Shown here: positions 1 to 64,000 of the stretch, piece by piece | Numbering within the stretch: the stretch's first letter is position 1 | How the letters are laid out: each line of letters begins with the position of its first letter | The notes under the pieces: model-generated | Told to the model about the DNA's origin: nothing | Seen by the model: only the letters and a program-made list of their open reading frames with translations | The model's database searches: none | Assembly: GCF_028641065.1 (NCBI RefSeq) | Contig: NC_073377.1 | Span: forward strand, 64,914,001-64,978,000 | Direction: 5' to 3' | DNA: 64,000 nucleotides | Source of the DNA: Leucoraja erinacea | Lineage: Eukaryota | Translations under genes and position numbers: made by a program

Positions 1-70
1 GGGGTCGGCAACCTATGGCCCACGGGCTGGATCCGGCACTTAACCCGAAATCATCCGGCCAGCAGGCGTA
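1..70 (+). mobile_element. hAT-like MITE left terminus, cut by the window edge
   Basis: ggggtcggcaacctatggcccacgggctggatccggc resembles CAGGGGT...AACCT..GGCCC termini of hAT/Charlie non-autonomous elements. Confidence 0.4.
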
Positions 71-384
71 TTTTTCTTCAATTAGTTTTCGCGTCCTGCA
101 GGTGACCTGGGAACTGCAGCCAGACATGGGGCAAGCGAGCTGACCTGGGAACTGCAGCCAATCCTGGGGCACGCAGGTGACCTGGGAACTACAGCCAGAC
201 CTGCCAGCCGACCTGGACGCTACAGCCAGTCCCAGGGGTTTTTGCTGCAACATGTTTCACAAAACATGGGGGAGATTGTCCCTCACCTCTCAAAACATGG
301 GGGGGGACAGGTTCCCCACCCCTCCCCCCACTCCCAGGATTTCTGCCCATGGTCATCCATCAGTGAAAAATCTTCAGTGATCAG

Positions 385-475
385 TGATCAGCCATGATCA
401 CATTGAATGGCGGTGCTGGCTCGAAGGGCCCAATGGCCTACTCCTGCACCTATTGTCTATTGTCTATTGTCTATT
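385..475 (+). mobile_element. CR1 LINE 3' end
   Basis: gatcagccatgatcacattgaatggcggtgctggctcgaagggcc...ctcctgcacc plus (tattgtc)n tail; same end as at 35630-35720. Confidence 0.8.
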
Positions 476-2329
476 CAGTCAATAAACTATCGCATCTGTG
501 CAACTAAAAGAAGCGACCTTAGTTGATGAGAATTTGTTGTTTCCGATGAATTGATCAGTAAAAACCCTGTGAAAGGTGAATCAATCAGCCCCTAATTGTA
601 GAAGATCATTGTAATATGGAGTATCCTGTTTCACAAAACTTGGGCTCAATTGCAGACCATAGGTGTTCCAGGAACACGGCTTCACCTAGTGCTTCAGCAC
701 AAGCATTCCAAATCAGTTCTTCCCGACACTCTCCACTAATCCTGAGAGATCAACAGTCATATTTCTGCCACATAATGCAATTTGTAACAAATGCAAATGG
801 GAGGATGAGCAACCAAAAGCCAGCTGAGCATTTATGGATCACACACCGGGTTTCACCAAGCTTAGTCCTTGTGACATTTCAGTATGTGGTCATTTTCACT
901 GAAGGGCTTCTCAGTCCTATGATGAATCAGGGTATTGCACGTAGAGCTTACAAGATATCTCCTCTTGGGATGATGTTGGGTTGACAGCCATGCTTGCTGG
1001 GGAGATAACTTCCCACTAACAGTCCAAGTCAAACTGCAGGTGGGACAACATTGGCCACCCGTAAATACTCCCAGAAAGATATCAAATGGAAGGCACAGCA
1101 GTAAAAAAAGGAATAGAACATGCGATACGTGTTACAATGTTTGTACTTTAGTGTTTTGTTCCGGTAATACACTACAAAGCAACCGCAACTAGATTTATAT
1201 TGCATCTTTAATGCTAGAAAATATACCAAGATGCATTAAAAGAGCACTTGGTCAGAAGTTGCTTTTAAGGAGCTTATTTCTGTGATTTTGTTGAGCATTT
1301 CTTGCAAATGTGATTTCTGGATATAGGGCTATTAGTGACTTTTTTTTTTAAAGCAACACCATTTTGTGTTAAGGGAGTTGACAAGATGAAATGTGCTAAT
1401 ACTTGCCTGTGGTGAACATTTCTTCCAATTTCCTCTGGCCTGTATTTCCAGTAAAATAAGAATGCTTTAATCCATTTCCCAGTTCACTAAAAACACTGAC
1501 AAATTATCTCCTCCTGAGGTGTTAAAGAGATTGGAATTACATCTCATTCTCTTTCCTGATTACCGGCTGGAACTGTTCACCCTCCCCTTCCCCCTTCAAC
1601 AACATACAATTCTGCATACTTGTCCACGCATCCAACTTGGCAAATGTTCAGAGTCATAAACTCATCTGTAATCATTTAACAGATGATCTGTGAATGGAAA
1701 GAAAGTCTCTGTTCATTCAAAACCTACTTCAGCTGGCAACACACGGGCTCTCAGAGAAGCCCCAGTGAGGAAGTCAAAACACAGCCAGTGTCCTGAAGGT
1801 ATAAGTGTGCATCTTCTACAACACAACATCCTTCATCTCACTCTGACCTGAAAGCATTGTGATCTGTCTAAACTGCTCTCTCATCAATTAGAATCTGAGG
1901 TAGGTAAACCCGTCTGTACAGAATTAAAATCGAAGTTACAAATGGAGACGCAATTTGTTTCAGGTTGAAAACGGGTCCCGACCTGAAATGTTGCCTATCC
2001 ATTCGCTCCATTGATGGATACCTGACCTACTGAGTTACTCCAGCACTTTGTGCTTTTACAAATGGAGACTGGTTTCATCTTAAAGCACATCTCGGTTCAT
2101 GATGAAAACTAAAATCCTAGTATTGAGCAGTAACAGTCTGACAAATCAAAGCCAAGCAAGGTATGAGAATACATGTGATGTGCCAAAGAAATTTAGCATA
2201 TGCCAAAAACATTGCATACGCTTGCTAATCAAATCTCAATTGTTCAACAAATTTGCTTTACCCAGTCCATTAATGATCACCAGGGAGGACAGGAAAGAAG
2301 GGTGGATGTTGATTTATTAACCCTAAATG

Positions 2330-2790
2330 ATTGGGGAGAGTGTAAAATAGGTTTATCAGAATGCTGCTTGGATTAGATGGTATTAACTTTAAGGAGAGGT
2401 TGGACAAACTTAGATTGGTTTTGCTGGAGTGTCAGAAGCTGAGGGGAGACCTGATAGATGCATATAAACTTTTGAGAGGCATAGACAGAGTAGACAGTCA
2501 GAACCTTGTGCCCTGGGTGAAAATGTCAACAACTAGAAGGCATAGCTGTAAGGTTAAAGGGATAAACTTTCAAGGAGTGGTGAGGGGCAAGTTTTATTTA
2601 CACAGAGAGTGGTGGATGCCTGGAACATGCTGCCGAGGTGGTGGGGAAGTGACTCAAGAGGTTTGCGGATAGGCACATGGGTATGCAGGGAATGAAGGGA
2701 TATGAATTGGTTCAGATATGGCATCATGTTTGGCGCGGACATTGTGGGTGGAAGGGCCATTTATGAGCTGTATTCCTCTATGTTCTATGT
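2330..2790 (+). mobile_element. CR1 LINE 3' fragment (old)
   Basis: ERLDKLRL...LRGDLIDAYKLLRGIDRVD is the CR1 ORF2 C-terminus, followed by a ...gaagggcc...tctatgttctatg tail. Confidence 0.85.
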
Positions 2791-2894
2791 TGATGGATCG
2801 TTTGTTGGAAAAATTCTAAATTTGGAATTATCTCACATAATTGCACATTGACTCATTTAAAATTATTGGGTTTTTTTTAATCTAAGGAAGGTTC

Positions 2895-3170
2895 AGCAAC
2901 TCCAATGCCCAGGAATGAAGGAGATTACAAAAAGTGGTCAATGCTGCCCAGTCCATCATGGGTGCTGACCTTCCCACCATCGAAGGGATCAACAGGAGGC
3001 ACTGCCTCAAAAAGGCAGCCAGCGTCATCAAGGACCCCCACCTCCCTGGCCACACACTCATTTCACTCCTGCCATTGAAAAGAAGGCACAGGAGCCTGAA
3101 AACTGTAAGTCCACGTTCAGGAACAGCTTCTTCCCGACAACCATCAGGCTATTGAATACTACAAACTCCA
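2895..3170 (+). mobile_element. Rex1/Babar-like LINE 3' fragment
   Basis: VNAAQSIMGADLPTIEGI..RHCLKKAASVIKDPHLPGH; homologous to 61436-61735. Confidence 0.75.
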
Positions 3171-5899
3171 GCTCTACTCTGAACTACAACCTGCCTTGAT
3201 TGCACTGGAGACTTTTAGCATTGATTTGTTTTTCTTTTCTATTATATTGTACTTTTTATTTATTGAACTTATTTTTATGTTCGTTTATTACATTATCTAT
3301 GGAATGCTGTGCATAAAATAATGTAATCGTTCTGTTTCGATAATTATGCCAATGGAACATCCTTGACTCTGGGCCTGATGTTTGAGCTTGGCTGGAAAAG
3401 CCGGTGAAGAAGGGTCTCGACCCGAAACGTCACCCATTCCTCTATCCAGAGATGCTGCCTCATGAGTTACTCCAGCTTTTTGTGTCTATCTAAGGGTTAA
3501 TAATGCATCGACTTGTACTGTGAGAGACAATCCACAAGGTGGAGCTGTGTCTCCACCGATCAACAACTTGCTGCCTGGAGTTGCCTGGATATTAACATGC
3601 ACACCTACCCCCCACTCCATCATTTAGACTAGCAGTGGACTCACAAAACTCCGCTACACAGACACAACATCCGCATCCAGCTTTATATTTTGCAGCATGT
3701 ATTTACTTTTATTGCATTGATTATGTACTGTCTCCAACTGTAGTTGTACTACATGTATTTTTAAACGTGGAGACAACTCGAACGTGAAGTTATTCAAATA
3801 AATCTAAATCTAAGTCACTGATTCGGGAAGGAAAACTAAACAAAAACAAAAAAAATCTACCTTAGCATTGCATTTATATTAGAACATTAAAAGATCAACC
3901 AAGTAAATTAATGTTGCAGTTTAATTAAATGTGAATAGTATGTCATTTTCGCATGTTTGCTAAATTTGCTTTAACTTTTTCAAACGAAATAAACAGACAA
4001 AACGATATTCTTCATTGTGATTCTATTTAACAGAAGATTTAGGGCGCGAAGTATTTGGAGCAGAGGCTAATCCTTTCCTGGAACTGGGAATGCGTGGAAA
4101 ACGGGCTGTTTTTGTGATTTACCTGCCGCTGATACGGAACCCCCGCCTAAACAACAAAAGCTGTAAACATTTATTTCTGAGAAAGCGAGTAATGTTAATT
4201 ACGGCCAGTGAGTTCTGGGCTAAATTTAAATCAGACGCCACTGCCTAAACTTTCCCAGGATTTGAATCCTGCAATTTAGTCTAAATGCAATAAGTATTTA
4301 GCCATTTTAAAATGCAGGCTTACAGGGGAAATATAATGGCTATTTTAATTTAACGATATACTGTGCTCGTTAAATGAAGGTTATGTTAGACTCGAAGAAA
4401 TGTTTAAAACTGTAAACATGTAATAAGCATTTTTTGTCTATGAGCGCTGTTTTCCTTTTGGAGAACTTGGCGCAATTGAGATACCTGTATTGTTTTGTCA
4501 AATACTGATACAACTGAAGCTGTTAAATTCTCCAACATCCTTTCAACTTCTATTCAATCTGATGAAAGTCCATAGTATTCGGGTGTCCCACATTTTGGGT
4601 GGTGTAAACGCAAGTACAGGGGCACATCCAAAGCGGGCGATCCTGTTACTGTGCAGGCAATGTCACCCCAATAAACCAGACACTGCCACAACGCTGCAGC
4701 TAGTTTTGATGATTATTTTCCACGGCATTGTTGGCATTGTTTTCTACCCCCAAATGCAACGAATCTCCAATGCATTTAGAAATACACAGAGAGCGTTTGT
4801 GATAAAATGTTCGGAGAATAAAACGAAGGCACGGGGAACCCCAGATGATGGAATCTAGAACAAAACACAAAGCGCTGGAGTAACTCAGCAGGTCAGGCAG
4901 CGGCAGTCTGAGGAAGGGTTCCGCCCCTAATGTCGCCTATCCATTCCCTCCACAGATGCTGCCTGGCCGTTTGAGTTACTCCAACACTTTGTGTTTAGGC
5001 GGAGAGCAAACACCAATCTTCCAATGCAAGCTGGAGTAAAATCTGGCAAAACTAAAATAACTGCGAATCAACTGGGTCGACAGCGTTGCCCCGCGAATTG
5101 CCACTTTCTGAAAACTGGTTATTGCCCTTAATAGTAAGTGAGTAGAGAACAAGAGGGCTGTTGCAACAATATGAATACTTATGCTGTGGTGAACCATGAG
5201 TGCAATTCTACCCAGATCGTGTAGGGGGCGCCATAGTTCCCGTCTCGCACTCGCATTTGTACAAATTTCTATTCGATCTCCCGATGCTCAGTTCCATCAA
5301 TAATTCGATCCGAATTAGTGTCAACAAAACTCAAAGTGCTTTGTTTTCGTTTACTCGCCGTCCGCACAATTTTCTAACCTATTTCTGTAACGTTTTTCCA
5401 AATACTCACATGAGTTGATAAATCAATCATATATTGTTATCTATTCGTATTCGTTTCAAAGTTAGTGCGTTTTGAAAAAGCAAAATTATTTTGTAAACAC
5501 TTTAATGTTATCCATGCCACAAATAGGTACAACTACCCAGCGTCTACGTGAGCCTTGTACGGACAATGCTACTCAGTTATAGTTTTAGTCAAAACACAAC
5601 CCGCTGGTGGAGCCCAGCGGGTCACACAGCAGCATCTGTGGGGAGAGTGGACCGGCGACGTTTCAGGTCGGGACCCTTCTTCAGTCTGGCGTAGGGTCCT
5701 GACCCGAAAGGTCGTCTATCCATTTCACTCTCCAGATGCTGCCTGACCTGCTGAGTTCCTCCAGAACTTTGTGTTTTGCTCAACATTCCAGCATCTGCAC
5801 CGTCTTGGTTCTCCGTAGCTTTAGTTATTTCAACCACGTATGTATGAGATAGGGTTTATGATTCGAACCCCAATAATTGATCACATTTATTTGTCTCTC

Positions 5900-8800
5900 G
5901 ACTACCAAAGATTGGTAAATTGAAATTTCGTTTCTACGGTCAATAGGCTTTGCTCTGCGTGTGCACATGTAAGCAGCAGTTTGAAAACTTGGGTTCTGAG
6001 ACTGTAAACCATTACCCTGCCTGCTGTAGTAAAAGTCAGACACATAAGTCTTAGTTATCAGACTCAGCGAACCGCTTTTAATGTTCGCCCTCTGGAGACC
6101 ATCAAAAAGGGGGCAGCAGAATCCAGACTGACAGAGCCACGGTCCAAAACCGCTGTGCAAAAATCCTATTCGGCCCCTCGGAGACCGAGAGATGGGATTG
6201 GACAACGAACGCCTCTCTTGTGTAATGATGATGGGGTGTAATGAAAACCCTCCCGTGCTCACTTGAGCTGGCATCTTGCAAACGACGAGCAATGCCTCCC
6301 CCCGCTGGCGCTGGCCATCTCCCCATCGGAGAGAAGGTTTCGAGCACCGATTGCAATCTGTCCCGCTGCCCCAAATACTGCCATGAGTTAATAAAAGATT
6401 GAACTGCCTGCCCGGAATAGAACTACACAGCCACGCGATCGTCAATAACGAATATAAACGGGTTACAACAGTTTAAAACATTCGCCTCGCATTTATCAAA
6501 TACAGGGATTAAACTAGGGCGAATAGAAGGGATTTCCCTGGGACAGAAATTGCTTTATCAAAAGGTTGCCTTACAGGCGCTCCATTGTACTCGACTTTAC
6601 ATGGCTAGAAGCAACAGCAGCAGAAGCAGCTCCTTAAAGTGCCAGCTACCGACTGAGGTCGGATGCCCACTCTCCGTGCGCTCTCTTTTATCGCCATAGC
6701 GCGCGTTAACCGTTTCGGTGCCACCCGGACAGCTGGTCCAGTCCTCCCGCTGGGTTTTGGCACTTGGGTAAAGAGCTTGAAGATAGCTTCGGGCCAAATG
6801 GTTGCGCGACCCGCCGCCCGCTGGTTCTCAATCTGCTGTGTGAAAAATCAGGCGAAATGTTGGCGTTGGGGGGTGGGGGCTGTGAGAGAATGGTTGGAGA
6901 TTGTACTGAGAAAGAAAGGTGGGGGCGTAGGGGAACTGTGAGCCCCGTGCCTTTGAGAAAAGCCCAGAACTAAAAAAAAACGCAGGGAAACTTATAATAG
7001 ACTACAGATGTATTACTGGGGAGTGTGTATAAGTATGTGGATCAGGGAGGATGGGGGAGGGGATGGAGAAAAAGAGAAACAGCGAGAGAAGAGAGAGGAG
7101 AGATTATAAAAAGGAATGACGGAAATAAAAAAGGAAACGTGCAAAGGAAAGAAAGGGGAAAGATAAGAGGACAGTTGAGGTGGGAACGACTGGGAAAGAC
7201 GGCGCCTCAGAGAGCGGAAAGAGGAATTATTTACTGATGGGGTCCATCATACAGAAAAGAGCCTAATGCTTAACAGAAATAGCCCAAGCTGCAGGGAAGA
7301 TGTGTGAGCGCTAACAGGGAGAAGTGATGGGACTGGGGGTTGCGGGGAAACGGCAGAATGCTCCGAGACAAAGAGTCGCGCAACTAAAATAAACGCCCGT
7401 TCTGTTCCTACCTCGGTTACTTTAGCGCCCGCCGAAACTCCAGCACAGCTCACAACTCAGTGCAGCTCACTTCACGGACACTCCAACAGTCCTGGCACCG
7501 TTCTCCTTTCCTTCCTGTTTACGCAATTCATCCGCATGGCAAGCCTCCCGGACAATCCAAAAAATCTCTCCCTCCTCCACCCTCGATCCAGGGACAGTAT
7601 AGTATTGCCAGCAAAAAAAAAAAATCCTGTATCTTGTTCGAAATTCCTTAAACCCCTGACGCAGGCAACCGATGGCTTCCACATCCACCGCCAATGTGTT
7701 TGTCATTATAGGATCTGCGCACCAAAGCCATCATCGTTAGTGCTGTCCAAGTGCAATGCAACGAGCGGCGGGCTGGCGTGACACAACACCATCGGAGGCA
7801 GCAGTCCACTCACTCCCATCACACAACAGCAACACACCAAAAAACCCACTGCAGTCCTCAGACAAGTATTTCACATTCAACCTCCAGCCTCTCCAAGTCA
7901 AAGAAATTCGCACTCCCGCACAATTTTTTTTAAGCCAAAGATAACAATCTTCAGAAAATAGTCGTCCACACTAATATTAGTAGCTAAAAACTCTCGGAAT
8001 AAATTCGAAACAACTCTGAAACTGACCCTGTGTGTGTGTGGAGTGAGAAAACGAAACGGAGTTAGCAATTTGCGTTCCTCTGTCACAGCTTTCGAGCGTG
8101 AATTTCTTTACGAAATCGTCGAGCAACGATAATAAAACAAGCCAGCATCGGCTTAATTAATTTACTTCACGTTCCCCTTACCTTGCGTAAAGTGGTAAAT
8201 CCACAAACTCCTCTTAAAACGGGCGGCAGCATATAGGTTTAACGTTGGAGTTGTGCTCTGGCTGTTAATGGGCGCACAGAACAGCGTCTTGTAATTGATT
8301 CAATGTTGCAGTCCATCCTTCCAAAAAAACTAATCATTTGCTTTAAGTAAATAACTGTCAGGAAATGAAGCCCCTGTGGTCGCTTCAGAATAAGAGTCTC
8401 TGCTCTGCTCTCAGTCAGCGCCGGGAGTCTTGCTATAGCTTGAGATTCTAGAGGTTGCGCCTCCCCAACTCTTATCCACGCAGGGGCACAGTCACAACTA
8501 GGGCCGTCTTATTCAGAAAGTTGCCATATGTGCGTTTTGTAGAAAGTTTTGTACGGTGGAGAACCTTATTTTTGTTGTTCATCTTCCAGATCTTTGTGAA
8601 CAGATTTACACATCAAGCGATTTTACGAGAACAATGTATATTCGTAATACTATTTCGAAATAAATAATTTTAACTAGGTGCAAGAACTGGGTATTTTTAA
8701 GGGAAGGGAGGTGATTAAATGCTTTCTATTTCGTTTTTCTCTCTCTCAGCGTTTACGACCACCATAAATCTACAGGAAAAACAAGTTTTTGAAAAGCAGA

Positions 8801-9400
8801 ACGCATTTCATAACACCATGTAATTGTGTTGCTGTGTGATAAATTGGTCGTTTTCGATGAGTGACTCGCAGCAACTCCCGTTAGTAAAAGAAGGAGGCGC
8901 CCTTGCTCTGTCCCACTTTTCGTTTGCGATTGTACAGAAATCTCAGTTTTCGTGGATAATAAGGTTGTTCTGATTCTCGGTCCCAACCCCCTCTTTACTA
9001 TTTGGGCAGAAAGAAAGCAACGGGCTTGCGGGAGATTTTGGGGGTGTTGAAGATGGGGGAGAGCTACTGAACCAGCGCAGTGTTTATACACGGGTGGTAA
9101 AGTGTGTGTGTCAGTCAGACTCTGCTGGAAGGAGCGGGCGGCTGCGATGGTTTGGGGTTTTTTTTTTGTTTGCTGAGTGATGTTTCTCATCTTGCCTCCA
9201 GCCGCTAGCTGCAGTAATATATCTTCAGCGCTGTGAAGGTACAGGCGAACTATTACTTCCACATGTGCTCCAGGAAATCGTTGGGAGGCAACGCCAGGCC
9301 AGTCCGGCCAGTCTCTTGTTGGTGGCTACTCGGGAAATCCATAATACCCCAGAACAACTAGCCGACGGCACCGTGCCGGACACTTGTGCGTTTGAAATGG
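5900..9400. promoter_or_regulatory. CpG-rich, repeat-poor island-like region around the PDGFRA-like first exon
   Basis: Visibly more CG dinucleotides than the CpG-depleted flanks and few interspersed repeats. Boundaries approximate. Confidence 0.55.
8182..8400 (-). promoter_or_regulatory. pdgfra: PDGFRA-like proximal promoter / non-coding exon 1
   Basis: Minus strand reads ttcctgacagttatttacttaaagcaaatgattagtttttttggaaggatggactgcaacattgaatcaattacaagacgc, very close to the human PDGFRA 5' sequence as I recall it (TTCCTGACAGCTATTTACTTAGAGCAAATGATTAGTTTTAGAAGGATGGACTATAACATTGAATCAATTACAAAACGC). Followed by donor CAAG|gtaagg at 8182/8181. Same strand as Pdx, as expected for Gsx2-Pdx2-PDGFRA. No PDGFRA coding exon recognised in the window. 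Confidence 0.8.
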
Positions 9401-10039
9401 AAGCAAGAACATGTTATAAATAATGCACACTTCCCGAACGAGAGAAAAAAAATGTTTTGGAAGGGAACTGCAGATGCTGGTTTACAAAAAAAACCCACAA
9501 AAAAACTGGAATAACTCAGGGGCTCGAGGTGTACCCAGTCTTTATATCAGTTTTCACCTTCCCCTGCTCGTTTTATCCCCTTTCCACTTCCTTGGCGTTT
9601 CCCTCCTTGTCCTCTCCCACCTTCTCTTGCCTTATCCATTTGTATATTAATTTTCTGTTTATAACTACGCGTTAGGTATCATCCTTTTCATTTATATAGA
9701 AGAAACCTGGCACTGACATAAAATAAGTTCTGTTAGCCGCCTTTCCACGACAAATTCCTTAGTTTATAGGCAATCAAGGATCAAGAGTGTTTTATTGCCA
9801 TATGTCCCGTTAACGCCACTGGTCCACATTGGTTAGGATTAGATGGTGGCTGCGCGACTTTGAGAAGTCGTGGAGGCTTGTTTGGGTGTGATTTGGCTGT
9901 GGAGGCGGAGTCCTGGGTACTCTGAAAGTTATTGCTGGTTCCTGGAAACAAACTGGTCGCCGACTTTGACGGGATAATGTAAACATCGAGGTCAGAGCAA
10001 ACTTGAGTACAAGTGGAATGAGTGTGAGAGAGACGGGGG

Positions 10040-10071
<32 letters not shown>

Positions 10072-10629
10072 AGTGGCGAAGGCGCATTTGATACCGAACT
10101 GACTGGTTAACACCAAAACGATTGCACAATACTTGGTTACCCGTTCACGCAGACCGTGGCCGTCTGTGCATTGGCCCTTTGGTTTGTCTAGAATAAATTG
10201 GAATAATGCCTCGCCCAAAGACCGGGGTAGACTTGATGGGCCGAATGGCCTAATTCTGCTCCTATCGCTTCTGAATTTATGAACTTATGTCCAGGCCATC
10301 GCTGCGACTGACCAACGAGCCTGGCTGGATGGTCTCTCTTCACTGGCACACAGGCTACCCCAGTTCTACATGGTCGGGTCAGAGTGTCTTGGATCATCTA
10401 GCTTCAACATCCCAGCTAAACGCGGTATCCCTCAATGAACTCAGCGCCTAATTAAACCAACACAGTTGACACCAGCTACCCCATTCTAACCCCCTCCGCC
10501 ATTGTACAATTGGAGGGGATGGAGACGAGAGCCGGCAGGTTTGGGTTTGGGTAGTCCATTGGCTCCATGGTTTGGTCCGGTTACATCCCTGTGTCTTGAC
10601 CGCAGGTGGAACACTAGTTGCTGCTGGAA

Positions 10630-10925
10630 GGTGGGACAGCGGTAGAGTTCCGCGGTACAGCGCTACTTTTACAGCGCCAGAGACCCAGGTTGGATTCTGA
10701 CTACGGGTGCTGTCTGTCTAGTGCCTGTACCTTCTCCCCGTGACCTTGTGTGTTTCCCCCTGGTGCTCCGGTTTCCTCCCACACTCCAAAAGACGTACAG
10801 GTTTGTAGGTTAATTGCCTTCTGGAAATGTTCCCAGCAGTTAGGATAGCTACAGGGGGTCGCCGATCAGCGTAGACTCGGTGAGCCGAAGGGCCCGTTTC
10901 CACGCCGTATCATTAAACCAAACTA
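10630..10925 (+). mobile_element. tRNA-derived V-SINE (HE1-like)
   Basis: tRNA-like head (cagcggtagag...gacccagg), V-domain ttctccccgtgacc...ggtgctccggtttcctcccacactccaaaga, and CR1-type tail gccgaagggcccgtttcc. Confidence 0.8.
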
Positions 10926-10992
10926 ATTCATGAACAACTATCGTTCATCTCGGTGCTTCTGTGAACGAGTCTCTTCGTTCATAAACAACATT

Positions 10993-11031
<39 letters not shown>

Positions 11032-12789
11032 GAGGGACATCCGGCATTAACGTGCATGCGACCAGTCTACATTTATGCACAGCTGAGATAGGACGTACAT
11101 ATGCCACGTAACTCTTTACACAAACACATATCAGCATAATCCGATCAGGATCTGGAGAAGGCGATAACTCATTTGCAGATTACTCTCATGTTAGTTTATT
11201 CCAACCTCGAGATTTGAAATCTAACCATTGCGGTTCGATGCAGGTGCAGGTTGGGATAAAACTAAAGACTTTTCCATGAATAAATTCACGATTTGCTCCA
11301 ACATTTCGCAGTCCAGAATCCAGCAATTATTTAGATTGTCGTTTCCGTTTGTTTTGTGACCTTACTCAAAATGAATGCTTTGATGTACATTCTAAACAAG
11401 CAAAAACTGTTCCAAACAACAGTGTCACCAAGCGGAAATCAAAGCATCGCCCTGTTTATGATCATGCAGTTGATGGAGCTCCAGTACATCCCCGGGACGG
11501 CTGCCAGCGAGCGCTGCCTGTCACTCTCTGGAGATCGAGCATTGACCCCCAACTCCCCTTAGCGCATTCAACTGCAATTACCAGTCTCGTTCGCAGAGTC
11601 TCTGTTCCGCGCTCATTAACAAACATTTACCATAAAAAAGTTCCCTTGTGTGTGAATTTATTTGCGGATCTGGGAATGTGACAAGAGGAAGGGACGAAGT
11701 GGGCAGAACCAGCCCTCTGCCTGGAACGCAATCACCTCTCACTTTGTAGCTAATCTGCTTCATTTAATGCAGCGAGAGCAGACTAACTCCCCGTTTGATT
11801 GCCTTGGAGTCAGGGGAGTAATGGCGGGGTGAATATTACTGAAACTGCTGTCGCTCGGTGGGATGTCGTTTGTAAATCCCAAACATTTAAATCTCTCCGC
11901 GTCTTTTGCCCGACGCGGATTGTTAAATCGGACCAGCTGGGCCCTCATCTTGCTGGGGATGATCTGCCGGGAAAAAGGCAATTAAATAAACTGCCCGGCG
12001 ACCTGAGTGGAATCTGTGTGGTCCTAATGGGCAGGAGGGTAAAAAAATGCCTCCAAATTGACAGGTCTGTTTGTTTATTTGTTTCTTATCAGGCCGTGCG
12101 TCTGATAGAAAGCGTTAAAATGCTCACCATATGTGTCCCCCGATGGTTTATTGAAGACCTCTAGTCCCTACAGTGCCAACTCCTTGACCATATGTCACAC
12201 AGTGCTGGGACTCAAAGTAACCCATCGAAATGATACGAGTTTTTTGTATTAATCCCAATATGAGATGAATATTGAGTGAATTGTTCGCCACCTCTACAAA
12301 AAACATTGGATATGTTCAGAATCAGCACTAATAGAATCCAGACTTCGGTTTTACCACAACCCCACGCAGTGAGCGCTATTCGTCTCAAAATAACTATTAC
12401 TCTGTTCCCTGTGAGTGATAGCTAAGGCTCGTTGTTCCTTTGGGTGAGAGGGGATGTCTATATTAATTTTTGCGTGATTTTTAAATGTAATCGATTTGGG
12501 ATTAGTAGGTTCGTGTGAGCAGTTACTGCCAGCGCCTACCGCGAATTGGCCGCAAATGTAAACTAGCTGTGGCGTTTGATCTCATCTTTGAGACCAAGGT
12601 TTTACTGATTGATGCTCAAGCACGCTTCACCCGTGTAGCAGAGAGTACGTGCGACTTCAGCGTGCCAGCTTAGTTTCATGACTTTAAACCTTCATGTTTG
12701 TTTTGGAGATCAGATGATTTGTTAGGTCGCGAGTGCTGAAATTAAATAAAGACACAGAGTGATGGAGTAACTCGGTGAGTCAGGCAGCA

Positions 12790-12823
12790 GGTCTGAAGAA
12801 AGGTCCCGACCCGAAACGTCACC
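12790..12823 (+). ncRNA. Minimal type I hammerhead ribozyme motif (Penelope terminal-repeat derived)
   Basis: GGT-CTGAAGA-AA-GGTC-CC-GACC-C-GAAA-CGTC-ACC: CUGANGA and GAAA core, stem II, GUC triplet, GGT/ACC stem I. Confidence 0.65.
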
Positions 12824-13304
12824 CATCCTTTTCCTCCAGAGATGCTGCCTGGACCGCTGAGTACTTTGTGCCTGACTTCGCTACATGCCAACATCTGTAG
12901 TTCATTTCCACACATCTCTGGATAGGTGACGTTTTGGGTCGGGGCCCTTCTTCAGAATTCAGATGCTGCCCGACCCACTGAGTTCCTCCAGCACTCTGTC
13001 TTTTTTTTTAAATAAACAAGCATCTGCAGTTCCTCCATGCTGGCTGATATTAAATGGTGGGAGCTATTTGGACTTTAGTCTTGGTCTCGCCTGATCTTCA
13101 GGTGCATTATCCCAATCCTTTTCTCGTGGTCGGTTCTCAAGGGAGTTTGCCATCGTATCTATTTCGTCCGTTACTACGGCTTTTGTTTTACTATTTATTG
13201 CGGCACATTGTGCGATGTCTTTAAAGCAGGTAAGTCATATATTTGAACCAGCTCTACTTGCCGACTTTATTTCTCCGGAAACACATTTCATTGACTGAAA
13301 CCCC

Positions 13305-13860
13305 ATTCAAACTATAAGCAGGAGTGGACGTTTTGGCCCCATGCGCTCCGCCATTCAATACCATCATGGTTGATATTTTACCTCACCGTCACTTTGGAGT
13401 GGGAGATTGCAACCTTCACGTGGTCCGACCTGTTTCAACGAATGCAATCAACCTGGCGTGCACAATCAAATAAGATCAAATAGAACAAGTTGTCCTTTAG
13501 GCTGGGCACGCCATACGCAAGAAGAAGAGATGTCACTTTCTTGTGCAAACGCGTTGTCCCTTAATTCCCTTAATATTTAAAGATATATCGATGTCTGCCT
13601 TGCATGAACTCAGCGACTAAACCTTCACAGCACTCTTGGATAAATAACTCCAACGTTTCACCACCATCTGAACGAAGAAATGTGTTCTCATCGCTCGAAG
13701 ACCAATTCCATACTTCTAGACCATGAATCTCGGCTCTAGAAAGTCCAACTCTGCGAAATAGCGTTTACCAATGAAGCGAGATGGGATCCCTTCTCTTAAA
13801 CTCCAGCTAGTACGGTCCAGTCCGTTTCATCTCTTCTCAGAGACAACCCACTCCCCCTTC
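13305..13860 (-). mobile_element. Degraded CR1 3' fragment interrupted by a short insertion
   Basis: Reverse complement of the CR1 3' UTR (aggagtggacg...ggcccc...ccgccattcaat...atcatgg) and ORF2 end. Confidence 0.55.
13396..13531 (+). mobile_element. Short retroposed insertion with AAG-rich tail and 8-bp target-site duplication
   Basis: Flanked by gtcacttt at 13388-13395 and 13532-13539; ends gccatacgcaagaagaaga (RTE-like tail). Confidence 0.6.
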
Positions 13861-14692
13861 CAATTCAATTTCAATTCAATTGTATTTGTCATATGCAGGT
13901 TAGCACAGGGTCAACGGTACAATGAAATATGTTTGACAAGACAACGGATCACCTCAGCAACAAGTATAAAATAAGATAAACATGACATTGGTAGGTAAAA
14001 GGACAATAATAAAATAATCAACATATATGATGTGAAGTGTGTTTATGAGTTCAGAAGCCTGATGGCCTGATGCTAAAAACTGTTCTTAAGTCTGGTGGTA
14101 CATGCAGCCATGCTCCTGTATCGTAGCCTGACTGTAACATGGAGAACAGTCTGTGTGTTGGGTAGCTGTGGTCCTTGATGATGCTGTGTGCCTTCCGCAG
14201 GCATCGCCGGTGGAAAATGTCCTGAATGGCCGGGAGACAGTTGCTAGTGATGTGCTGTGCCGCCTTCACCACTCTCTGTAGTGATTTGCAGCTGTGGGCA
14301 GAACAGTTCCTGTACCAGACTGTGATGCAGCCCGTCAGCAGACTGTCGATGGTGCAACTGTAGAAGTTTGGGAGGATACTGGCGTTCATGTCAAACTTCC
14401 CCAGTCTTCTCAGGAAAAAGGTCCGCTGGTGGGCTTTCTTTGTTATTGTGTCCATGTGCAGTGTGCAAGAGAGGACCTCAGTGATGTGCACACCAAGGAA
14501 CCTGAAGCTGCTGACCCTTTCAACCTCACCATCACCAATGTGGATGGGGAGGTGTCCACTCCCCTGCTGTCTCCTGTAGTCCACGATCATCTCTTTAGTT
14601 TTGCTGACATTGAGAGAAAGGCTATTTTCCAAGCACCATCTATTTAGTGCCCTTACCTCCTCTCTGCAGGCCGTCTCCACCTCATGATTCAA
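13860..14692 (-). mobile_element. Rex1/Babar-clade LINE, 5'-truncated
   Basis: ORF LSLNVSKTKEMIVDYRR...FLGVHITE...KKAHQRTFFLRRL...GCITVWY; tail gacaaataca(attga)n on the minus strand near 13860-13890. Confidence 0.85.
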
Positions 14693-14798
14693 TTTGGGAA
14701 CCCATCCATCGTAAATGCAATTACTAATATGCTCAAGATAGACACAAATCGCTGGAGTAACTCAGCGGGATAGACAGCATCTCCGGAGAGAAGGAATG

Positions 14799-14832
14799 GG
14801 TGACGTTTCAGGTCGAGACCCTTCTTCAGACT
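14799..14832 (-). ncRNA. Minimal type I hammerhead ribozyme motif
   Basis: Minus strand AGT-CTGAAGA-A-GGGTC-TC-GACCT-GAAA-CGTC-ACC. Confidence 0.65.
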
Positions 14833-17800
14833 CTAATATCCTCATGCTAATGCTATATGTATATATCTAAACTATTAATATACTCAGCTCCCACCCTCCA
14901 CGGCCGCCAGTCGTACACACACACACACATTGATGATCGAAATGCTAACCGTTTTCTGTAAAATGTGGTGCATTTTGTGCGAGAACATCAGAGGAAGTCA
15001 CAATTGTGATCATTCAGTGTACCAAGGGTGAGTTAAGAACATACCACACGTGACCTATCCAATGTTACCACGAATGGATTCGCTGCAGGTCTCTCGCGTT
15101 CACAATTCTACAGTTCCTCAGTTCCATTCCTCTCCAACAGTCAAGACTTCTGTTTTGATTCATTATTCACGCTTTGTCAGTGGTACTTGCAGGTAGCGTT
15201 CATTTTGTTGACAGTAAACTGGTCTGCTGCACATTGATTCGATCTTTGCGTCAGGATACTCCATGAGAATCCAAGTATGTGACCCCCAAATCTCCATCTA
15301 ACCAGCCCACAGTCCTCGCCCAATTTCTTACCGGACCGATAGAGTACCTGGTGACCTGGTCAGAAGGTAATAAAGACACGAGGATATTGATTTTTCTAAA
15401 TCAAAATACAAGGGGCTGGAGGAACTCGGCGGGTTAGGCAACATCTCAGGGGCACATAGATAAATGACATTTCGGGTCTACACCCTTCTTCAGACCCGAG
15501 TCCCGACCCGAAACGTCGTCTATCTATGAGATACAGAAATGTTGCCTGACCCACTGAGTTACTCCAGCACTTTTTATTTAACGAGAAATAAAACCGTCAA
15601 TTCTTATAAACGGTGATTTTAAGATGTGTTGCCTGTGGCGGGTCTTCAACGTTTTCCTAAACACGGCATTGTCCATTTCCCAATCGATTTATCTCGGAAA
15701 TTCACCCAATCTTTGGCACAGGGTAGGTTGCACGAACATATTGCCAGCTCTTTGAGCCGTTAGGATGCCTGTCATATTGTAGTTCAATCCTGCCTCACCT
15801 CTGCTATCTGATGTGACCGCGGTTTCAGGTATACCTGGACTGGAAGTTCCTGCGCATTTACCCAGTCCTACGTTCGTTGATGCCCATCCATGTCACGAAG
15901 CGCCTCCTGAGGACACTCCGGTCGTCCCAATGATCCAGAATATATTTTATTTCAGAAGTAAACTTTATTCACCATCAAAATACAGTATATACAAAACAAA
16001 AAGCATGCAGAATTGTAATATATTCTACTGCCTATACATTCAACCTCGCTAGCGTCACACACAGCAGTGTTATAAACACACCTCTGCACAAAAGGTCCAG
16101 AATGAAGTGTTACTAGATACCTCAGTATATTGAAAAACAACAGACTGACTACTATTCTGAGATCCGCTCAGACTGTAAACAAACTCGAGGGTCCAAAATG
16201 ATCTCTGTAGGTGAGTAGTGCCAATCAGAAATAGATAAGAAGAGCTAGACAACAGGAAAAGGCAGAAATTTATAGATGGTGTCCAGATAACGTTAGTTAA
16301 ATGAATAAACCGCGCAGATCAAACACTCTCAAAATGACCAATATTTGTAATAAACCTTGTACACGCCACATATTTAATGTCGGAATGAGTAGGCGAATCT
16401 AGTTTTAGTACACCCTGTTACATCATGAGCGTTTAATTTGAGCACATGGAGAGGCATTTGTTGCAGCCTGCCGTGTGTTTGCGAACGCTGTCCACAAAGC
16501 GCGGCTGGGTTAAGTGAGCAGCAACTGTGAAGCCGAGAGCGTCAGTAAGCGCCGATAAGACAAAGGCATCGCTGACCACTGCACATTTCAAGGGGACTAC
16601 AGAGGATATTCCTGCCTCCACAACAGTGACATTGTGACCTTCGCGCAAATCATTTGTCTAATCTGCAAAGTTCTAATGAAAGAATTGCGAGTGGAAGCCG
16701 ACTTCTCTCAGCGGTAATGATCACAATGTCTACGAACAGTTGCATCAACTTGGCAATGGCTTATTGTCTATCGGCGGTGATTTTTACGCGAACTGAAGTA
16801 ATTAATGGCTTTGCACAATGGGTGAATCCATTTAGAAATTATGTTTACTCTGGCGCTTTGCGGAGTCAAATCCTTCCAGAGAATGAGATGGAGCACCAGA
16901 CAGCTGATAAAGAGATGTGGATTATATCCCGTTGCAGCGTTAAAGAGAAGGCGCGTCGGATTCAAAGCTCTTTACAAGTCACAAATAACTACTCGCTATA
17001 TAAAAAAAAATGCTGGAGTCGTCGCATGCACTGAAGATGACCAATGTACAAATTGTATATATCACGAATTGAAATCCAGTCTTACTGAAATAGCACTGGA
17101 ATAGCAATCACTGAAATAGATTGTAAGGAAAACAGAATGAATGTGCTTAGTTTTATCTCAAACCCGACATTGTATGTCAGTGTTCTTTTCGTGTTCGTAC
17201 TTCTTCGTGTTGGTTTCATTGTGCTTATTCCATTCTCGTTTTTTTTTCTTCGATCCTTAAACGCCTGACTTTCACAATTCTTGGCTAATTAAACCCCCGC
17301 AGAGTCTGCCTGCCTGTCGTTGAATATCAGCTAAAATTATGAAGTTAAGCGGTCAAGGTTACACTGAGTAAACGACAGGTAAGTGCGTCGGGTCGTTGGA
17401 GCTCCGTTTACGTTGGATTCAGTTGTTCACGCTCACCCATCGCTGCAGAGCCCGCAGCTTGTTTGATTACCGCCAGCAGAGGACGCAAGAGTCCGGCTGA
17501 GGGGAGCGGCCAGCCGGCATAGTGGGGCGCTCACCATGCTGCGGGTCCAGTCCAAAAGCACCCCCACCCTTCCAAAAACAATGGAATGGCAATTTGAGCA
17601 GTAATGTTTTCCTCTCCAACAATTAAGCTATTTCATAACTATTTTGCATAGCGAGGGTGAATGATGTAAGTAACCAAACAATGTATGTAATTACTTACAA
17701 TCTAAAAAGAATATATGATTCTGTTCAATTCTGGTTGTTTGTTTGTTTGTCTTTTTGCACAAATTCCGCGAGCATTGCCACTTTTCATTTCACTGCACAT

Positions 17801-17879
17801 CTCGTATGTGTATGTGACGAATAAACTTGACTTGACTTGACTTGACTTGACTTGACTACACTGTGTTTGGCTTGAAACT

Positions 17880-20210
17880 ATTTTCTTACATGGCAAGGCA
17901 ATACGGGGAGAAAAGATGAACAAAAGTAATACGGGTGAAGATATGAAATGCAAAGGTAAGCTAGCCAATAATATGAAAGAGGATAGCAAGAGTTTCTTCA
18001 GTTACATAAAGAGTAAGAAAGAGGCAAGAGTGGAAGTTGGACGGCAGGAGAAGTGATGATGGGGAATAAAGAAATGGCAGAGGTTGAATACTTATTTGCA
18101 TCAGTCTTCACAGTGGAAGACTCCAGCAACGTGCCTAAAATTCAAAAGAGTCAGGGGTTGGAAGTTAGCGTAGTGGCTATTACTAGGGGAAAGGTGTTTG
18201 GGAAGCTGAAAGAGCTGAAGGTGGATAAGTCATCTGGACTGGATTGGACTGCACCCTAGGGTTCTCTGACCTGGGATGTCAGGACTGTCTTATGAAGAAA
18301 GACTGGATAGACTTGGTTTATACTCTCTAGAATTTAGAAGATTGAGAGGGGATCTTATAGAAACTTACAAAATTCTTAAGGGGTTGGACAGGCTAGATGT
18401 AGGAAGATTATTCCCGATGTTAGGGAAGTCCAGGACAAGGGGTCACAGCTTAAGGATAAGGGGGAAATCCTTTAAAACCGAGATGAGAAGAACTTTTTTC
18501 ACACAGAGAGTGGTGAAACTCTGGAACTCTCTGCCACAGAGGGTAGTTGAGGCCAGTTCATTGGCTATATTTAAGAGGGAGTTAGATGTGGCCCTTGTGG
18601 CTAAGGGGATCAGGGGGTATGGAGAGAAGGCAGGTACGGGATACTGAGTTGGATGATCAGCTATGATCATATTGAATGGCGGTGCAGGCTCGAAGGGCCG
18701 AATGGCCTACTCCTGCACCTAATTTCTATGTTTCTATGTTCTAAAAGAGATGGCTTCAGAGATTGTGGAGACATTGACAGTGATATTTCAAGAGTCACTA
18801 GAGGCAGGGGAGGTCCACGATGATTGGGAATATTACCCTGCTGCACAAAAAAGGAGCAAAGCAGAATAGTGGGAACTATAGGCCAGTTAGTCTGACTTCA
18901 TTATAAAAGATGTTACGGAGTAGTTAGAAATTCACGATAAAGTAGGCTGAAGTCAGGTCTTGCTTGACAAATTTGCTGGAATTATTTGAAGAAGTAAAGA
19001 GCAGGACGGACAAAGGAGAGTCAGTCGATGTTGTTTACTGAGATTTTCAGAAAAGCTATGATAAGGTGCTACACGTGAGGCTGCTAAGGAAGGTGAGTGC
19101 CCATGGTATTAAAGGGCAGATACTAGCATGGATAGTATGTTGGCTGGATCATAGAACACAAAGTGTGGCAATAAAGGGGAGTTTTTCTGGTTGGCTGCCA
19201 GTGACTAGTGGAGTTCCGCAGGGGTCGGTGCTGGGGCCGCGACTCTTCACATTGTATATTAATGATTTGGTCGAGGGTATTGAAGGCTTTGTGGCCAAGT
19301 TTGCAGATGATACGAAAATAGGTGGAAGGGCAGGTAGTGTAGATAAATCAGGGACTCTGCAGAAAGACTTGGACAGGTTGGTAGAGTGGGCAGAGAAGTG
19401 GCAATGTAGCAAAGTGTGGAATCATGCATTTTGGTAGCAAGGCATAGACTATTTTCGAAATGGGGAGAGAATCCAAAAATCGGAGGTGTAAAGGGAATAG
19501 TCTTTGGGGTGCTGGTGCAGAATACCCAAAACATTAATCTGCAAGTCGAATTGGTAGTAAAGAAAGCAAACTCAATGCTAGCATTTATTTCAAGAGGGCT
19601 TGTATACAAACACAGGGAAGTATTGCTGAGGCTCTATAAGGTGCTGTTATGGCCACATTTGGACGAATTTTGTGCAATTTTGAGTACCACATCTGAGGAA
19701 GGATGTGCTGGCTCTGGAGAGGGTTGAGAGGAGGTTTACAAGAATGATCCAAGGAATGAGAAGGTCAACATATCATGAGCGTTTGTCGTCAACGGGCCTG
19801 TACTCATTGGAGTTCAGAAGAATGAGAGAGGACCTCATTGAAACATACAGAATAGTGAAAGGTTTGGATAGAGTGGATGTGGAGAGGATGTTTCCACTAG
19901 TGGGAGAGGAATAGAGGTCACAGCCTCATAATTAAAGGACGTCATTTTAAGAAGGAGATGTCTTTAGTCAGAGGATGGTGAATCTGTGGATTTTTTTTGC
20001 CACTGAGGGCTGTAGATGCCAAGTCAGTGGATATTTTGAAGGCAGAGATAGATAGATTTTTGATTAGTACAGGTGTCAGAGGTTATGGGGAGAAGGCGGG
20101 AGAATGGGGTTAGGAGGGAGAGATAGATCAGCCATGATTGAATGGCAGAGTAGACTTGATGGGCCGAAATGCCTATTCCTACTCCTATCACTTATGACCT
20201 TGTGACCTTA
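17880..20210 (+). mobile_element. Old CR1 LINE ORF2 with a younger CR1 3' piece (about 18270-18740) nested inside
   Basis: RT motifs VTSGVPQGSVLGP and FADDTK. The host reading HPRV|LKEMA is split by the insert, which is nearly identical to 34220-34695. Confidence 0.9.
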
Positions 20211-21319
20211 TATTAAGCATCAAGCCTTACCATTGTTCAGTCAAATTTCCATTTTTGCCACTGCATCATGTTCCCACTTGACCATTCTTATTCACAACTC
20301 TCTGTGCACTCACATATACTTCCAAAATATCGATTTGTATTCTTGTCCTAATATCATCCTATCTAATATAATATTACTTTCTTTACTGATAACATCCAAC
20401 AGTGTCACTTCTTCACACATGTCATTCCTCCTTTCAACGTCTTCATGTTGATGCTTTTAACCTTCCAATTTAGTTTAAACCTCCCCAAGCATAATGGTGG
20501 ATCTTCCTGGTTGGACATCGTTCACTGTGGAATTCATACTGAAATACAATTCATACCTTTTAAATAGATGTGTCCTCTTCTAGAACCAGTTCCAATGCAG
20601 TAGAAAAGTAAAGTGACCCTCCTACATCAAGCCCCCAACCAAACATATGGCATTGGGTATATTCCTCAGAGACCCACTTTCTAACTGACTCCCTAGTTCT
20701 GAGTGCAGGACCTCATTTCTGCTCCTCCCTTTGTCACTGGTACCCACATCCCTTGCAATGAGTAATTGCAATTACTCTTCAACAGAAACAGGCATCAACC
20801 TCTTGTGCATTGTTAAGTTTTTTATTTGCAGTTGTTGGTCATGATGTACCTCTTTATGTTAAAAAATATACTCTTTTCCACCGACTTTAAATTAATTCCA
20901 CAAATGCATGTTTACTTTTGGCAGGATATTATTCTTCAGAAGTTGAACACACACCTTCTCCTTGAACTATAGCATCCTAGGATTCCAGTGCGATATGGAA
21001 ATCTGATAGATTTTCTTAATTGGTACGAAAATGCATTGATGATTTTTTTCGGTTCTGCCGATCTAAAACTTGTGAAGTGATGATAACTTCAATGTTCCCC
21101 TGGAGTCACAGGTGCATTTCATCCTGTGATCATTTGCCAAAGATTTGATGGAATCCCTGTTGGAGCAGATTGCATGGTGACCTCAAGCAGTTCCTTATTA
21201 TTGCTTATAAATGCAACTAGTGCAGTATATATAATATCTATGTTTCATACCGAGCATGCCACAAATAATCGTCTTCGTCTGATAGCTAGCAAAAGGAATG
21301 GGATTACATCTTGATTCCC

Positions 21320-21520
21320 TCAGACAGCACAGAAACAGGCCCTTCAGCCCAACTTGTCCACAATGACAAAGCTGCCCCATGTAGTCCCAGTTGCCCATGA
21401 ATGGCCCATATCCTCCAAACCTTTCCTATCCACATACCTATCTGAGTATTATTTAAATGCTGTTTTACTATCTGTCTCAGCTACCTCTGGCAGCTTGTTC
21501 CATTTACCCACCTTTTCAGA
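21320..21520 (-). mobile_element. CR1 3' fragment
   Basis: cagcacagaaacaggcccttcagccc is the reverse of the CR1/HE1 tail. Confidence 0.65.
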
Positions 21521-22929
21521 GCTACCCCTTTAGAAGTTGCCACCAATCATTTTCTTAACAGTATTAAATATTGATTTCAATATTACAAATGTTGCAATTA
21601 AGGCAAATAGGATATTCCGAGGATATTCATATATTATGTAATTAATAAGTTAGAGCTCCACTCTATGTAGAAAGGCAATGGGTCAAGGAATTGGCAGGCC
21701 AACAACGAAACAGGAGACAGTTAAAGTATAGGACACAGTTGAGTAATGAGAAGGAAGAAACAGAGCAGGCTAAGAAGTAATGTGTGGCCATGACATCATA
21801 AACAAGATAAACAAGTTGAAGTGTCAGATTAAGCATGACAGGCTCAATGGAGGTAGGCTAAAGCTGCAACTGTGAGTTGAATTTTTGACAATGAGCTGAT
21901 TGAAGAAGGATATGGATTGTCAAAATTTCTGCTGATCATTCTATAAGTTTGAAGGAGGAATTACGGTAAGCCCACTGAATAACATAGTTCACCACTATAT
22001 GATATAGTGGTGAACAATAAGAGGAACAATATCACAATGGCAGCAGATAGTTGCTCTTGTTGAGTGAACAAGCAATAGGCATGGATCAAAATTTTATTCC
22101 TAGGGAGTTAGTTACGTTCTCAAAGGAAGGTGAGAGATGAACCAGAAGATGAACAGGTTCCTGAGAATTTAATCAAAACACAAGATTAAGTTGGGAGAGA
22201 GTAATTAAACAATTGCGGACAAAATTATTACCAAGCATCTTAAGGTATTTACTATTATTGAAGAAAAGGTTTTGATCCCATCACAAGGCTCAACGACATT
22301 CCTCTATTAAAGTTATAGAACGCATAGTGACTTCTTTGACAGCAGCTCCTTCCTCAACAACATTTGCCATTCAGAGAGGCAAGGCTGTGATATCAATGGA
22401 AAATGATCATCTTTAAACAAAGATACAAACTGCTGGACTAACTCAGTGGGTCAGGCAGCATCCCTAGAGAAAATGGATCGGTAACGTTTCGGGTTAAGCC
22501 ATAAAATATAGTTGATCTCAATAATGGAATGTAACTTTCAATGTCTGAAAATAGAAAGAAACTGTGTGCTGTAGCATTTATACAAGTTTTGCTTCAGTAT
22601 GAAGGGGCTTTTGTTGCATTTACAAGAGAATTGAACCTCGTTTACAATGACTCCCAATTACAAAGTGAGTGAATTAGAAAGAATGCATGAGTAATTACTC
22701 ATGATTTTCAATTATTAACATCTGGTAACTTGGAGGAGTCACTAGACATAGTAATTTTCCATCCAAACTTCAGGAATGCCTAAAAATCAATGATCTAACA
22801 GGTGAGATGGGTTCCCAGTTAAATAAGCAACGGATGTAGCATGACCTAAATGCTATGTACGTTTTAGCTGACTAATCTCCAGCCGTGTATTTGCACTCAC
22901 TTTCATTTTCTTGCAGTTTGGCTATTGTA

Positions 22930-23170
22930 ACATAGAATCATAGAAAATAGGTGCAGGAGTAGGCCATTCGGCCCTTCGAGCCTATGCCGCCATTCAATAT
23001 GATCATGGCTGATCATCCAACTCAGTATCCTGTACCTGCTTTCTCTCCATACCCCCTGATCCCTTTAGCCACAAGGACCACATCTAACTCCCTCTTAAAT
23101 ATAGCCAATGAACTTGCCTCAACTACATTCTGTGGCAGAGAATTCCAGAGATTCACCACTCTCTGTGTAA
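22930..23170 (-). mobile_element. CR1 3' end running into an assembly gap
   Basis: catagaaaataggtgcaggagtaggccattcggcccttcgag is the reverse complement of the 18660-18740 tail. Confidence 0.85.
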
Positions 23171-23175
23171 CCTAT

Positions 23176-23355
23176 NNNNNNNNNNNNNNNNNNNNNNNNN
23201 NNNNNNNNNNNNNNNNNNNNNNNNNNNNNNNNNNNNNNNNNNNNNNNNNNNNNNNNNNNNNNNNNNNNNNNNNNNNNNNNNNNNNNNNNNNNNNNNNNNN
23301 NNNNNNNNNNNNNNNNNNNNNNNNNNNNNNNNNNNNNNNNNNNNNNNNNNNNNNN
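23176..23355. other. Assembly gap (N run)
   Basis: Ns in the sequence. Confidence 1.
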
Positions 23356-24164
23356 TCTACCTGCTGTCTGTTATTTCTATCTTTTTTTAAATTTTCAGTT
23401 AGTCTAAAGTCTTGTGTTGGGGGAAACTTTAACTTTTCTATGCGGGGGAGGGGGGCAGGATAAGGGGGAAACCGTTTTCCAGTCTCTTCCTGGCGGAGAC
23501 GCGACTATTTCTCCAAGTCGCGTCCTCGTCCCCCACCTCACGGCCTACCAGCTGGATCGGAGCGGCCTTTCCTGCCGGGGACCGGGAACCGGACCAGGGC
23601 TGCTACAGCGGCGGAGCAGCGCTGGAGTCACTGCGGAGTGGGCGACGCCTACCTGGGTCGCCGTTTGGAGCCCCAGAGTGTTGAGCCGCTGCTCCAACAT
23701 CGTGAAGCTCTGGTGCGGAGAGCTTCCAACGCGGGCGGCGCTGACCATCATCGTGGAGTCCTGGGACACCTTGCAGAGGGTCTACAGCTGCAGTCTCCAC
23801 CCGTCACAGCCTGCGGACTTTGGAAGCCACCGACTCCGGTAGGAGGGGGTCGACTCTGGTGTCCACGCCACGAGGACGTCCCGCAGCCCCAACGTCGGAC
23901 TTACAACACCTCGGCGAGCGGTCCTGAACATCGGGCCGCACGTAGCGGCAACTGCGGAGGGCTTGGGGAGGCCCTGACCATGGGGAATAGTGGAGGAAGA
24001 GACTGACTTTGGTGCCTTCCCACACAGTGGGAAACTTTGATTCTGCTGTGTTGGGATGTTTTATGTCAAATTCTATAGTGTGTTGTGTCCCTTTTTTATG
24101 ATATGGCTGTATGGGAATTTCATTTCACTGTGCCATCTGGCACATGTAATGAATAAATCTGTCT

Positions 24165-24240
<76 letters not shown>
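23356..24240 (+). mobile_element. GC-rich non-autonomous retroelement (SINE-like) with Rex/Babar-type tail and (CTAT)n
   Basis: Homologous to 43130-43695 (minus). 3' end atttcactgtgccatctggcacatgtaatgaataaa followed by a (tcta)n microsatellite. Confidence 0.65.
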
Positions 24241-25566
24241 AGCATCTGGATAAACAGGGACTGATTAGGAACAGTCAACATGGATTTGTGCCTGGAAGGT
24301 CATGTTTGACTAATCTTCTTGAATTTTTTGAAGAGGTTACTCGGGAAATTGATGAGGATAAAGCAGTGGATGGTGTATATATGGACTTCAGTAAGGCCTT
24401 TGACAAGGTTCCTCACGGAAGGTTGGTTAAGAAGGTTCAATTGTTGGGTATTAATGGTGGAGTAGCAAGATGGATTCAACAGTGGCTGAATGGGAGATGC
24501 CAGAGAGTAATGGTGGATGGTTGTTTGTCAGGTTGGAGGTCAGTGACTAGTGGGGTGCCACAGGGATCTGTGTTGGGTCCACTGTTGTTTGTCATGTACA
24601 TCAATGATCTGGATGATGGTGTGGTAAATTGGATTAGTAAGTATGCAGATGATACTAAGATAGGTGAGGTTGTGGATAATGAAGTAGATTTTCAAAGTCC
24701 ACAGAGAGATTTATGCCAGTTGGAAGAGTGGGCTGAAATATGGCAGATGGAGTTTAATGCTGATAAGTGTGAGGTGCTACTTGGCAGGACAAATCAAAAT
24801 AGGACGTACATGGTAAATGGTAGGGAATTGAAGAATGCAGGTGAACAGAGGGATCTGGGAATAACTGTGCACAGTTCCCTGAAAATGGAATCTCATGTAG
24901 ATAGGGTGGTAAAGAAAGCTTTTGGTGTGCTGGCCTTTATAAATCAGAACATTGAGTATAGAAGTTGGGATGTAATGTTAAAATTGTACAAGGCATTGGT
25001 GAGGCCAATTCTGGAGTATGGTGTACAATTTTGGTCGCCTAATTATAGGAAGGATGTCAACAAAATAGAGAGAGTACAGAGGAGATTTACTAGAATGTTG
25101 CCTGGGTTTCAGCAACTAAGTTACAGAGAAAGGTTGAACAAGTTAGGGCTTTATTCTTTGGAGCGCAGAAAGTTAAGGGGGGACTTGATAGAGGTCTTTA
25201 AAATGATGAGAAGGATAGACAGAGTTGACGTTGATAAGCTTTTCCCACTGAGAGTAGGGAAGATTCAAACAAGGGGACATGACTTGAGAATTAAGGGACT
25301 GAAGTTTAGGGGTAACATGAGGGGGAACATCTTTACTCAGAGAGTGGTAGCTGTGTGGAATGAGCTTCCAGTGAAGGTGGTGGAGGCAGGTTCGTTTTTA
25401 TCATTTAAAAATAAATTGGATAGTTATATGGACGGGAAGGGAATGGAGGGTTATGGTCTGAGCGCAGGTATATGGGACTAGGGGAGAATACGTGTTCGGC
25501 ACGGACTAGAAAGGTCGAGATGGCCTGTTTCCGTGCTGTAATTGTTATATGGTTATATTATATGGT
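24241..25566 (+). mobile_element. Young CR1 LINE, 5'-truncated, with open RT ORF 24288-25481
   Basis: SCLTNLLEFFEEVT, YMDFSKAFDKVPH, VTSGVPQGSVLGP, YADDTK; tail (ttatatgg)n. Its 3' part is nearly identical to 60823-61362. Confidence 0.95.
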
Positions 25567-25568
25567 TT

Positions 25569-26466
25569 TCTATCTATCTATCTATCCATAACTAAAATTC
25601 TGATCTTGTTATCTTCCAGTTTGCGCGATATTTCTAATTGTGCAAAAATGATAGCGCTACGATTTTTCGCCAGTTCACTCACCGTTCTCCTGTGCTGTGA
25701 GTGCACCAAGTTTCATTCCGATCGGTTGAATGTCGTAAAAGTTAGCGAGGTTTAAAAATCTTTGCAAACTGCGCATGCGCAGATCGGCTGACGGAGGTTT
25801 ACAACCAGACACAATTTTCGGAGAGACCCAAAGCAGCCCAGCCCCAAGCAGCCCAGCACAGCGTCGGAGACCCAGCCCAGCCCAGCCCAGAGTTGGAGAC
25901 CCAGCCGAGCCCAGAGTTGGAGATGCGATGTCGCCAAACAGAAAGCGAAGGCGAACGACTGGCGACCAGCGCCCGCTGTGAGTCCCCATCACGCCGCCAA
26001 TTTCAACCACTACCCCTCTGGTCCCCCTCACTGGCTCAACCGCCCTCCACCATGATGCCCCCCTCTCCACATGGCTCTTCCCCCGTCTTTTCTCTGAGCT
26101 CACTCCCCCCTCCCCCCCTCCCCCCTCCGCCCATACACCCCTCTCCCCCCACACACCCCCCCGGCCCACACACCCCTCCCCCCCCCCATGCCCCCCACCC
26201 ACACACTACCCTGCCGCACACACCTGTCCCCACACACCCCCCCCCCACAACATCCCCCCGCCCCCACAATCCCCCCTGTCCCCCCCACAATCCCCCTGCC
26301 CCTAACTTATAGGTGGAATATTGCGTTGGGGGAACGGGTTGCGTTGGGGGAATGGGTGAGTGGTGGAATATCGCGTTGGGGGAATGGGTGAATGGTGGAA
26401 TGGAATATTGCGTTGGAGGACTAGGCCTTCCATATGACTAGGACCAACATGTCCCACTTAGTCTAG
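25569..26466 (+). mobile_element. Possible non-autonomous Helitron
   Basis: Starts tctat...ccataactaaaa, has internal C-rich and roughly 30-bp repeats (gtggaatattgcgttggggga), and ends with a ggac-caacat-gtcc hairpin about 8 nt before CTAG|T. Confidence 0.45.
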
Positions 26467-27171
26467 TGTGTTCCTAAGCAGCAACAGCATTACATTAAAC
26501 AGGAGCAAACAGACATTGGAATTTCTCATAAGATAGCACTGGAAACTCTTTCAAAGAGTTTGGGCAGTTATTGGATCCTGAACACATGAATCTGTGTCAT
26601 ACAGTAAATTTGCAGACTGTTGCAGTAATGGAATCATGCCTGTGGGCCCACCATATCCATGTTCACAATGACAGCAGACAGTAGAATAGGTGAAATTGTA
26701 GACAGTGAAGATGGTTGTCATGAATTACAGCAGGATCCTGATCAATTCAGCAAGTGGGCCGAGGAATGGCTAATGGAGGATACCATAGGAACCCGAGATG
26801 CAACTTTTCCCATAGAACGTAGCGACTATATGGAATGAGCTGCTAGAGGTAGTTGAGGCAGATCCAATAACAACATTTAAAAGGCATTTAGACAGGTATG
26901 TGGATGAGAAAGATTTGGGGCCATATTGACCAAATGCTTAGATTGGGGGGGGGGGGGGGGGCATCTTGGATGGCATGAATGAGTTGCACTGAAGGGCATG
27001 TTTCCGTGCTGTATGACTATATGATTATCTAGCTATATTATTCCCATTTCCAGCACCTGACCTAAATCTTCAATCCCATGGGATTACAATACCTTATCAA
27101 AATCTTCAAGTCTGCCCTCTCCATCTTGCTTCCCGCCCCATCTCTACCCTCCCTCTCTGTCCTACCCCGCC

Positions 27172-27258
27172 GCTCACAAGCCCAGCCACACTGCTCACAA
27201 GCCCAGCCACACTGCTCACAAGCCCAGTCACACTGCTCACAAGCCCAGTCGCGCTGCT
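27172..27258 (+). repeat. 21-bp tandem repeat (gctcacaagcccagccacact), about 4 copies
   Basis: Directly visible; explains the CSQAQPH and CEQCGWA ORF repeats. Confidence 0.85.
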
Positions 27259-27298
27259 CGGCCTCCCTTGAGTCCATGTCTGCCCGCAGCCCTCTCCC

Positions 27299-27689
27299 NN
27301 NNNNNNNNNNNNNNNNNNNNNNNNNNNNNNNNNNNNNNNNNNNNNNNNNNNNNNNNNNNNNNNNNNNNNNNNNNNNNNNNNNNNNNNNNNNNNNNNNNNN
27401 NNNNNNNNNNNNNNNNNNNNNNNNNNNNNNNNNNNNNNNNNNNNNNNNNNNNNNNNNNNNNNNNNNNNNNNNNNCCTGTCTCTGCCCTCTCTCTCTCTAT
27501 CTCTCTCACTGTCTCTACCATCTCTCTTTCTGTCTCTGCCTCTGCCCNNNNNNNNNNNNNNNNNNNNNNNNNNNNNNNNNNNNNNNNNNNNNNNNNNNNN
27601 NNNNNNNNNNNNNNNNNNNNNNNNNNNNNNNNNNNNNNNNNNNNNNNNNNNNNNNNNNNNNNNNNNNNNNNNNNNNNNNNNNNNNNNNN
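27299..27689. other. Two assembly gaps (27299-27474, 27548-27689) around CT-rich repeat
   Basis: Ns in the sequence. Confidence 1.
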
Positions 27690-27707
27690 ACGCTCTAACA
27701 GTAATTT

Positions 27708-30700
27708 GATTTAAATCTTTTTATTTGAATTTCACAGCAATTTGCATACATACAATGACACCAGACAGTGACAGTCAAGGCATAATTGTGCAACAGTATG
27801 CAAGCGACCCTCAAAGCCCTTAACCTTACCCTTACCCACCTTCAACCCACCCGAATCAGGTCGGAACCAAACGGGGACAAACAACACTCACATACAAACA
27901 CATCCACACAAATATGGTAAGATAAACGAAACAAAAAGTAATAACAGTAAATAAGTAAGTAATTAAATAAATAAGTGTGGGGAGGGGGGGGTGGTTAAGG
28001 GGGGAGCAGCTGCAGTAGAGCAGGACAGTGATGGAAAGCACTCAGTCCTCTTCCGAGTCCGGGGACAAGTTAAGAGAGTTAACAAGTTCCAGGAAAGGGT
28101 TCCATGTATCTAGGAATGTCTTGGTAGAGCCTTTGAGAGAGAACCTAAGTTTTTCAAGCTTTAAATTGTAGAGCACCTCCTTGATCCAGCGGGCGTGTGT
28201 TGGGGGACAGGTGAGCCTCCAGTTAAGCAAGATCAGTCTCCGGGCTAACAAGGTTGTAAAAGCCAGGACCCACTTCAAAGCAACAGAGAGGTTGGTGTTG
28301 GGAGGAATACCAAAAATGGCTGACAGTGGGTTTGGAGGAATAGTCTGGCCATAGGCTCTGCTAATCAAGTCGAAAGCACTCCTCCAAAAGGTTGCTAGCT
28401 TAGGGCAAGACCAAAACATATGGCTATGGTTGGCAGGGGATTGATTACATCTGTTGCAGGTGTCCCTAACAGCGGGGTAAATTCTAGACAATCTTGCATT
28501 TGTGTAGTGGACTTTGTGAAGGACTTTGCATTGGATTAGGCCATGACGGGCACATATGGAGGAAGAATGGATCAAATCCAAGGCAGAGTCCCATTGCTGG
28601 TCTGTTAGTTTCGTATTCAGCTCACCCTCCCACGCAGCTTTTAATGAGGTATGAGGTTTCAATATAACCGACCCTAACAAGTTATACAAAACAGAGATGC
28701 ATTTCTTCCGGTTGGGATCTAGAGCTAAGATGGTATCGGTCAGGGTTTCAGGGGGGCGATTTGGGAAATGGGGGAATGTCTTCTTCACAAAATCCCTAAT
28801 CTGGAAAAAACGAAAAAGGTGGGAGTTTGGGAGGCTGTAGTTGGACGAGCTCCGCAAAGGACGAAAAGATGCCATCCTTGTATAGGTTTTTGATAAAACT
28901 GATGCCATGACTATGCCAGGTTTCGAATGTGGGGTCTGTACTTGAAGGTTTAAAGATGTGATTTTTAAGCAGTGGGGTCAAGATGGAAGGGCCTTGTAAA
29001 CCAAAGTTTTTCCTGAGTTGACTCCATATCTTGAGCGAAAGTGACGCAATTGGGCCTGCACCCACAGATGTTATAGGAAGGGGGAGTTGGGAGCATAGGA
29101 CAGACCGCAACAGGAGACGTGAACTCGCCTTTTCCATGTGTACCCAGGTCGGTAGGTGGTCGTAATCGTCATTCATCCAATACAGGAGTTTTTGCAAGTT
29201 AGCTGCCCAATAGTATCGCCTGAAGTCAGGAAGTGCCAAACCGCCGTCACTCTTAGGAGACTGTAGTATCGCCTTTCGGATTCTAGCCGGTTTGCTACCC
29301 CATAAAAATTTAGATATTGTCCTTTCTAATTTATCAAAAAAAGATTTAGTGATAAGTATAGGGACGTGCTGAAAAAGATACAGGAATTTGGGTAGGACGA
29401 CCATCTTGACCAGATTTATCCGGCCCACGAGGGACAGCGGTAAAACTGACCAGCGGTCAAAATCTCTTTCAGCTTTCTCAACCAGAGGCAGAAAGTTTGT
29501 GCGGAACATATCAGATATAGGTGTTGTAATAAAAACACCGAGGTAGCGAAACCCGTCCTCCGCCCATTTGAATGAGGTTAAAGAGCGAGGGAGCTGCTTA
29601 GCCAATGAGTTAGTCGGTAATAGCTCACTCTTTTGGTAGTTAAGTTTATAACCAGAATACGCACCAAACCGTTCTAAAATATTCGTAATCACAGGGAGAG
29701 AGCTGACTGGATTCGAGATGTACAGGAGCAGGTCATCCGCATACAATGAGACTTTATGAGATGTGTCGAACCGTGTAATACCTTTAAAGCCCTTCTCTGA
29801 GCGTAACCAGACCGCCAAGGGTTCCATCGCGACAGCAAACAGAAGTGGTGATAACGGGCAACCCTGCCTGGTACCTCTCTGAAGGGGGAAGTGGGACGAC
29901 AGTGTGCCGTTTGTTTGTACTGAGGCCACCGGGGACGAGTATAACAGACTGACCCAAAGAATGAAACTATTACCGAGGCCAAACCTGTCCATCGCCTCAT
30001 ATAGGTACCTCCATTCGACCCTGTCGAAAGCTTTATCGGCGTCGAGGGAGACCACTATTTCCGGGGGTCTCACTACTCGGTGAATGGATGATGTTAAGGA
30101 GACGTCTAGTATTGTGGGAGGACTGTCGGCCTGGCATGAACCCTGTTTGATCTAACGAGATAATAGAGGGCATCACTCATTGAAGACGGAGCGCAAGGGC
30201 TTTAAAGAGGATTTTGAGGTCCACATTCAGGAGTGAAATTGGTCTATAGCTACTACAAAGCAGGGGATCGTTCTCCTCTTTAAGAATTAGGGAGATAGTA
30301 GCCCACGACAAGGTGGGCAGTAGGCGACGATGTAAAAATGCCTCATTGTACATATCTCTCAGGACTGGTGCGAGGAGAGCAGAGAAAGCTTTGTAATATT
30401 CTACAGTGAAGCCGTCAGGGCCGGGTGACTTTCCGCTTTGCAGCGATGTGATGGCTGCTTGGACCTCAGCAACAGTTATGGGACCACCCAACTCTCTCGT
30501 GGCTTCATCATCAATTCGGGGAAACGTCATACTACGGAACATGTCATCTGCAGTGGGAGGACAATCGGAAGCGTATAGTTCAGCGTAGAATTTAGCAAAG
30601 GCTTCATTAATTCTAAGGATCAGTATGAATCTCCCCTAAGCTGGATCTAATGGCTGGAATTAGCCGTGAAGTTGCCTCGGTTCTGGCCTGATGGGCCAAA

Positions 30701-31183
30701 AGCTTCCCAGCTTTATCCCCAGATTCAAAAAAGTGTTGCCTAGATTTAAGCAGTCGTAGCTTAGCTTTATTAGTAGACGTGAGGTCAAAGTCTGTTTGTA
30801 ACCTAAGGCGTTCTCTATAAAGGTTAGGGTCTGGGTCAGATGCATATTTGTCATCAATGTCCTTTATTTTTTGTAACAGGTCTGCCATTTGGAACGTCTC
30901 GGTTCTTTTCAGGTTGGAGACAAAAGAGATAAGTTTTATAGGCTTTTGAAGCTTCCCAGAGTATACCCCTTTCTATGTCCGGCGAGTCATTCAGCTCAAA
31001 ATATAAGGTGATTTGGGAGTGCAAGAATTGCATGTAGTGAGCCTCTGCTAATAATGAGGAGTTGAACCTCCACTGTTTAAAGGGGTTAGTTCGTTTACGA
31101 AAGTGGAGATCGAGGGAGGTTGCAGCGTGATCTGATATTACGATGCTATGATACTCGCTGGATTTGATTTTGGAGAGCAAAGG
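27708..31183 (-). mobile_element. L1-clade LINE, 5'-truncated in the endonuclease, frameshifted ORF2, 17-bp TSD
   Basis: EN motif VISDHA; KSPGPDGFTVEYYK, YRPISLLNVD, SLDADKAFDRVEW, RGTRQGCPLSPLLF, SLYADD; C-terminal CNRC...HMFWSC knuckle. TSD cgctctaacagtaattt at 27691-27707 and 31184-31200. Confidence 0.95.
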
Positions 31184-32049
31184 CGCTCTAACAGTAATTT
31201 TTGTAATATTCCTGTAGAGTTTTATTCCGTAGATTCAGAAATCGGCATACCTGAAAATTTCAAGCTTTATTTCTTGAGTTATTTATGAAAATGTTCACAA
31301 ATCTGAAATATCTTTGAAAATAAATTAGCTGATTAAGTCACAATGGGTCTGCTCACACCGCCTGCTGCGCACTGTTTTCCACGTGCTGCAAGTTATGTTA
31401 CCCCCCTCGAATCGCAGTAATTTGGTCGCCGTTCACCCCGTTCACCAAGTCCGCCCTCTCCCTCTCTTTCCCCCCTCGCTCTCCTGCCACGGCGCACGCA
31501 AGCCCGGCCATACCATTCGCAAGCCTGGCCGCGCCACTCGGCCGCCCTCGAGTCCACATCCGCCCGCAACCCTCTCCCTGTCTCTGGCCTCTCTCTCTCT
31601 CCCTGTCTCTGGCCTCTCTTAATCACTGTCTCTGCCCTCTCTCTCTCTCCCTGTCTCTGCCCTCTCTCTCTCCCTGTCTCTGCCCTCTCTGTGCTCTCTC
31701 TCTCTACCCCGTGCCCCTCCCTCTCTGGGGTTAGTGTGTGCGTGTGGGGGTGGTTAGTGTGTGTGTGACACCCTTGGTCTTGTACTGTTTAAAAATTGTG
31801 AGCTTACCTGATAGCACCATCCCTGTAGGAACTGTCCTAGAATTCAACAACCCTCTGTGGGGGGGAGGGGTGTGGGGGAGGGGGGGGGTGTGGGAGGCTT
31901 CCACTCACAGAAACCACTCAGCTATTCCCTCTGCTTCTTATTTCACAGACACTTTCAGATCCAATTTGCCATGGACATCCTTCAATCCCATCTGTCATGT
32001 GACATCTTGTGAAATACATCTCATGGCAGAGTGATGGCATGACAGAGGG

Positions 32050-32345
32050 GAGGCACCGTGGCACAGTGGTAGGGTTGCGGCCTTAAAGCGCCAGAGACCC
32101 GGGTTCGACCCTGACTATGGGTGCTCTCCGTGCAGAGTTTGTTCATTCTCCCTGTGACCATATGGGCTTTTTCCAGGTGCTTTGGTTTCCTCCCACATTC
32201 CAAATACGTGCAGGTTTGTAGGTTAATTGGCTTCTGTAAACTGTCCCTAGTGTGTAGGAATGAACTAATGTATGGGTGATGGCAGGTCGGTGCAGAATCA
32301 GTGAGCCAAAGGGCCTGTTTCCACACTGTATCCGTAAATTAATTA
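32050..32345 (+). mobile_element. V-SINE (HE1-like)
   Basis: ggcaccgtggcacagtggtagg...gacccgggttcgaccc (A/B boxes), V-domain, and tail aagggcctgtttccacactgta. Confidence 0.85.
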
Positions 32346-32744
32346 AAACCCTGAAGTCCGTCTAGGCTGCATCATTGACACTTAGTTACCTCTTGGTAAA
32401 AGTTAATATAATTAACCAGGCGGGATCTGCCCTGAACAGGGTCTTGCTGACTATCCTACATTATTGTCAGTCCTTCCAAGTGCAAATTAATCCTGTGCCA
32501 CTGAGCTTTTCCAATAATTTCCCTACTTCACAGTGCAAGTACTAGCTTCTTAACAGCGCCATCCAGGTGCCACCATGCCAATGGCCTTGTTATATCTGTA
32601 TACCCAGGGAGCCAATTAAATCTCTAGTCAATAGTCAGCAATGCGCTTCTTAAACTGAATGGCCAGGCATCCAGCGGTTAGGAGCTATTTTATGCCTACA
32701 CCAACATATGCTCCACGTCATTCTTATTCTTACATTTTCATTTT

Positions 32745-34700
32745 AGAAGATTGTTCATCCCAGTTTGGCAAAAGAATAAATCAGGGAAGGTAGTACATCC
32801 ATGGATAACAAGGGAAATCAGGGATAGTATCAAAGCGAAGGATGATGCGTACAAATTAGCCAGAAAAAGCAGCATACCAGAGGACTGGGAGAAATTCAGA
32901 GACCAGCAGAGGAGGACAAAGGGCTTAATTAGGAAAGGAAAAATAGATTATGAAAGAAAACTGGCAGGGAACATAAAAACTGACTGCAAAAGAAAGATGT
33001 GAAAAGAAAGAGATTAGTTAAAACAAATGTAGGTCCCTTGCAGTCAGAAACAGGTGAGTTGATCATGGGGAACAAGGATATGGCGGACCAATTGAATAAC
33101 TAAATTGAATGGATTAAAGGCCGATAAATCCCCAGGGCCAGATAGGCTGCATCCCAGAGTTCTTAAGGAAGTAGCTCCAGAAATAGTGGATGCATTAGTA
33201 ATAATCTTTCAAAACTCTTTAGATTCTGGAGTAGTTCCTGAGGATTGGTGGCTAACAAACGTAACCCCACTTTTTAAGAAGGGAGGGAGAGAGAAAACGG
33301 GGAATTACAGACCAGTTAGTCTAACATCGGTAGTGGGGAAACTGCTAGAGTCAGTTATTAAAGATGGGATAGCAGCACATTTGGAAAGTGGTGAAATCAT
33401 TGGACAAAGTCAGCATGGATTTACAAAAGGTAAATCATGTCTGACGAATCTTATAGAATTTTTCGAGGATGTAACTAGTAGCGTGGATAGGGGAGAACCA
33501 GTGGATGTGGTGTATCTGGACTTCCAGAAGGCTTTCGACAAGGTCCCACATAACTTAAAGCACACGGCATTGGGGGTTCAGTATTGATGTGGATAGAGAA
33601 CTGGCTGGCAAACAGGAAGCAAAGAGTAGGAGTAAACGGGTCCTTTTCACAATGGCAGGCAGTGACTAGTGGGGTACCGCAAGGCTCAGTGCTGGGACTC
33701 CAGCTATTTACAATATATATTAATGATCTGGATGAGGGAATTGAAGGCAATATCTCCAAGTTATCTCCAAGTAAGCTGGGGGGCAGTGTTAGCTGTGAGG
33801 AGGATGCTAGGAGACTGCAAGGTGACTTGGATAGGCTGGGTGAGTGGGCAAATGTTTGGCAGATGCAGTATAATGTGGATAAATGTGAGGTTATCCATTT
33901 TGGTGGCAAAAACAGGAAAGCAGACTATTATCTAAATGGTGGCCGACTAGGAAAAGGGGAGATGCAGCGAGACCTGGGTGTCATGGTACACCAGTCATTG
34001 AAAGTAGGCATGCAGGTGCAGCAGGCAGTGAAGAAAGCGAATGGTATGTTAGCTTTCATAGCAAAAGGATTTGAGTATAGGAGCAGGGAGGTTCTACTGC
34101 GGTTGTACATGGTCTTGGTGAGACCACAGCTGGAGTATTGCGTACAGTTTTGGTCTCCAAATCTGAGGAAGGACATTATTGCCATAGAGGGAGTGCAGAG
34201 AAGGTTCACCAGACTGATTCCTGGGATGTCAGGACTGTCTTACGAAGAAAGACTGGATAGACTTGGTTTATACTCTCTAGAATTTAGGAGATTGAGAGGG
34301 GATCTTATAGAAACTTACAAAATTCTTAAGGGGTTGGACAGGCTAGATGCAGGAAGATTGTTCCCGATGTTGGGGAAGTCCAGGACAAGGGGTCACAGCT
34401 TAAGGATAAGGGGGAAATCGTTTAAAACCGAGATGAGGAGAACTTTTTTCACACAGAGAGTGGTGAATCTTTGGAACTCTCTGCCACAGAGGGTAGTTGA
34501 GGCCAGTTCATTGGCTATATTTAAGAGGGTTAGATGTGGCCCTTGTGGCTAAGGGGATCAGAGGGTATGGAGAGAAGGCAGGTATGGGATACTGAGTTGG
34601 ATGATCAGCCATGATCATATTGAATGGCGGTGCAGGCTCGAAGGGCCGAATGGCCTACTCCTGCACCTAATTTCTATGTTTCTATGTTTCTATGTTTCTA
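32745..34700 (+). mobile_element. CR1 LINE ORF2 with deletions and frameshifts, intact 3' end
   Basis: KSPGPD.LHPRVLKE, NYRPVSLTSVVGK, YLDFQKAFDKVPH, VPQGSVLG; tail (tttctatg)n. Confidence 0.95.
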
Positions 34701-35149
34701 TTTTCCCTTGTTGCAGTGACCCTCCGCTGCAATTACTTTGCTTCTCTACATCCAAAAGCATTGTAATTTCTGAGATTCATCTACAATTCATCTATGATCA
34801 TCTAACTTCAAGCTATTATTTTAAATAAAAAATATATAACTCTGAGTGGGGATGAATTGATCTCGTGAGGTCTGATCTAATTATTCTTTGTGCTCTCTAC
34901 TGCTTTGTCTGAAGCCAGTCCTGACTCACTGCATGAAAAAAACACAAAAGCATGTTTAATATAAAGACTATAAAATCAAACTTAAGGGAGGTTTTAAATT
35001 TAAAGAACTATGCAAAAGAGGTGCGAGTGCAAATATGTGCTATCAAACGCTATTTCATATTGTGTTATTTTTATTTTTCTGTGATTTCAATGAAAACAGA
35101 TATTGTGAGAGATGGAAAGGGTCTGCCACTTTACTATAATTGTACATGA

Positions 35150-35720
35150 CAGGGCCCTAGTGAGACCACACCTGGAGTATTGTGTGCTGTTTTGGTCCCC
35201 TAATTTGAGGAAGGACATTCTTGCTATTGAAGGAGTGCAGCGTAGGTTTACAAGGTTAATTCCCGGGATGGCGGGACTGTCATATGCTGAGAGAATGGAG
35301 CAGCTGGGCTTGTACACTCTGCAGTTTAGAAGGATGAGAGGTTATCTCATTGAAACATATAAGATTGTTAAGGGTTTTGACAGGAAACATGTTCCCGATG
35401 TAGGGGGAGTCAGGGGCCACAGTTTAAGAATAAGGAGTAAGCCATTTTGATCGGAGATGAGGAAACACTTTTTCTCACAGAGAATGGTGAGTCTGTGGAA
35501 TTCTCTGCCTCAGACGGCGGTGAAGGCAGGTTCTCTGGATTCTTTCAAGAGAGAGCAAGATAGGGCTTTTAAAATTAGCAGAGTCAGGGGATATGGGGAG
35601 AAGGCAGGAACGGGGTACTGATTGGGGATGATCAGCCATGATCACATTGAATGGCGGTGCTGGCTCGAAGTCGAAATGGCCTACTCCTGCACCTATTGTC
35701 TATTGTCTATCGTCTATTGA
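35150..35720 (+). mobile_element. CR1 3' fragment
   Basis: ALVRPHLEYCVLFWSP...; tail (tattgtc)n. Confidence 0.9.
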
Positions 35721-38700
35721 CTATATATGCAGAATTTAACCCCTAAAATAAAACCCTGCAAAAATGCTTCACAGCTTTTTTTTCAATAAATGGAAATGAT
35801 TTCTTCAATAATTGTAACCACCAAAAAATCAATATGACAAAAATTGTGACGGAACAAATGAAAGCCTTTATTTTTTGGAAGAGGCAAAATTCCCCGTGGT
35901 TTTTACCTGGAAAAAATATGCAAACCACAGGAATTGGAGAAATGTATATCAGATTTGCTGTTTTCTAAGAGGCCAGAAACCCTGGACTATTGGACAGATT
36001 CTCATAGAAACTCTCTCAAGGTGCTATTTCTGTCTGTATAATAACCAATTTACTAGGACCAAGACCTATACAGGTATTGCATGACCTGACCTGACCTGAA
36101 TTCATGGAAGGATGTGCCCAGCAGCTCAAATAAATAGCCTAAACAAATTTGGGGAAGTTAAGCTGGAGGCATTTTTACTTTCTATCCTTGAAGAGTTGGC
36201 ATACAATTTAATTTTACATGTATCAATGAAACTTTCTTTCTATGTACAACTGCTTTCTTTATGAAGCAAATGCGTACAATTGCTCCTTCCACTAGAATGA
36301 ATGATACACTGCTTTTGATTCATCAGCGCATAGAACAGGGAAGGTCTGATTAATGGAATAAGATTTTTCCTTAGAAAGTGATTGTGTTATGTAAATGCTT
36401 ACTTATATCTTTAAAATGAGTAAGAATTATCTTGTGCGCAAGGATTATTTTTTCCAGTTGTCGGGATATGCAAAATACAAGAGAAAAGAAGAGGATCTGA
36501 AACATCACCGGTTAATCTTCTGCAGAGATGCTGCCTGACCTGCTGAGTTACTCCAGTACTTTGTGTCCTTTTACATCTGCAAAATGCAACATAGCCCATT
36601 TTTTGACGATATTACTCGGGCAAAAATTGAGACTATTTAAAAAGAGTAAAGATCTCCCAGCATCAGGTATTGTTTTAGGGATAACATTCAATTAGAATAT
36701 TTACCATTCTTTAGTTAGTTCCATCAGATATTCTATGTCAATCGGAGCAGCCAAACAGGCCAGTTTTAATTTATCAAGCAATTTTATCCTAGGCAGGCTT
36801 TAAAGTTCAATAGTATGTGAATTAACAGCTATTTAACATCCCGCACTGCATTTATTTCCTTTGATTTTAGTAAAAGCAAACATGAAAATGGCCGGCCAGG
36901 TTATAGACAGCGTCTCAGCCACTCTCAGTTTGTATTTCAATGGAATAAATGCAAGATTCTTCACACTGCATCATACCATCTCATTATGGCATCTCAATCT
37001 GCCTTGATTATTTATTCTTGTATCTGAGATAAACTCCAGACCTTCTAACTTGGAGGCAAGGAGCATTTTAATTTGACCCATATAAATGAATGAAGGTGCG
37101 AGATTGCACCTTCCATAACATATAGTGATCTCTAATGAACTGAGGACATTCAGTGAAAGGTTACATCCGGCATGCAAGCCATGTGGAAATGTCTATCATA
37201 TTTGGATGAACAGTGGAACTACTCACTGAAACATGAGACAGTGCTAAATTTCATCAGGAATTTGTCATCAGGAAATTCTTCACAAATTGTCTTACTTTAA
37301 TTGATGAAAGTGCAGTAAATTTGATATTTGGGCGTTGTAATCATATGATTAACGTGGCCCTTTCAGTGAAAACTAAGCAAGAAGTATTTAGACTCCAATT
37401 CCATTTACTTTTTGAAGTAACTGTGAAAACAAAAGCTCTGAGGTTTTTTTTTCTATAACCCAGTAAGGGAATAAAAAAAGACAATCAAACATGGATATGG
37501 TCATGGAAAAAAATCCTCCTTATATGCATCATAATAACACTTTCCAGAATAACCATTATTTAAGTTTTGAGGGCAATTCTGAATAGAAATCCTGACATTC
37601 AAACTTGAATAAAATGAAGCTAATTGGTACCTCTGGGTACAGGGGCTCAGATGTCTGGGAAAGTATAGATCATTTAATTTAATCTTTAATTATGATGAAT
37701 ATAGTTCTTCATGTTCACCTTAAAATTCAGAAACAAATGTGACATTTAAGGGAAAAATTGTATTCCTTTCTGCTTACTAAGATTACAGAGTGCAAATATA
37801 TTGAAGAATTGTTAGATTGAATTATGGTTATTGAAATATGGTAGAGTGAATTTATAGAGAGGTGGGGGGGGGGTAAGGAAGATTCAATTAAAGATAAGAT
37901 TGTCAGGCAGGACTTAACATAGGGTGGTGAACACAACAGCAGTTGATCTTTTGTTTGCTGTTCACTCATCTCTGGTTTCTTCCATACCTGGGATGATTCT
38001 TTAGTTGGAATTACACATGACTATTCTTTCCACTCTTAAACTCATGTCCGTTGACTGCAAGGACTTCTGGCATCATGCATATTTATTATCTACATTATAT
38101 TTGAAGTCAAGATCATCCAAAAATAAATTAAGTCGGCATAAAGTAAATTGAACCATTGCTCACAGAATCCATTGAAGTAAATTTTCTAGATCAGTATACA
38201 AGGAGAACAAAAAGAAAATACACTATTTTAAATCTTACCTTGCATATTAGTAATCTCACAGCAAGCAAGGACCAGAGGATGCTCAGAAATTAGAGACATT
38301 TATATTGTAAGAGTATAGCAAGAAAGTAACAAAAATTAAAGCTTGAAAACAGAGGCAGGAATTATTATTATGGAGAATGAGGATATTGATGGCTGTGGTG
38401 CTATTGGGCCATTACTGATGATGAACATTAAATTTCCTAGCCAAAGAACATTATTCTGTACCCTTATCACTCTCAAAATTCTGAAGATCTCCATGGGGTG
38501 ATTTCAGGGTGCATTACCATAGTGATGCACTTTGGTCTTTTCTATTATCTTGAGTGAGGATCGCTGTGAACAAAATCTGGATATTCTCAATGCCAGAAGA
38601 GCTCAACAAATAAAATGGAGTGCGTCTGAAGCAAGGTCGACACATATGGTAGTAGAGACAAATCAAGATTAATAAGTATCCAGAAGGAAAACCCCACAAG

Positions 38701-39147
38701 GGCACAAAATAAGTTTTAAAGTAAGAAATACAATTTACTGGCAGGAAAGAACTAAATTATTCAGCCAACTCAAAAGTCAAATGTTCAAATATTTCTCAAA
38801 AACTGTTTAACCAAACGATATCTAAAGACATTTTATTTCCATTAGACCAATAACAGAGGTAATCAACGGGAATTCCTGTTCCAAATTTCTGATTCTTTAA
38901 TAAAAGACAGATAACCGTTTGTTTATAAAAGTTCAAGAGACCCATTGCTAGTTAAATGTAAGGAAGAAAATGTAAAAACGTTCTAGTTTATCTTTAAAAA
39001 CATGTTGCTTAATGACTGCTTGTAATTATTAACAGAAGGAATTAATGTAAAAGCAAATATTCACTCCCATTTCTGTTTGGATTAAGGTAACTTAGTTTAA
39101 GCATGCTTTCAGATAATAGTCAAAACAAGTTTTTTAAACTACTATTA

Positions 39148-39453
39148 AGGGCCTATTCCATTGTACGAGGTAATTCAAGAGTTCTCCCGAGTTTCCCCTG
39201 ATTCGAACTTGGAGAATTACGGTAATAGCCGCTCGTAGGTACTTGAGGCACTCGTGGACATTTTTCAACATGGAAAAATCTTCACGAGCTTACTGCGTTT
39301 CCCGAGTACCTTGCCGTTAGCGTTACGAGCCGCTAAGAGACGTCCCGAGCGCCGACGTACCCGCTACGTACATTCTACGTACTTACCACGAGTTTGATTT
39401 TTTTTTAAACTCGGGATAGCTCTTGAATTACCTCGTAAAGTGGGACAGGCCCT
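39148..39453. mobile_element. MITE with terminal inverted repeats of about 45 bp and TTA flanks (PIF/Harbinger-like)
   Basis: Left agggcctattccattgtacgaggtaattcaagagttctcccgagttt pairs with right aaactcgggatagctcttgaattacctcgtaaagtgggacaggccct. TTA at 39145-39147 and 39454-39456. Confidence 0.8.
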
Positions 39454-41104
39454 TTAAGATTCCTTAATTCCAATAATACATCAGTTCACCTAATTTCAGA
39501 TGTGAAATAAACAAATACAATTAAAATGTCAATTTATTTCCTAAATGTTTGATCAAAGCTCCTGATCATTTCTAAAGTGAACCAATTGATCAGTTAGGTT
39601 GAACAATATTTATTTGTGTTACAGAAGTGTCTTCTTCAAGATCTACCTATTTTTTTCTACCATCCAAAACAATTTTATAAAATTAGTTGATATCGAAAAA
39701 GTACATTTGTATACTTTCTGCAAGATACAAACCTAAATCTTAACATTCTGTAGTATATAATACAAATCCCAAAAGGTTTATGTCACTACCCATTGCTGAC
39801 CTGGTACAGTACAAAAGTCAAGTGTACCTTTTGATGCCTCTGGTCCACGCAGCTGAACGGTGGAATTCATTTCTTCTATTGTATGTCCTACTGAAAGCAG
39901 ACTCAACTGTCTCCTTTTTAAAAGCCTGGGAACGGTATCACGATCAGTAGGCTCAACATCCAAAACCACTTCCCCAGATATAACCGCAGGCACTACTCGC
40001 TTCAAAAAATCCATTGCCTGCATACGAAGTGTCAGAAAATAAATGCAGCAGCTTGAACTGCCTTACCCACACACCGAGTGCTTATTCAAACTTCCTTAAT
40101 ACACAAAGGTGGATCATTTGCATTGGATTTCAAATGACGTCATTGGGGAATTGGGTGGTGCCCAAAAGCTGCAGGTCAACATTTAGCTATCAAGCAATGT
40201 TTGGGACACATTGCCTGCCTTACAAACCGATAAGGCCACACAGTATAACAATCGATAAGAAGCTCGAAGGTACATTTTAACAGGTTTGTAGACCTGACCT
40301 AGCAGAAACCACCTTGACAATGGATAAAGAATTGAAAATGAATGTAATTCCATAAAACATCACTCACTCAAACCATTCAGGGTGGGCGGAACCTCATATT
40401 TCCAACACATCTGTTCTCCAGAGATAATGTGCATCACTTTAAACGCCATGTAAACAAAGTAATCTAAACTTACAGGTTTTATTCAAAATTACAACATTCA
40501 ACTAGCAAACCTCTTCGTGACAAGGGAACATTTTCATAAAACGCAGATGCTGGAAATCTAAAATAAAAACTGAAAACGCTGAAATACTCAGCATGGCAAG
40601 CCGAACCTTCATTCCGAAACATTCACTCCGTTTCTCTTCCCACGGATACAGTCTAATGTTGAGTATTGCCTTTGTTTTCAGGCTTTCATTCAATACAAGA
40701 AATGAGTACAGTAAAGCCTAATTTAACAGACCCCTTTATCACGGAATTTGGTTAAAAGGCACAAACCTGCCAATGTCACCCCTGCTCGCACCACCTCCTC
40801 AGCCCAGGCTTCCTACACCTAGCCCTGCTCGCAATGTACACCAGCGAGCCTTTCACCTACCGTATGGTTTGGTTGATGTGGCTGTTATTGCGGCCATGGT
40901 GTAGTCCCTGGAGAAAATACTTTCTTCATGCCGCTGCCACTGACAGAACATGATCGGTCAGCATGGATCTCTCTTCCCCCCCCCCCCCCCCCCCCACCCT
41001 GCTGCCCCTTCTTTCTGTTAGCCATCGCTTTGTCCACTCGGTCTCTTCCCCCCCCCCCCCCCCCCCCCCCCATTATTCTGCCCACTTAGCCTCACCCCCC
41101 TTGA

Positions 41105-41310
41105 TGGCACTGTGATGAGTGTTTAATCTAACAGCACCAGAGACATGTTCGATACTGACCATGGGTGCTGTCGATACAGAGTTTGCACATTGTCCTCGTG
41201 ACTTCCGTTGGTTTTCTCCGGGTGCTCCGGTTTTCTCTCACACTCCAAAGACATACAGGTTAGTAGGTTGATTGGCTTCAGTAAAATTGTTAGTAGGTTA
41301 ATTGGCTTTG
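41105..41310 (+). mobile_element. V-SINE (HE1-like) fragment
   Basis: gagtttgcacattgtcctcgtgac...gggtgctccggttttctctcacactccaaagac V-domain. Confidence 0.75.
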
Positions 41311-41475
41311 GCAGGACATTTTAAAGTACAATTTAGGAGAAGTATACAAGTGCAAATGTCCACTTTGACCACTGCCCCCAATTTTTCTTTCACCACAGAA
41401 GCCGAAATGGAAGCACATATCGACCATTCAATGCCTCATGTCTGCTCCACCATTCAGTACAATCATGGCAGATCT

Positions 41476-43925
41476 ATGTGTAGGAAAGAACTGCAGATGC
41501 TGGTTTAAATCGAAGGTAGACACAAAATGCTGGAGTAACTCAGCGGGTCAGGCAGCATCTCTGGAGAGAAGGAATGGGAAACGTTTCAGGTCAAGACCCT
41601 TCTTCAGACTGATGTCAGGGGAGTGGGCGGGACAAAGATAGAATGTAGTTGGAGACAGTAAGATTGGTGGGAGAAGTGGGAAGGGGAAGGGGATGGAGAT
41701 AGAAAGCAAGGGCTATCTGAAGTTGGAGAAGTCAATGTTCATACCGCTGGGGTGTAAAGTACCCAAGTGAAATATGAGGTGCGTTCCTCCAATTTGCGCT
41801 GGGCCTCACTCTGACAATGGAGGAGGCGCAGAACAGAAAGGTCAGATTGGTAATGGGAGGGGGAGTTGAAGTGCTGGGCCACCAGGAGATCAGATAGGTT
41901 AAGACGGACTGAGAGGAGGTGTTCAGCGAAACGATCGCCGAGCCTGCGCTTGGTCTCGCAGATGTAGAGAAGTTGACACCTGAAACAACGGATACAGTAG
42001 ATGAGTTTGAAGGAGATGAAAGTGAACCTTTGCCTCACCTGGAAAGGCTGTTTGGGTCCTTGGATGGAGTCGAGGGGGGAGGTGACGGGACAGGTGTTGC
42101 ATCTCCTACGGTTGCAGGGGAAAGTACCTGGGGAGGGGCTGGTTTGGGTGGGGAAGGGACGAGTTGATCAGGGAGTTTTGAAAATGATATCTGGGGAAAG
42201 CAGAAAGATGTGGAGATGGGAAGATGCGGCCAGTAGTGGGATCCCGTTGGAGGTGGCAAAAACATTGGAGGACAAGGGGGACTCTGTCCTTGTTACGAAT
42301 AGGGAGAGGGGGAGCAAGAGCGGAGCTGCGGGATATCGAGGAGACCCTAGTGAGAGCCTCATCTATAATGGAAGAGGGGAACCACTGTTTCCTAAAGAAT
42401 GAGGAGATCTCCGATGCCCTGGTATGGAACACCTCATCCTGGGCGCAGATGTGACGTAGATGGAGGAATTGTGAGTAGGGGATAGAGTCTTTACAGGAAG
42501 CAGGGTGGAATGAAGTGTAGTCAAGATAGCTGTGGGTGTCATTAGGTTTGTAGTAGATGTCGGTCAATAGTCTGTTTCCTGTGATGGAGACGGTGAGATC
42601 TAGAAATGGTAGGGAGATGTCGGAGTTGGTCCAAGTGAATTTGAGTGCAGGATGGAAATTATTGGTGAAGTTGATGAAGTCCAGGAATTCTGCATGGGTG
42701 CAGGAGGTAGCACCAATGCAGTCATCAATCTGGTGAAGGTAGAGTTCGGGGATAGAGCCAGTGTTAGCCTGGAACAGGAATTGTTCGACGTACCCTACAA
42801 AGAGGTAGGCATACTGTAGCTAGGGGTCATAGCTACGCCTTGGATTTGGAGGAAGTGGGAGGAGTCGAAGTTGTTGAGGGTAGGGATCAGCTCTGCTACG
42901 TGGAGGAGAGTATTGGTAGACGGAAATTGGCTGGTTCTGCGGCAAGGAAGAAATGGAGGGCTTTAAGGCCCTCCTGATGGGGGATGGAGGTGTAGAGTGA
43001 CTGGACATCCACAGTAAAGATGAAGGAGTGGGGGCCTGGAAAACTGAAGTCATTGAGGAGACAAAAAGCATGTGAGGTGTCTTGGATATAGGTATGGAGG
43101 GAGTGGACCATGGGGGGGGGGGGGGGGGGGGGTAGGATACAAGATGCAACAATATATAAGACACATTTATTGTCACATGTGCCAGTTGGCACAGTGAAAT
43201 GTGATCACCATACAGCCATACAATAAATTTCAACGCTGACGGCACTTGGCCAAGGGCTCCAGGACTCCGCGTGGTCGGTTAGCGACTCCCGCGCTGGGAG
43301 CGCCGCATACCACAGCTCCGTGATGTCGATGCTGCAGAGCCAACGCACCGGAGCTTCAAAAGGCGATCCAGGAAGGCATCGCTCGCTCCGCGATGAATCC
43401 AATGCCATGCCGCCGCTGCCGAAGCTTTGGTCCAGTCCCCCATCTCAGGTAGGAAAGGCCACTCCAATCCAGCTGCAAGGCTACGAGGTGGGGGTCGAGA
43501 ACGCGACTTGGAGACATAGTCGCATCCTCGCCAGGTAGCGACTGGGAAGCGGCTTTCCCCCTTACCCCTCCCCCCTCCCCCACATAGAAAAACTAAAGAA
43601 TCCCCAAAACAAAACTGTTAGACAAACTAAAATAAAAAAAAGGATGGAAAAAAAGGACAGGCTGTAGGCAGAGGCGCCTTCAATGCAGCGCCCCTGGGTA
43701 CAGGTGATGGAGTCGAGGTATGTGGAAATTAATTTGGTGGGACATGAGCAAGCAGAAACAATGGGTCTGCCAGGACAGTTCTGTTTGCCGATTTTGGGGA
43801 GAAGATAAAATCGGGCCGTGCGGGGCTGGGGAATGATAAGGTCGGAGGCTTTAGAGGGCAGAGAGCCGGAAGTGATGAAATCAGTAGTGGTGTTTGAGAT
43901 TAAGGCCTGGTGGATCTATGTTGGA
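41476..43925 (-). mobile_element. Penelope-like retroelement (RT plus GIY-YIG endonuclease), decayed, interrupted by a SINE-like insert
   Basis: [77 protein letters not shown]. Terminal repeat carries a hammerhead motif at 41578-41610. Confidence 0.9.
43130..43695 (-). mobile_element. Second copy of the GC-rich SINE-like element, inserted in the Penelope-like element
   Basis: Shares ...gcgactat.tctccaagtcgcgt.ctcg.ccccca... and the tgtgcca-tggcaca hairpin/aataaa tail with 23356-24240. The Penelope RT reading resumes on both sides. Confidence 0.7.
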
Positions 43926-43964
43926 GTCCACTTGCTGTACTAACCTGATATCTACCCATTCCTT

Positions 43965-44280
43965 TAATAGCTATTTTGAGAGGTGAGTTATGGAACACAT
44001 TACATCGAGTCTACCCAGCAGCCTTGACCCACTGCAGTTTGTCGACCAACAAAACAGGTCCACGGATGATGCCATTGCCCTAGCCCTACACTCATCCCGA
44101 GACTACCTGGATAAAAGAGACACCAACGTCATCCTCCTATATATAGACGGCAGCTCTGCCTTTAATACCATTGCACCATCCAAGCCTATCACCAAACCAG
44201 CAGGACTTTGTGTCAACATCCATCTCTGCAATTGGATCCTCAACTTCCTGACCAACAGACCCCAATCAGTGCTGAATCTA
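43965..44280 (+). mobile_element. Rex1/Babar RT fragment
   Basis: [16 protein letters not shown]...SSAFNTIAP...[15 protein letters not shown]. Confidence 0.8.
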
Positions 44281-46678
44281 TCTGTCATATCAATCAACAT
44301 TTCCTCATGCCCACCACAACGTTTCGCAATATTTGTGAAATCACCGAAACAATATCTTCATTCAAGGATTATATATTCTAAAAAGTCAAGATCCCAACAC
44401 TGATACCTGTAATAAAAAAAGAATGCAGGTGCTGGTTTATGCCAAAGACAGATACAAAATGTTGGAGTAATGAGGCGGGTCGGGCAGTATCTCTGGAGAA
44501 AATGAACACGGGGGGATCCTTCTTCAGACACAGATCCCTGTGGTACAGCACTTGCTATTTCTTGCGAACCAGAAAAAGACCCATTTATGCCAACTCTATT
44601 TCCTATTAGTTAGCCACTCTTCTATCCCCGTCATTATGTTATGTCCTACACTATTTTATTTTCTGCAATAACCTTTGATACTGCACTTTCTGAAATCTAA
44701 GCACATTACATTCATCAGTTTTTCTTTGTTCACAGCATGTGTTAATTTAGCGCCAAAAAAGATGGGTTAAATATAATCTCCCTTTCAAAAGACCATGTTG
44801 AATTTTCCTAATTACCTTAACTTCCTCTTACTGCAATACCTTTAATAATAGTTGCCAATGATAGTTGTTGTTTTTGAACAAAGGGGTGTTTTCTAATCTA
44901 ATGCAAGCTTCTTTGAAGCGAGGGTGTTTTAGAAAATTACAACCAATGTATCACCTTCTCACTAATCACTGCTTGTAACATCCTAGGAAGAAGCCCATCA
45001 GGAATGAAGACTTTTGAGCAAAACCCAAAGTGCTGGAGAAACTCAGGCTGCCTCTGGGGAGAGAATGCACGGGCTATGTTTTGGATCGGGACCTGTCTTG
45101 TTAACCTGAAAGTTCTAAAGATCTTACCCATTACAAATGCACATTTGAAATTCAGACACAATAACTTAGAACCATTTCAATAATGTCTAGCACAAGGCTG
45201 AATGTTTGATTGGACAATGTGATAGGTAGGACTGATCACCAAAGGATAAAAGTGACCTTGATGTAGTTTCCGACCACTGAATTCAAAAATGCCCAACTCA
45301 TGTGATTATATTCTCTTCAACTTCTTTCTGAATCCTTTCAGGGGTTAGTTACCGCTGCCTCCTTCCTACATTTAAGGACCCCACCAATAATGTAATCTGA
45401 GTTATCATGAGCAATGCCGTACAAATGATTCTAGCACGTCAGAAAAATACTTCACATAAAGCATTGCGTTGATGTATTTCACTGATCAAATTATTTTTTT
45501 CACTCAAGGGTAACAGATAACTGCCACAGAAGTTCCAACATTTGTTCCGTTTACTAGATCCATTGTAATTTTATAAAACGTTGTGAATACACATTTACAT
45601 TATTAATCCAACAGTTACATTGTTGGAAAATGATGTGCTGCCAAAATATATCCGTATTGACATGGGCAGATGCTGTTACTGCATACATTCTAAGTATTTG
45701 CTCATATAACAGTAGGAAATGGCCCAGTTCAATAATCTGTGAAGTTCTCAAACGTATCAGTGAAATTGTACTTTGAAACCTTTGTCCCCTTTAACATGGT
45801 GATCAGATCAACTGATTCCAAGGAGTTTTAGTGTGTTTTGCTGTGTTGCTATGTGGAATGGAATAGTTAACATTATCTGTAGTTAGATCGTGTTGGCTTT
45901 TTCTGTTTACACAAGATCCAAGGGCAAAGGTCAGATTTACTTTGTAATGCGCTAGTCCAGTCAGTTTTGAGATACACTAATCCGCATAACAAGCAGAAAA
46001 AATGATTTCTTGGCAGCACTCAGATGTTGAACGTGCGTCTGCTACGTTTGTGCGGCGGAGACGGTTCCTCTATCGACTAACCCCCCCCCCCCCCCGAGTC
46101 CCGCCCGTGCTGTCGCCCAACCACCCATAAAATAAATCTGCACGGATATTTTATGAATGCCTCAACCCCCGCTTCCTGTCTCAGAAATATACAAGTACAT
46201 AAGCGAAATTCGTCCAATTGTATTTGAAAGAGTGACAGTGGTAAATATCTGGGAATTATAAATAGTCCACAAGGATTCTACTGGTTTACCATATGGATCG
46301 CACGTCCAAATACAACGGGATATCAAGATTCAAGATTCAAGAGATTCAAGAGAGTTTATTGTCATGTGTCCCTGATAGGACAATGAAATTCTTGCTTTGC
46401 ATCATAGTAGGCATGACTACAGAAGAGATCAGAGTGTCCATATACCATAGTATAAATATATACATACATCGAGTCAAGGTTTGGTCATTTTGAAAATGGG
46501 AAGACATATTTGGTCGTGGGTTATGAATGAGGTTATTAACACATAATTGGAGTGAAGATTATTCATGGATGAGGATTAGGATTATTTTATGCTGCTATTT
46601 CTTTGCTCCCGCGCCAGTTCCAATGCCTACGCCAGTCTCGGTGAACGTGTGCAGTGATCCCGATAGTCACAGATTCAT

Positions 46679-48231
46679 TGTGTTCAAGAAGGAACTGCAG
46701 ATGCTGGAAGATCGAAGGTACACAAAATTGCTGGAGAAACTCAGCGGGCGCAGCAGCATCTATGGAGCGAAGGAAATAGGCAATGTTTCGGGCCGAAACC
46801 CTTCTTCAGACTGATGGGGGGTGGGGGGGGAGAAGGAAGAAAAAAGGGAGGAGGAGGAGCACGAGGGCGGGGGGATGAGAGGAGACAGCTCGAGGGTTAA
46901 GGAAGGGGAGGAGACAGCAAGGGCTAGCAAAATTGGGAGGATTCAATGTTCATGCCATCAGGACGCAAGCTGCCCAGGCGGAATATGAGGTGCTGTTCCT
47001 CCAATTTCCGGTGTTGCTCACTCTGGCAATGGAGGAGACCCAGGACAGAGAGGTCGGATTGAGAATGGGAGGGAGAGTTGAAGTGCTGAGCCACCGGGAG
47101 TTCAGGTAGGTTATTGCGGACTGAGCGGAGGTGTTCGGCGAAACGATCGCCCAACCTCCGCTTAGTCTCCCCGATGTAAATCAGCTGACATCTAGAGCAG
47201 CGGATGCAGTAGATGAGGTTGGAGGAGATACAGGTGAACCTTTGTCGCACCTGCAACGACTGCTTGGGACCTTGAATGGAGTCGAGGGGGGAAGTGAAGG
47301 GACAGTTGTTGCATTTCTTGCAGTTGCAACGGAAAGTGCCCGGGGAGGGGGTGGTACGGGAATGGAAGGGAAGAATTGACAAGGGAGTTGCGGAGGGAGC
47401 GGTCTTTGCGGAAGGCAGACATAGGGGGAGATGGGAAGATGTGGCGAGTGGTGGGGTCACGTTGGAGGTGGCGGAAATGGCAGAGTGTGTTGTATTTGCC
47501 AGCTGGTGGGGTGAAAGGTGAGGACTAGGGAGACTCTGCCCTTGTTGCGAGTGCGGGGATGGGGAGAGATAGCAGTGTTGCGGGGTATGGATGAGACCCT
47601 GGTGCGAGCCTCATCTATGGTGGCGGAGGGGAATCCCCGTTCCCTGAAGAACGAGGACATTTCCGATGCCCTGGTATGGAATGTCTCATCCTGGGAACAG
47701 ATGTGGCGTAGGCGGAGGAATTGGGAGTAGGGGATGGAGTCTTTACAGGGGGCAGGGTGGGAAGACGTGTAATCCAGATAGCCATGTGAGTCAGTTGGTT
47801 TGTAGTGTATGTCGGTCAGAAGTCTGTCCCCTGCGATGGAGATGGTGAGGTCAAGGAATGGTAGGGAAGTGTCGGAAATGGTCCAGGTGTATTGGAGTGC
47901 CGGATGGAAGTTGGTGGTGAAGTGGATGAAGTCAGTCAGTTGTGTGTAGGTGCAGGAGGTGGCCCCAAAGCAGTCGTCAATGTAACAGAGGTAGAGGTCG
48001 GGGATGGGGCCCTGGTACGTATTGAACAAGGATTGTTCGACGTACCCGACAAAGAGGCAGGCGTAGCTGGGGCCCATGCGTGTGCCCATAGCTACGCCTT
48101 GTGTTTGGAGGAAATGGGAGGAGTCAAATGTAAAGTTGTTGAGGGTGAGGACCAACTCCGCTAGCCGGAGGAGAGTGTCAGTGGCTGGGTATAGGTTGCT
48201 CCTCTGGTCGAGGAAGAACCGGAGGGCTTTG
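46679..48231 (-). mobile_element. Penelope-like retroelement, 5'-truncated, with 14-bp TSD
   Basis: RT QTQGVAMGTRMGPSYACLFVG...YIDDCF...LPFLDL; GIY-YIG YCIRCSRCQLIYIGETKRRLGDRFAEH. TSD agtcacagattcat at 46665-46678 and 48232-48245. Hammerhead motif at 46781-46812. Confidence 0.93.
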
Positions 48232-49693
48232 AGTCACAGATTCATCCCGGGTTAATGAGAGGCCCGTTACCAGATAGCCGGCCTCTCCAGAAAGCCATCG
48301 CCTGCTCCTTTTACTAAGTGGATTGAGAACAGGGCAACTTGAAATGTGTTCCGCCCAGATTTCCCAGTTGCATGGGACTGCACTACGAGACTTTTTCAGA
48401 CCTGCTGTTAGCGATGCGATGGTTTTAGGTTCCAGTTTACCGAGGTACGCGTGAAAATCTGTGTTTCGCGCATCAGTTCCACAGACAAATTCCACTGCCC
48501 GCAATGGGGTTGAAGTGAATCAGGCAGAGCCCTCGCTTACGCAAGATCCATTCAGAAGCCTGATAACAGAGGGGAATAAGTTTCTGAGGCTGGTGGTGCC
48601 CACCTTCAAGCTTCTGCCCAACGGTAGCAAAGAGAAGGAGGGATGAAGGGAGGTGTAGAGTTGGGGTAGGGCTGAGCAGGGATGATTGAGAGATATGTAC
48701 AACTGAGAGATATACACAAGCCTGCGCCAAGGGAGCAAAGCTGTCGACAGATTCACGTTAATATTTGTTCAATCAAATCTTTTAGTTTTAACCGCGGAAA
48801 GAAGTGGAGAATGTTTAGGTTAAACATTGCACTGTGGTTTCCGGGCACACGCCCATGCGAAGTAAAACATGCGATTGCTGTTTCTTTGCAGGCAAGACCA
48901 ACAGTCGGTGATTACAACCTCTGCTCAGGAGGCGGTCTTTGATTGTCTCAACACGATATTGAAATCCATTAATTAAATGATATCCTATAGTTAAACTATT
49001 AAATTAGATTAACTAAAATTTTAACTGTTAGCTGTGTGTCTCAGGAGAGGTATTCAGGATGTCGGGGTTCTTTCTTGTCCAATTGTATTCAGGAGCATTA
49101 CAGTATTTATTTATATATCTAATTGCATCGCTGTTTATCCTCCGCTGCTGTTCGTCGCGATTTCTGGTGCTTAAAACAACTCAAAATACAACGTGGAGAT
49201 ATTTCATGGTGTATCAAGTTTCGTGGAATTATTGAAATTAAGCTAAAAACGACGAACTAGATAAATAAAAATATTGATTTGGACAAATGGTAATTTGAAG
49301 CTCCCACAAAGTCCCTCTAATACTGAAACGCGCTTTTAAGTTATAGCGCCCTGCTTTAAGAATCTAATCTCTTTGCATGCATTTGTTGCGAATATCGTAT
49401 TTACACTGCATGGAATAACCCAGCACAATTCTCACCGAGTTTCCTCATTGATTCCCCTGTGGTCCTGATCAAAATCAGCTTGTCTTTTCCTTTCTGCACT
49501 TCTGCATCTATTCAAATGTGACGTTTAATATTTTCAAGAAAGTTGCAATTTTGTTTTGATCTCACGCTACCTGCAACAACTGGTGTCTTGCAACATAATG
49601 CACCCGCATCAAATTCTCAAACTCTCTATTGTTATAGTCATCTAACAACAAATGACGTCGAAGAAGGATCCCGACACGAAACGCCAATTGTCG

Positions 49694-49908
49694 GCTGTCC
49701 AATATTAGGAAACCTGAACGGAAACCTCTTTGCGCACCACCCAAGGTTTCCCTGCGGTTCCTGGCGGTTGCATGTGGTTGCCGGAGGTTGCAGGTAGTGG
49801 AAGCAGGTAAGGAGACTGACAAAGACCTCCAGGAACCGCACGGAAACCTTGGGTGGGGCGCAAAGTCTCCAGATGTTTCCGTTCAGGTTTCAAAAGTGGG
49901 ACAAGGGG
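49694..49908. mobile_element. Fold-back MITE related to the 39148 element
   Basis: gaaacctgaacggaaac pairs with gtttccgttcaggtttc; ctttgcgcaccacccaaggtttccctgcggttcctgg pairs with ccaggaaccgcacggaaaccttgggtggggcgcaaag; right end aagtgggacaagg. Confidence 0.7.
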
Positions 49909-51202
49909 ATGCCGCCTGACATATTGGTTCTCTCCTGCTTTCCTGCTTGTTGATCTATGGTTTCGTTTATTCAAGATTCCAGCTCCTGAAGTCCATTGTG
50001 TTCCTGACCAGTATGCAGATTATTGGAAAATGTCCACATTAACAATTGTTGTTAATACGGTTTACTCTCTGACAAATATTGCATGGTATTGTTGACATAT
50101 TTATTAACCAATATGTAAAACTAGTAAGATATAATGTTGTATCAATTATGCAATGAGATTCAATTATCTATCTGAATCTATCTGAGGAAGGGTCTCGACC
50201 CGAAACGCCACCAGTTCCTTCGCTCCATAGATGCTGCCTCACCCGCTGAGTTTCTCCAGCATTTTTGTCTACTTTCGAGTTTTCCAGCATCTGCAGTTCT
50301 TTCTTAAACAATTATCTTTCTGTTTCTTTCACATGCAATTACTAATTCGCGTAAAGTGTATTTCACGTGTACTGATCTCTGAACATGGCATCCATTTATT
50401 TCTTTAAAAGATTGAGAGGTATTTTCCCCTTGAGTATTCACCACGCAATCGTTCATCTGAATCTAATCCCAGTTCCACCTTGGTTTACTTTTATAAGCAT
50501 AGGATCCTGACAATATCCCGATTTTCCCCCATTTTACTTTCCTTTTCCGTTCTCGTTCAACTGAGTTAATAATTCTATTGATTATATGTTAATGAGCAAG
50601 TTGTGCTCTCGTCCCTGAAGTTGCTTGATAATAAACGCGGCGTGAATAATGTTTTCCAGGTAATAGTAGTAGTATACGGTAATGGTAAATTCGAAGGAAT
50701 GTGTCTGTAAGTAAAATTGTGCCGACTTCTTCACTGCTGATCACCACCAATTAGTGTTGAATAATTCTCAAACTGTTTTATAATAAACACGTGCCTACTG
50801 CTCCTTTTCTGAATCTGACCATGTCGGAGAATCAAATTTAGGAAAATATTTCTTTAACATTTTTCTGCCAATTAATCATGAGTTCATTTGAACCGCACTT
50901 TGCCCTCGACAGAATTGTTAATGTTGGTTTATTCTGCTTGTTATTGTATTTCAGTTCAAGTTGAACAAAGAAATGTTAACCCATCCAAAACATATCCTGG
51001 ACATATCCTGGCTCCATGCATCCATTAATATGGATTCTTGTCTCTGTGTTAGAAAACTATCCTTTTTCTCCAGACATGCTGCCTGGCCCGCTGAGTTACT
51101 CCAGCGCTTTGACTATTTTTAGAAAACTGCTCGTCTGACCGGAGTAATCGCCACTGTCAGATATTAAAATACATAGGGCATGATCTTCATTTGAATGTTG
51201 CA

Positions 51203-51208
51203 TTTATT
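51203..51208 (-). terminator. Candidate polyadenylation signal (AATAAA) of the Pdx gene
   Basis: Plus-strand tttatt about 120 nt downstream of the stop codon. Other AATAAA hexamers lie further downstream. Confidence 0.4.
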
Positions 51209-51328
51209 CCTTGCAATATATTAAATATTTAAAATGGAAATAAGTGTGGCCATATTGAATAACTGATAAAATGTTACAACATTTACCATCAAGAATATCA
51301 ATAATCAATATATTTTTAGAAGGATGTG

Positions 51329-51723
51329 TTAAAAATGTAATTCCTGTGCTAATAGTAGATGTCCAACTTCGCTATTCATCGAAGTAACTGAAAAATCATT
51401 ATTTGTCTTATTGAATGAGTTTTCGGAGTAACTCCCTTCAAACTCCTCTCCCGCATAGTTTTCGCATAGCGTGCGTTTTGCTTTGCTTGTAATGGTCTTG
51501 ACTTGCCCTTTCGCTTCTTCCTTCTTCCATTTCATCCTCCTGTTTTGGAACCAGATTTTGATGTGCCTCTCGGTGAGATTCAACAACGCGGCGAGTTCCA
51601 CCCGCCGGGGCCTGGAGATGTACTTGGCGAAGTGGAACTCTTTTTCCAGTTCCAACAGCTGACCCCTGCTGTAGGCCGTTCGAGTTCTTTTGCTTTCATC
51701 CCCGTCCATCGGGTGGCTGTTTC
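51329..51723 (-). CDS. pdx2: Pdx homeobox gene, coding exon 2 (homeodomain and C-terminus)
   Basis: Acceptor ctttcttgcag|GA joins exon 1 in frame ([10 protein letters not shown]). Homeodomain [60 protein letters not shown] (51694-51515) carries the Pdx-diagnostic His44. Stop TAA at 51331-51329. Spliced CDS is 714 nt (237 aa); intron is 3835 nt. Confidence 0.93.
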
Positions 51724-54700
51724 CTGCAAGAAAGCCAGATATTCACTGAAAACAAATAACTTAATGAAGCTGAAAAAAGCCTCACGAGCCGAAAAGTCAC
51801 ATATCCATTCATGTTCTCTGGAGATTCCACCTGACCGACTGACTTACTCCAACACTGTGTGTATGTTTATGGTAAACCAGCGTCTGCAGTTCCTGGTGTC
51901 CAGTTTAATGATACCTGCAGATTGAGCGAAATAAGAACACATTTCTGGAGGAACCGAGCGGGTCAGGCAGTATCTGCAGAAGGAAACGGACAATTTTCGG
52001 GTCGGGACTCTTCATCGGTGTTCTTCGCTCAAAACCCCAGCATCTGCGGTTTCTCGTGGCCCGGCAGTCTGCGGTTTCTCGTGGCCCGGCAGTCTGAGGT
52101 TTTCGTCCCGAGTCGGGATGTGTTGGCCGTTCACAAAGTTCAATTTTCAACTCGAGCACTTGAAAAATGAGTAGGAAGGAACTGCAGATGCTGGTTTACA
52201 CCGATGACAGACTTACAAAGCTGGAGTAACTCTGCGGGTCACAAATAAGTGACGTTTTATAAGAAACGCCACGTATTCCTTTTCTCCAGAGATGCTGTGT
52301 GGCCCTTTGAAAAATGACTATCAAAAATCGACATCATTTTCTGGAACATTGTCGAGAGGCGATTGATAGTCAAGAACTAATTTTTCAAAGGGCCCAAAAC
52401 ATTCTGAAATTCTCTGACGCGTTAATTGACTTTGAACTTCTAAATGTAATTGTAACTCGTCTTATTCTCGCAAATCATAATGATACGTTAACCAATATCT
52501 TTTAGTCGGAGGGGAGGGAATCACCTTAATTGCAGATTCTGGTCCAGTTTCGTCGGAAATGAAATACACCTATCTACGTCCTCCGCTGATGTTGCCTGGC
52601 CCGGTGAATTACTCCAGGACTTGGTGTTTTTTACAATGATGGGATCTGAAACATTACCAGAACCATGGGTGATCTATCATGAATCTCAGATATATAAAGT
52701 AGCGCAGGGTGCCCAAGATACATTAAGCGCGCTGATGGACAAGTACTTATTTCCTGTGCGATATGTTGGTAGTTACGGGAAAATAACATAAAATTGCTGA
52801 AAATTCCTTCCAATTGCGGTCATTGTTTTGGTCTTCAATGCCCTTTTTCTTGAACAACAATTTTTGAAATTCACTGGAGTCCTTGAGAATCAATTAGTCA
52901 TCCAAACAAGGCATGTCTTCGTTGCTCCTTTAGTAACAGGTGCCATATCGATACAATTGCCCTGAGAACTTCATGGAATCTCAAGGTTCCAGGGGATTCA
53001 GAAATTGTTCTGCGCAAATTAAATCCTCAGAAAACTCAGTTTTCCCGAAAATTGTAGTAGGCATGGAACCCCAAAAGCCACTATAAAATTGTATGATTAA
53101 ATACAACTTTAGAAAAAAAAAGCTACCATGGGTGCTTGAATTGGGTGTCCCAAATCCTTCATCATAAACACCGAAGAAAATTGAAACAATAGGATATAAA
53201 ATGGAACATAGCTTGACTACTCTTTGTTAACAATTAAGTTAGATCGTCATTGGTAACATATCGGCATCTCCCTGCCCTGTTACCGTATTCCTTCATTTCT
53301 AGGTTTCATAAGTATATGTTCAATTTAATATTAATGTTGGATTGAAAGCCAGTGCTCTTTTGTAACTCGATACATGATACAGTAAATCGTGAAATTAAAA
53401 TATTTTAACAGAACCTAAAATAATCTTATTTTTAGCGCGTCATTAACCCATCTTCTATTCTCTTGTATTTAAATATCAAACCACGTTTTTTGGCACCGAT
53501 AAACTGGTTACTGCTTTATGCGGTGCCTGGTCGGGTAATAAAAACGAATAAGGTGATTTCCTTTCGTTGATCTTCACCAAGGTAGGTGGATTGGGGCAGG
53601 TACATATTGCATTCTCTAAATGTATACGTTGCCATTTCAGACCGAAGATTGGAGATGTGCGTGGATTTGTTCCCATTGAGTGGCGTTTGCATTTATCTGT
53701 GGGAAGTTTTGTCCTTGGAGGTGTCCATTAAGAAATGTTGGAGTTTATTTCTAGCACAGATTAATATAATTTCATTTCTACGATTTGATTTTTTTTTGTG
53801 GATTTGAAATCTCCTTACATTAAGACAATAGGTATTTACTCCAATATATATATAACACACACACACACATGTATGCATATATATATTAATGAGCAACAAT
53901 TAATTAGCATATATATATATGCTAATTAATTGGTGCTAATTAATAGAGCACAGGTATAAAGCTTTAAGTATAGACATTTTTTTTAAATACTGTAATAATA
54001 TTTATTTGCACCTGGCAAATGCAGACGGTCAAAATCAAATGCAAGTTCAGCTAAATTTAACCGGAGTGCCTTTTAAGTGAGACTGGTTACTAATTTGTAC
54101 TCTCCGTCGGCATGGATGTTGTGGGCCGAAAAGCCTGTTGTTGTAAGGTGTAATTATTGTCACTATTATATTGCTTGTTTTAATCATAATGACCCATTTT
54201 CTATTGATGATCAACTGCATTAACTTCCCGTTTGCAGCCCGTCTGCTTTACATTCTACGCTTGATTTAAACTGATTTAAATTTTGGTCTAAACATCAATC
54301 ATTTCTTAATATGTAATTAAAAATCACTATATTATCACCTGCTGAGAAGAAAATTCCTAATAAATGGTAGCATTGTAAAGTAACTATATTTTCCATCACC
54401 TTTTAAATCCCAGAATTTCTGCACAACATTTCTCGAAAGAAATGCGCAGAGAAGGGAAATTGATTTTATTCTTGCGATAATAACATTTATGCAATTACCA
54501 TGTCGCGGAAATTTGTGTCAACAAATTCACGGTGAGCATAAGTGCCAAGATAAGTCTCCAAATAATTAAATGTATAGGAGAGTGGGATTTCGGGCCCACC
54601 CAGTTGCCTTCCCACAGACGATTCGCAACGTTGTGCATTTTCGCCACTCTAATCAAGGAAGGGGTGAGCGTCTACGGTAAAACGCTCCAGGAAGATAGAG

Positions 54701-54974
54701 CTGTGACATTCCTCCTGGATGATTCAGCCCCGATTGACCATTTCCCACGTTTCTTGTTGCTTCGTTCCACCTGCATAGCAACCGTCAAATTCAACAAGTA
54801 ATCTTCGACATATGCCGGGCGAATATGCTTGGCTGCAGCACGGGCGTTGTCGAGCTTTTAAATATATTTTATATCCAGGGTTAACAATGGCCTTTATAAT
54901 TCGAGGGGGGGGGGAGGGAATACTTGATTTGCCACTGTCATGACTTTGAATTGATTTTTTGGCTGCACCTATTA

Positions 54975-55280
54975 GGGGCGGCACAGAGGCGCGCCTGCTA
55001 GTTGTGCTTCACAGCTCCAGAGACCCAGGTTTCAATCCTGACCTCAGCTGTTGGCTGTGTGGAGTTTGCACCTTCTCATTGTGACCGTGTGGGTTTCCTC
55101 TGGGTGCTCCAGTTTCCTCTCGCATCCCAAAAGGCAATCGGCCTCCGTTAATTGCCCCAGGTATACAGGGAGTGGATGCGAAGCTGGGATAACATGCATG
55201 TATGTGAACTGGTGATCAATGGTCGGCTTTGACTTGGTGGGACGAAGGGCCTATTTCCATGCTGTGTCTCTAAATTAAGC
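54975..55280 (+). mobile_element. V-SINE (HE1-like) in the Pdx intron
   Basis: ggggcggcacag... head, V-domain gtgtggagtttgca...gggtttcctctgggtgctccagtttcc, and tail gaagggcctatttccatgctgt. Confidence 0.8.
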
Positions 55281-55558
55281 TATCGTCGGGTGATGAATAT
55301 ATTGGAGTGTGCATTCTTGATTACATTTATGTTTTCTATATATACCCCAGGGATGCGTGGCCACACGCAGAAATATATCTCACGCAATGGACGTACTTCT
55401 TTAAACGCGCGATGTAGTGATAACATTTCTCAGTAAAATTATCATATACATTATCTACGAAAATGTGTGGGTGATTATTATGGTTAAGAACTTTTGACAT
55501 TTCGTTCATCCCTCCTACTAAACACAAAACGGACTATTTGATGATCCTGTAACCGTAC

Positions 55559-55877
55559 CTGCCCACTGATCGCTCCAAGCATAGGCATGCGATTTAGTAT
55601 TTTTCATCCAAGGGAACGGGTAGCGCCCCTGAGGTTCACGGTTCTCCGCGTACTCGGCGTTGAGAAAATTCACCTGGGGAAGGTGGCAAGAGTTCAGATC
55701 TGCCGGACTGCCGTAGGGGGTGAAATCCGTCAAATTCTGCTGGTTGAAATCGCCCAAGCACGACCCGAGGAGAGGGGGCTGCGGATTCCCATCGTAGATG
55801 CAGGCAGGTGGATCTTGCGTGTATTCCAGTCCCTGGTATTGGCAGGCACTTTCGAAATAGTCCACGTCGCAATCCAT
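55559..55877 (-). CDS. pdx2: Pdx (Xlox) ParaHox homeobox gene, coding exon 1 (transactivation region and hexapeptide)
   Basis: Translates MDCDVDYFESACQY...DPPACIY...DFTPY...YPFPWMKNTKSHAYAWSDQWAG, matching Pdx motifs (PPACLY, DISPY, PFPWMKSTKAHAW..QWAG). Phase-1 donor GCAG|gtacgg after 55559. An alternative in-frame ATG lies at 55898. Pdx family call is strong; Pdx2 versus Pdx1 rests on synteny and divergence. Confidence 0.9.
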
Positions 55878-56640
55878 AACTGAGACGCGTTCTAACATCT
55901 ACGTAGATCGTATGCTCACACCTGGTCACAAACTCTCTACCTGGTTCTTTGTCATGTGATTATTTGTCAGTCTATTATTGGCGGGTCGAGAACAAATGAG
56001 CGTTTGCTTTTCTTAGAAAAACGCAATGCATCTTATGTGAACCATAGCAATAGGGAACAATATACCGTGATAATAATCTGGCTGAGTTTCTGCACATCCG
56101 CTTGTTTCTACTGCAACTATCTAACTCTTGGAAAATGGTTGTAAAGAGCAAAGAGTAGAATCAGAATTTGTATGCAATGAGTTCGAAACATCAATTGCAC
56201 TGTTCCAATGAACTTTGGACATATTACATCTGCAAAATAATCAGGTAAGAGGGGATATAACGTACTGCGGTATATTGTATGTCGATATGGAAATGCGTGG
56301 GTGGGCATGTACATATCACACGTGTTTGACATATACGTTGAAATCAATGCCTTAAAAAAGAGGAAATCAAGCAACAGAGAAAATAGAGGCTGGGGTAGTA
56401 GGCATTGCGAGCCCGCACGTCGTTCTATGCCTTCATGGTATAGTCTCTATCTCTATAACATATTCATGTTCTTCCCCCCACTCTAATACAGCCCCAAATC
56501 CCTGGATGCGATTTGTGTCGAGAAATCTGCCCCTCCCATCAACTATTCAGAGATTGTTCTCCACTGTTTTTCCTGGTAATATTACAAATTCATCACTGAG
56601 AGAAGAAATATCTACCAATATTTAATATTCACCAATATCT

Positions 56641-56950
56641 CGGCACGGTGGCGCAGCGGTAGAGTTGCTGCCTTACAGCGCTTGCAACGCCGGAGACCCG
56701 GGTTCGATCCCACCTGCTTGTACGGAGTTTGTACGTTCTCCCCGTGACCTGCGTGGGTTTTCTCAGAGATCTTCGGTTTCCTCGCACACTCCAAAGCCGC
56801 ACAGGTAATTGGCTTGGTAAATGTAAACATTTTCCCGTGTGTGTAGGATACTGTTAATACGCGGGTGTCGCTTGTCGGCGCGGGACCCGGTGGGCCGAAG
56901 GGCCTGTTTCCGCGCTGTAACTCTAAAATTAAAAAAACCTAAAACTAAAT
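56641..56950 (+). mobile_element. V-SINE (HE1-like), well preserved, upstream of Pdx
   Basis: cggcacggtggcgcagcggtagag (A box), gggttcgatcc (B box), V-domain, and tail gggccgaagggcctgtttccgcgctgta. Confidence 0.9.
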
Positions 56951-58519
56951 CTCGCCTAATATTTTATCGTCTGTACAGAGATGGCGACCCTCGGAGTAGA
57001 CGCCCTCCTCTGCATACTCCCCACGTCCAAATGGATGCATAATAACAGGTCATAAGACTCCAAACCACATAATCCTGTTTTTTTTCATACAGACTAGAGT
57101 TTGTTCATTTATCATTCCATGCATGTGCATATTTAGTTGTAATTATTCGGTTATTTTCTTATTCTTTCCACAATTAGGAAGATGATACGCTCTTGTCTTC
57201 CATCACAGTGCATTGTGGTAGATGTTTATGTTAATTTTAGTGTAGTTGTGTGTCTTGTTGCTTTTTTGGAATGACTGTGCAGCAAATCAAATTCCTTGTA
57301 TGTTTTTTACACACTTGGCTAATAAATTAGTTACAATTACAATTAGTTACAATTACAATTACAATTAGCCTTTTATTGAGAGTGGTTAGATTTGCCTTCT
57401 CCAGCCGGTAGTCATTCCGCAAACCCTTCATCAATTTAACTTTTTAAAATGATTATAAAAGGCAAATGATTCAAACGTATAAAATAAAACTATCCTTTGT
57501 ATTAACATTTATCCTTGGTATGTATTGATTTCCAAATCCATTGCTTCCAAGCCATTTAGTAGGTTTAAGTGCTGACGGCAGGTTTGTATGTCCTCAGCAC
57601 GGTAGCACAGAACAGGGACATTTACAATGGATTAGAAACAGTTTACAATAGCAGCCTTGTGCCAATTGTTGATTTACACAAGCACTCGACTGATTAATAG
57701 GATTTTATTTCTACCAGTGACCTCTGTTCAACAGAACAGATAGATTTGTTCCCTCCACACCCTGTACCCCACCCCACCAGCACACTGAGATTATGAAATA
57801 ACATTGCTAATCAAGCTGTTACTTCTGGTGCCATTCACTGTCAGTTTAAGAACACGCCTCTCATTGAACTAAAGTTTGGTCTAAGGTATTCTGCCGTCGT
57901 GGTGAAGGTATTGATTTTCTCCAGTTTATTCTGTATCCTGTGTACACAGTAGAAATAAATGACCTATTGACCCGCTATCAGGTAACAAACTATAGGTTGA
58001 CTTGGATACCAAAGCATGGTGGTATTGAACAAAGATTATCCAGCAGGAAAATAGCTGCTGTTTTCATGTTGTCTCTCCCCTATTTATTTAGAAATGCTAC
58101 CTGAACCTGTTTCCGATATTTAATTTTTAAAAAAGAATGTAAATAATGTTTAACAGTGCATTTGTTGGAACTCCACACGTATATATTACAATAGTGCATC
58201 ATTTGGAAAAAAAAATGAATATCCGTGGAAATTACAGATTCTGCCACGTTTGGTTACTACCGAAATTCTTGGCTTACACTATCAGTGCCGAGTGTCACCT
58301 CTTTGACTCGTTCACAATTCAAAACCCACCCACCCACCCTTTCAATCTCTACCTTTCTCTCTCTCTACCTCTCTCTCTCTCTCTCTTTCACTCACAGACA
58401 CACAGGAATGTAATCTCTGCCCTGGATTGTAGCTTTGGAAAGGAGAGTCAGAGACGTCGCACAATGGGTGGTGGAGTGGGGGCGGGAGGGTGTTAAGAGG
58501 TTTCATTTATTATAAATAT

Positions 58520-59290
58520 TTATATTGTCAAGAAACTACCATAGCGCACTCTTTTGTTTTTTGTACAAAAATCCAAAAATTCTGGTATGAAATATTTGAT
58601 ATTTTTTCAAAATTAATCAAAATAAAACTGGTACCAAAACCAGAACGGATTATTTTTGGAATATCGGAGGGTAACCCTGAACTAAACGTGTTTCAGAAGA
58701 ATTTATTTAATTACGGGCTAATAATGGGAAAAAAGCTTATACTTAAATTCTGGAAAAATGCGCCCACACCAACAATAAAAATGTGGATATCAAATATGTT
58801 TGAAACATTACATCTGGAAAAGATGAGATTCCTCTTAGCAGGTAAAGCAGACCAATTCCAAAAGACGTGGTCTATGTTTCTAGACCTATTACAAGTATGA
58901 GGTGCAATAGTAATTTTAATAAATAAATAAATGGTATCAGGACCTTGTAACGGGAGGTAAAACAACAAAAACAGACTTGGTTGGTAGTCCCCTTTCTGCG
59001 GAGTTTAATGTTATAATAGAGCGATTGTTCCTATTTTCTTTTTCTTTCTTTTCTAGGGTCTACTTTCTCACTTTACTTCCTTCTCTAACTTCTTTTCTAA
59101 GGGACTTTCTTTTCCCAACACTCTTGCACTTCACGACTCTTGCGCACTTTCTTTACTTTCTTTACTTCTATCTTTTTCTTAAAGCTCAAAAAAAATGAAG
59201 CGGTACAAAAAATGTATTAAGACATATGTGTTGTGTAGTATTGTAATTTACCGTACATCTAATAATTTTTTTTAAATAAATAAATAAATA
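58520..59290 (+). mobile_element. L1 ORF2 C-terminus and 3' UTR fragment
   Basis: HSFVFCTKIQKFW...KKLILKFWKN.PTPTIKMW...LHLEKMRF...FQKTW, homologous to the end of the 28042 ORF. T-rich UTR and A-rich tail. Confidence 0.85.
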
Positions 59291-59893
59291 AATATTTATA
59301 TTTATATCAACAATATTTCACAAGGGCAACATCACTTAAAATATGTATGGATTATATCATGTAGTTTATTTCCGTGCAATTGTTGTCATCCTCTGATGAA
59401 TAAAAAATAAATAAATAACTTCCCTGTGGAGCATTACATTTTAAATGCTCGCTCAACAATATTTGATATAGTTTTTATAACATTTTTTGAAGAGCAAGGT
59501 AATAGCTACTACCATAATCGGAGGCATTAAATGGTAACGTTCTTGAACTGACATTAACGCATCTTTGTGTAAGCAAGCTCTACTTCTGAGTTCTTAGCAA
59601 AAGCAAAGAAAACTCGTGCATTTGCATGAACTTTGTTTTCTTCGTGGGCACTTAAAAAATTGGAAATAATTTATGTGAGCAGCCTTATCATCTTCATGAT
59701 GATAAGGCTCATCTTCATACAGAAGATAGACATGAAATGCTGGAGTAACGCAGCAGGCCAGGCTATATGTCCGTCTGGAAATGGGTTGAAATCAGTTAGG
59801 AGTTAATTCAGAAACAGAAATTCAGCCTTGGATGGACAAGGGCTGCACAATCTCTGGGCTGTTCTGAACAAGTGCATCGCTGCATGCTGGGAG

Positions 59894-60045
59894 GCACCAT
59901 GCACTGCACCATGCACTGCACCATGCACTGCACCATGCACTGCACCATGCACTGCACCATGCACTGCACCATGCACTGCACCATGCACTGCACCATGCAC
60001 TGCACCATGCACTGCACCATGCACTGCACCATGCACTGCACATGC
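59894..60045. repeat. 12-bp minisatellite (GCACCATGCACT) x12
   Basis: Twelve perfect units from 59894 to 60037 plus a partial unit. Confidence 0.95.
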
Positions 60046-60822
60046 TCAACACGGGCGCGCCATTTCAATTAATTGAAAACGCCAGAGAGTAGAGATTTTA
60101 CCTTAACTACTCCCCTTCACCCTCCTTGCTTCCTATAACATACTGCTTAAAACCTTTCTTAATGGCTATGTGTTTGGCCACATGCTCTAATATTGCTATT
60201 CTTCTGTTTGGTGCTATTTTCTTTATTACATCTCTTGTGAGTTGTATATTTTTGCAATGTTCAATTACATTAGTTTATTGTCAAACACAGAAATTCCTTG
60301 TTCACATGAAGCTCACTGAGTAAACTGTATAGAAGGTGATTGTAAATACAAAGATAAATAAAACAATAAATAAACAAAAGAGTGCGAAACAACAGAATGT
60401 TACAAGATTGCCGTGCTAAATCCGAGCATTGCAAAAAAAAAAATTAAAGTAATGTACTACAATAGAATATCCTGATGAGTGTAGGTGACCCCTGTGGCCA
60501 TTCCCCTTCAATAAAGGGATTCCCTTTTGGATACTGTTGAGGTTGATGACCTGTCAAGGGTAAGCAGCAGTAACAGTCAGGTCTGTGCCACCGAGGGGAA
60601 GAGTAATGTCAGGTAGGGCCATAGAGTGTAGGAGACTTGTTAGTTCGGTGGGGGGATGGCAGCAATTGAGACTTCTGGATGGTGTGCTGCCACAGTGGTG
60701 CCAGGCTCTGGAATGTCTCAGCGCAGCTGCATGACGTTCTCAAGAGCGAAGGTGAGCAGCCAGAAGTCTTTATGCATGTTGGCATAAATTATACAGGCAG
60801 AAAAAAGATAGATCCTGCAAAA

Positions 60823-61362
60823 TGGTGTACAATTTTGGTCGCCCAATTATAGGAAGGATGTCAACAAAATAGAGAGTACAGAGGAGATTTACTAGAATGT
60901 TGCCTGGGTTTCAGCAACTAAGTTACAGAGGAAGGTTGAACAAGTTAGGTCTTTATTCTCTGGAGCACAGAAGGTTAAGGGGGGACTTGATAGAGGTCTT
61001 TAAAATGATGAGAGGGATAGACAGAGTTGACGTGGACAAGCTTTTCCCATTGAGAGTAGGGAAGATTCAAACAAGAGGACATTACTTCAGAATTAAGGGA
61101 CAGAAGTTTAGGGGTAACATGAGGGGGAACTCTTTACTCAGAGAGTGGTAGCTGTGTGGAATGAGCTTCCAGTGGAAGTGGTGGAGGCAGGTTCAATTTT
61201 ATAATTTAAAAATAAATTGGATAGGTATATGGATGGGAAAGGAATGGAGGGTTATGGTCTGAGTGCAGGTAGATGGGACTAGGGGAAAATAATTGTTCGG
61301 CACGGACTTGTAGGACCGAGATGGCCTGTTTCCATGCTGTAATTGTTATATGGTTATATGGT
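60823..61362 (+). mobile_element. Young CR1 3' fragment
   Basis: Nearly identical to 25018-25566. Confidence 0.92.
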
Positions 61363-61449
61363 AAAATAAATATAGCGAGTTAGACAAAATTTAAAAAGCA
61401 GGATCTCCAGGGTACTAATCTCCAGATTACTTCCAGTGCCATTTGCTAG

Positions 61450-61955
61450 TAGCCACTTGAGCGCCCAGGAGCGGAAAAGACTACAAAAAGTAGTAAACAC
61501 TGCCCCGTCCATCATCGGCTCGGACCTCTCTACCATCGAGGGGATCTATCGCAGTCGCTGCCTCAAAAAGGCTGGCAGCATCATCAAGGACCCACACCAT
61601 CCTGGCCACACACTCATCTCTCCACTACCTTCAGGTAGAGGGTACAGGAGCCTGAAGACTGCAATGTCCAGGTTCAGAAATAGCTACTTCCCCACAGCCA
61701 TCAGGCTATTAAACACAACCCAAACAAAACTCTGAATAGACCATTATCTGCAAATAGACCATTATCCATTTAAATGCACTTTATCTGTTTATTTATTCTT
61801 GTGTGTATATATTCATATAATGGTATATGGACACACTGATCTGTTCTGTATTCATGCCTACTATATTCTGTTGTGCTGAAGCAAAGCATGAATTTCATTG
61901 TCCTATCTGGCAAACATGACAATAAACTCTCTTGAATCTTGAATCTTGAATCTTG
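61450..61955 (+). mobile_element. Rex1/Babar LINE 3' end
   Basis: RKRLQKVVNTA..IIG..L...Y.SRCLKKA..IIKDPHHPGH...LPSGR.YRSL...RFRNSYFP.AIRLLN; tail aataaactct(cttgaat)n. Confidence 0.85.
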
Positions 61956-62435
61956 ACGGTAGGAACAGGACGATAGGACAGATGGCTGAGGAGTTGGTGC
62001 AATGGTCACAGATTCAGATTTTTGGAACATTTGTGATCTCATCTGGGAAGGAGGTGACCTGTACACGAGGGATGTGTTGCACCTGTGCTGAAGGACAGGC
62101 AGGTTTGCTAATGCTACACGGGTGGGTTTAAACTAGATTAGGAAGGGGAGGGGGCCAGATTGGATCCAATTCAGGTGAGAGGCAGGAAGTTGGTATGGAA
62201 GGAGATGAAAGGAAGTTCAGAAGACAGAGTAGGCAGGAGCACAGCAGGTATCAAGGAAGGACTGTTAAACTGCATTGTGAGAGTCCTGACGGATGCTCAG
62301 GGTGTGGATAGGTATGTGCAACTGGAACATTGTAGCCATTGTGGAAACCTGGCTAACAGAGGGACAAGATGAAGATAGTCACAAAATGCTGGAGTAACTC
62401 AGCAGGACAGGCAGTATCTCTGGATAGAAAGAATG

Positions 62436-62468
62436 GGTGACGTTTCGGGTTGTGACCCTTCGTCAGTC
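62436..62468 (-). ncRNA. Minimal type I hammerhead ribozyme motif
   Basis: Minus strand GA-CTGACGA-A-GGGT-CACA-ACCC-GAAA-CGTC-ACC. Confidence 0.6.
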
Positions 62469-63403
62469 AAGAGGGACAAGACTGGCAACTTAATGTTCCA
62501 GGATACAGATGTGAAATAACAGATAAGAAAAATGTCATGGCAGTAGTCTGAGATGACATTACTGATTGTTCGTCCAGTGAAGTTATATGGGTGGAACAGA
62601 GAAATTAAAAGGGGATAATTACCTTGTTGGAAGTGTACTATTGGCTTGTAAATAGTCAACAGGGATTAATGGAACAAATATGCCAGGATATTGCAGGATG
62701 GCATTAAAAGGGGATTTTAACTTTCCCAATATATAGGACTGTCATAATGCTAAGGCCTTAGTTGGAGTGGAATTTGTCATGGGTGTATGTGAATGATCCA
62801 TCCATGACAACACAAATAGTGAAAGATCAATCTTTATTCCATAAGTAATCAGGAACATTTAAACTGCCAGCCTTTCATATCCAGCTCGGCGTAGCTTGTG
62901 AGAGCCGGCTGACCTTGTTAGTGTAAAGATGTGTAGTATCGTAATACCATATAATGGGTGGCATGAATATGTGTGTAGTGGAGATTATAAATGGCAGGGA
63001 TTAATATGGGTTAATCTACATCATTCCTCTTAAAGAAGCAAAGCATATATAGACTGGTTAGTGGAGGATACTGTAAAACACCAGTATAGGGTGTAGGCAT
63101 TTCTTATTTTATGTGTACATGCCTGTGCATGTGTGAGCACATAAAACCAAACGGGTCATGCAGGGTTCAAGTATAGCTGGTGAATTTTCCAATCAGCGGG
63201 TTTGGCTTGCAGACACGACCTGCACGTGTACGGTGGTGCCCCTTGTGTGCCTCATGCTTCTCTGAGGGAGCAAGTCCCTTATCGGGTGAACGCAGAGGAG
63301 AAGACACCGGTGGAGATGGGGCCACCGTCTCCCACATCTCCAACTCTTTTGCCTGAATTTATTTTATTTTATTTTTTTGACAATGAACCATCGCTCTGTT
63401 ATC

Positions 63404-64000
63404 ATGGCAGGATCGTTTCGTAAACCCAATCCTTTGGTATTTGACTGTGAACATGCCGAATGTTGGCGCATCTTCGAGGTGGAATTCGGAATTTTCATAG
63501 ATGCTGCCCACCACACCGTTGCATCAATTCTCCTCAACGTAGCAGGCACAGAGGCTGCCCTGCAGGCACAGGATTTCTACTACACCCCAGATCATACCGA
63601 TGTGGTAACACAGGTTGTGACCTTCGCAGAGTCCATCAGAGACCCCACCTGCCTTCTCCGAAAGTTCCGAGACCTGTGCAACTTCGCACTAATGTTATCA
63701 TGGAGCACCACAAGTTCTTTTCCCGTAGCCAACAAGAGGGTGAGATAGTCGAATCCTGCATTGGCGCCCTGAAGAGCATCGCTGCAAGATGCCACTTCCA
63801 AGACTGCGACGTACTCATCCACAGCAGACTCATACATGTCATCCTGAATGACCAAGTAAGAAAGGAACTACTCCGGGATAAGGAGCTTATATTAGATAAG
63901 GTTGAACGTGCCTGCCTGGTTGCAGAGTACACTAACACCCATAACAAATCCCTGGGACCGGGGCCCCACTGCCTACGATGTCCATGCCTTCTATAGATCC
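63404..64000 (+). mobile_element. Ty3/Gypsy LTR retrotransposon gag relic, frameshifted
   Basis: MAGSFRKPNPLVFD...WRIFEVEF.IF in one frame, then HKFFSRSQQEGE.VES.I.ALKS.AARCHF...VRKELLR..EL.LDK in another; typical Gypsy gag capsid pattern. Confidence 0.75.

Follow-up and report, generated by a model that had tools for sequence, protein, structure and literature searches.

Results

Pdx and two Penelope-like elements in the window

The window analyzed here, a 64,000-nucleotide stretch of contig NC_073377.1 from Leucoraja erinacea, contains the Pdx gene on the minus strand, with an intron at approximately 51724-55557, and two broken Penelope-like elements (PLEs), whose features are as follows.

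46679..48231, minus strand: 5'-truncated PLE copy with RT thumb, Cys linker, GIY-YIG domain, 3' UTR, hammerhead, and tail, flanked by a 14-bp target-site duplication (TSD)
46782-46809, minus strand: hammerhead motif (C3 to H17) in the terminal repeat of this copy, with G16.2>A and a UUCG loop
41480..43912, minus strand: the second PLE copy, likewise decayed and 5'-truncated, sharing 76% identity with the first and interrupted near 43111-43706 by an unrelated insert; 9-bp TSD
41580-41607, minus strand: hammerhead motif in the terminal repeat of the second copy, with C11.1>U and the 2.1-1.1 pair lost

The RT and a GIY-YIG domain at the C terminus share one ORF, which is broken by frameshifts in both copies, and a CX2-5CxxC linker lies ahead of the endonuclease in both. 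The GIY-YIG match (E = 2e-4, 22.1 bits) was slightly below the 22.6 cut-off. A protein search returned 361 relatives, of which many contain RVT_1 and some GIY-YIG; the named top matches were shark and stingray proteins with 63 to 67% identity. Judging from its domain features, the parent element is probably a Neptune-type PLE, although Nematis has the linker too. Neptune-clade endonuclease-bearing (EN+) PLEs (PMC8557442) share the RT, the Cys-rich CX2-5CxxC linker, the C-terminal GIY-YIG, 5' truncation, inverted 5' pieces, and an optional 30- to 40-nt tail, and TSDs occur here too, but only broken, 5'-truncated copies are present in our window. Both hammerheads lie approximately 115 to 130 nt behind the GIY-YIG end, as the first-pass annotation had reported in placing two motifs in the terminal repeat downstream of the GIY-YIG ORF.

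That annotation had also located some copies in the introns of Pdx and PDGFRA. For Pdx this is correct, but the five pieces in the intron are all broken, and the single hammerhead on the sense strand (52018) carries four core changes. For PDGFRA, kinase, Ig, and signal-peptide motifs gave no credible exon in the window, which may still hold a long intron or a non-coding exon. Outside the TE blocks there are 117 stop-to-stop segments of at least 75 amino acids, and in the 107 searched with Pfam nothing relevant was found; the other 10 overlap exon 1 or exon 2 of Pdx, the start of its intron, or the end of the PLE.

A hammerhead motif heads a dispersed repeat unit

Using a profile built from seven copies in the window, we detected 31 pieces of one repeat family at E ≤ 0.03 (14 plus, 17 minus), which occupy 2,618 nt, or 4.1% of the window. 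An extra match at E = 0.68 was discarded, and the same profile gave just two matches, with E values of 0.58 and 0.82, in the reversed window. All 17 motif positions listed in the first-pass annotation fell on these pieces, but the list was incomplete, having missed 14 further pieces of what is a dispersed 90- to 135-nt unit with the hammerhead motif as its 5' head. The solo copies, pairs, and fragments are listed below.

14736..14832, minus strand: solo short form beginning 3 nt before C3; 12-bp TSD (1 mismatch)
14802-14829, minus strand: hammerhead of the preceding copy, the most nearly complete, with G.U at 10.1-11.1 and a 2-bp helix I
62370..62469, minus strand: solo short form beginning 3 nt before C3; 12-bp TSD; 15 core positions intact, closing pair of helix I lost
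50175..50308, plus strand: solo long form with tail; 14-bp TSD (1 mismatch); U16.1>C
1950..2055, plus strand: solo insertion with a degenerate hammerhead; 14-bp TSD
3404..3500, plus strand: solo copy that lacks C3 or has C3>G; TSD not found
36477..36577, plus strand: solo copy with a decayed head; 8-bp TSD
44396..44531, minus strand: solo long form beginning 4 nt before C3; stem II deletion; weak 7-bp TSD
4842..4997: head-to-head pair of a minus-strand piece without hammerhead (4842-4902) and a plus-strand copy with a broken GAAA (4905-4997)
5590..5799: head-to-head pair overlapping at a CAG-N-CTG palindrome just before C3; C3 at 5684 (minus) and 5686 (plus)
12748..13042: four-piece composite insertion of two head-to-head pairs; hammerheads with C3 at 12793 (plus) and 12955 (minus); 13-bp TSD with 1 mismatch
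15399..15580: head-to-head pair with C3 at 15493 (minus); the partner begins in loop II
22417..22498, minus strand: piece beginning in stem II, absent from the first-pass list
45014..45099, minus strand: degenerate piece, absent from the first-pass list
49658..49686, plus strand: degenerate piece consisting of the hammerhead only
51059..51118, plus strand: piece beginning 2 to 4 nt past the predicted cleavage site; 10-bp TSD
51768..52018: tail-to-tail pair of degenerate copies in the Pdx intron; C3 at 51770 (plus) and 52018 (minus)
52171..52306: truncated pieces arranged head to head within the Pdx intron, with an 11-bp TSD
52567..52629, plus strand: piece without hammerhead in the Pdx intron
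9468..9525, 40543-40607, and 59716-59779, all minus strand: tail-end pieces without hammerhead

The motif is borne by 16 copies (8 plus, 8 minus). A descriptor requiring CUGANGA, a paired stem II, and GAAA..UH, with helix I optional, was passed by six copies, with C3 at 5684, 14829, 15493, 41607, 46809, and 62466, all on the minus strand, compared with 0.16 per dinucleotide-shuffled window (100 shuffles). The covariance-model check proposed in the first-pass annotation failed to recover the motif: an Rfam search gave no hammerhead family among eight matches at E ≤ 5. Metagenome scans gave no loci with a 31-letter pattern and two distant loci with the GIY-YIG piece, neither with a convincing minimal hammerhead. 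Two RT plus GIY-YIG elements in the window have this unit at their 3' end. The proposed PLE origin is supported, as is the classification as a minimal type I hammerhead in which a palindromic ACGU replaces helix III. The motif is a minimal hammerhead-ribozyme sequence that heads short, decaying fragments of an abundant PLE.

Decay of the core and pairing of the helices

At all core positions the majority base of the 16 copies matched the hammerhead consensus, but no copy combined a full core with the closing pair of helix I. Nine copies had been described as intact or near-intact, which is overstated: eight carry a core change, namely C3>G (3404), G10.1>A (12793), U16.1>C (50182), G16.2>A (46809), C15.2>U (15493), and C11.1>U (5684, 14829, and 41607), and the ninth (62466), the only one with all 15 core positions, lacks the 2.1-1.1 pair. 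The unpaired base between A9 and 10.1 is A in 15 of 16 copies, and the 10.1-11.1 pair is G-C in 11 and G.U in four; C11.1 was present in only 73 to 75% of RNA reads. In the palindromic ACGU that replaces helix III, C15.2 is kept in 10 copies and G16.2 in 14, the losses being mostly of the CpG type.

Stem II consists of 4 bp and a 4-nt loop. The earlier observation that it varies and stays paired was borne out (90.5% of cells are paired, through one-sided G.U changes), but not as evidence of structure: covariation was 0.160 compared with 0.131 in shuffled alignments, and 67 of 500 shuffles scored as high, so that no compensatory change beyond chance was found in these 16 copies, which are close subfamilies of one family. 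Helix I has only 2 bp (U-A or U.G plus G-C), with 62.5% of cells paired and the third position mismatched.

Non-CpG core sites were changed at 10 of 140 positions (7.1%) versus 36 of 463 (7.8%) downstream (p = 1.0). CpG sites, which decay fastest, were changed at 13 of 56 core positions (p = 0.003). When subfamily-variable columns were kept, changes amounted to 7.1% in the core versus 13.8% downstream (p = 0.03); we read this greater conservation as selection on master elements, and it could include some on copies. The copies look dead because none has a full core with the closing pair, the core decays like its flanks, and stem II carries no compensatory signal. The solo copies are likely to be inactive today.

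Folding of whole units gave no z-score below −0.6 (eight folds). The stem II probability was ≤0.26 in seven of nine folded copies because its 5' arm pairs with sequence past the cleavage site, and the pairing probability of helix I in these mutated copies was near 0. In a crude cofolding of dimers of three copies, in which the skeleton omitted other pairs, the skeleton of stem II and helix III lay 13 to 31 kcal/mol above the minimum.

The short, poorly paired helix I and the low stem II probabilities would also be expected if the motif no longer cleaved even in the masters of the lineage and were kept as a hammerhead-shaped protein-binding, promoter, or splice signal. The likely derivation of the inserts from uncut RNA (see below) points the same way, as do the PLE families that thrive without canonical hammerheads; what the hammerhead does in PLEs with an endonuclease is called unclear (PMC8557442). 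We nevertheless consider this rather unlikely. The core is invariant between subfamilies though the adjacent linker varies (26.5% mismatch), a 2-bp helix I has been published for PLE hammerheads of Culex, D. virilis, and Oikopleura, and the copies used in folding carry mutations. In addition, the hammerhead of an anole PLE cleaves only with protein (PMC11167929), so the folding of naked RNA is not decisive.

Anatomy of the insertions

TSDs of 8 to 14 bp were detected at p ≤ 0.03 in 10 of 26 tested units, judged against 145 random pairs after removal of two artefactual rows; 14 of the 26 had no convincing TSD. The AT content of the TSDs was 0.69, compared with 0.56 for the window. In eight TSD-defined copies, the 3' ends fall at two points approximately 40 nt apart, 91 to 97 and 127 to 135 nt from C3, and sequencing runs, each represented by its six top loose ends, showed loose-end clusters at 41517-41521 and 41477. 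The difference of approximately 40 nt is the PLE "tail."

At the other end, each of the 15 solo copies extending as far as the CUGANGA box begins only a few bases from C3 and hence spans the scissile bond. The profile itself stops at this edge and its starts alone cannot show it; the match of these copies to the PLE-linked upstream sequence extends for only 0 to 6 nt in 15 of 15. Two copies extend 1.4 and 2.3 kb upstream, with nothing intermediate, and the exact insertion ends are those of this one window. Since the 15 solo copies start beyond the cleavage site, their templates were likely uncleaved. The piece at 51059 is the sole TSD-defined copy compatible with a cleaved template, and that at 52567 perhaps begins near the cleavage site too; cleaved RNA may thus have served as template in some cases. 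Splicing of the template to a common first exon was rejected, as the upstream flanks of the solo copies look unrelated; no shared-exon splice joint was among the 15 joints listed of approximately 1,250.

A TSD and a fixed 5' edge would also be left behind if the two terminal repeats of a full-length element recombined with each other, in the manner of solo LTRs, provided that full elements start at this edge. Such an origin is very unlikely: it leaves unexplained the head-to-head pairs whose partners are unequal, the composite of four pieces within a single TSD, and the 14 pieces that begin at scattered points within the unit, and the homology available is only approximately 100 to 130 nt.

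Among eight pairs of adjacent copies, six were head to head, two tail to tail, and none tandem; the closest same-strand pairs are 524 to 778 nt apart, with at least one partner broken. Because neighboring copies are inverted and never tandem, cis-dimers are unlikely. This bears on the suggestion that the solo copies, under selection, function as ribozymes and cleave host pre-mRNA in dimeric form, for which one could cite the very high copy number and transcription and the location of all six descriptor-passing copies on the minus strand, the sense strand of Pdx (a post hoc count, the 16 copies being divided 8 to 8). The lack of a copy with a full core and a 2.1-1.1 pair, decay of the core at the rate of the flanks, the absent covariation, and the broken state of the sense copy in the Pdx intron make it extremely unlikely.

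Abundance and transcription

The very high abundance expected from the first-pass annotation was confirmed: in one DNA run, 404,706 of 24.9 million contigs fell on a 600-nt stretch, which also took 0.57% and 0.34% of the reads in two RNA runs. A run search listed no RNA holder, which says nothing about expression. Across the core, RNA depth was approximately 21,500, compared with approximately 540 in the bin above it and approximately 1,900 where the ORF ends. Some of the reads clipped at 41612 run on into a pyrimidine tract common to them (agreement 0.47), and 10 to 20% of transcribed copies are therefore longer. Of the RNA reads, 94 to 95% ran on into unlike sequence, with both strands approximately equal. 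No pile-up of RNA ends was detected along the 600-nt stretch in the two raw RNA runs, which are poly(A)-type libraries of a standard RNA-seq kind that captures 5'-OH or capped ends poorly; this too speaks against working ribozymes.

These data bear on whether the short units form a SINE-like, non-autonomous family that makes short master transcripts of its own, composed of hammerhead and tail, and is mobilized in trans by the PLE protein rather than being a by-product of full-length elements. The hard 5' edge, two discrete lengths, TSDs, and an at least 10-fold excess over the ORF end fit such a family, and the commonest read variant differs from both PLE-linked copies just past the cleavage site (loose end 41567). 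Variants are common to the solo copies and both PLE-linked copies, however, so there was no single founder; the run-on reads with equal strands are as in passive read-through, and an RNA-end pile-up is absent. We therefore regard it as unlikely.

Discussion

The repeats are very probably decaying copies of a PLE terminal repeat, likely inserted singly by target-primed reverse transcription from RNA likely left uncut by the hammerhead, and likely inactive now. The PLE protein would nick AT-rich DNA and start cDNA at internal sites approximately 95 or 130 nt downstream of C3, as an anole PLE does in vitro. In roughly nine of 10 events, synthesis would go no farther than a fixed point immediately 5' of the core. 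Inverted pairs may come from the joining of two cDNAs or from fold-back at the palindrome near the 5' edge, and selection for the hammerhead would be confined to master elements.

Thousands of solo minimal hammerheads have already been reported in other animals (Cervera & de la Pena 2014, PMC4209133). The minimal hammerheads of metazoan PLEs described there share with ours the CUGANGA-A-G...C-GAAA-CG-UC layout with an extra base before stem II, the palindromic ACGU for helix III, the site behind the RT-GIY-YIG ORF, the predominance of solo copies, "probably related to truncated PLEs," as well as opposite-strand pairs. Helix I has 2 bp with one weak pair here, compared with 2 to 6 bp in its published alignment, and our density (16 motifs, six passing a looser descriptor, in 64 kb) would be far above the 4,000 of coelacanth and 9,000 of Xenopus if the window is typical. 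The paper does not appear to describe a fixed 5' edge, and the lists of Table S1 and Fig. S3 appear to include no cartilaginous fish.

The closest mechanistic parallel is Poseidon of Anolis carolinensis (PAc; Frangieh et al. 2024, PMC11167929), with two 3' ends approximately 100 to 135 nt downstream of the hammerhead start, AT-rich targets, an uncleaved RNA template, and no RNA-seq ends at the cleavage site. Uncleaved RNA is its dominant substrate in vitro, and two internal starts produce the tail. PAc belongs to another clade and was tested in vitro, whereas the present family is known from fossil insertions alone. Head-to-head inverted repeats of PLEs are also in print (PMC3846280). Non-LTR (animal) retrozymes, as described in PMC7229834 and bioRxiv 10.64898/2026.07.22.740005, are likewise non-coding, PLE-derived, dispersed as monomers, and equipped with a type I hammerhead, and are reported there from one chondrichthyan; however, they are defined by tandem hammerhead units, and here the hammerhead is minimal and has no tandem neighbors.

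What we add are the 8- to 14-bp TSDs, the two 3' ends approximately 40 nt apart, and the hard 5' edge. Among the papers listed for Penelope hammerheads of sharks, skates, and elasmobranchs, for truncation, and for uncleaved templates, none describes this repeat family or a fixed edge in its title or the opening of its abstract.

With a known class and seemingly dead copies, the family is ordinary as a ribozyme discovery, and its value lies in the insertion anatomy. At approximately 4% of the window and 0.3 to 0.6% of RNA-seq reads, the repeat is relevant to repeat masking and gene prediction in cartilaginous fish. Its abundance permits a genome-wide count of inserts that start at the cleavage site versus just before the core, which would test computationally, and directly, whether cutting takes place in vivo and when. 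More tentatively, we raise the possibility that the hammerhead sits at the extreme 5' end of the Penelope template RNA: with priming at the tail sites inside the leading repeat and run-off at a start 2 to 4 nt before C3, uncut RNA would give rise in mass to a SINE-like unit of hammerhead and tail, reaching perhaps 10^5 copies per Gb in this lineage. If this is true, it would explain the abundance of complete solo minimal hammerheads in animal genomes, and insertion ends would document, in vivo and across the genome, how infrequent cleavage by the ribozyme is.

Repeat family and hammerhead motif

All 17 positions named in the first-pass annotation, which had described a dispersed motif of about 30 nt, proved to be pieces of one repeat family. 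A profile built from seven window copies retrieved 31 pieces (E ≤ 0.03), which together make up 4.1% of the window (2,618 nt); when the window was reversed, two matches were obtained, with E values of 0.58 and 0.82. The hammerhead descriptor (CUGANGA, paired stem II, and GAAA..UH, with no helix I requirement) was passed by six copies vs 0.16 per window in 100 dinucleotide-preserving shuffles, and an Rfam search of the window returned no hammerhead family at E ≤ 5. The motif genuinely recurs, far more often than chance would give; it is not a free-standing 30-mer but the head of a 90- to 135-nt unit. All six descriptor-passing copies (C3 at 5684, 14829, 15493, 41607, 46809, and 62466) lie on the minus strand, as noted post hoc, and the 16 scored copies are split 8/8; the excess is possibly due to chance.

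Positions follow the standard hammerhead numbering, which agrees with published minimal hammerheads of Penelope-like elements (PLEs). In the majority sequence, the C3-A9 box is followed by a single additional A, then by stem II (4 bp, closed by a loop of 4 nt), GAAA, CG, UC, and the cleavage site. This arrangement agrees with the consensus published for minimal hammerheads of PLEs, as well as with many rows of Fig. S3 (PMC4209133). Helix I is weak, with U2.1 facing A or G, G2.2 facing C, and a mismatched third position (62.5% of cells paired); two-pair helices I occur in the published list (PMC4209133), but those consist of two G-C pairs. Speculatively, a spliced-in exon might supply a longer helix I. 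Among the 16 scored copies, which are those including the first box with an alignable stem, only 62466 (named by its C3 position) retains the full 15-position core, and in it the 2.1-1.1 pair is missing; the copy nearest to a complete hammerhead is 14829. Stem II probability was at most 0.26 in seven of nine folded copies because the 5' arm pairs with pyrimidines after the cleavage site; the folding used mutated copies as naked RNA, which limits what it says about the master elements. Variants common to copies after the cleavage site, A/G at 1.1 and C/U at 1.4, are plain transitions, and both would keep pairing with a G/U-rich partner.

By sequence and position, the motif belongs to the PLE minimal-hammerhead class, with a marginal helix I. 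It is not a tandem retrozyme as described in bioRxiv 10.64898/2026.07.22.740005. Earlier publications already cover solo copies, pairs on opposite strands, tails, and uncut templates. Our literature search, which covered Lunse et al. 2017 only through part of PMC6765202 and had several supplements outside its scope, found nothing about the present family, nor about a 5' edge fixed at the hammerhead.

Decay of the copies

The decay comparison used 14 copies, leaving out two without the downstream part. At non-CpG sites, 10 of 140 core cells differed from the majority vs 79 of 574 downstream (p = 0.03); with shared-subfamily-variant columns removed, the downstream count was 36 of 463 (p = 1.0). 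CpG sites in the core differed in 13 of 56 cells (p = 0.003). Thus, the differences between subfamilies lie outside the core, as expected if masters were selected, and decay within single copies is even across core and flank. Stem II had been said to vary but stay paired. Pairing was indeed kept (90.5%), but the variation arose via CpG-type G.U changes rather than compensatory change: the one two-sided change was in a degenerate copy, and the covariation score lay within the shuffles (67 of 500 as high). C11.1 was present in 73 to 75% of RNA reads.

Parent element and window context

Features of the window are as follows.

46679-48231, minus strand: decayed 5'-truncated PLE
41480-43912, minus strand: decayed 5'-truncated PLE
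51329-51742 and 55558-55898, minus strand: Pdx-type homeobox gene, two exons, FPWM hexapeptide
18157-19437, 24153-25481, and 33096-35551, plus strand; 28042-31234 and 14051-14761, minus strand: decayed LINE-type fragments, many
59894-60040: perfect 12-nt tandem array with self-complementary parts
63290-63996, plus strand: overlapping open frames (152 and 181 aa) without a Pfam match

In two cases, unit copies lie approximately 115 to 130 nt behind the end of a minus-strand GIY-YIG frame. Pfam matched frame 46927-47610 to GIY-YIG only weakly (E = 2e-4, just below the cut-off). The frame preceding it has 361 relatives, the best named being from sharks and a stingray (63-67% identity); many carry RVT_1 and some GIY-YIG domains. 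These relatives point to a cartilaginous fish as the likely host. Alignment to full-length relatives covers both PLE copies, which are frameshifted as well as truncated and flanked by duplications of 14 bp and 9 bp. A CX2-5CxxC linker precedes the nuclease, a mark of Neptune and Nematis elements (PMC8557442). An unrelated insert at about 43111-43706, resembling 23384-23683 inverted, splits the reverse transcriptase of the second copy. At a loose end at 41567, the commonest subfamily in the sequencing runs departs from both ORF-linked copies right after the cleavage site; its ORF-bearing master is absent from the window.

Exon 1 of the Pdx-type gene ends near 55558 and exon 2 starts near 51723. 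The gene is likely the Pdx2 paralogue of cartilaginous fish; a literature search on that name found no paper. No PDGFRA exons were found in the window. RVT_1 was confirmed at 24156-25478 and 28799-30151, within the LINE-type fragments, and the 12-nt array was the source of weak miRNA-family matches in the Rfam search. The frames at 63290-63996 are possibly the start of a retroelement running past the window end. CpG observed/expected is about 0.65 to 1.0 over long stretches (about 4000-18000 and 46000-57000), which suggests low methylation around developmental genes.

Insertion ends and orientation

Target-site duplications (TSDs) of 8 to 14 bp flanked 10 of 26 tested units (p ≤ 0.03 relative to 145 random pairs, after removal of two artefactual rows), and four further units had weak ones (p about 0.12); TSDs are AT-richer than the window. 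The 3' ends lie 91 to 97 or 127 to 135 nt from C3, and loose-end clusters with A/T-rich flanks were seen at 41517-41521 in four runs and at 41477 in two RNA runs. The two classes are the optional 30- to 40-nt PLE tail, which has been attributed to two internal sites where reverse transcription starts (PMC11167929). The eight adjacent pairs comprise six head-to-head and two tail-to-tail arrangements, with none in tandem; PMC3846280 describes head-to-head repeats whose junctions are palindromic. Because inverted partners are on opposite strands, no cis-dimer is possible between them, and same-strand neighbours are at least 524 nt apart. At 12748-13042, four unit pieces in alternating orientation lie within one 13-bp duplication, apparently a single composite integration.

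Abundance and transcription

Reads were placed on a 600-nt window piece holding the PLE ORF end and the unit. One DNA run gave 404,706 of 24.9 million contigs, 57,332 only partly placed, a figure that is not a copy number; two RNA runs gave 73,091 reads out of 12.9 million and 25,281 out of 7.3 million. With 94 to 95% of RNA reads continuing into unlike sequence and strands about equal over the unit, the reads fit passive read-through of very many copies. At the PLE ORF end (41700-42019), first mates in run X21 were about twice as often minus as plus, unlike over the short unit, an excess whose meaning depends on library strandedness. In a genome for which the window is typical, six descriptor-passing motifs per 64 kb would amount to about 90,000 per gigabase, compared with 4,000 minimal PLE hammerheads in coelacanth and 9,000 in Xenopus (PMC4209133), a comparison that is indicative only because our descriptor is looser.

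A fixed 5' edge at the hammerhead

For all 15 solo copies that extend to C3, the match to the upstream part of the two long PLE copies ends after 0 to 6 nt, while the long copies extend 1.4 and 2.3 kb upstream. The window held no pieces of intermediate 5' length, and the starts of 14 other pieces are scattered inside the unit. A constant truncation rate fitted to these 14 gave P ~ 4e-17 for 15 of 17 stops in six bases, in a rough model treating paired pieces as independent. Starts defined by TSDs, of which two are weak, fall 2, 3, 3, 4, 7, and 15 nt ahead of C3. Read depth in run X24 agrees in outline with the edge, at about 21,500 across the core, 540 in the next bin above, and 1,900 at the ORF end; the drop is partly due to divergence between subfamilies, and some of the clipped reads run on into a pyrimidine tract.

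Because solo inserts span the scissile bond, their templates would have been uncut at their own hammerhead; only piece 51059, perhaps also 52567, begins close to the cleavage site. A pile-up of RNA ends was seen in neither raw RNA run and is likewise reported to be absent for the anole PLE (PMC11167929). The 5684/5686 head-to-head pair is centred on a 9-nt interrupted palindrome. The edge sequence fits three readings: TCAGT, likened to the initiator consensus; a 3' splice site after a pyrimidine tract; and this palindrome. In Drosophila virilis Penelope, the intron ends five bases before C3 (PMC2377424, with Table S1 of PMC4209133). If the template were spliced, copies would be expected to have a first exon in common, which was not seen; we therefore tentatively favour a transcript start.

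Overall, the observation in the first-pass annotation stood, and its interpretation was only partly supported. The fixed 5' edge is the single lead worth a genome-wide count.

Follow-up and report, generated by a model that had tools for sequence, protein, structure and literature searches.

The little skate (Leucoraja erinacea) locus examined here raises the question of which Pdx gene it encodes, Pdx1 or its paralogue Pdx2, and whether that gene is functional. Within the analysed stretch of 64,000 nucleotides (in the following called the window), the initial annotation had described a complete two-exon Pdx gene with a hexapeptide, a phase-1 intron and a His44 homeodomain. All of these elements can be read in the sequence (Table 1), and the interval proposed for the gene, 51329–55898, runs exactly from the stop codon to the start codon of the minus-strand coding sequence.

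Table 1 Features of the Pdx2 locus and its surroundings, with positions in the window; a slash marks an exon–intron border.
Feature	Position	Strand	Details
Pdx2 coding exon 1	55559–55898	minus	ATG 55898–55896, 113 codons and first base of Gly114
Donor GT of the Pdx2 intron	55558–55557	minus	exon 1 end reads ...TGG GCA G/GTACGG
Hexapeptide core FPWMK, residues 95–99	55602–55616	minus	read in exon 1
Single Pdx2 intron, 3835 nt, phase 1, GT..AG, SINE-like repeat copies inside	51724–55558	minus	
Pdx2 coding exon 2	51329–51723	minus	last two bases of Gly114, 130 codons, TAA 51331–51329
Pdx2 homeobox, 60 codons, SKRTRT...KWKKEE, His44	51515–51694	minus	Pfam PF00046, E 1.2e-22
Match to catshark Pdx2 RT-PCR primer ScPdx2r1, 23/23	51550–51572	plus	DNA search of the window
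Non-coding stretch, neighbour outside Pdx2	8266–8400	minus	co-oriented with Pdx2, ~43 kb downstream of its stop

Because exon 1 consists of 113 codons plus one base, the intron lies in phase 1; its ends are GT..AG. It follows the FPWMK core of exon 1 by 15 codons and separates it from the homeobox in exon 2, before which the acceptor reads ...CTTGCAG/. Exon 1 contains a PPACIY motif besides FPWMK and gave no match in Pfam. Exon 2 encodes, in this order, 10 residues, the 60-aa homeodomain and a 61-aa tail that ends at the TAA. No stop codon interrupts the 244 codons of the reading frame, and the splice sites are canonical. When 1314 open frames of at least 30 aa were searched with a homeodomain HMM, the Pdx2 homeobox was the sole one detected in the window and no second homeobox was found. 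ScPdx2r1, published as an RT-PCR primer for catshark Pdx2 (accessible text of PMC2944030), has a single match in the window with 0 mismatches, where 0 matches are expected by chance.

Judged from its sequence, the gene is a member of the Xlox/Pdx homeobox family (ANTP class, ParaHox). The solved structure closest to its homeodomain is that of the Pdx1 homeodomain (2h1k; E 1.9e-30, 53/60 residues identical), followed by Scr (4.4e-24), and the top full-length matches of the window peptides were all Pdx proteins among the matches listed. A His at homeodomain position 44 is diagnostic of the Xlox/Pdx family; it is present in the window gene and in 16 of 16 Pdx/Xlox homeodomains compared. FPWMK is kept in every Pdx2 and Pdx1 sequence that was aligned or compared. 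The gene further resembles Pdx1/IPF1 in having two exons, of which the first carries the hexapeptide and the second the homeobox, and in all base-contacting residues; Arg3, Arg5, Ile47, Gln50, Asn51 and Met54 are the same as in Pdx1.

The two homeodomains differ elsewhere. Seven differences from Pdx1 had been listed in the initial annotation (S1, S9, G11, H21, A23, A36 and L37), and this list proved exact against six of the nine Pdx1 homeodomains compared (Rhinoraja, Callorhinchus, Latimeria, Loxodonta, Xenopus and Atractosteus), but not against the other three. The Pdx1 of Hemitrygon and Ara already carries S1 and therefore shows six differences from skate Pdx2, and that of Xyrauchen shows seven, but with other residues at positions 36 and 37. 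All seven sites fall within positions 1–37 (helices 1–2 and the loop), outside helix 3. G11, H21 and A36 of Pdx2 are common to amphioxus Xlox and absent from Pdx1. Position 23 is A or S in the Pdx2 homeodomain of skates, whereas other Pdx2 proteins have N23.

The exon 1 peptide is identical to residues 1–113 (113/113) and the exon 2 peptide to residues 114–244 (131/131) of XP_055492287.1 from L. erinacea, which RefSeq names “pancreas/duodenum homeobox protein 1-like”. The name Pdx2 is found solely in a GenBank entry from 2010, ADG65542.1 (“pancreatic and duodenal homeobox 2”), derived from a skate BAC (Mulley & Holland 2010, BAC 24D8); it differs from XP_055492287.1 only at residue 2 (L vs F). 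The window gene and these two records thus represent the same gene of the same species, with no substantive difference apart from the RefSeq label. They also bear out the earlier remark that this Pdx2 is known and easily mis-annotated as Pdx1. The locus is therefore the real, intact and already published little skate Pdx2; given the publication of 2010, the observation is correct and not new. Since precisely this skate gene had already been cloned, mapped and given its name in 2010 and is contained in RefSeq, the window itself matters little. Its practical value lies in a clean annotation of exons, intron phase, hexapeptide and homeobox for a Pdx2 gene that is hidden by the label “Pdx1-like”. 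The little skate is one of two species named by the authors of the 2010 work as best for studying Pdx2.

For the phylogenetic analysis, three trees were calculated from 45, 59 and 46 rows, which were picked by hand for taxon spread from listings of 120 matches. This selection omitted most Pdx1 proteins of teleosts, birds and mammals, every multi-homeodomain model and every unnamed “lgn” protein. The skate gene was represented in these trees by the database protein P0159, which is identical to it, and the exons were searched and compared singly. In all three trees, the skate protein fell together with shark, ray, chimaera and coelacanth sequences into a starred Pdx2 clade apart from Pdx1, with scores of 100/98 (18 rows), 95/99 (30 rows) and 100/99 (21 rows). 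The Pdx1 clade was starred with 100/99 each time. Forcing all 13 chondrichthyan Pdx rows into one clade, a group chosen after the tree had been seen, cost 64.3 lnL (AU test, p-AU 2.2e-5). Grouping of the protein with Pdx1, which the initial annotation had named as an outcome that would speak against Pdx2, was found neither in the three trees nor in the AU test.

The genome of the little skate contains a separate Pdx1 gene (XP_055492872.1, 279 aa). It lies on a contig of 88 Mb, compared to 170 Mb for that of Pdx2, on a different chromosome and probably in a different paralogon. The two skate proteins are 36% identical in exon 1; their exons 2 align across 72 residues only, leaving the C-terminal tail unaligned. 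Similarity to other Pdx2 proteins extends further. Skate Pdx2 is 88% identical to its Rhinoraja relative over 227 columns, with 58/60 identical homeodomain residues, and 58% (exon 1) and 67% (exon 2) identical to Pdx2 of Scyliorhinus torazame (P0008). Intact relatives were found in at least 12 other chondrichthyan species. The Pdx2 proteins of sharks, rays, chimaera (Callorhinchus, P0162) and coelacanth (Latimeria, P0163) have in common the N-terminal MD..DYFE..PPAC, the hexapeptide and H21/A36, and skate Pdx2 shares with other chondrichthyan Pdx2 proteins a short C-terminal tail ending in NDFSVT..G.LL. By these sequence comparisons, the skate gene belongs to the Pdx2 orthology group and is present beside Pdx1 in the same genome.

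Our main reading, to which we assign a probability of about 0.93, is that the locus represents a functional little skate Pdx2, the ParaHox Xlox-family sister of Pdx1 that originated in the early vertebrate genome duplications. The RefSeq label and the close match of its homeodomain to that of Pdx1 might instead suggest that the gene is skate Pdx1 itself, one of its alleles or a copy produced by the assembly. This is refuted by the distinct Pdx1 record on another contig, by the divergence of that protein in exon 1 and the C-terminal tail and by the separate starred clade in three trees, which leaves it with practically no probability. Very improbable, too, is a duplicate of Pdx1 born within cartilaginous fish instead of an ancient Pdx2 common to coelacanth. 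Most named Pdx2 examples do come from cartilaginous fish, and trees of the homeodomain only are weak because of its shortness, as noted in the accessible text of PMC2944030. The full-length trees, however, join the chondrichthyan and coelacanth copies apart from all Pdx1 proteins, a single chondrichthyan clade is rejected by the AU test, and the residues common to Pdx2 and amphioxus Xlox are not those of Pdx1. In addition, a location of Pdx2 between Gsx2 and Pdgfra is reported for both skate and coelacanth in the accessible part of PMC2944030.

A gene with an intact frame could still be silent or decaying in the skate, and the RNA data might be read in this way. Mapped to one 5,901-letter stretch covering the Pdx2 locus, the reads of four RNA runs (X8, X12, X15 and X6; tissues unspecified, 1–25% of each run read) gave zero depth on both exons in all four cases. 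Reads piled up only on pieces of the intron repeats (~51976–52369 and ~54931–55324), where 72–99% of them continue into unlike sequence; they are therefore uninformative on splicing. Transcription factors are lowly expressed, however, and the tissue origin of the four runs is unspecified. The 244 open codons with canonical splice sites, the high identity to the Rhinoraja protein and its homeodomain, and the intact copies in other chondrichthyans also argue against silencing or decay, as does the transcription of the catshark orthologue described in the accessible parts of PMC2944030 and PMC4362833. We consider a silent or decaying gene improbable.

As a functional gene, skate Pdx2 would encode a nuclear transcription factor of 244 aa. 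Every base-contacting residue of Pdx1 is kept, and its homeodomain therefore most likely recognises TAAT-core sites in the manner of Pdx1. The hexapeptide FPWMK, a PBX-contact motif of Hox/ParaHox proteins according to the accessible text of PMC4362833, most likely recruits PBX partners, and the basic RRMKWKK of helix 3 most likely acts as a nuclear localisation signal; all three assignments draw on the conserved residues and on published work. The same source, as far as accessible, describes the hexapeptide, the DNA-binding domain and the nuclear localisation signal as conserved in Pdx2, but not the transactivation and PCIF1 domains of Pdx1. Beyond the hexapeptide and the homeodomain, skate Pdx2 has almost nothing in common with Pdx1, which makes different partners and targets probable. 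By analogy with catshark, in which Pdx2 transcription in the pancreas, duodenum and spiral valve is reported in the accessible text of PMC2944030, skate Pdx2 would be expected in the pancreas, duodenum and spiral intestine.

Further along the window, we looked for neighbouring genes. The non-coding stretch at 8266–8400, the PDGFRA-like promoter of the initial annotation, may resemble the PDGFRA 5′UTR or promoter-exon 1, and a possible donor, CAAG/GTAAGG, follows it near 8183. A 19-mer from this stretch had no match in the text of the papers searched, and none of the minus-strand open frames of at least 35 aa at 1–8250 looked by eye like a coding exon of PDGFRA. Pfam searches with the 10 longest of the 25 ORFs of at least 130 aa in the window returned retroelement domains only. 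When a merged Gsx2-Pdx2 model was sought among two-homeodomain matches, 10 of the 10 inspected were fused Hox-type models. Linkage of skate Pdx2 to both Gsx2 and Pdgfra is reported on a BAC from the same species in the accessible part of PMC2944030, and the prediction in the initial annotation of Gsx2 beyond the right edge of the window depends on this report. The neighbourhood expected for Pdx2, between Gsx2 and Pdgfra, corresponds to the human 4q12-type paralogon.

The initial annotation had regarded Pdx2 as lost in tetrapods and ray-finned fish. This repeats the literature, and we found no report of Pdx2 outside sharks and coelacanth in the literature searched, the gar genome paper lying outside its coverage. 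Our trees call this statement into question. Proteins of 178–223 aa, labeled “Pdx1-like” or “Pdx1”, from at least 17 ray-finned fishes and at least five amphibians fall within the Pdx2 clade, and their branching follows the species tree. In AU tests, a single clade of the actinopterygian “like” rows with all Pdx1 was not rejected (p 0.069), nor was one of the amphibian “like” rows with all Pdx1 (p 0.32 with two rows, p 0.076 with five rows). Pdx2 may thus extend beyond cartilaginous fish and coelacanths to ray-finned fishes and amphibians, a reading towards which we lean on the basis of these protein trees. If true, the function of Pdx2 would become approachable in newts as well as in fishes that are farmed or kept in the laboratory, and the skate gene would belong to a far larger family. 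Confirmation by synteny would mean that the published gene-loss history needs correction and that far more tractable animals can be used. The ray-finned members of the clade come from bichir, sturgeon, gar, bowfin, eels, bonytongue, herrings, loach, catfishes, knifefish, pike and a salmonid, and the amphibian members from two newts, two spadefoot-type frogs and one caecilian.

The gene that the initial annotation had placed at 51329-55898 runs exactly from the start codon to the stop codon of a Pdx2 frame on the minus strand. Both open frames were read and the intron has GT..AG ends, confirming a complete two-exon Pdx gene with hexapeptide and phase-1 intron. Exon 1 also contains the motif PPACIY within its 113 codons. 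In exon 2, the residues (G)NSHPMDGDE are followed by the 60-residue homeodomain, a 61-residue tail and the TAA, bringing the model to a total of 244 codons. Pfam recognized the homeodomain in exon 2 (E 1.2e-22) and gave no match on exon 1. An AATAAA at 51213-51218 (minus strand), ~110 bases beyond the stop, is a possible polyadenylation signal.

Features of the Pdx2 gene and retroelement remains, in window positions
Feature	Position	Strand	Details
Pdx2 exon 1	55559-55898	minus	ATG at 55898, 113 codons; ends ...TGG GCA G, then GTACGG
Pdx2 hexapeptide FPWMK	55602-55616	minus	within exon 1 open frame
Pdx2 intron	between 55559 and 51723	minus	3835 nt, phase-1, GT..AG
Pdx2 exon 2	51329-51723	minus	after ...CTTGCAG; TAA at 51331-51329
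Pdx2 homeodomain	51515-51694	minus	60 residues, exon 2
Reverse-transcriptase fragment	14051-14692		RVT_1 open frame
Reverse-transcriptase fragment	24288-25481		RVT_1 open frame
Reverse-transcriptase fragment	28796-30073		RVT_1 open frame; retroelement remains span 28042-30073
Reverse-transcriptase fragment	33584-34552		RVT_1 open frame
GIY-YIG open frame	46924-47460		among retroelement remains

The peptides of the two exons were searched separately and never joined. Against 1.84 billion representatives, the exon-2 peptide had one full-length match in a single stretch, a Scyliorhinus torazame protein of 239 aa named 'Pdx1-like' (P0008, E 3.4e-46). Using P0008 as query, we found among the matches listed 13 more 'Pdx1-like' proteins (E 6e-136 to 7e-61), 12 from sharks, rays and a chimaera and one from Latimeria, below which the scores fall to ordinary Pdx1. 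One of these 13, the Leucoraja erinacea protein XP_055492287.1 (P0159, 244 aa), is identical to exon 1 at 113/113 and to exon 2 at 131/131 positions, so that all 244 residues are covered. In the same 90% cluster lies ADG65542.1, 'pancreatic and duodenal homeobox 2 [Leucoraja erinacea]', the protein from the skate BAC of Mulley and Holland 2010 (PMC2944030). It differs from P0159 solely at residue 2, where the genome has Leu (codon 2, 55893-55895) and the BAC-derived sequence Phe, a single difference in 244 residues, due either to allelic variation or to an old sequencing error. A catshark Pdx2 reverse primer given in the same text matches the window at 23/23 positions (51550-51572). Because of the full identity to P0159, the named protein and the primer match, the window is little skate DNA and its gene the already published Pdx2, known as the initial annotation had said. 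Public records need correcting only in the name: among the matches listed, 13 of the 14 cluster representatives of the Pdx2 clade carry the NCBI name 'Pdx1-like', and the 14th has its name from UniRef alone.

For phylogenetic analysis, P0159 was used in place of the spliced window product. In the first tree (45 rows, 276 columns, IQ-TREE LG+C20), vertebrate Pdx proteins separated into two well-supported clades, Pdx2 (support values 100/98, 18 rows) and Pdx1 (100/99, 19 rows). Besides P0159 and the named skate Pdx2, the Pdx2 clade took in every chondrichthyan 'like' protein, Latimeria and a single sturgeon protein. The split was repeated in trees of 59 rows (Pdx2 clade 95/99) and 46 rows (100/99). 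A single clade of all 13 chondrichthyan Pdx rows, a group picked after inspection of the tree, was 64.3 log-likelihood units worse (p-AU 2.2e-5). The skate has a separate Pdx1, XP_055492872.1, on another contig; it is 36% identical to window exon 1 in a gapped alignment and matches exon 2 only over 72 residues around the homeodomain. Three trees and the AU test place the protein apart from Pdx1, contrary to the refuting outcome named in the initial annotation, and its reading as an intact Pdx2 is correct.

The sturgeon protein and then a newt protein were used as queries for further relatives, and together they retrieved short 'Pdx1-like' proteins from many ray-finned fishes and from amphibians. 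These proteins from outside the window (P0026, P0260-P0282, P0053, P0062, P0077, P0279, P0327) cluster within the Pdx2 clade. The 59-row tree unites 17 ray-finned rows in one group inside it (90/52), with a branching order matching fish phylogeny. In the 46-row tree, five amphibian rows, Latimeria and nine ray-finned rows made up the bony-vertebrate side (90/90) of the Pdx2 clade. A duplication of Pdx1 in ray-finned fishes only was rejected (p 3.4e-8). Several branches are long, and a sister relationship to the whole of Pdx1 was not rejected for the ray-finned rows (p 0.069) or for the amphibians (p 0.32 with two rows, 0.076 with five). Our literature search, made in openly available main texts, found no paper on Pdx2 in these fishes or amphibians, though one may have been published elsewhere. 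A 2025 axolotl paper (PMC11825805) still describes Pdx2 as lost in tetrapods and missing in axolotl. We regard these rows as a lead on a wider distribution of Pdx2.

The Pdx2 homeodomain has the expected His44. Its seven previously proposed differences from Pdx1 (S1, S9, G11, H21, A23, A36, L37) are exact against six of nine Pdx1 homeodomains but not against the other three: two already have S1, leaving six differing sites, and one, from a teleost, carries different residues at 36 and 37. Among solved structures, the Pdx1 homeodomain 2h1k is nearest (E 1.9e-30, 53/60 identical). All seven differences lie within positions 1-37; Arg3, Arg5, Ile47, Gln50, Asn51 and Met54 are the same in both proteins. 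Since Pdx2 shares G11, H21 and A36 with amphioxus Xlox, the Pdx1 states at these three positions look derived.

From general homeodomain knowledge, Pdx2 would bind TAAT-core sites as Pdx1 does, FPWMK would contact PBX, and the basic end of helix 3 would bring the protein into the nucleus. Apart from the homeodomain and FPWMK, Pdx2 is unlike Pdx1, and the transactivation and PCIF1 domains of Pdx1 are not conserved according to PMC4362833; partners and targets other than those of Pdx1 are therefore likely.

Four RNA runs of unspecified tissue, each taken from a different study (1-25% of each run read), gave zero depth on both Pdx2 exons. Reads at the locus were confined to repeat pieces, and 72-99% of them continue into unlike sequence. 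Two such pieces, 50991-51187 just beyond the stop and 51976-52369 in the intron, flank exon 2 and collected hundreds of reads in all four runs, mostly running into unlike sequence, with 'opposite strands' joints linking both places. The pattern points to inverted copies of a repeat family that is abundant and transcribed, not to Pdx2 expression. For catshark, PMC2944030 reports Pdx2 transcription in pancreas, duodenum and spiral valve, and PMC4362833 includes it in the pancreas transcriptome.

Looking downstream, a non-coding stretch at 8266-8400 (minus strand) is a putative PDGFRA 5'UTR exon, with a possible donor after it near 8183. No PDGFRA coding exon was recognized to its left in the window, and searching paper text with a 19-mer from it found nothing. 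From the Pdx2 stop to this element, 43 kb hold three N runs and retroelement remains, which comprise the four RVT_1 frames, one zf-RVT and the GIY-YIG open frame, possibly from a Penelope-like element. CpG observed/expected is raised (0.6-0.86) in two blocks, 4001-17000 across the PDGFRA-like element and 46001-58000 across Pdx2, compared with 0.2-0.5 elsewhere, including the repeat-rich middle; two unmethylated domains of developmental genes would fit this. The Pdx2 homeobox was the single homeobox match in the window among 1314 open frames of at least 30 aa. The order Gsx2-Pdx2-Pdgfra in Leucoraja erinacea is as reported for the BAC in PMC2944030. Upstream, 4 kb from the Pdx2 start, lies a near-perfect tandem array (59894-60045) with 12.8 copies of a 12-base unit and 99% matches.
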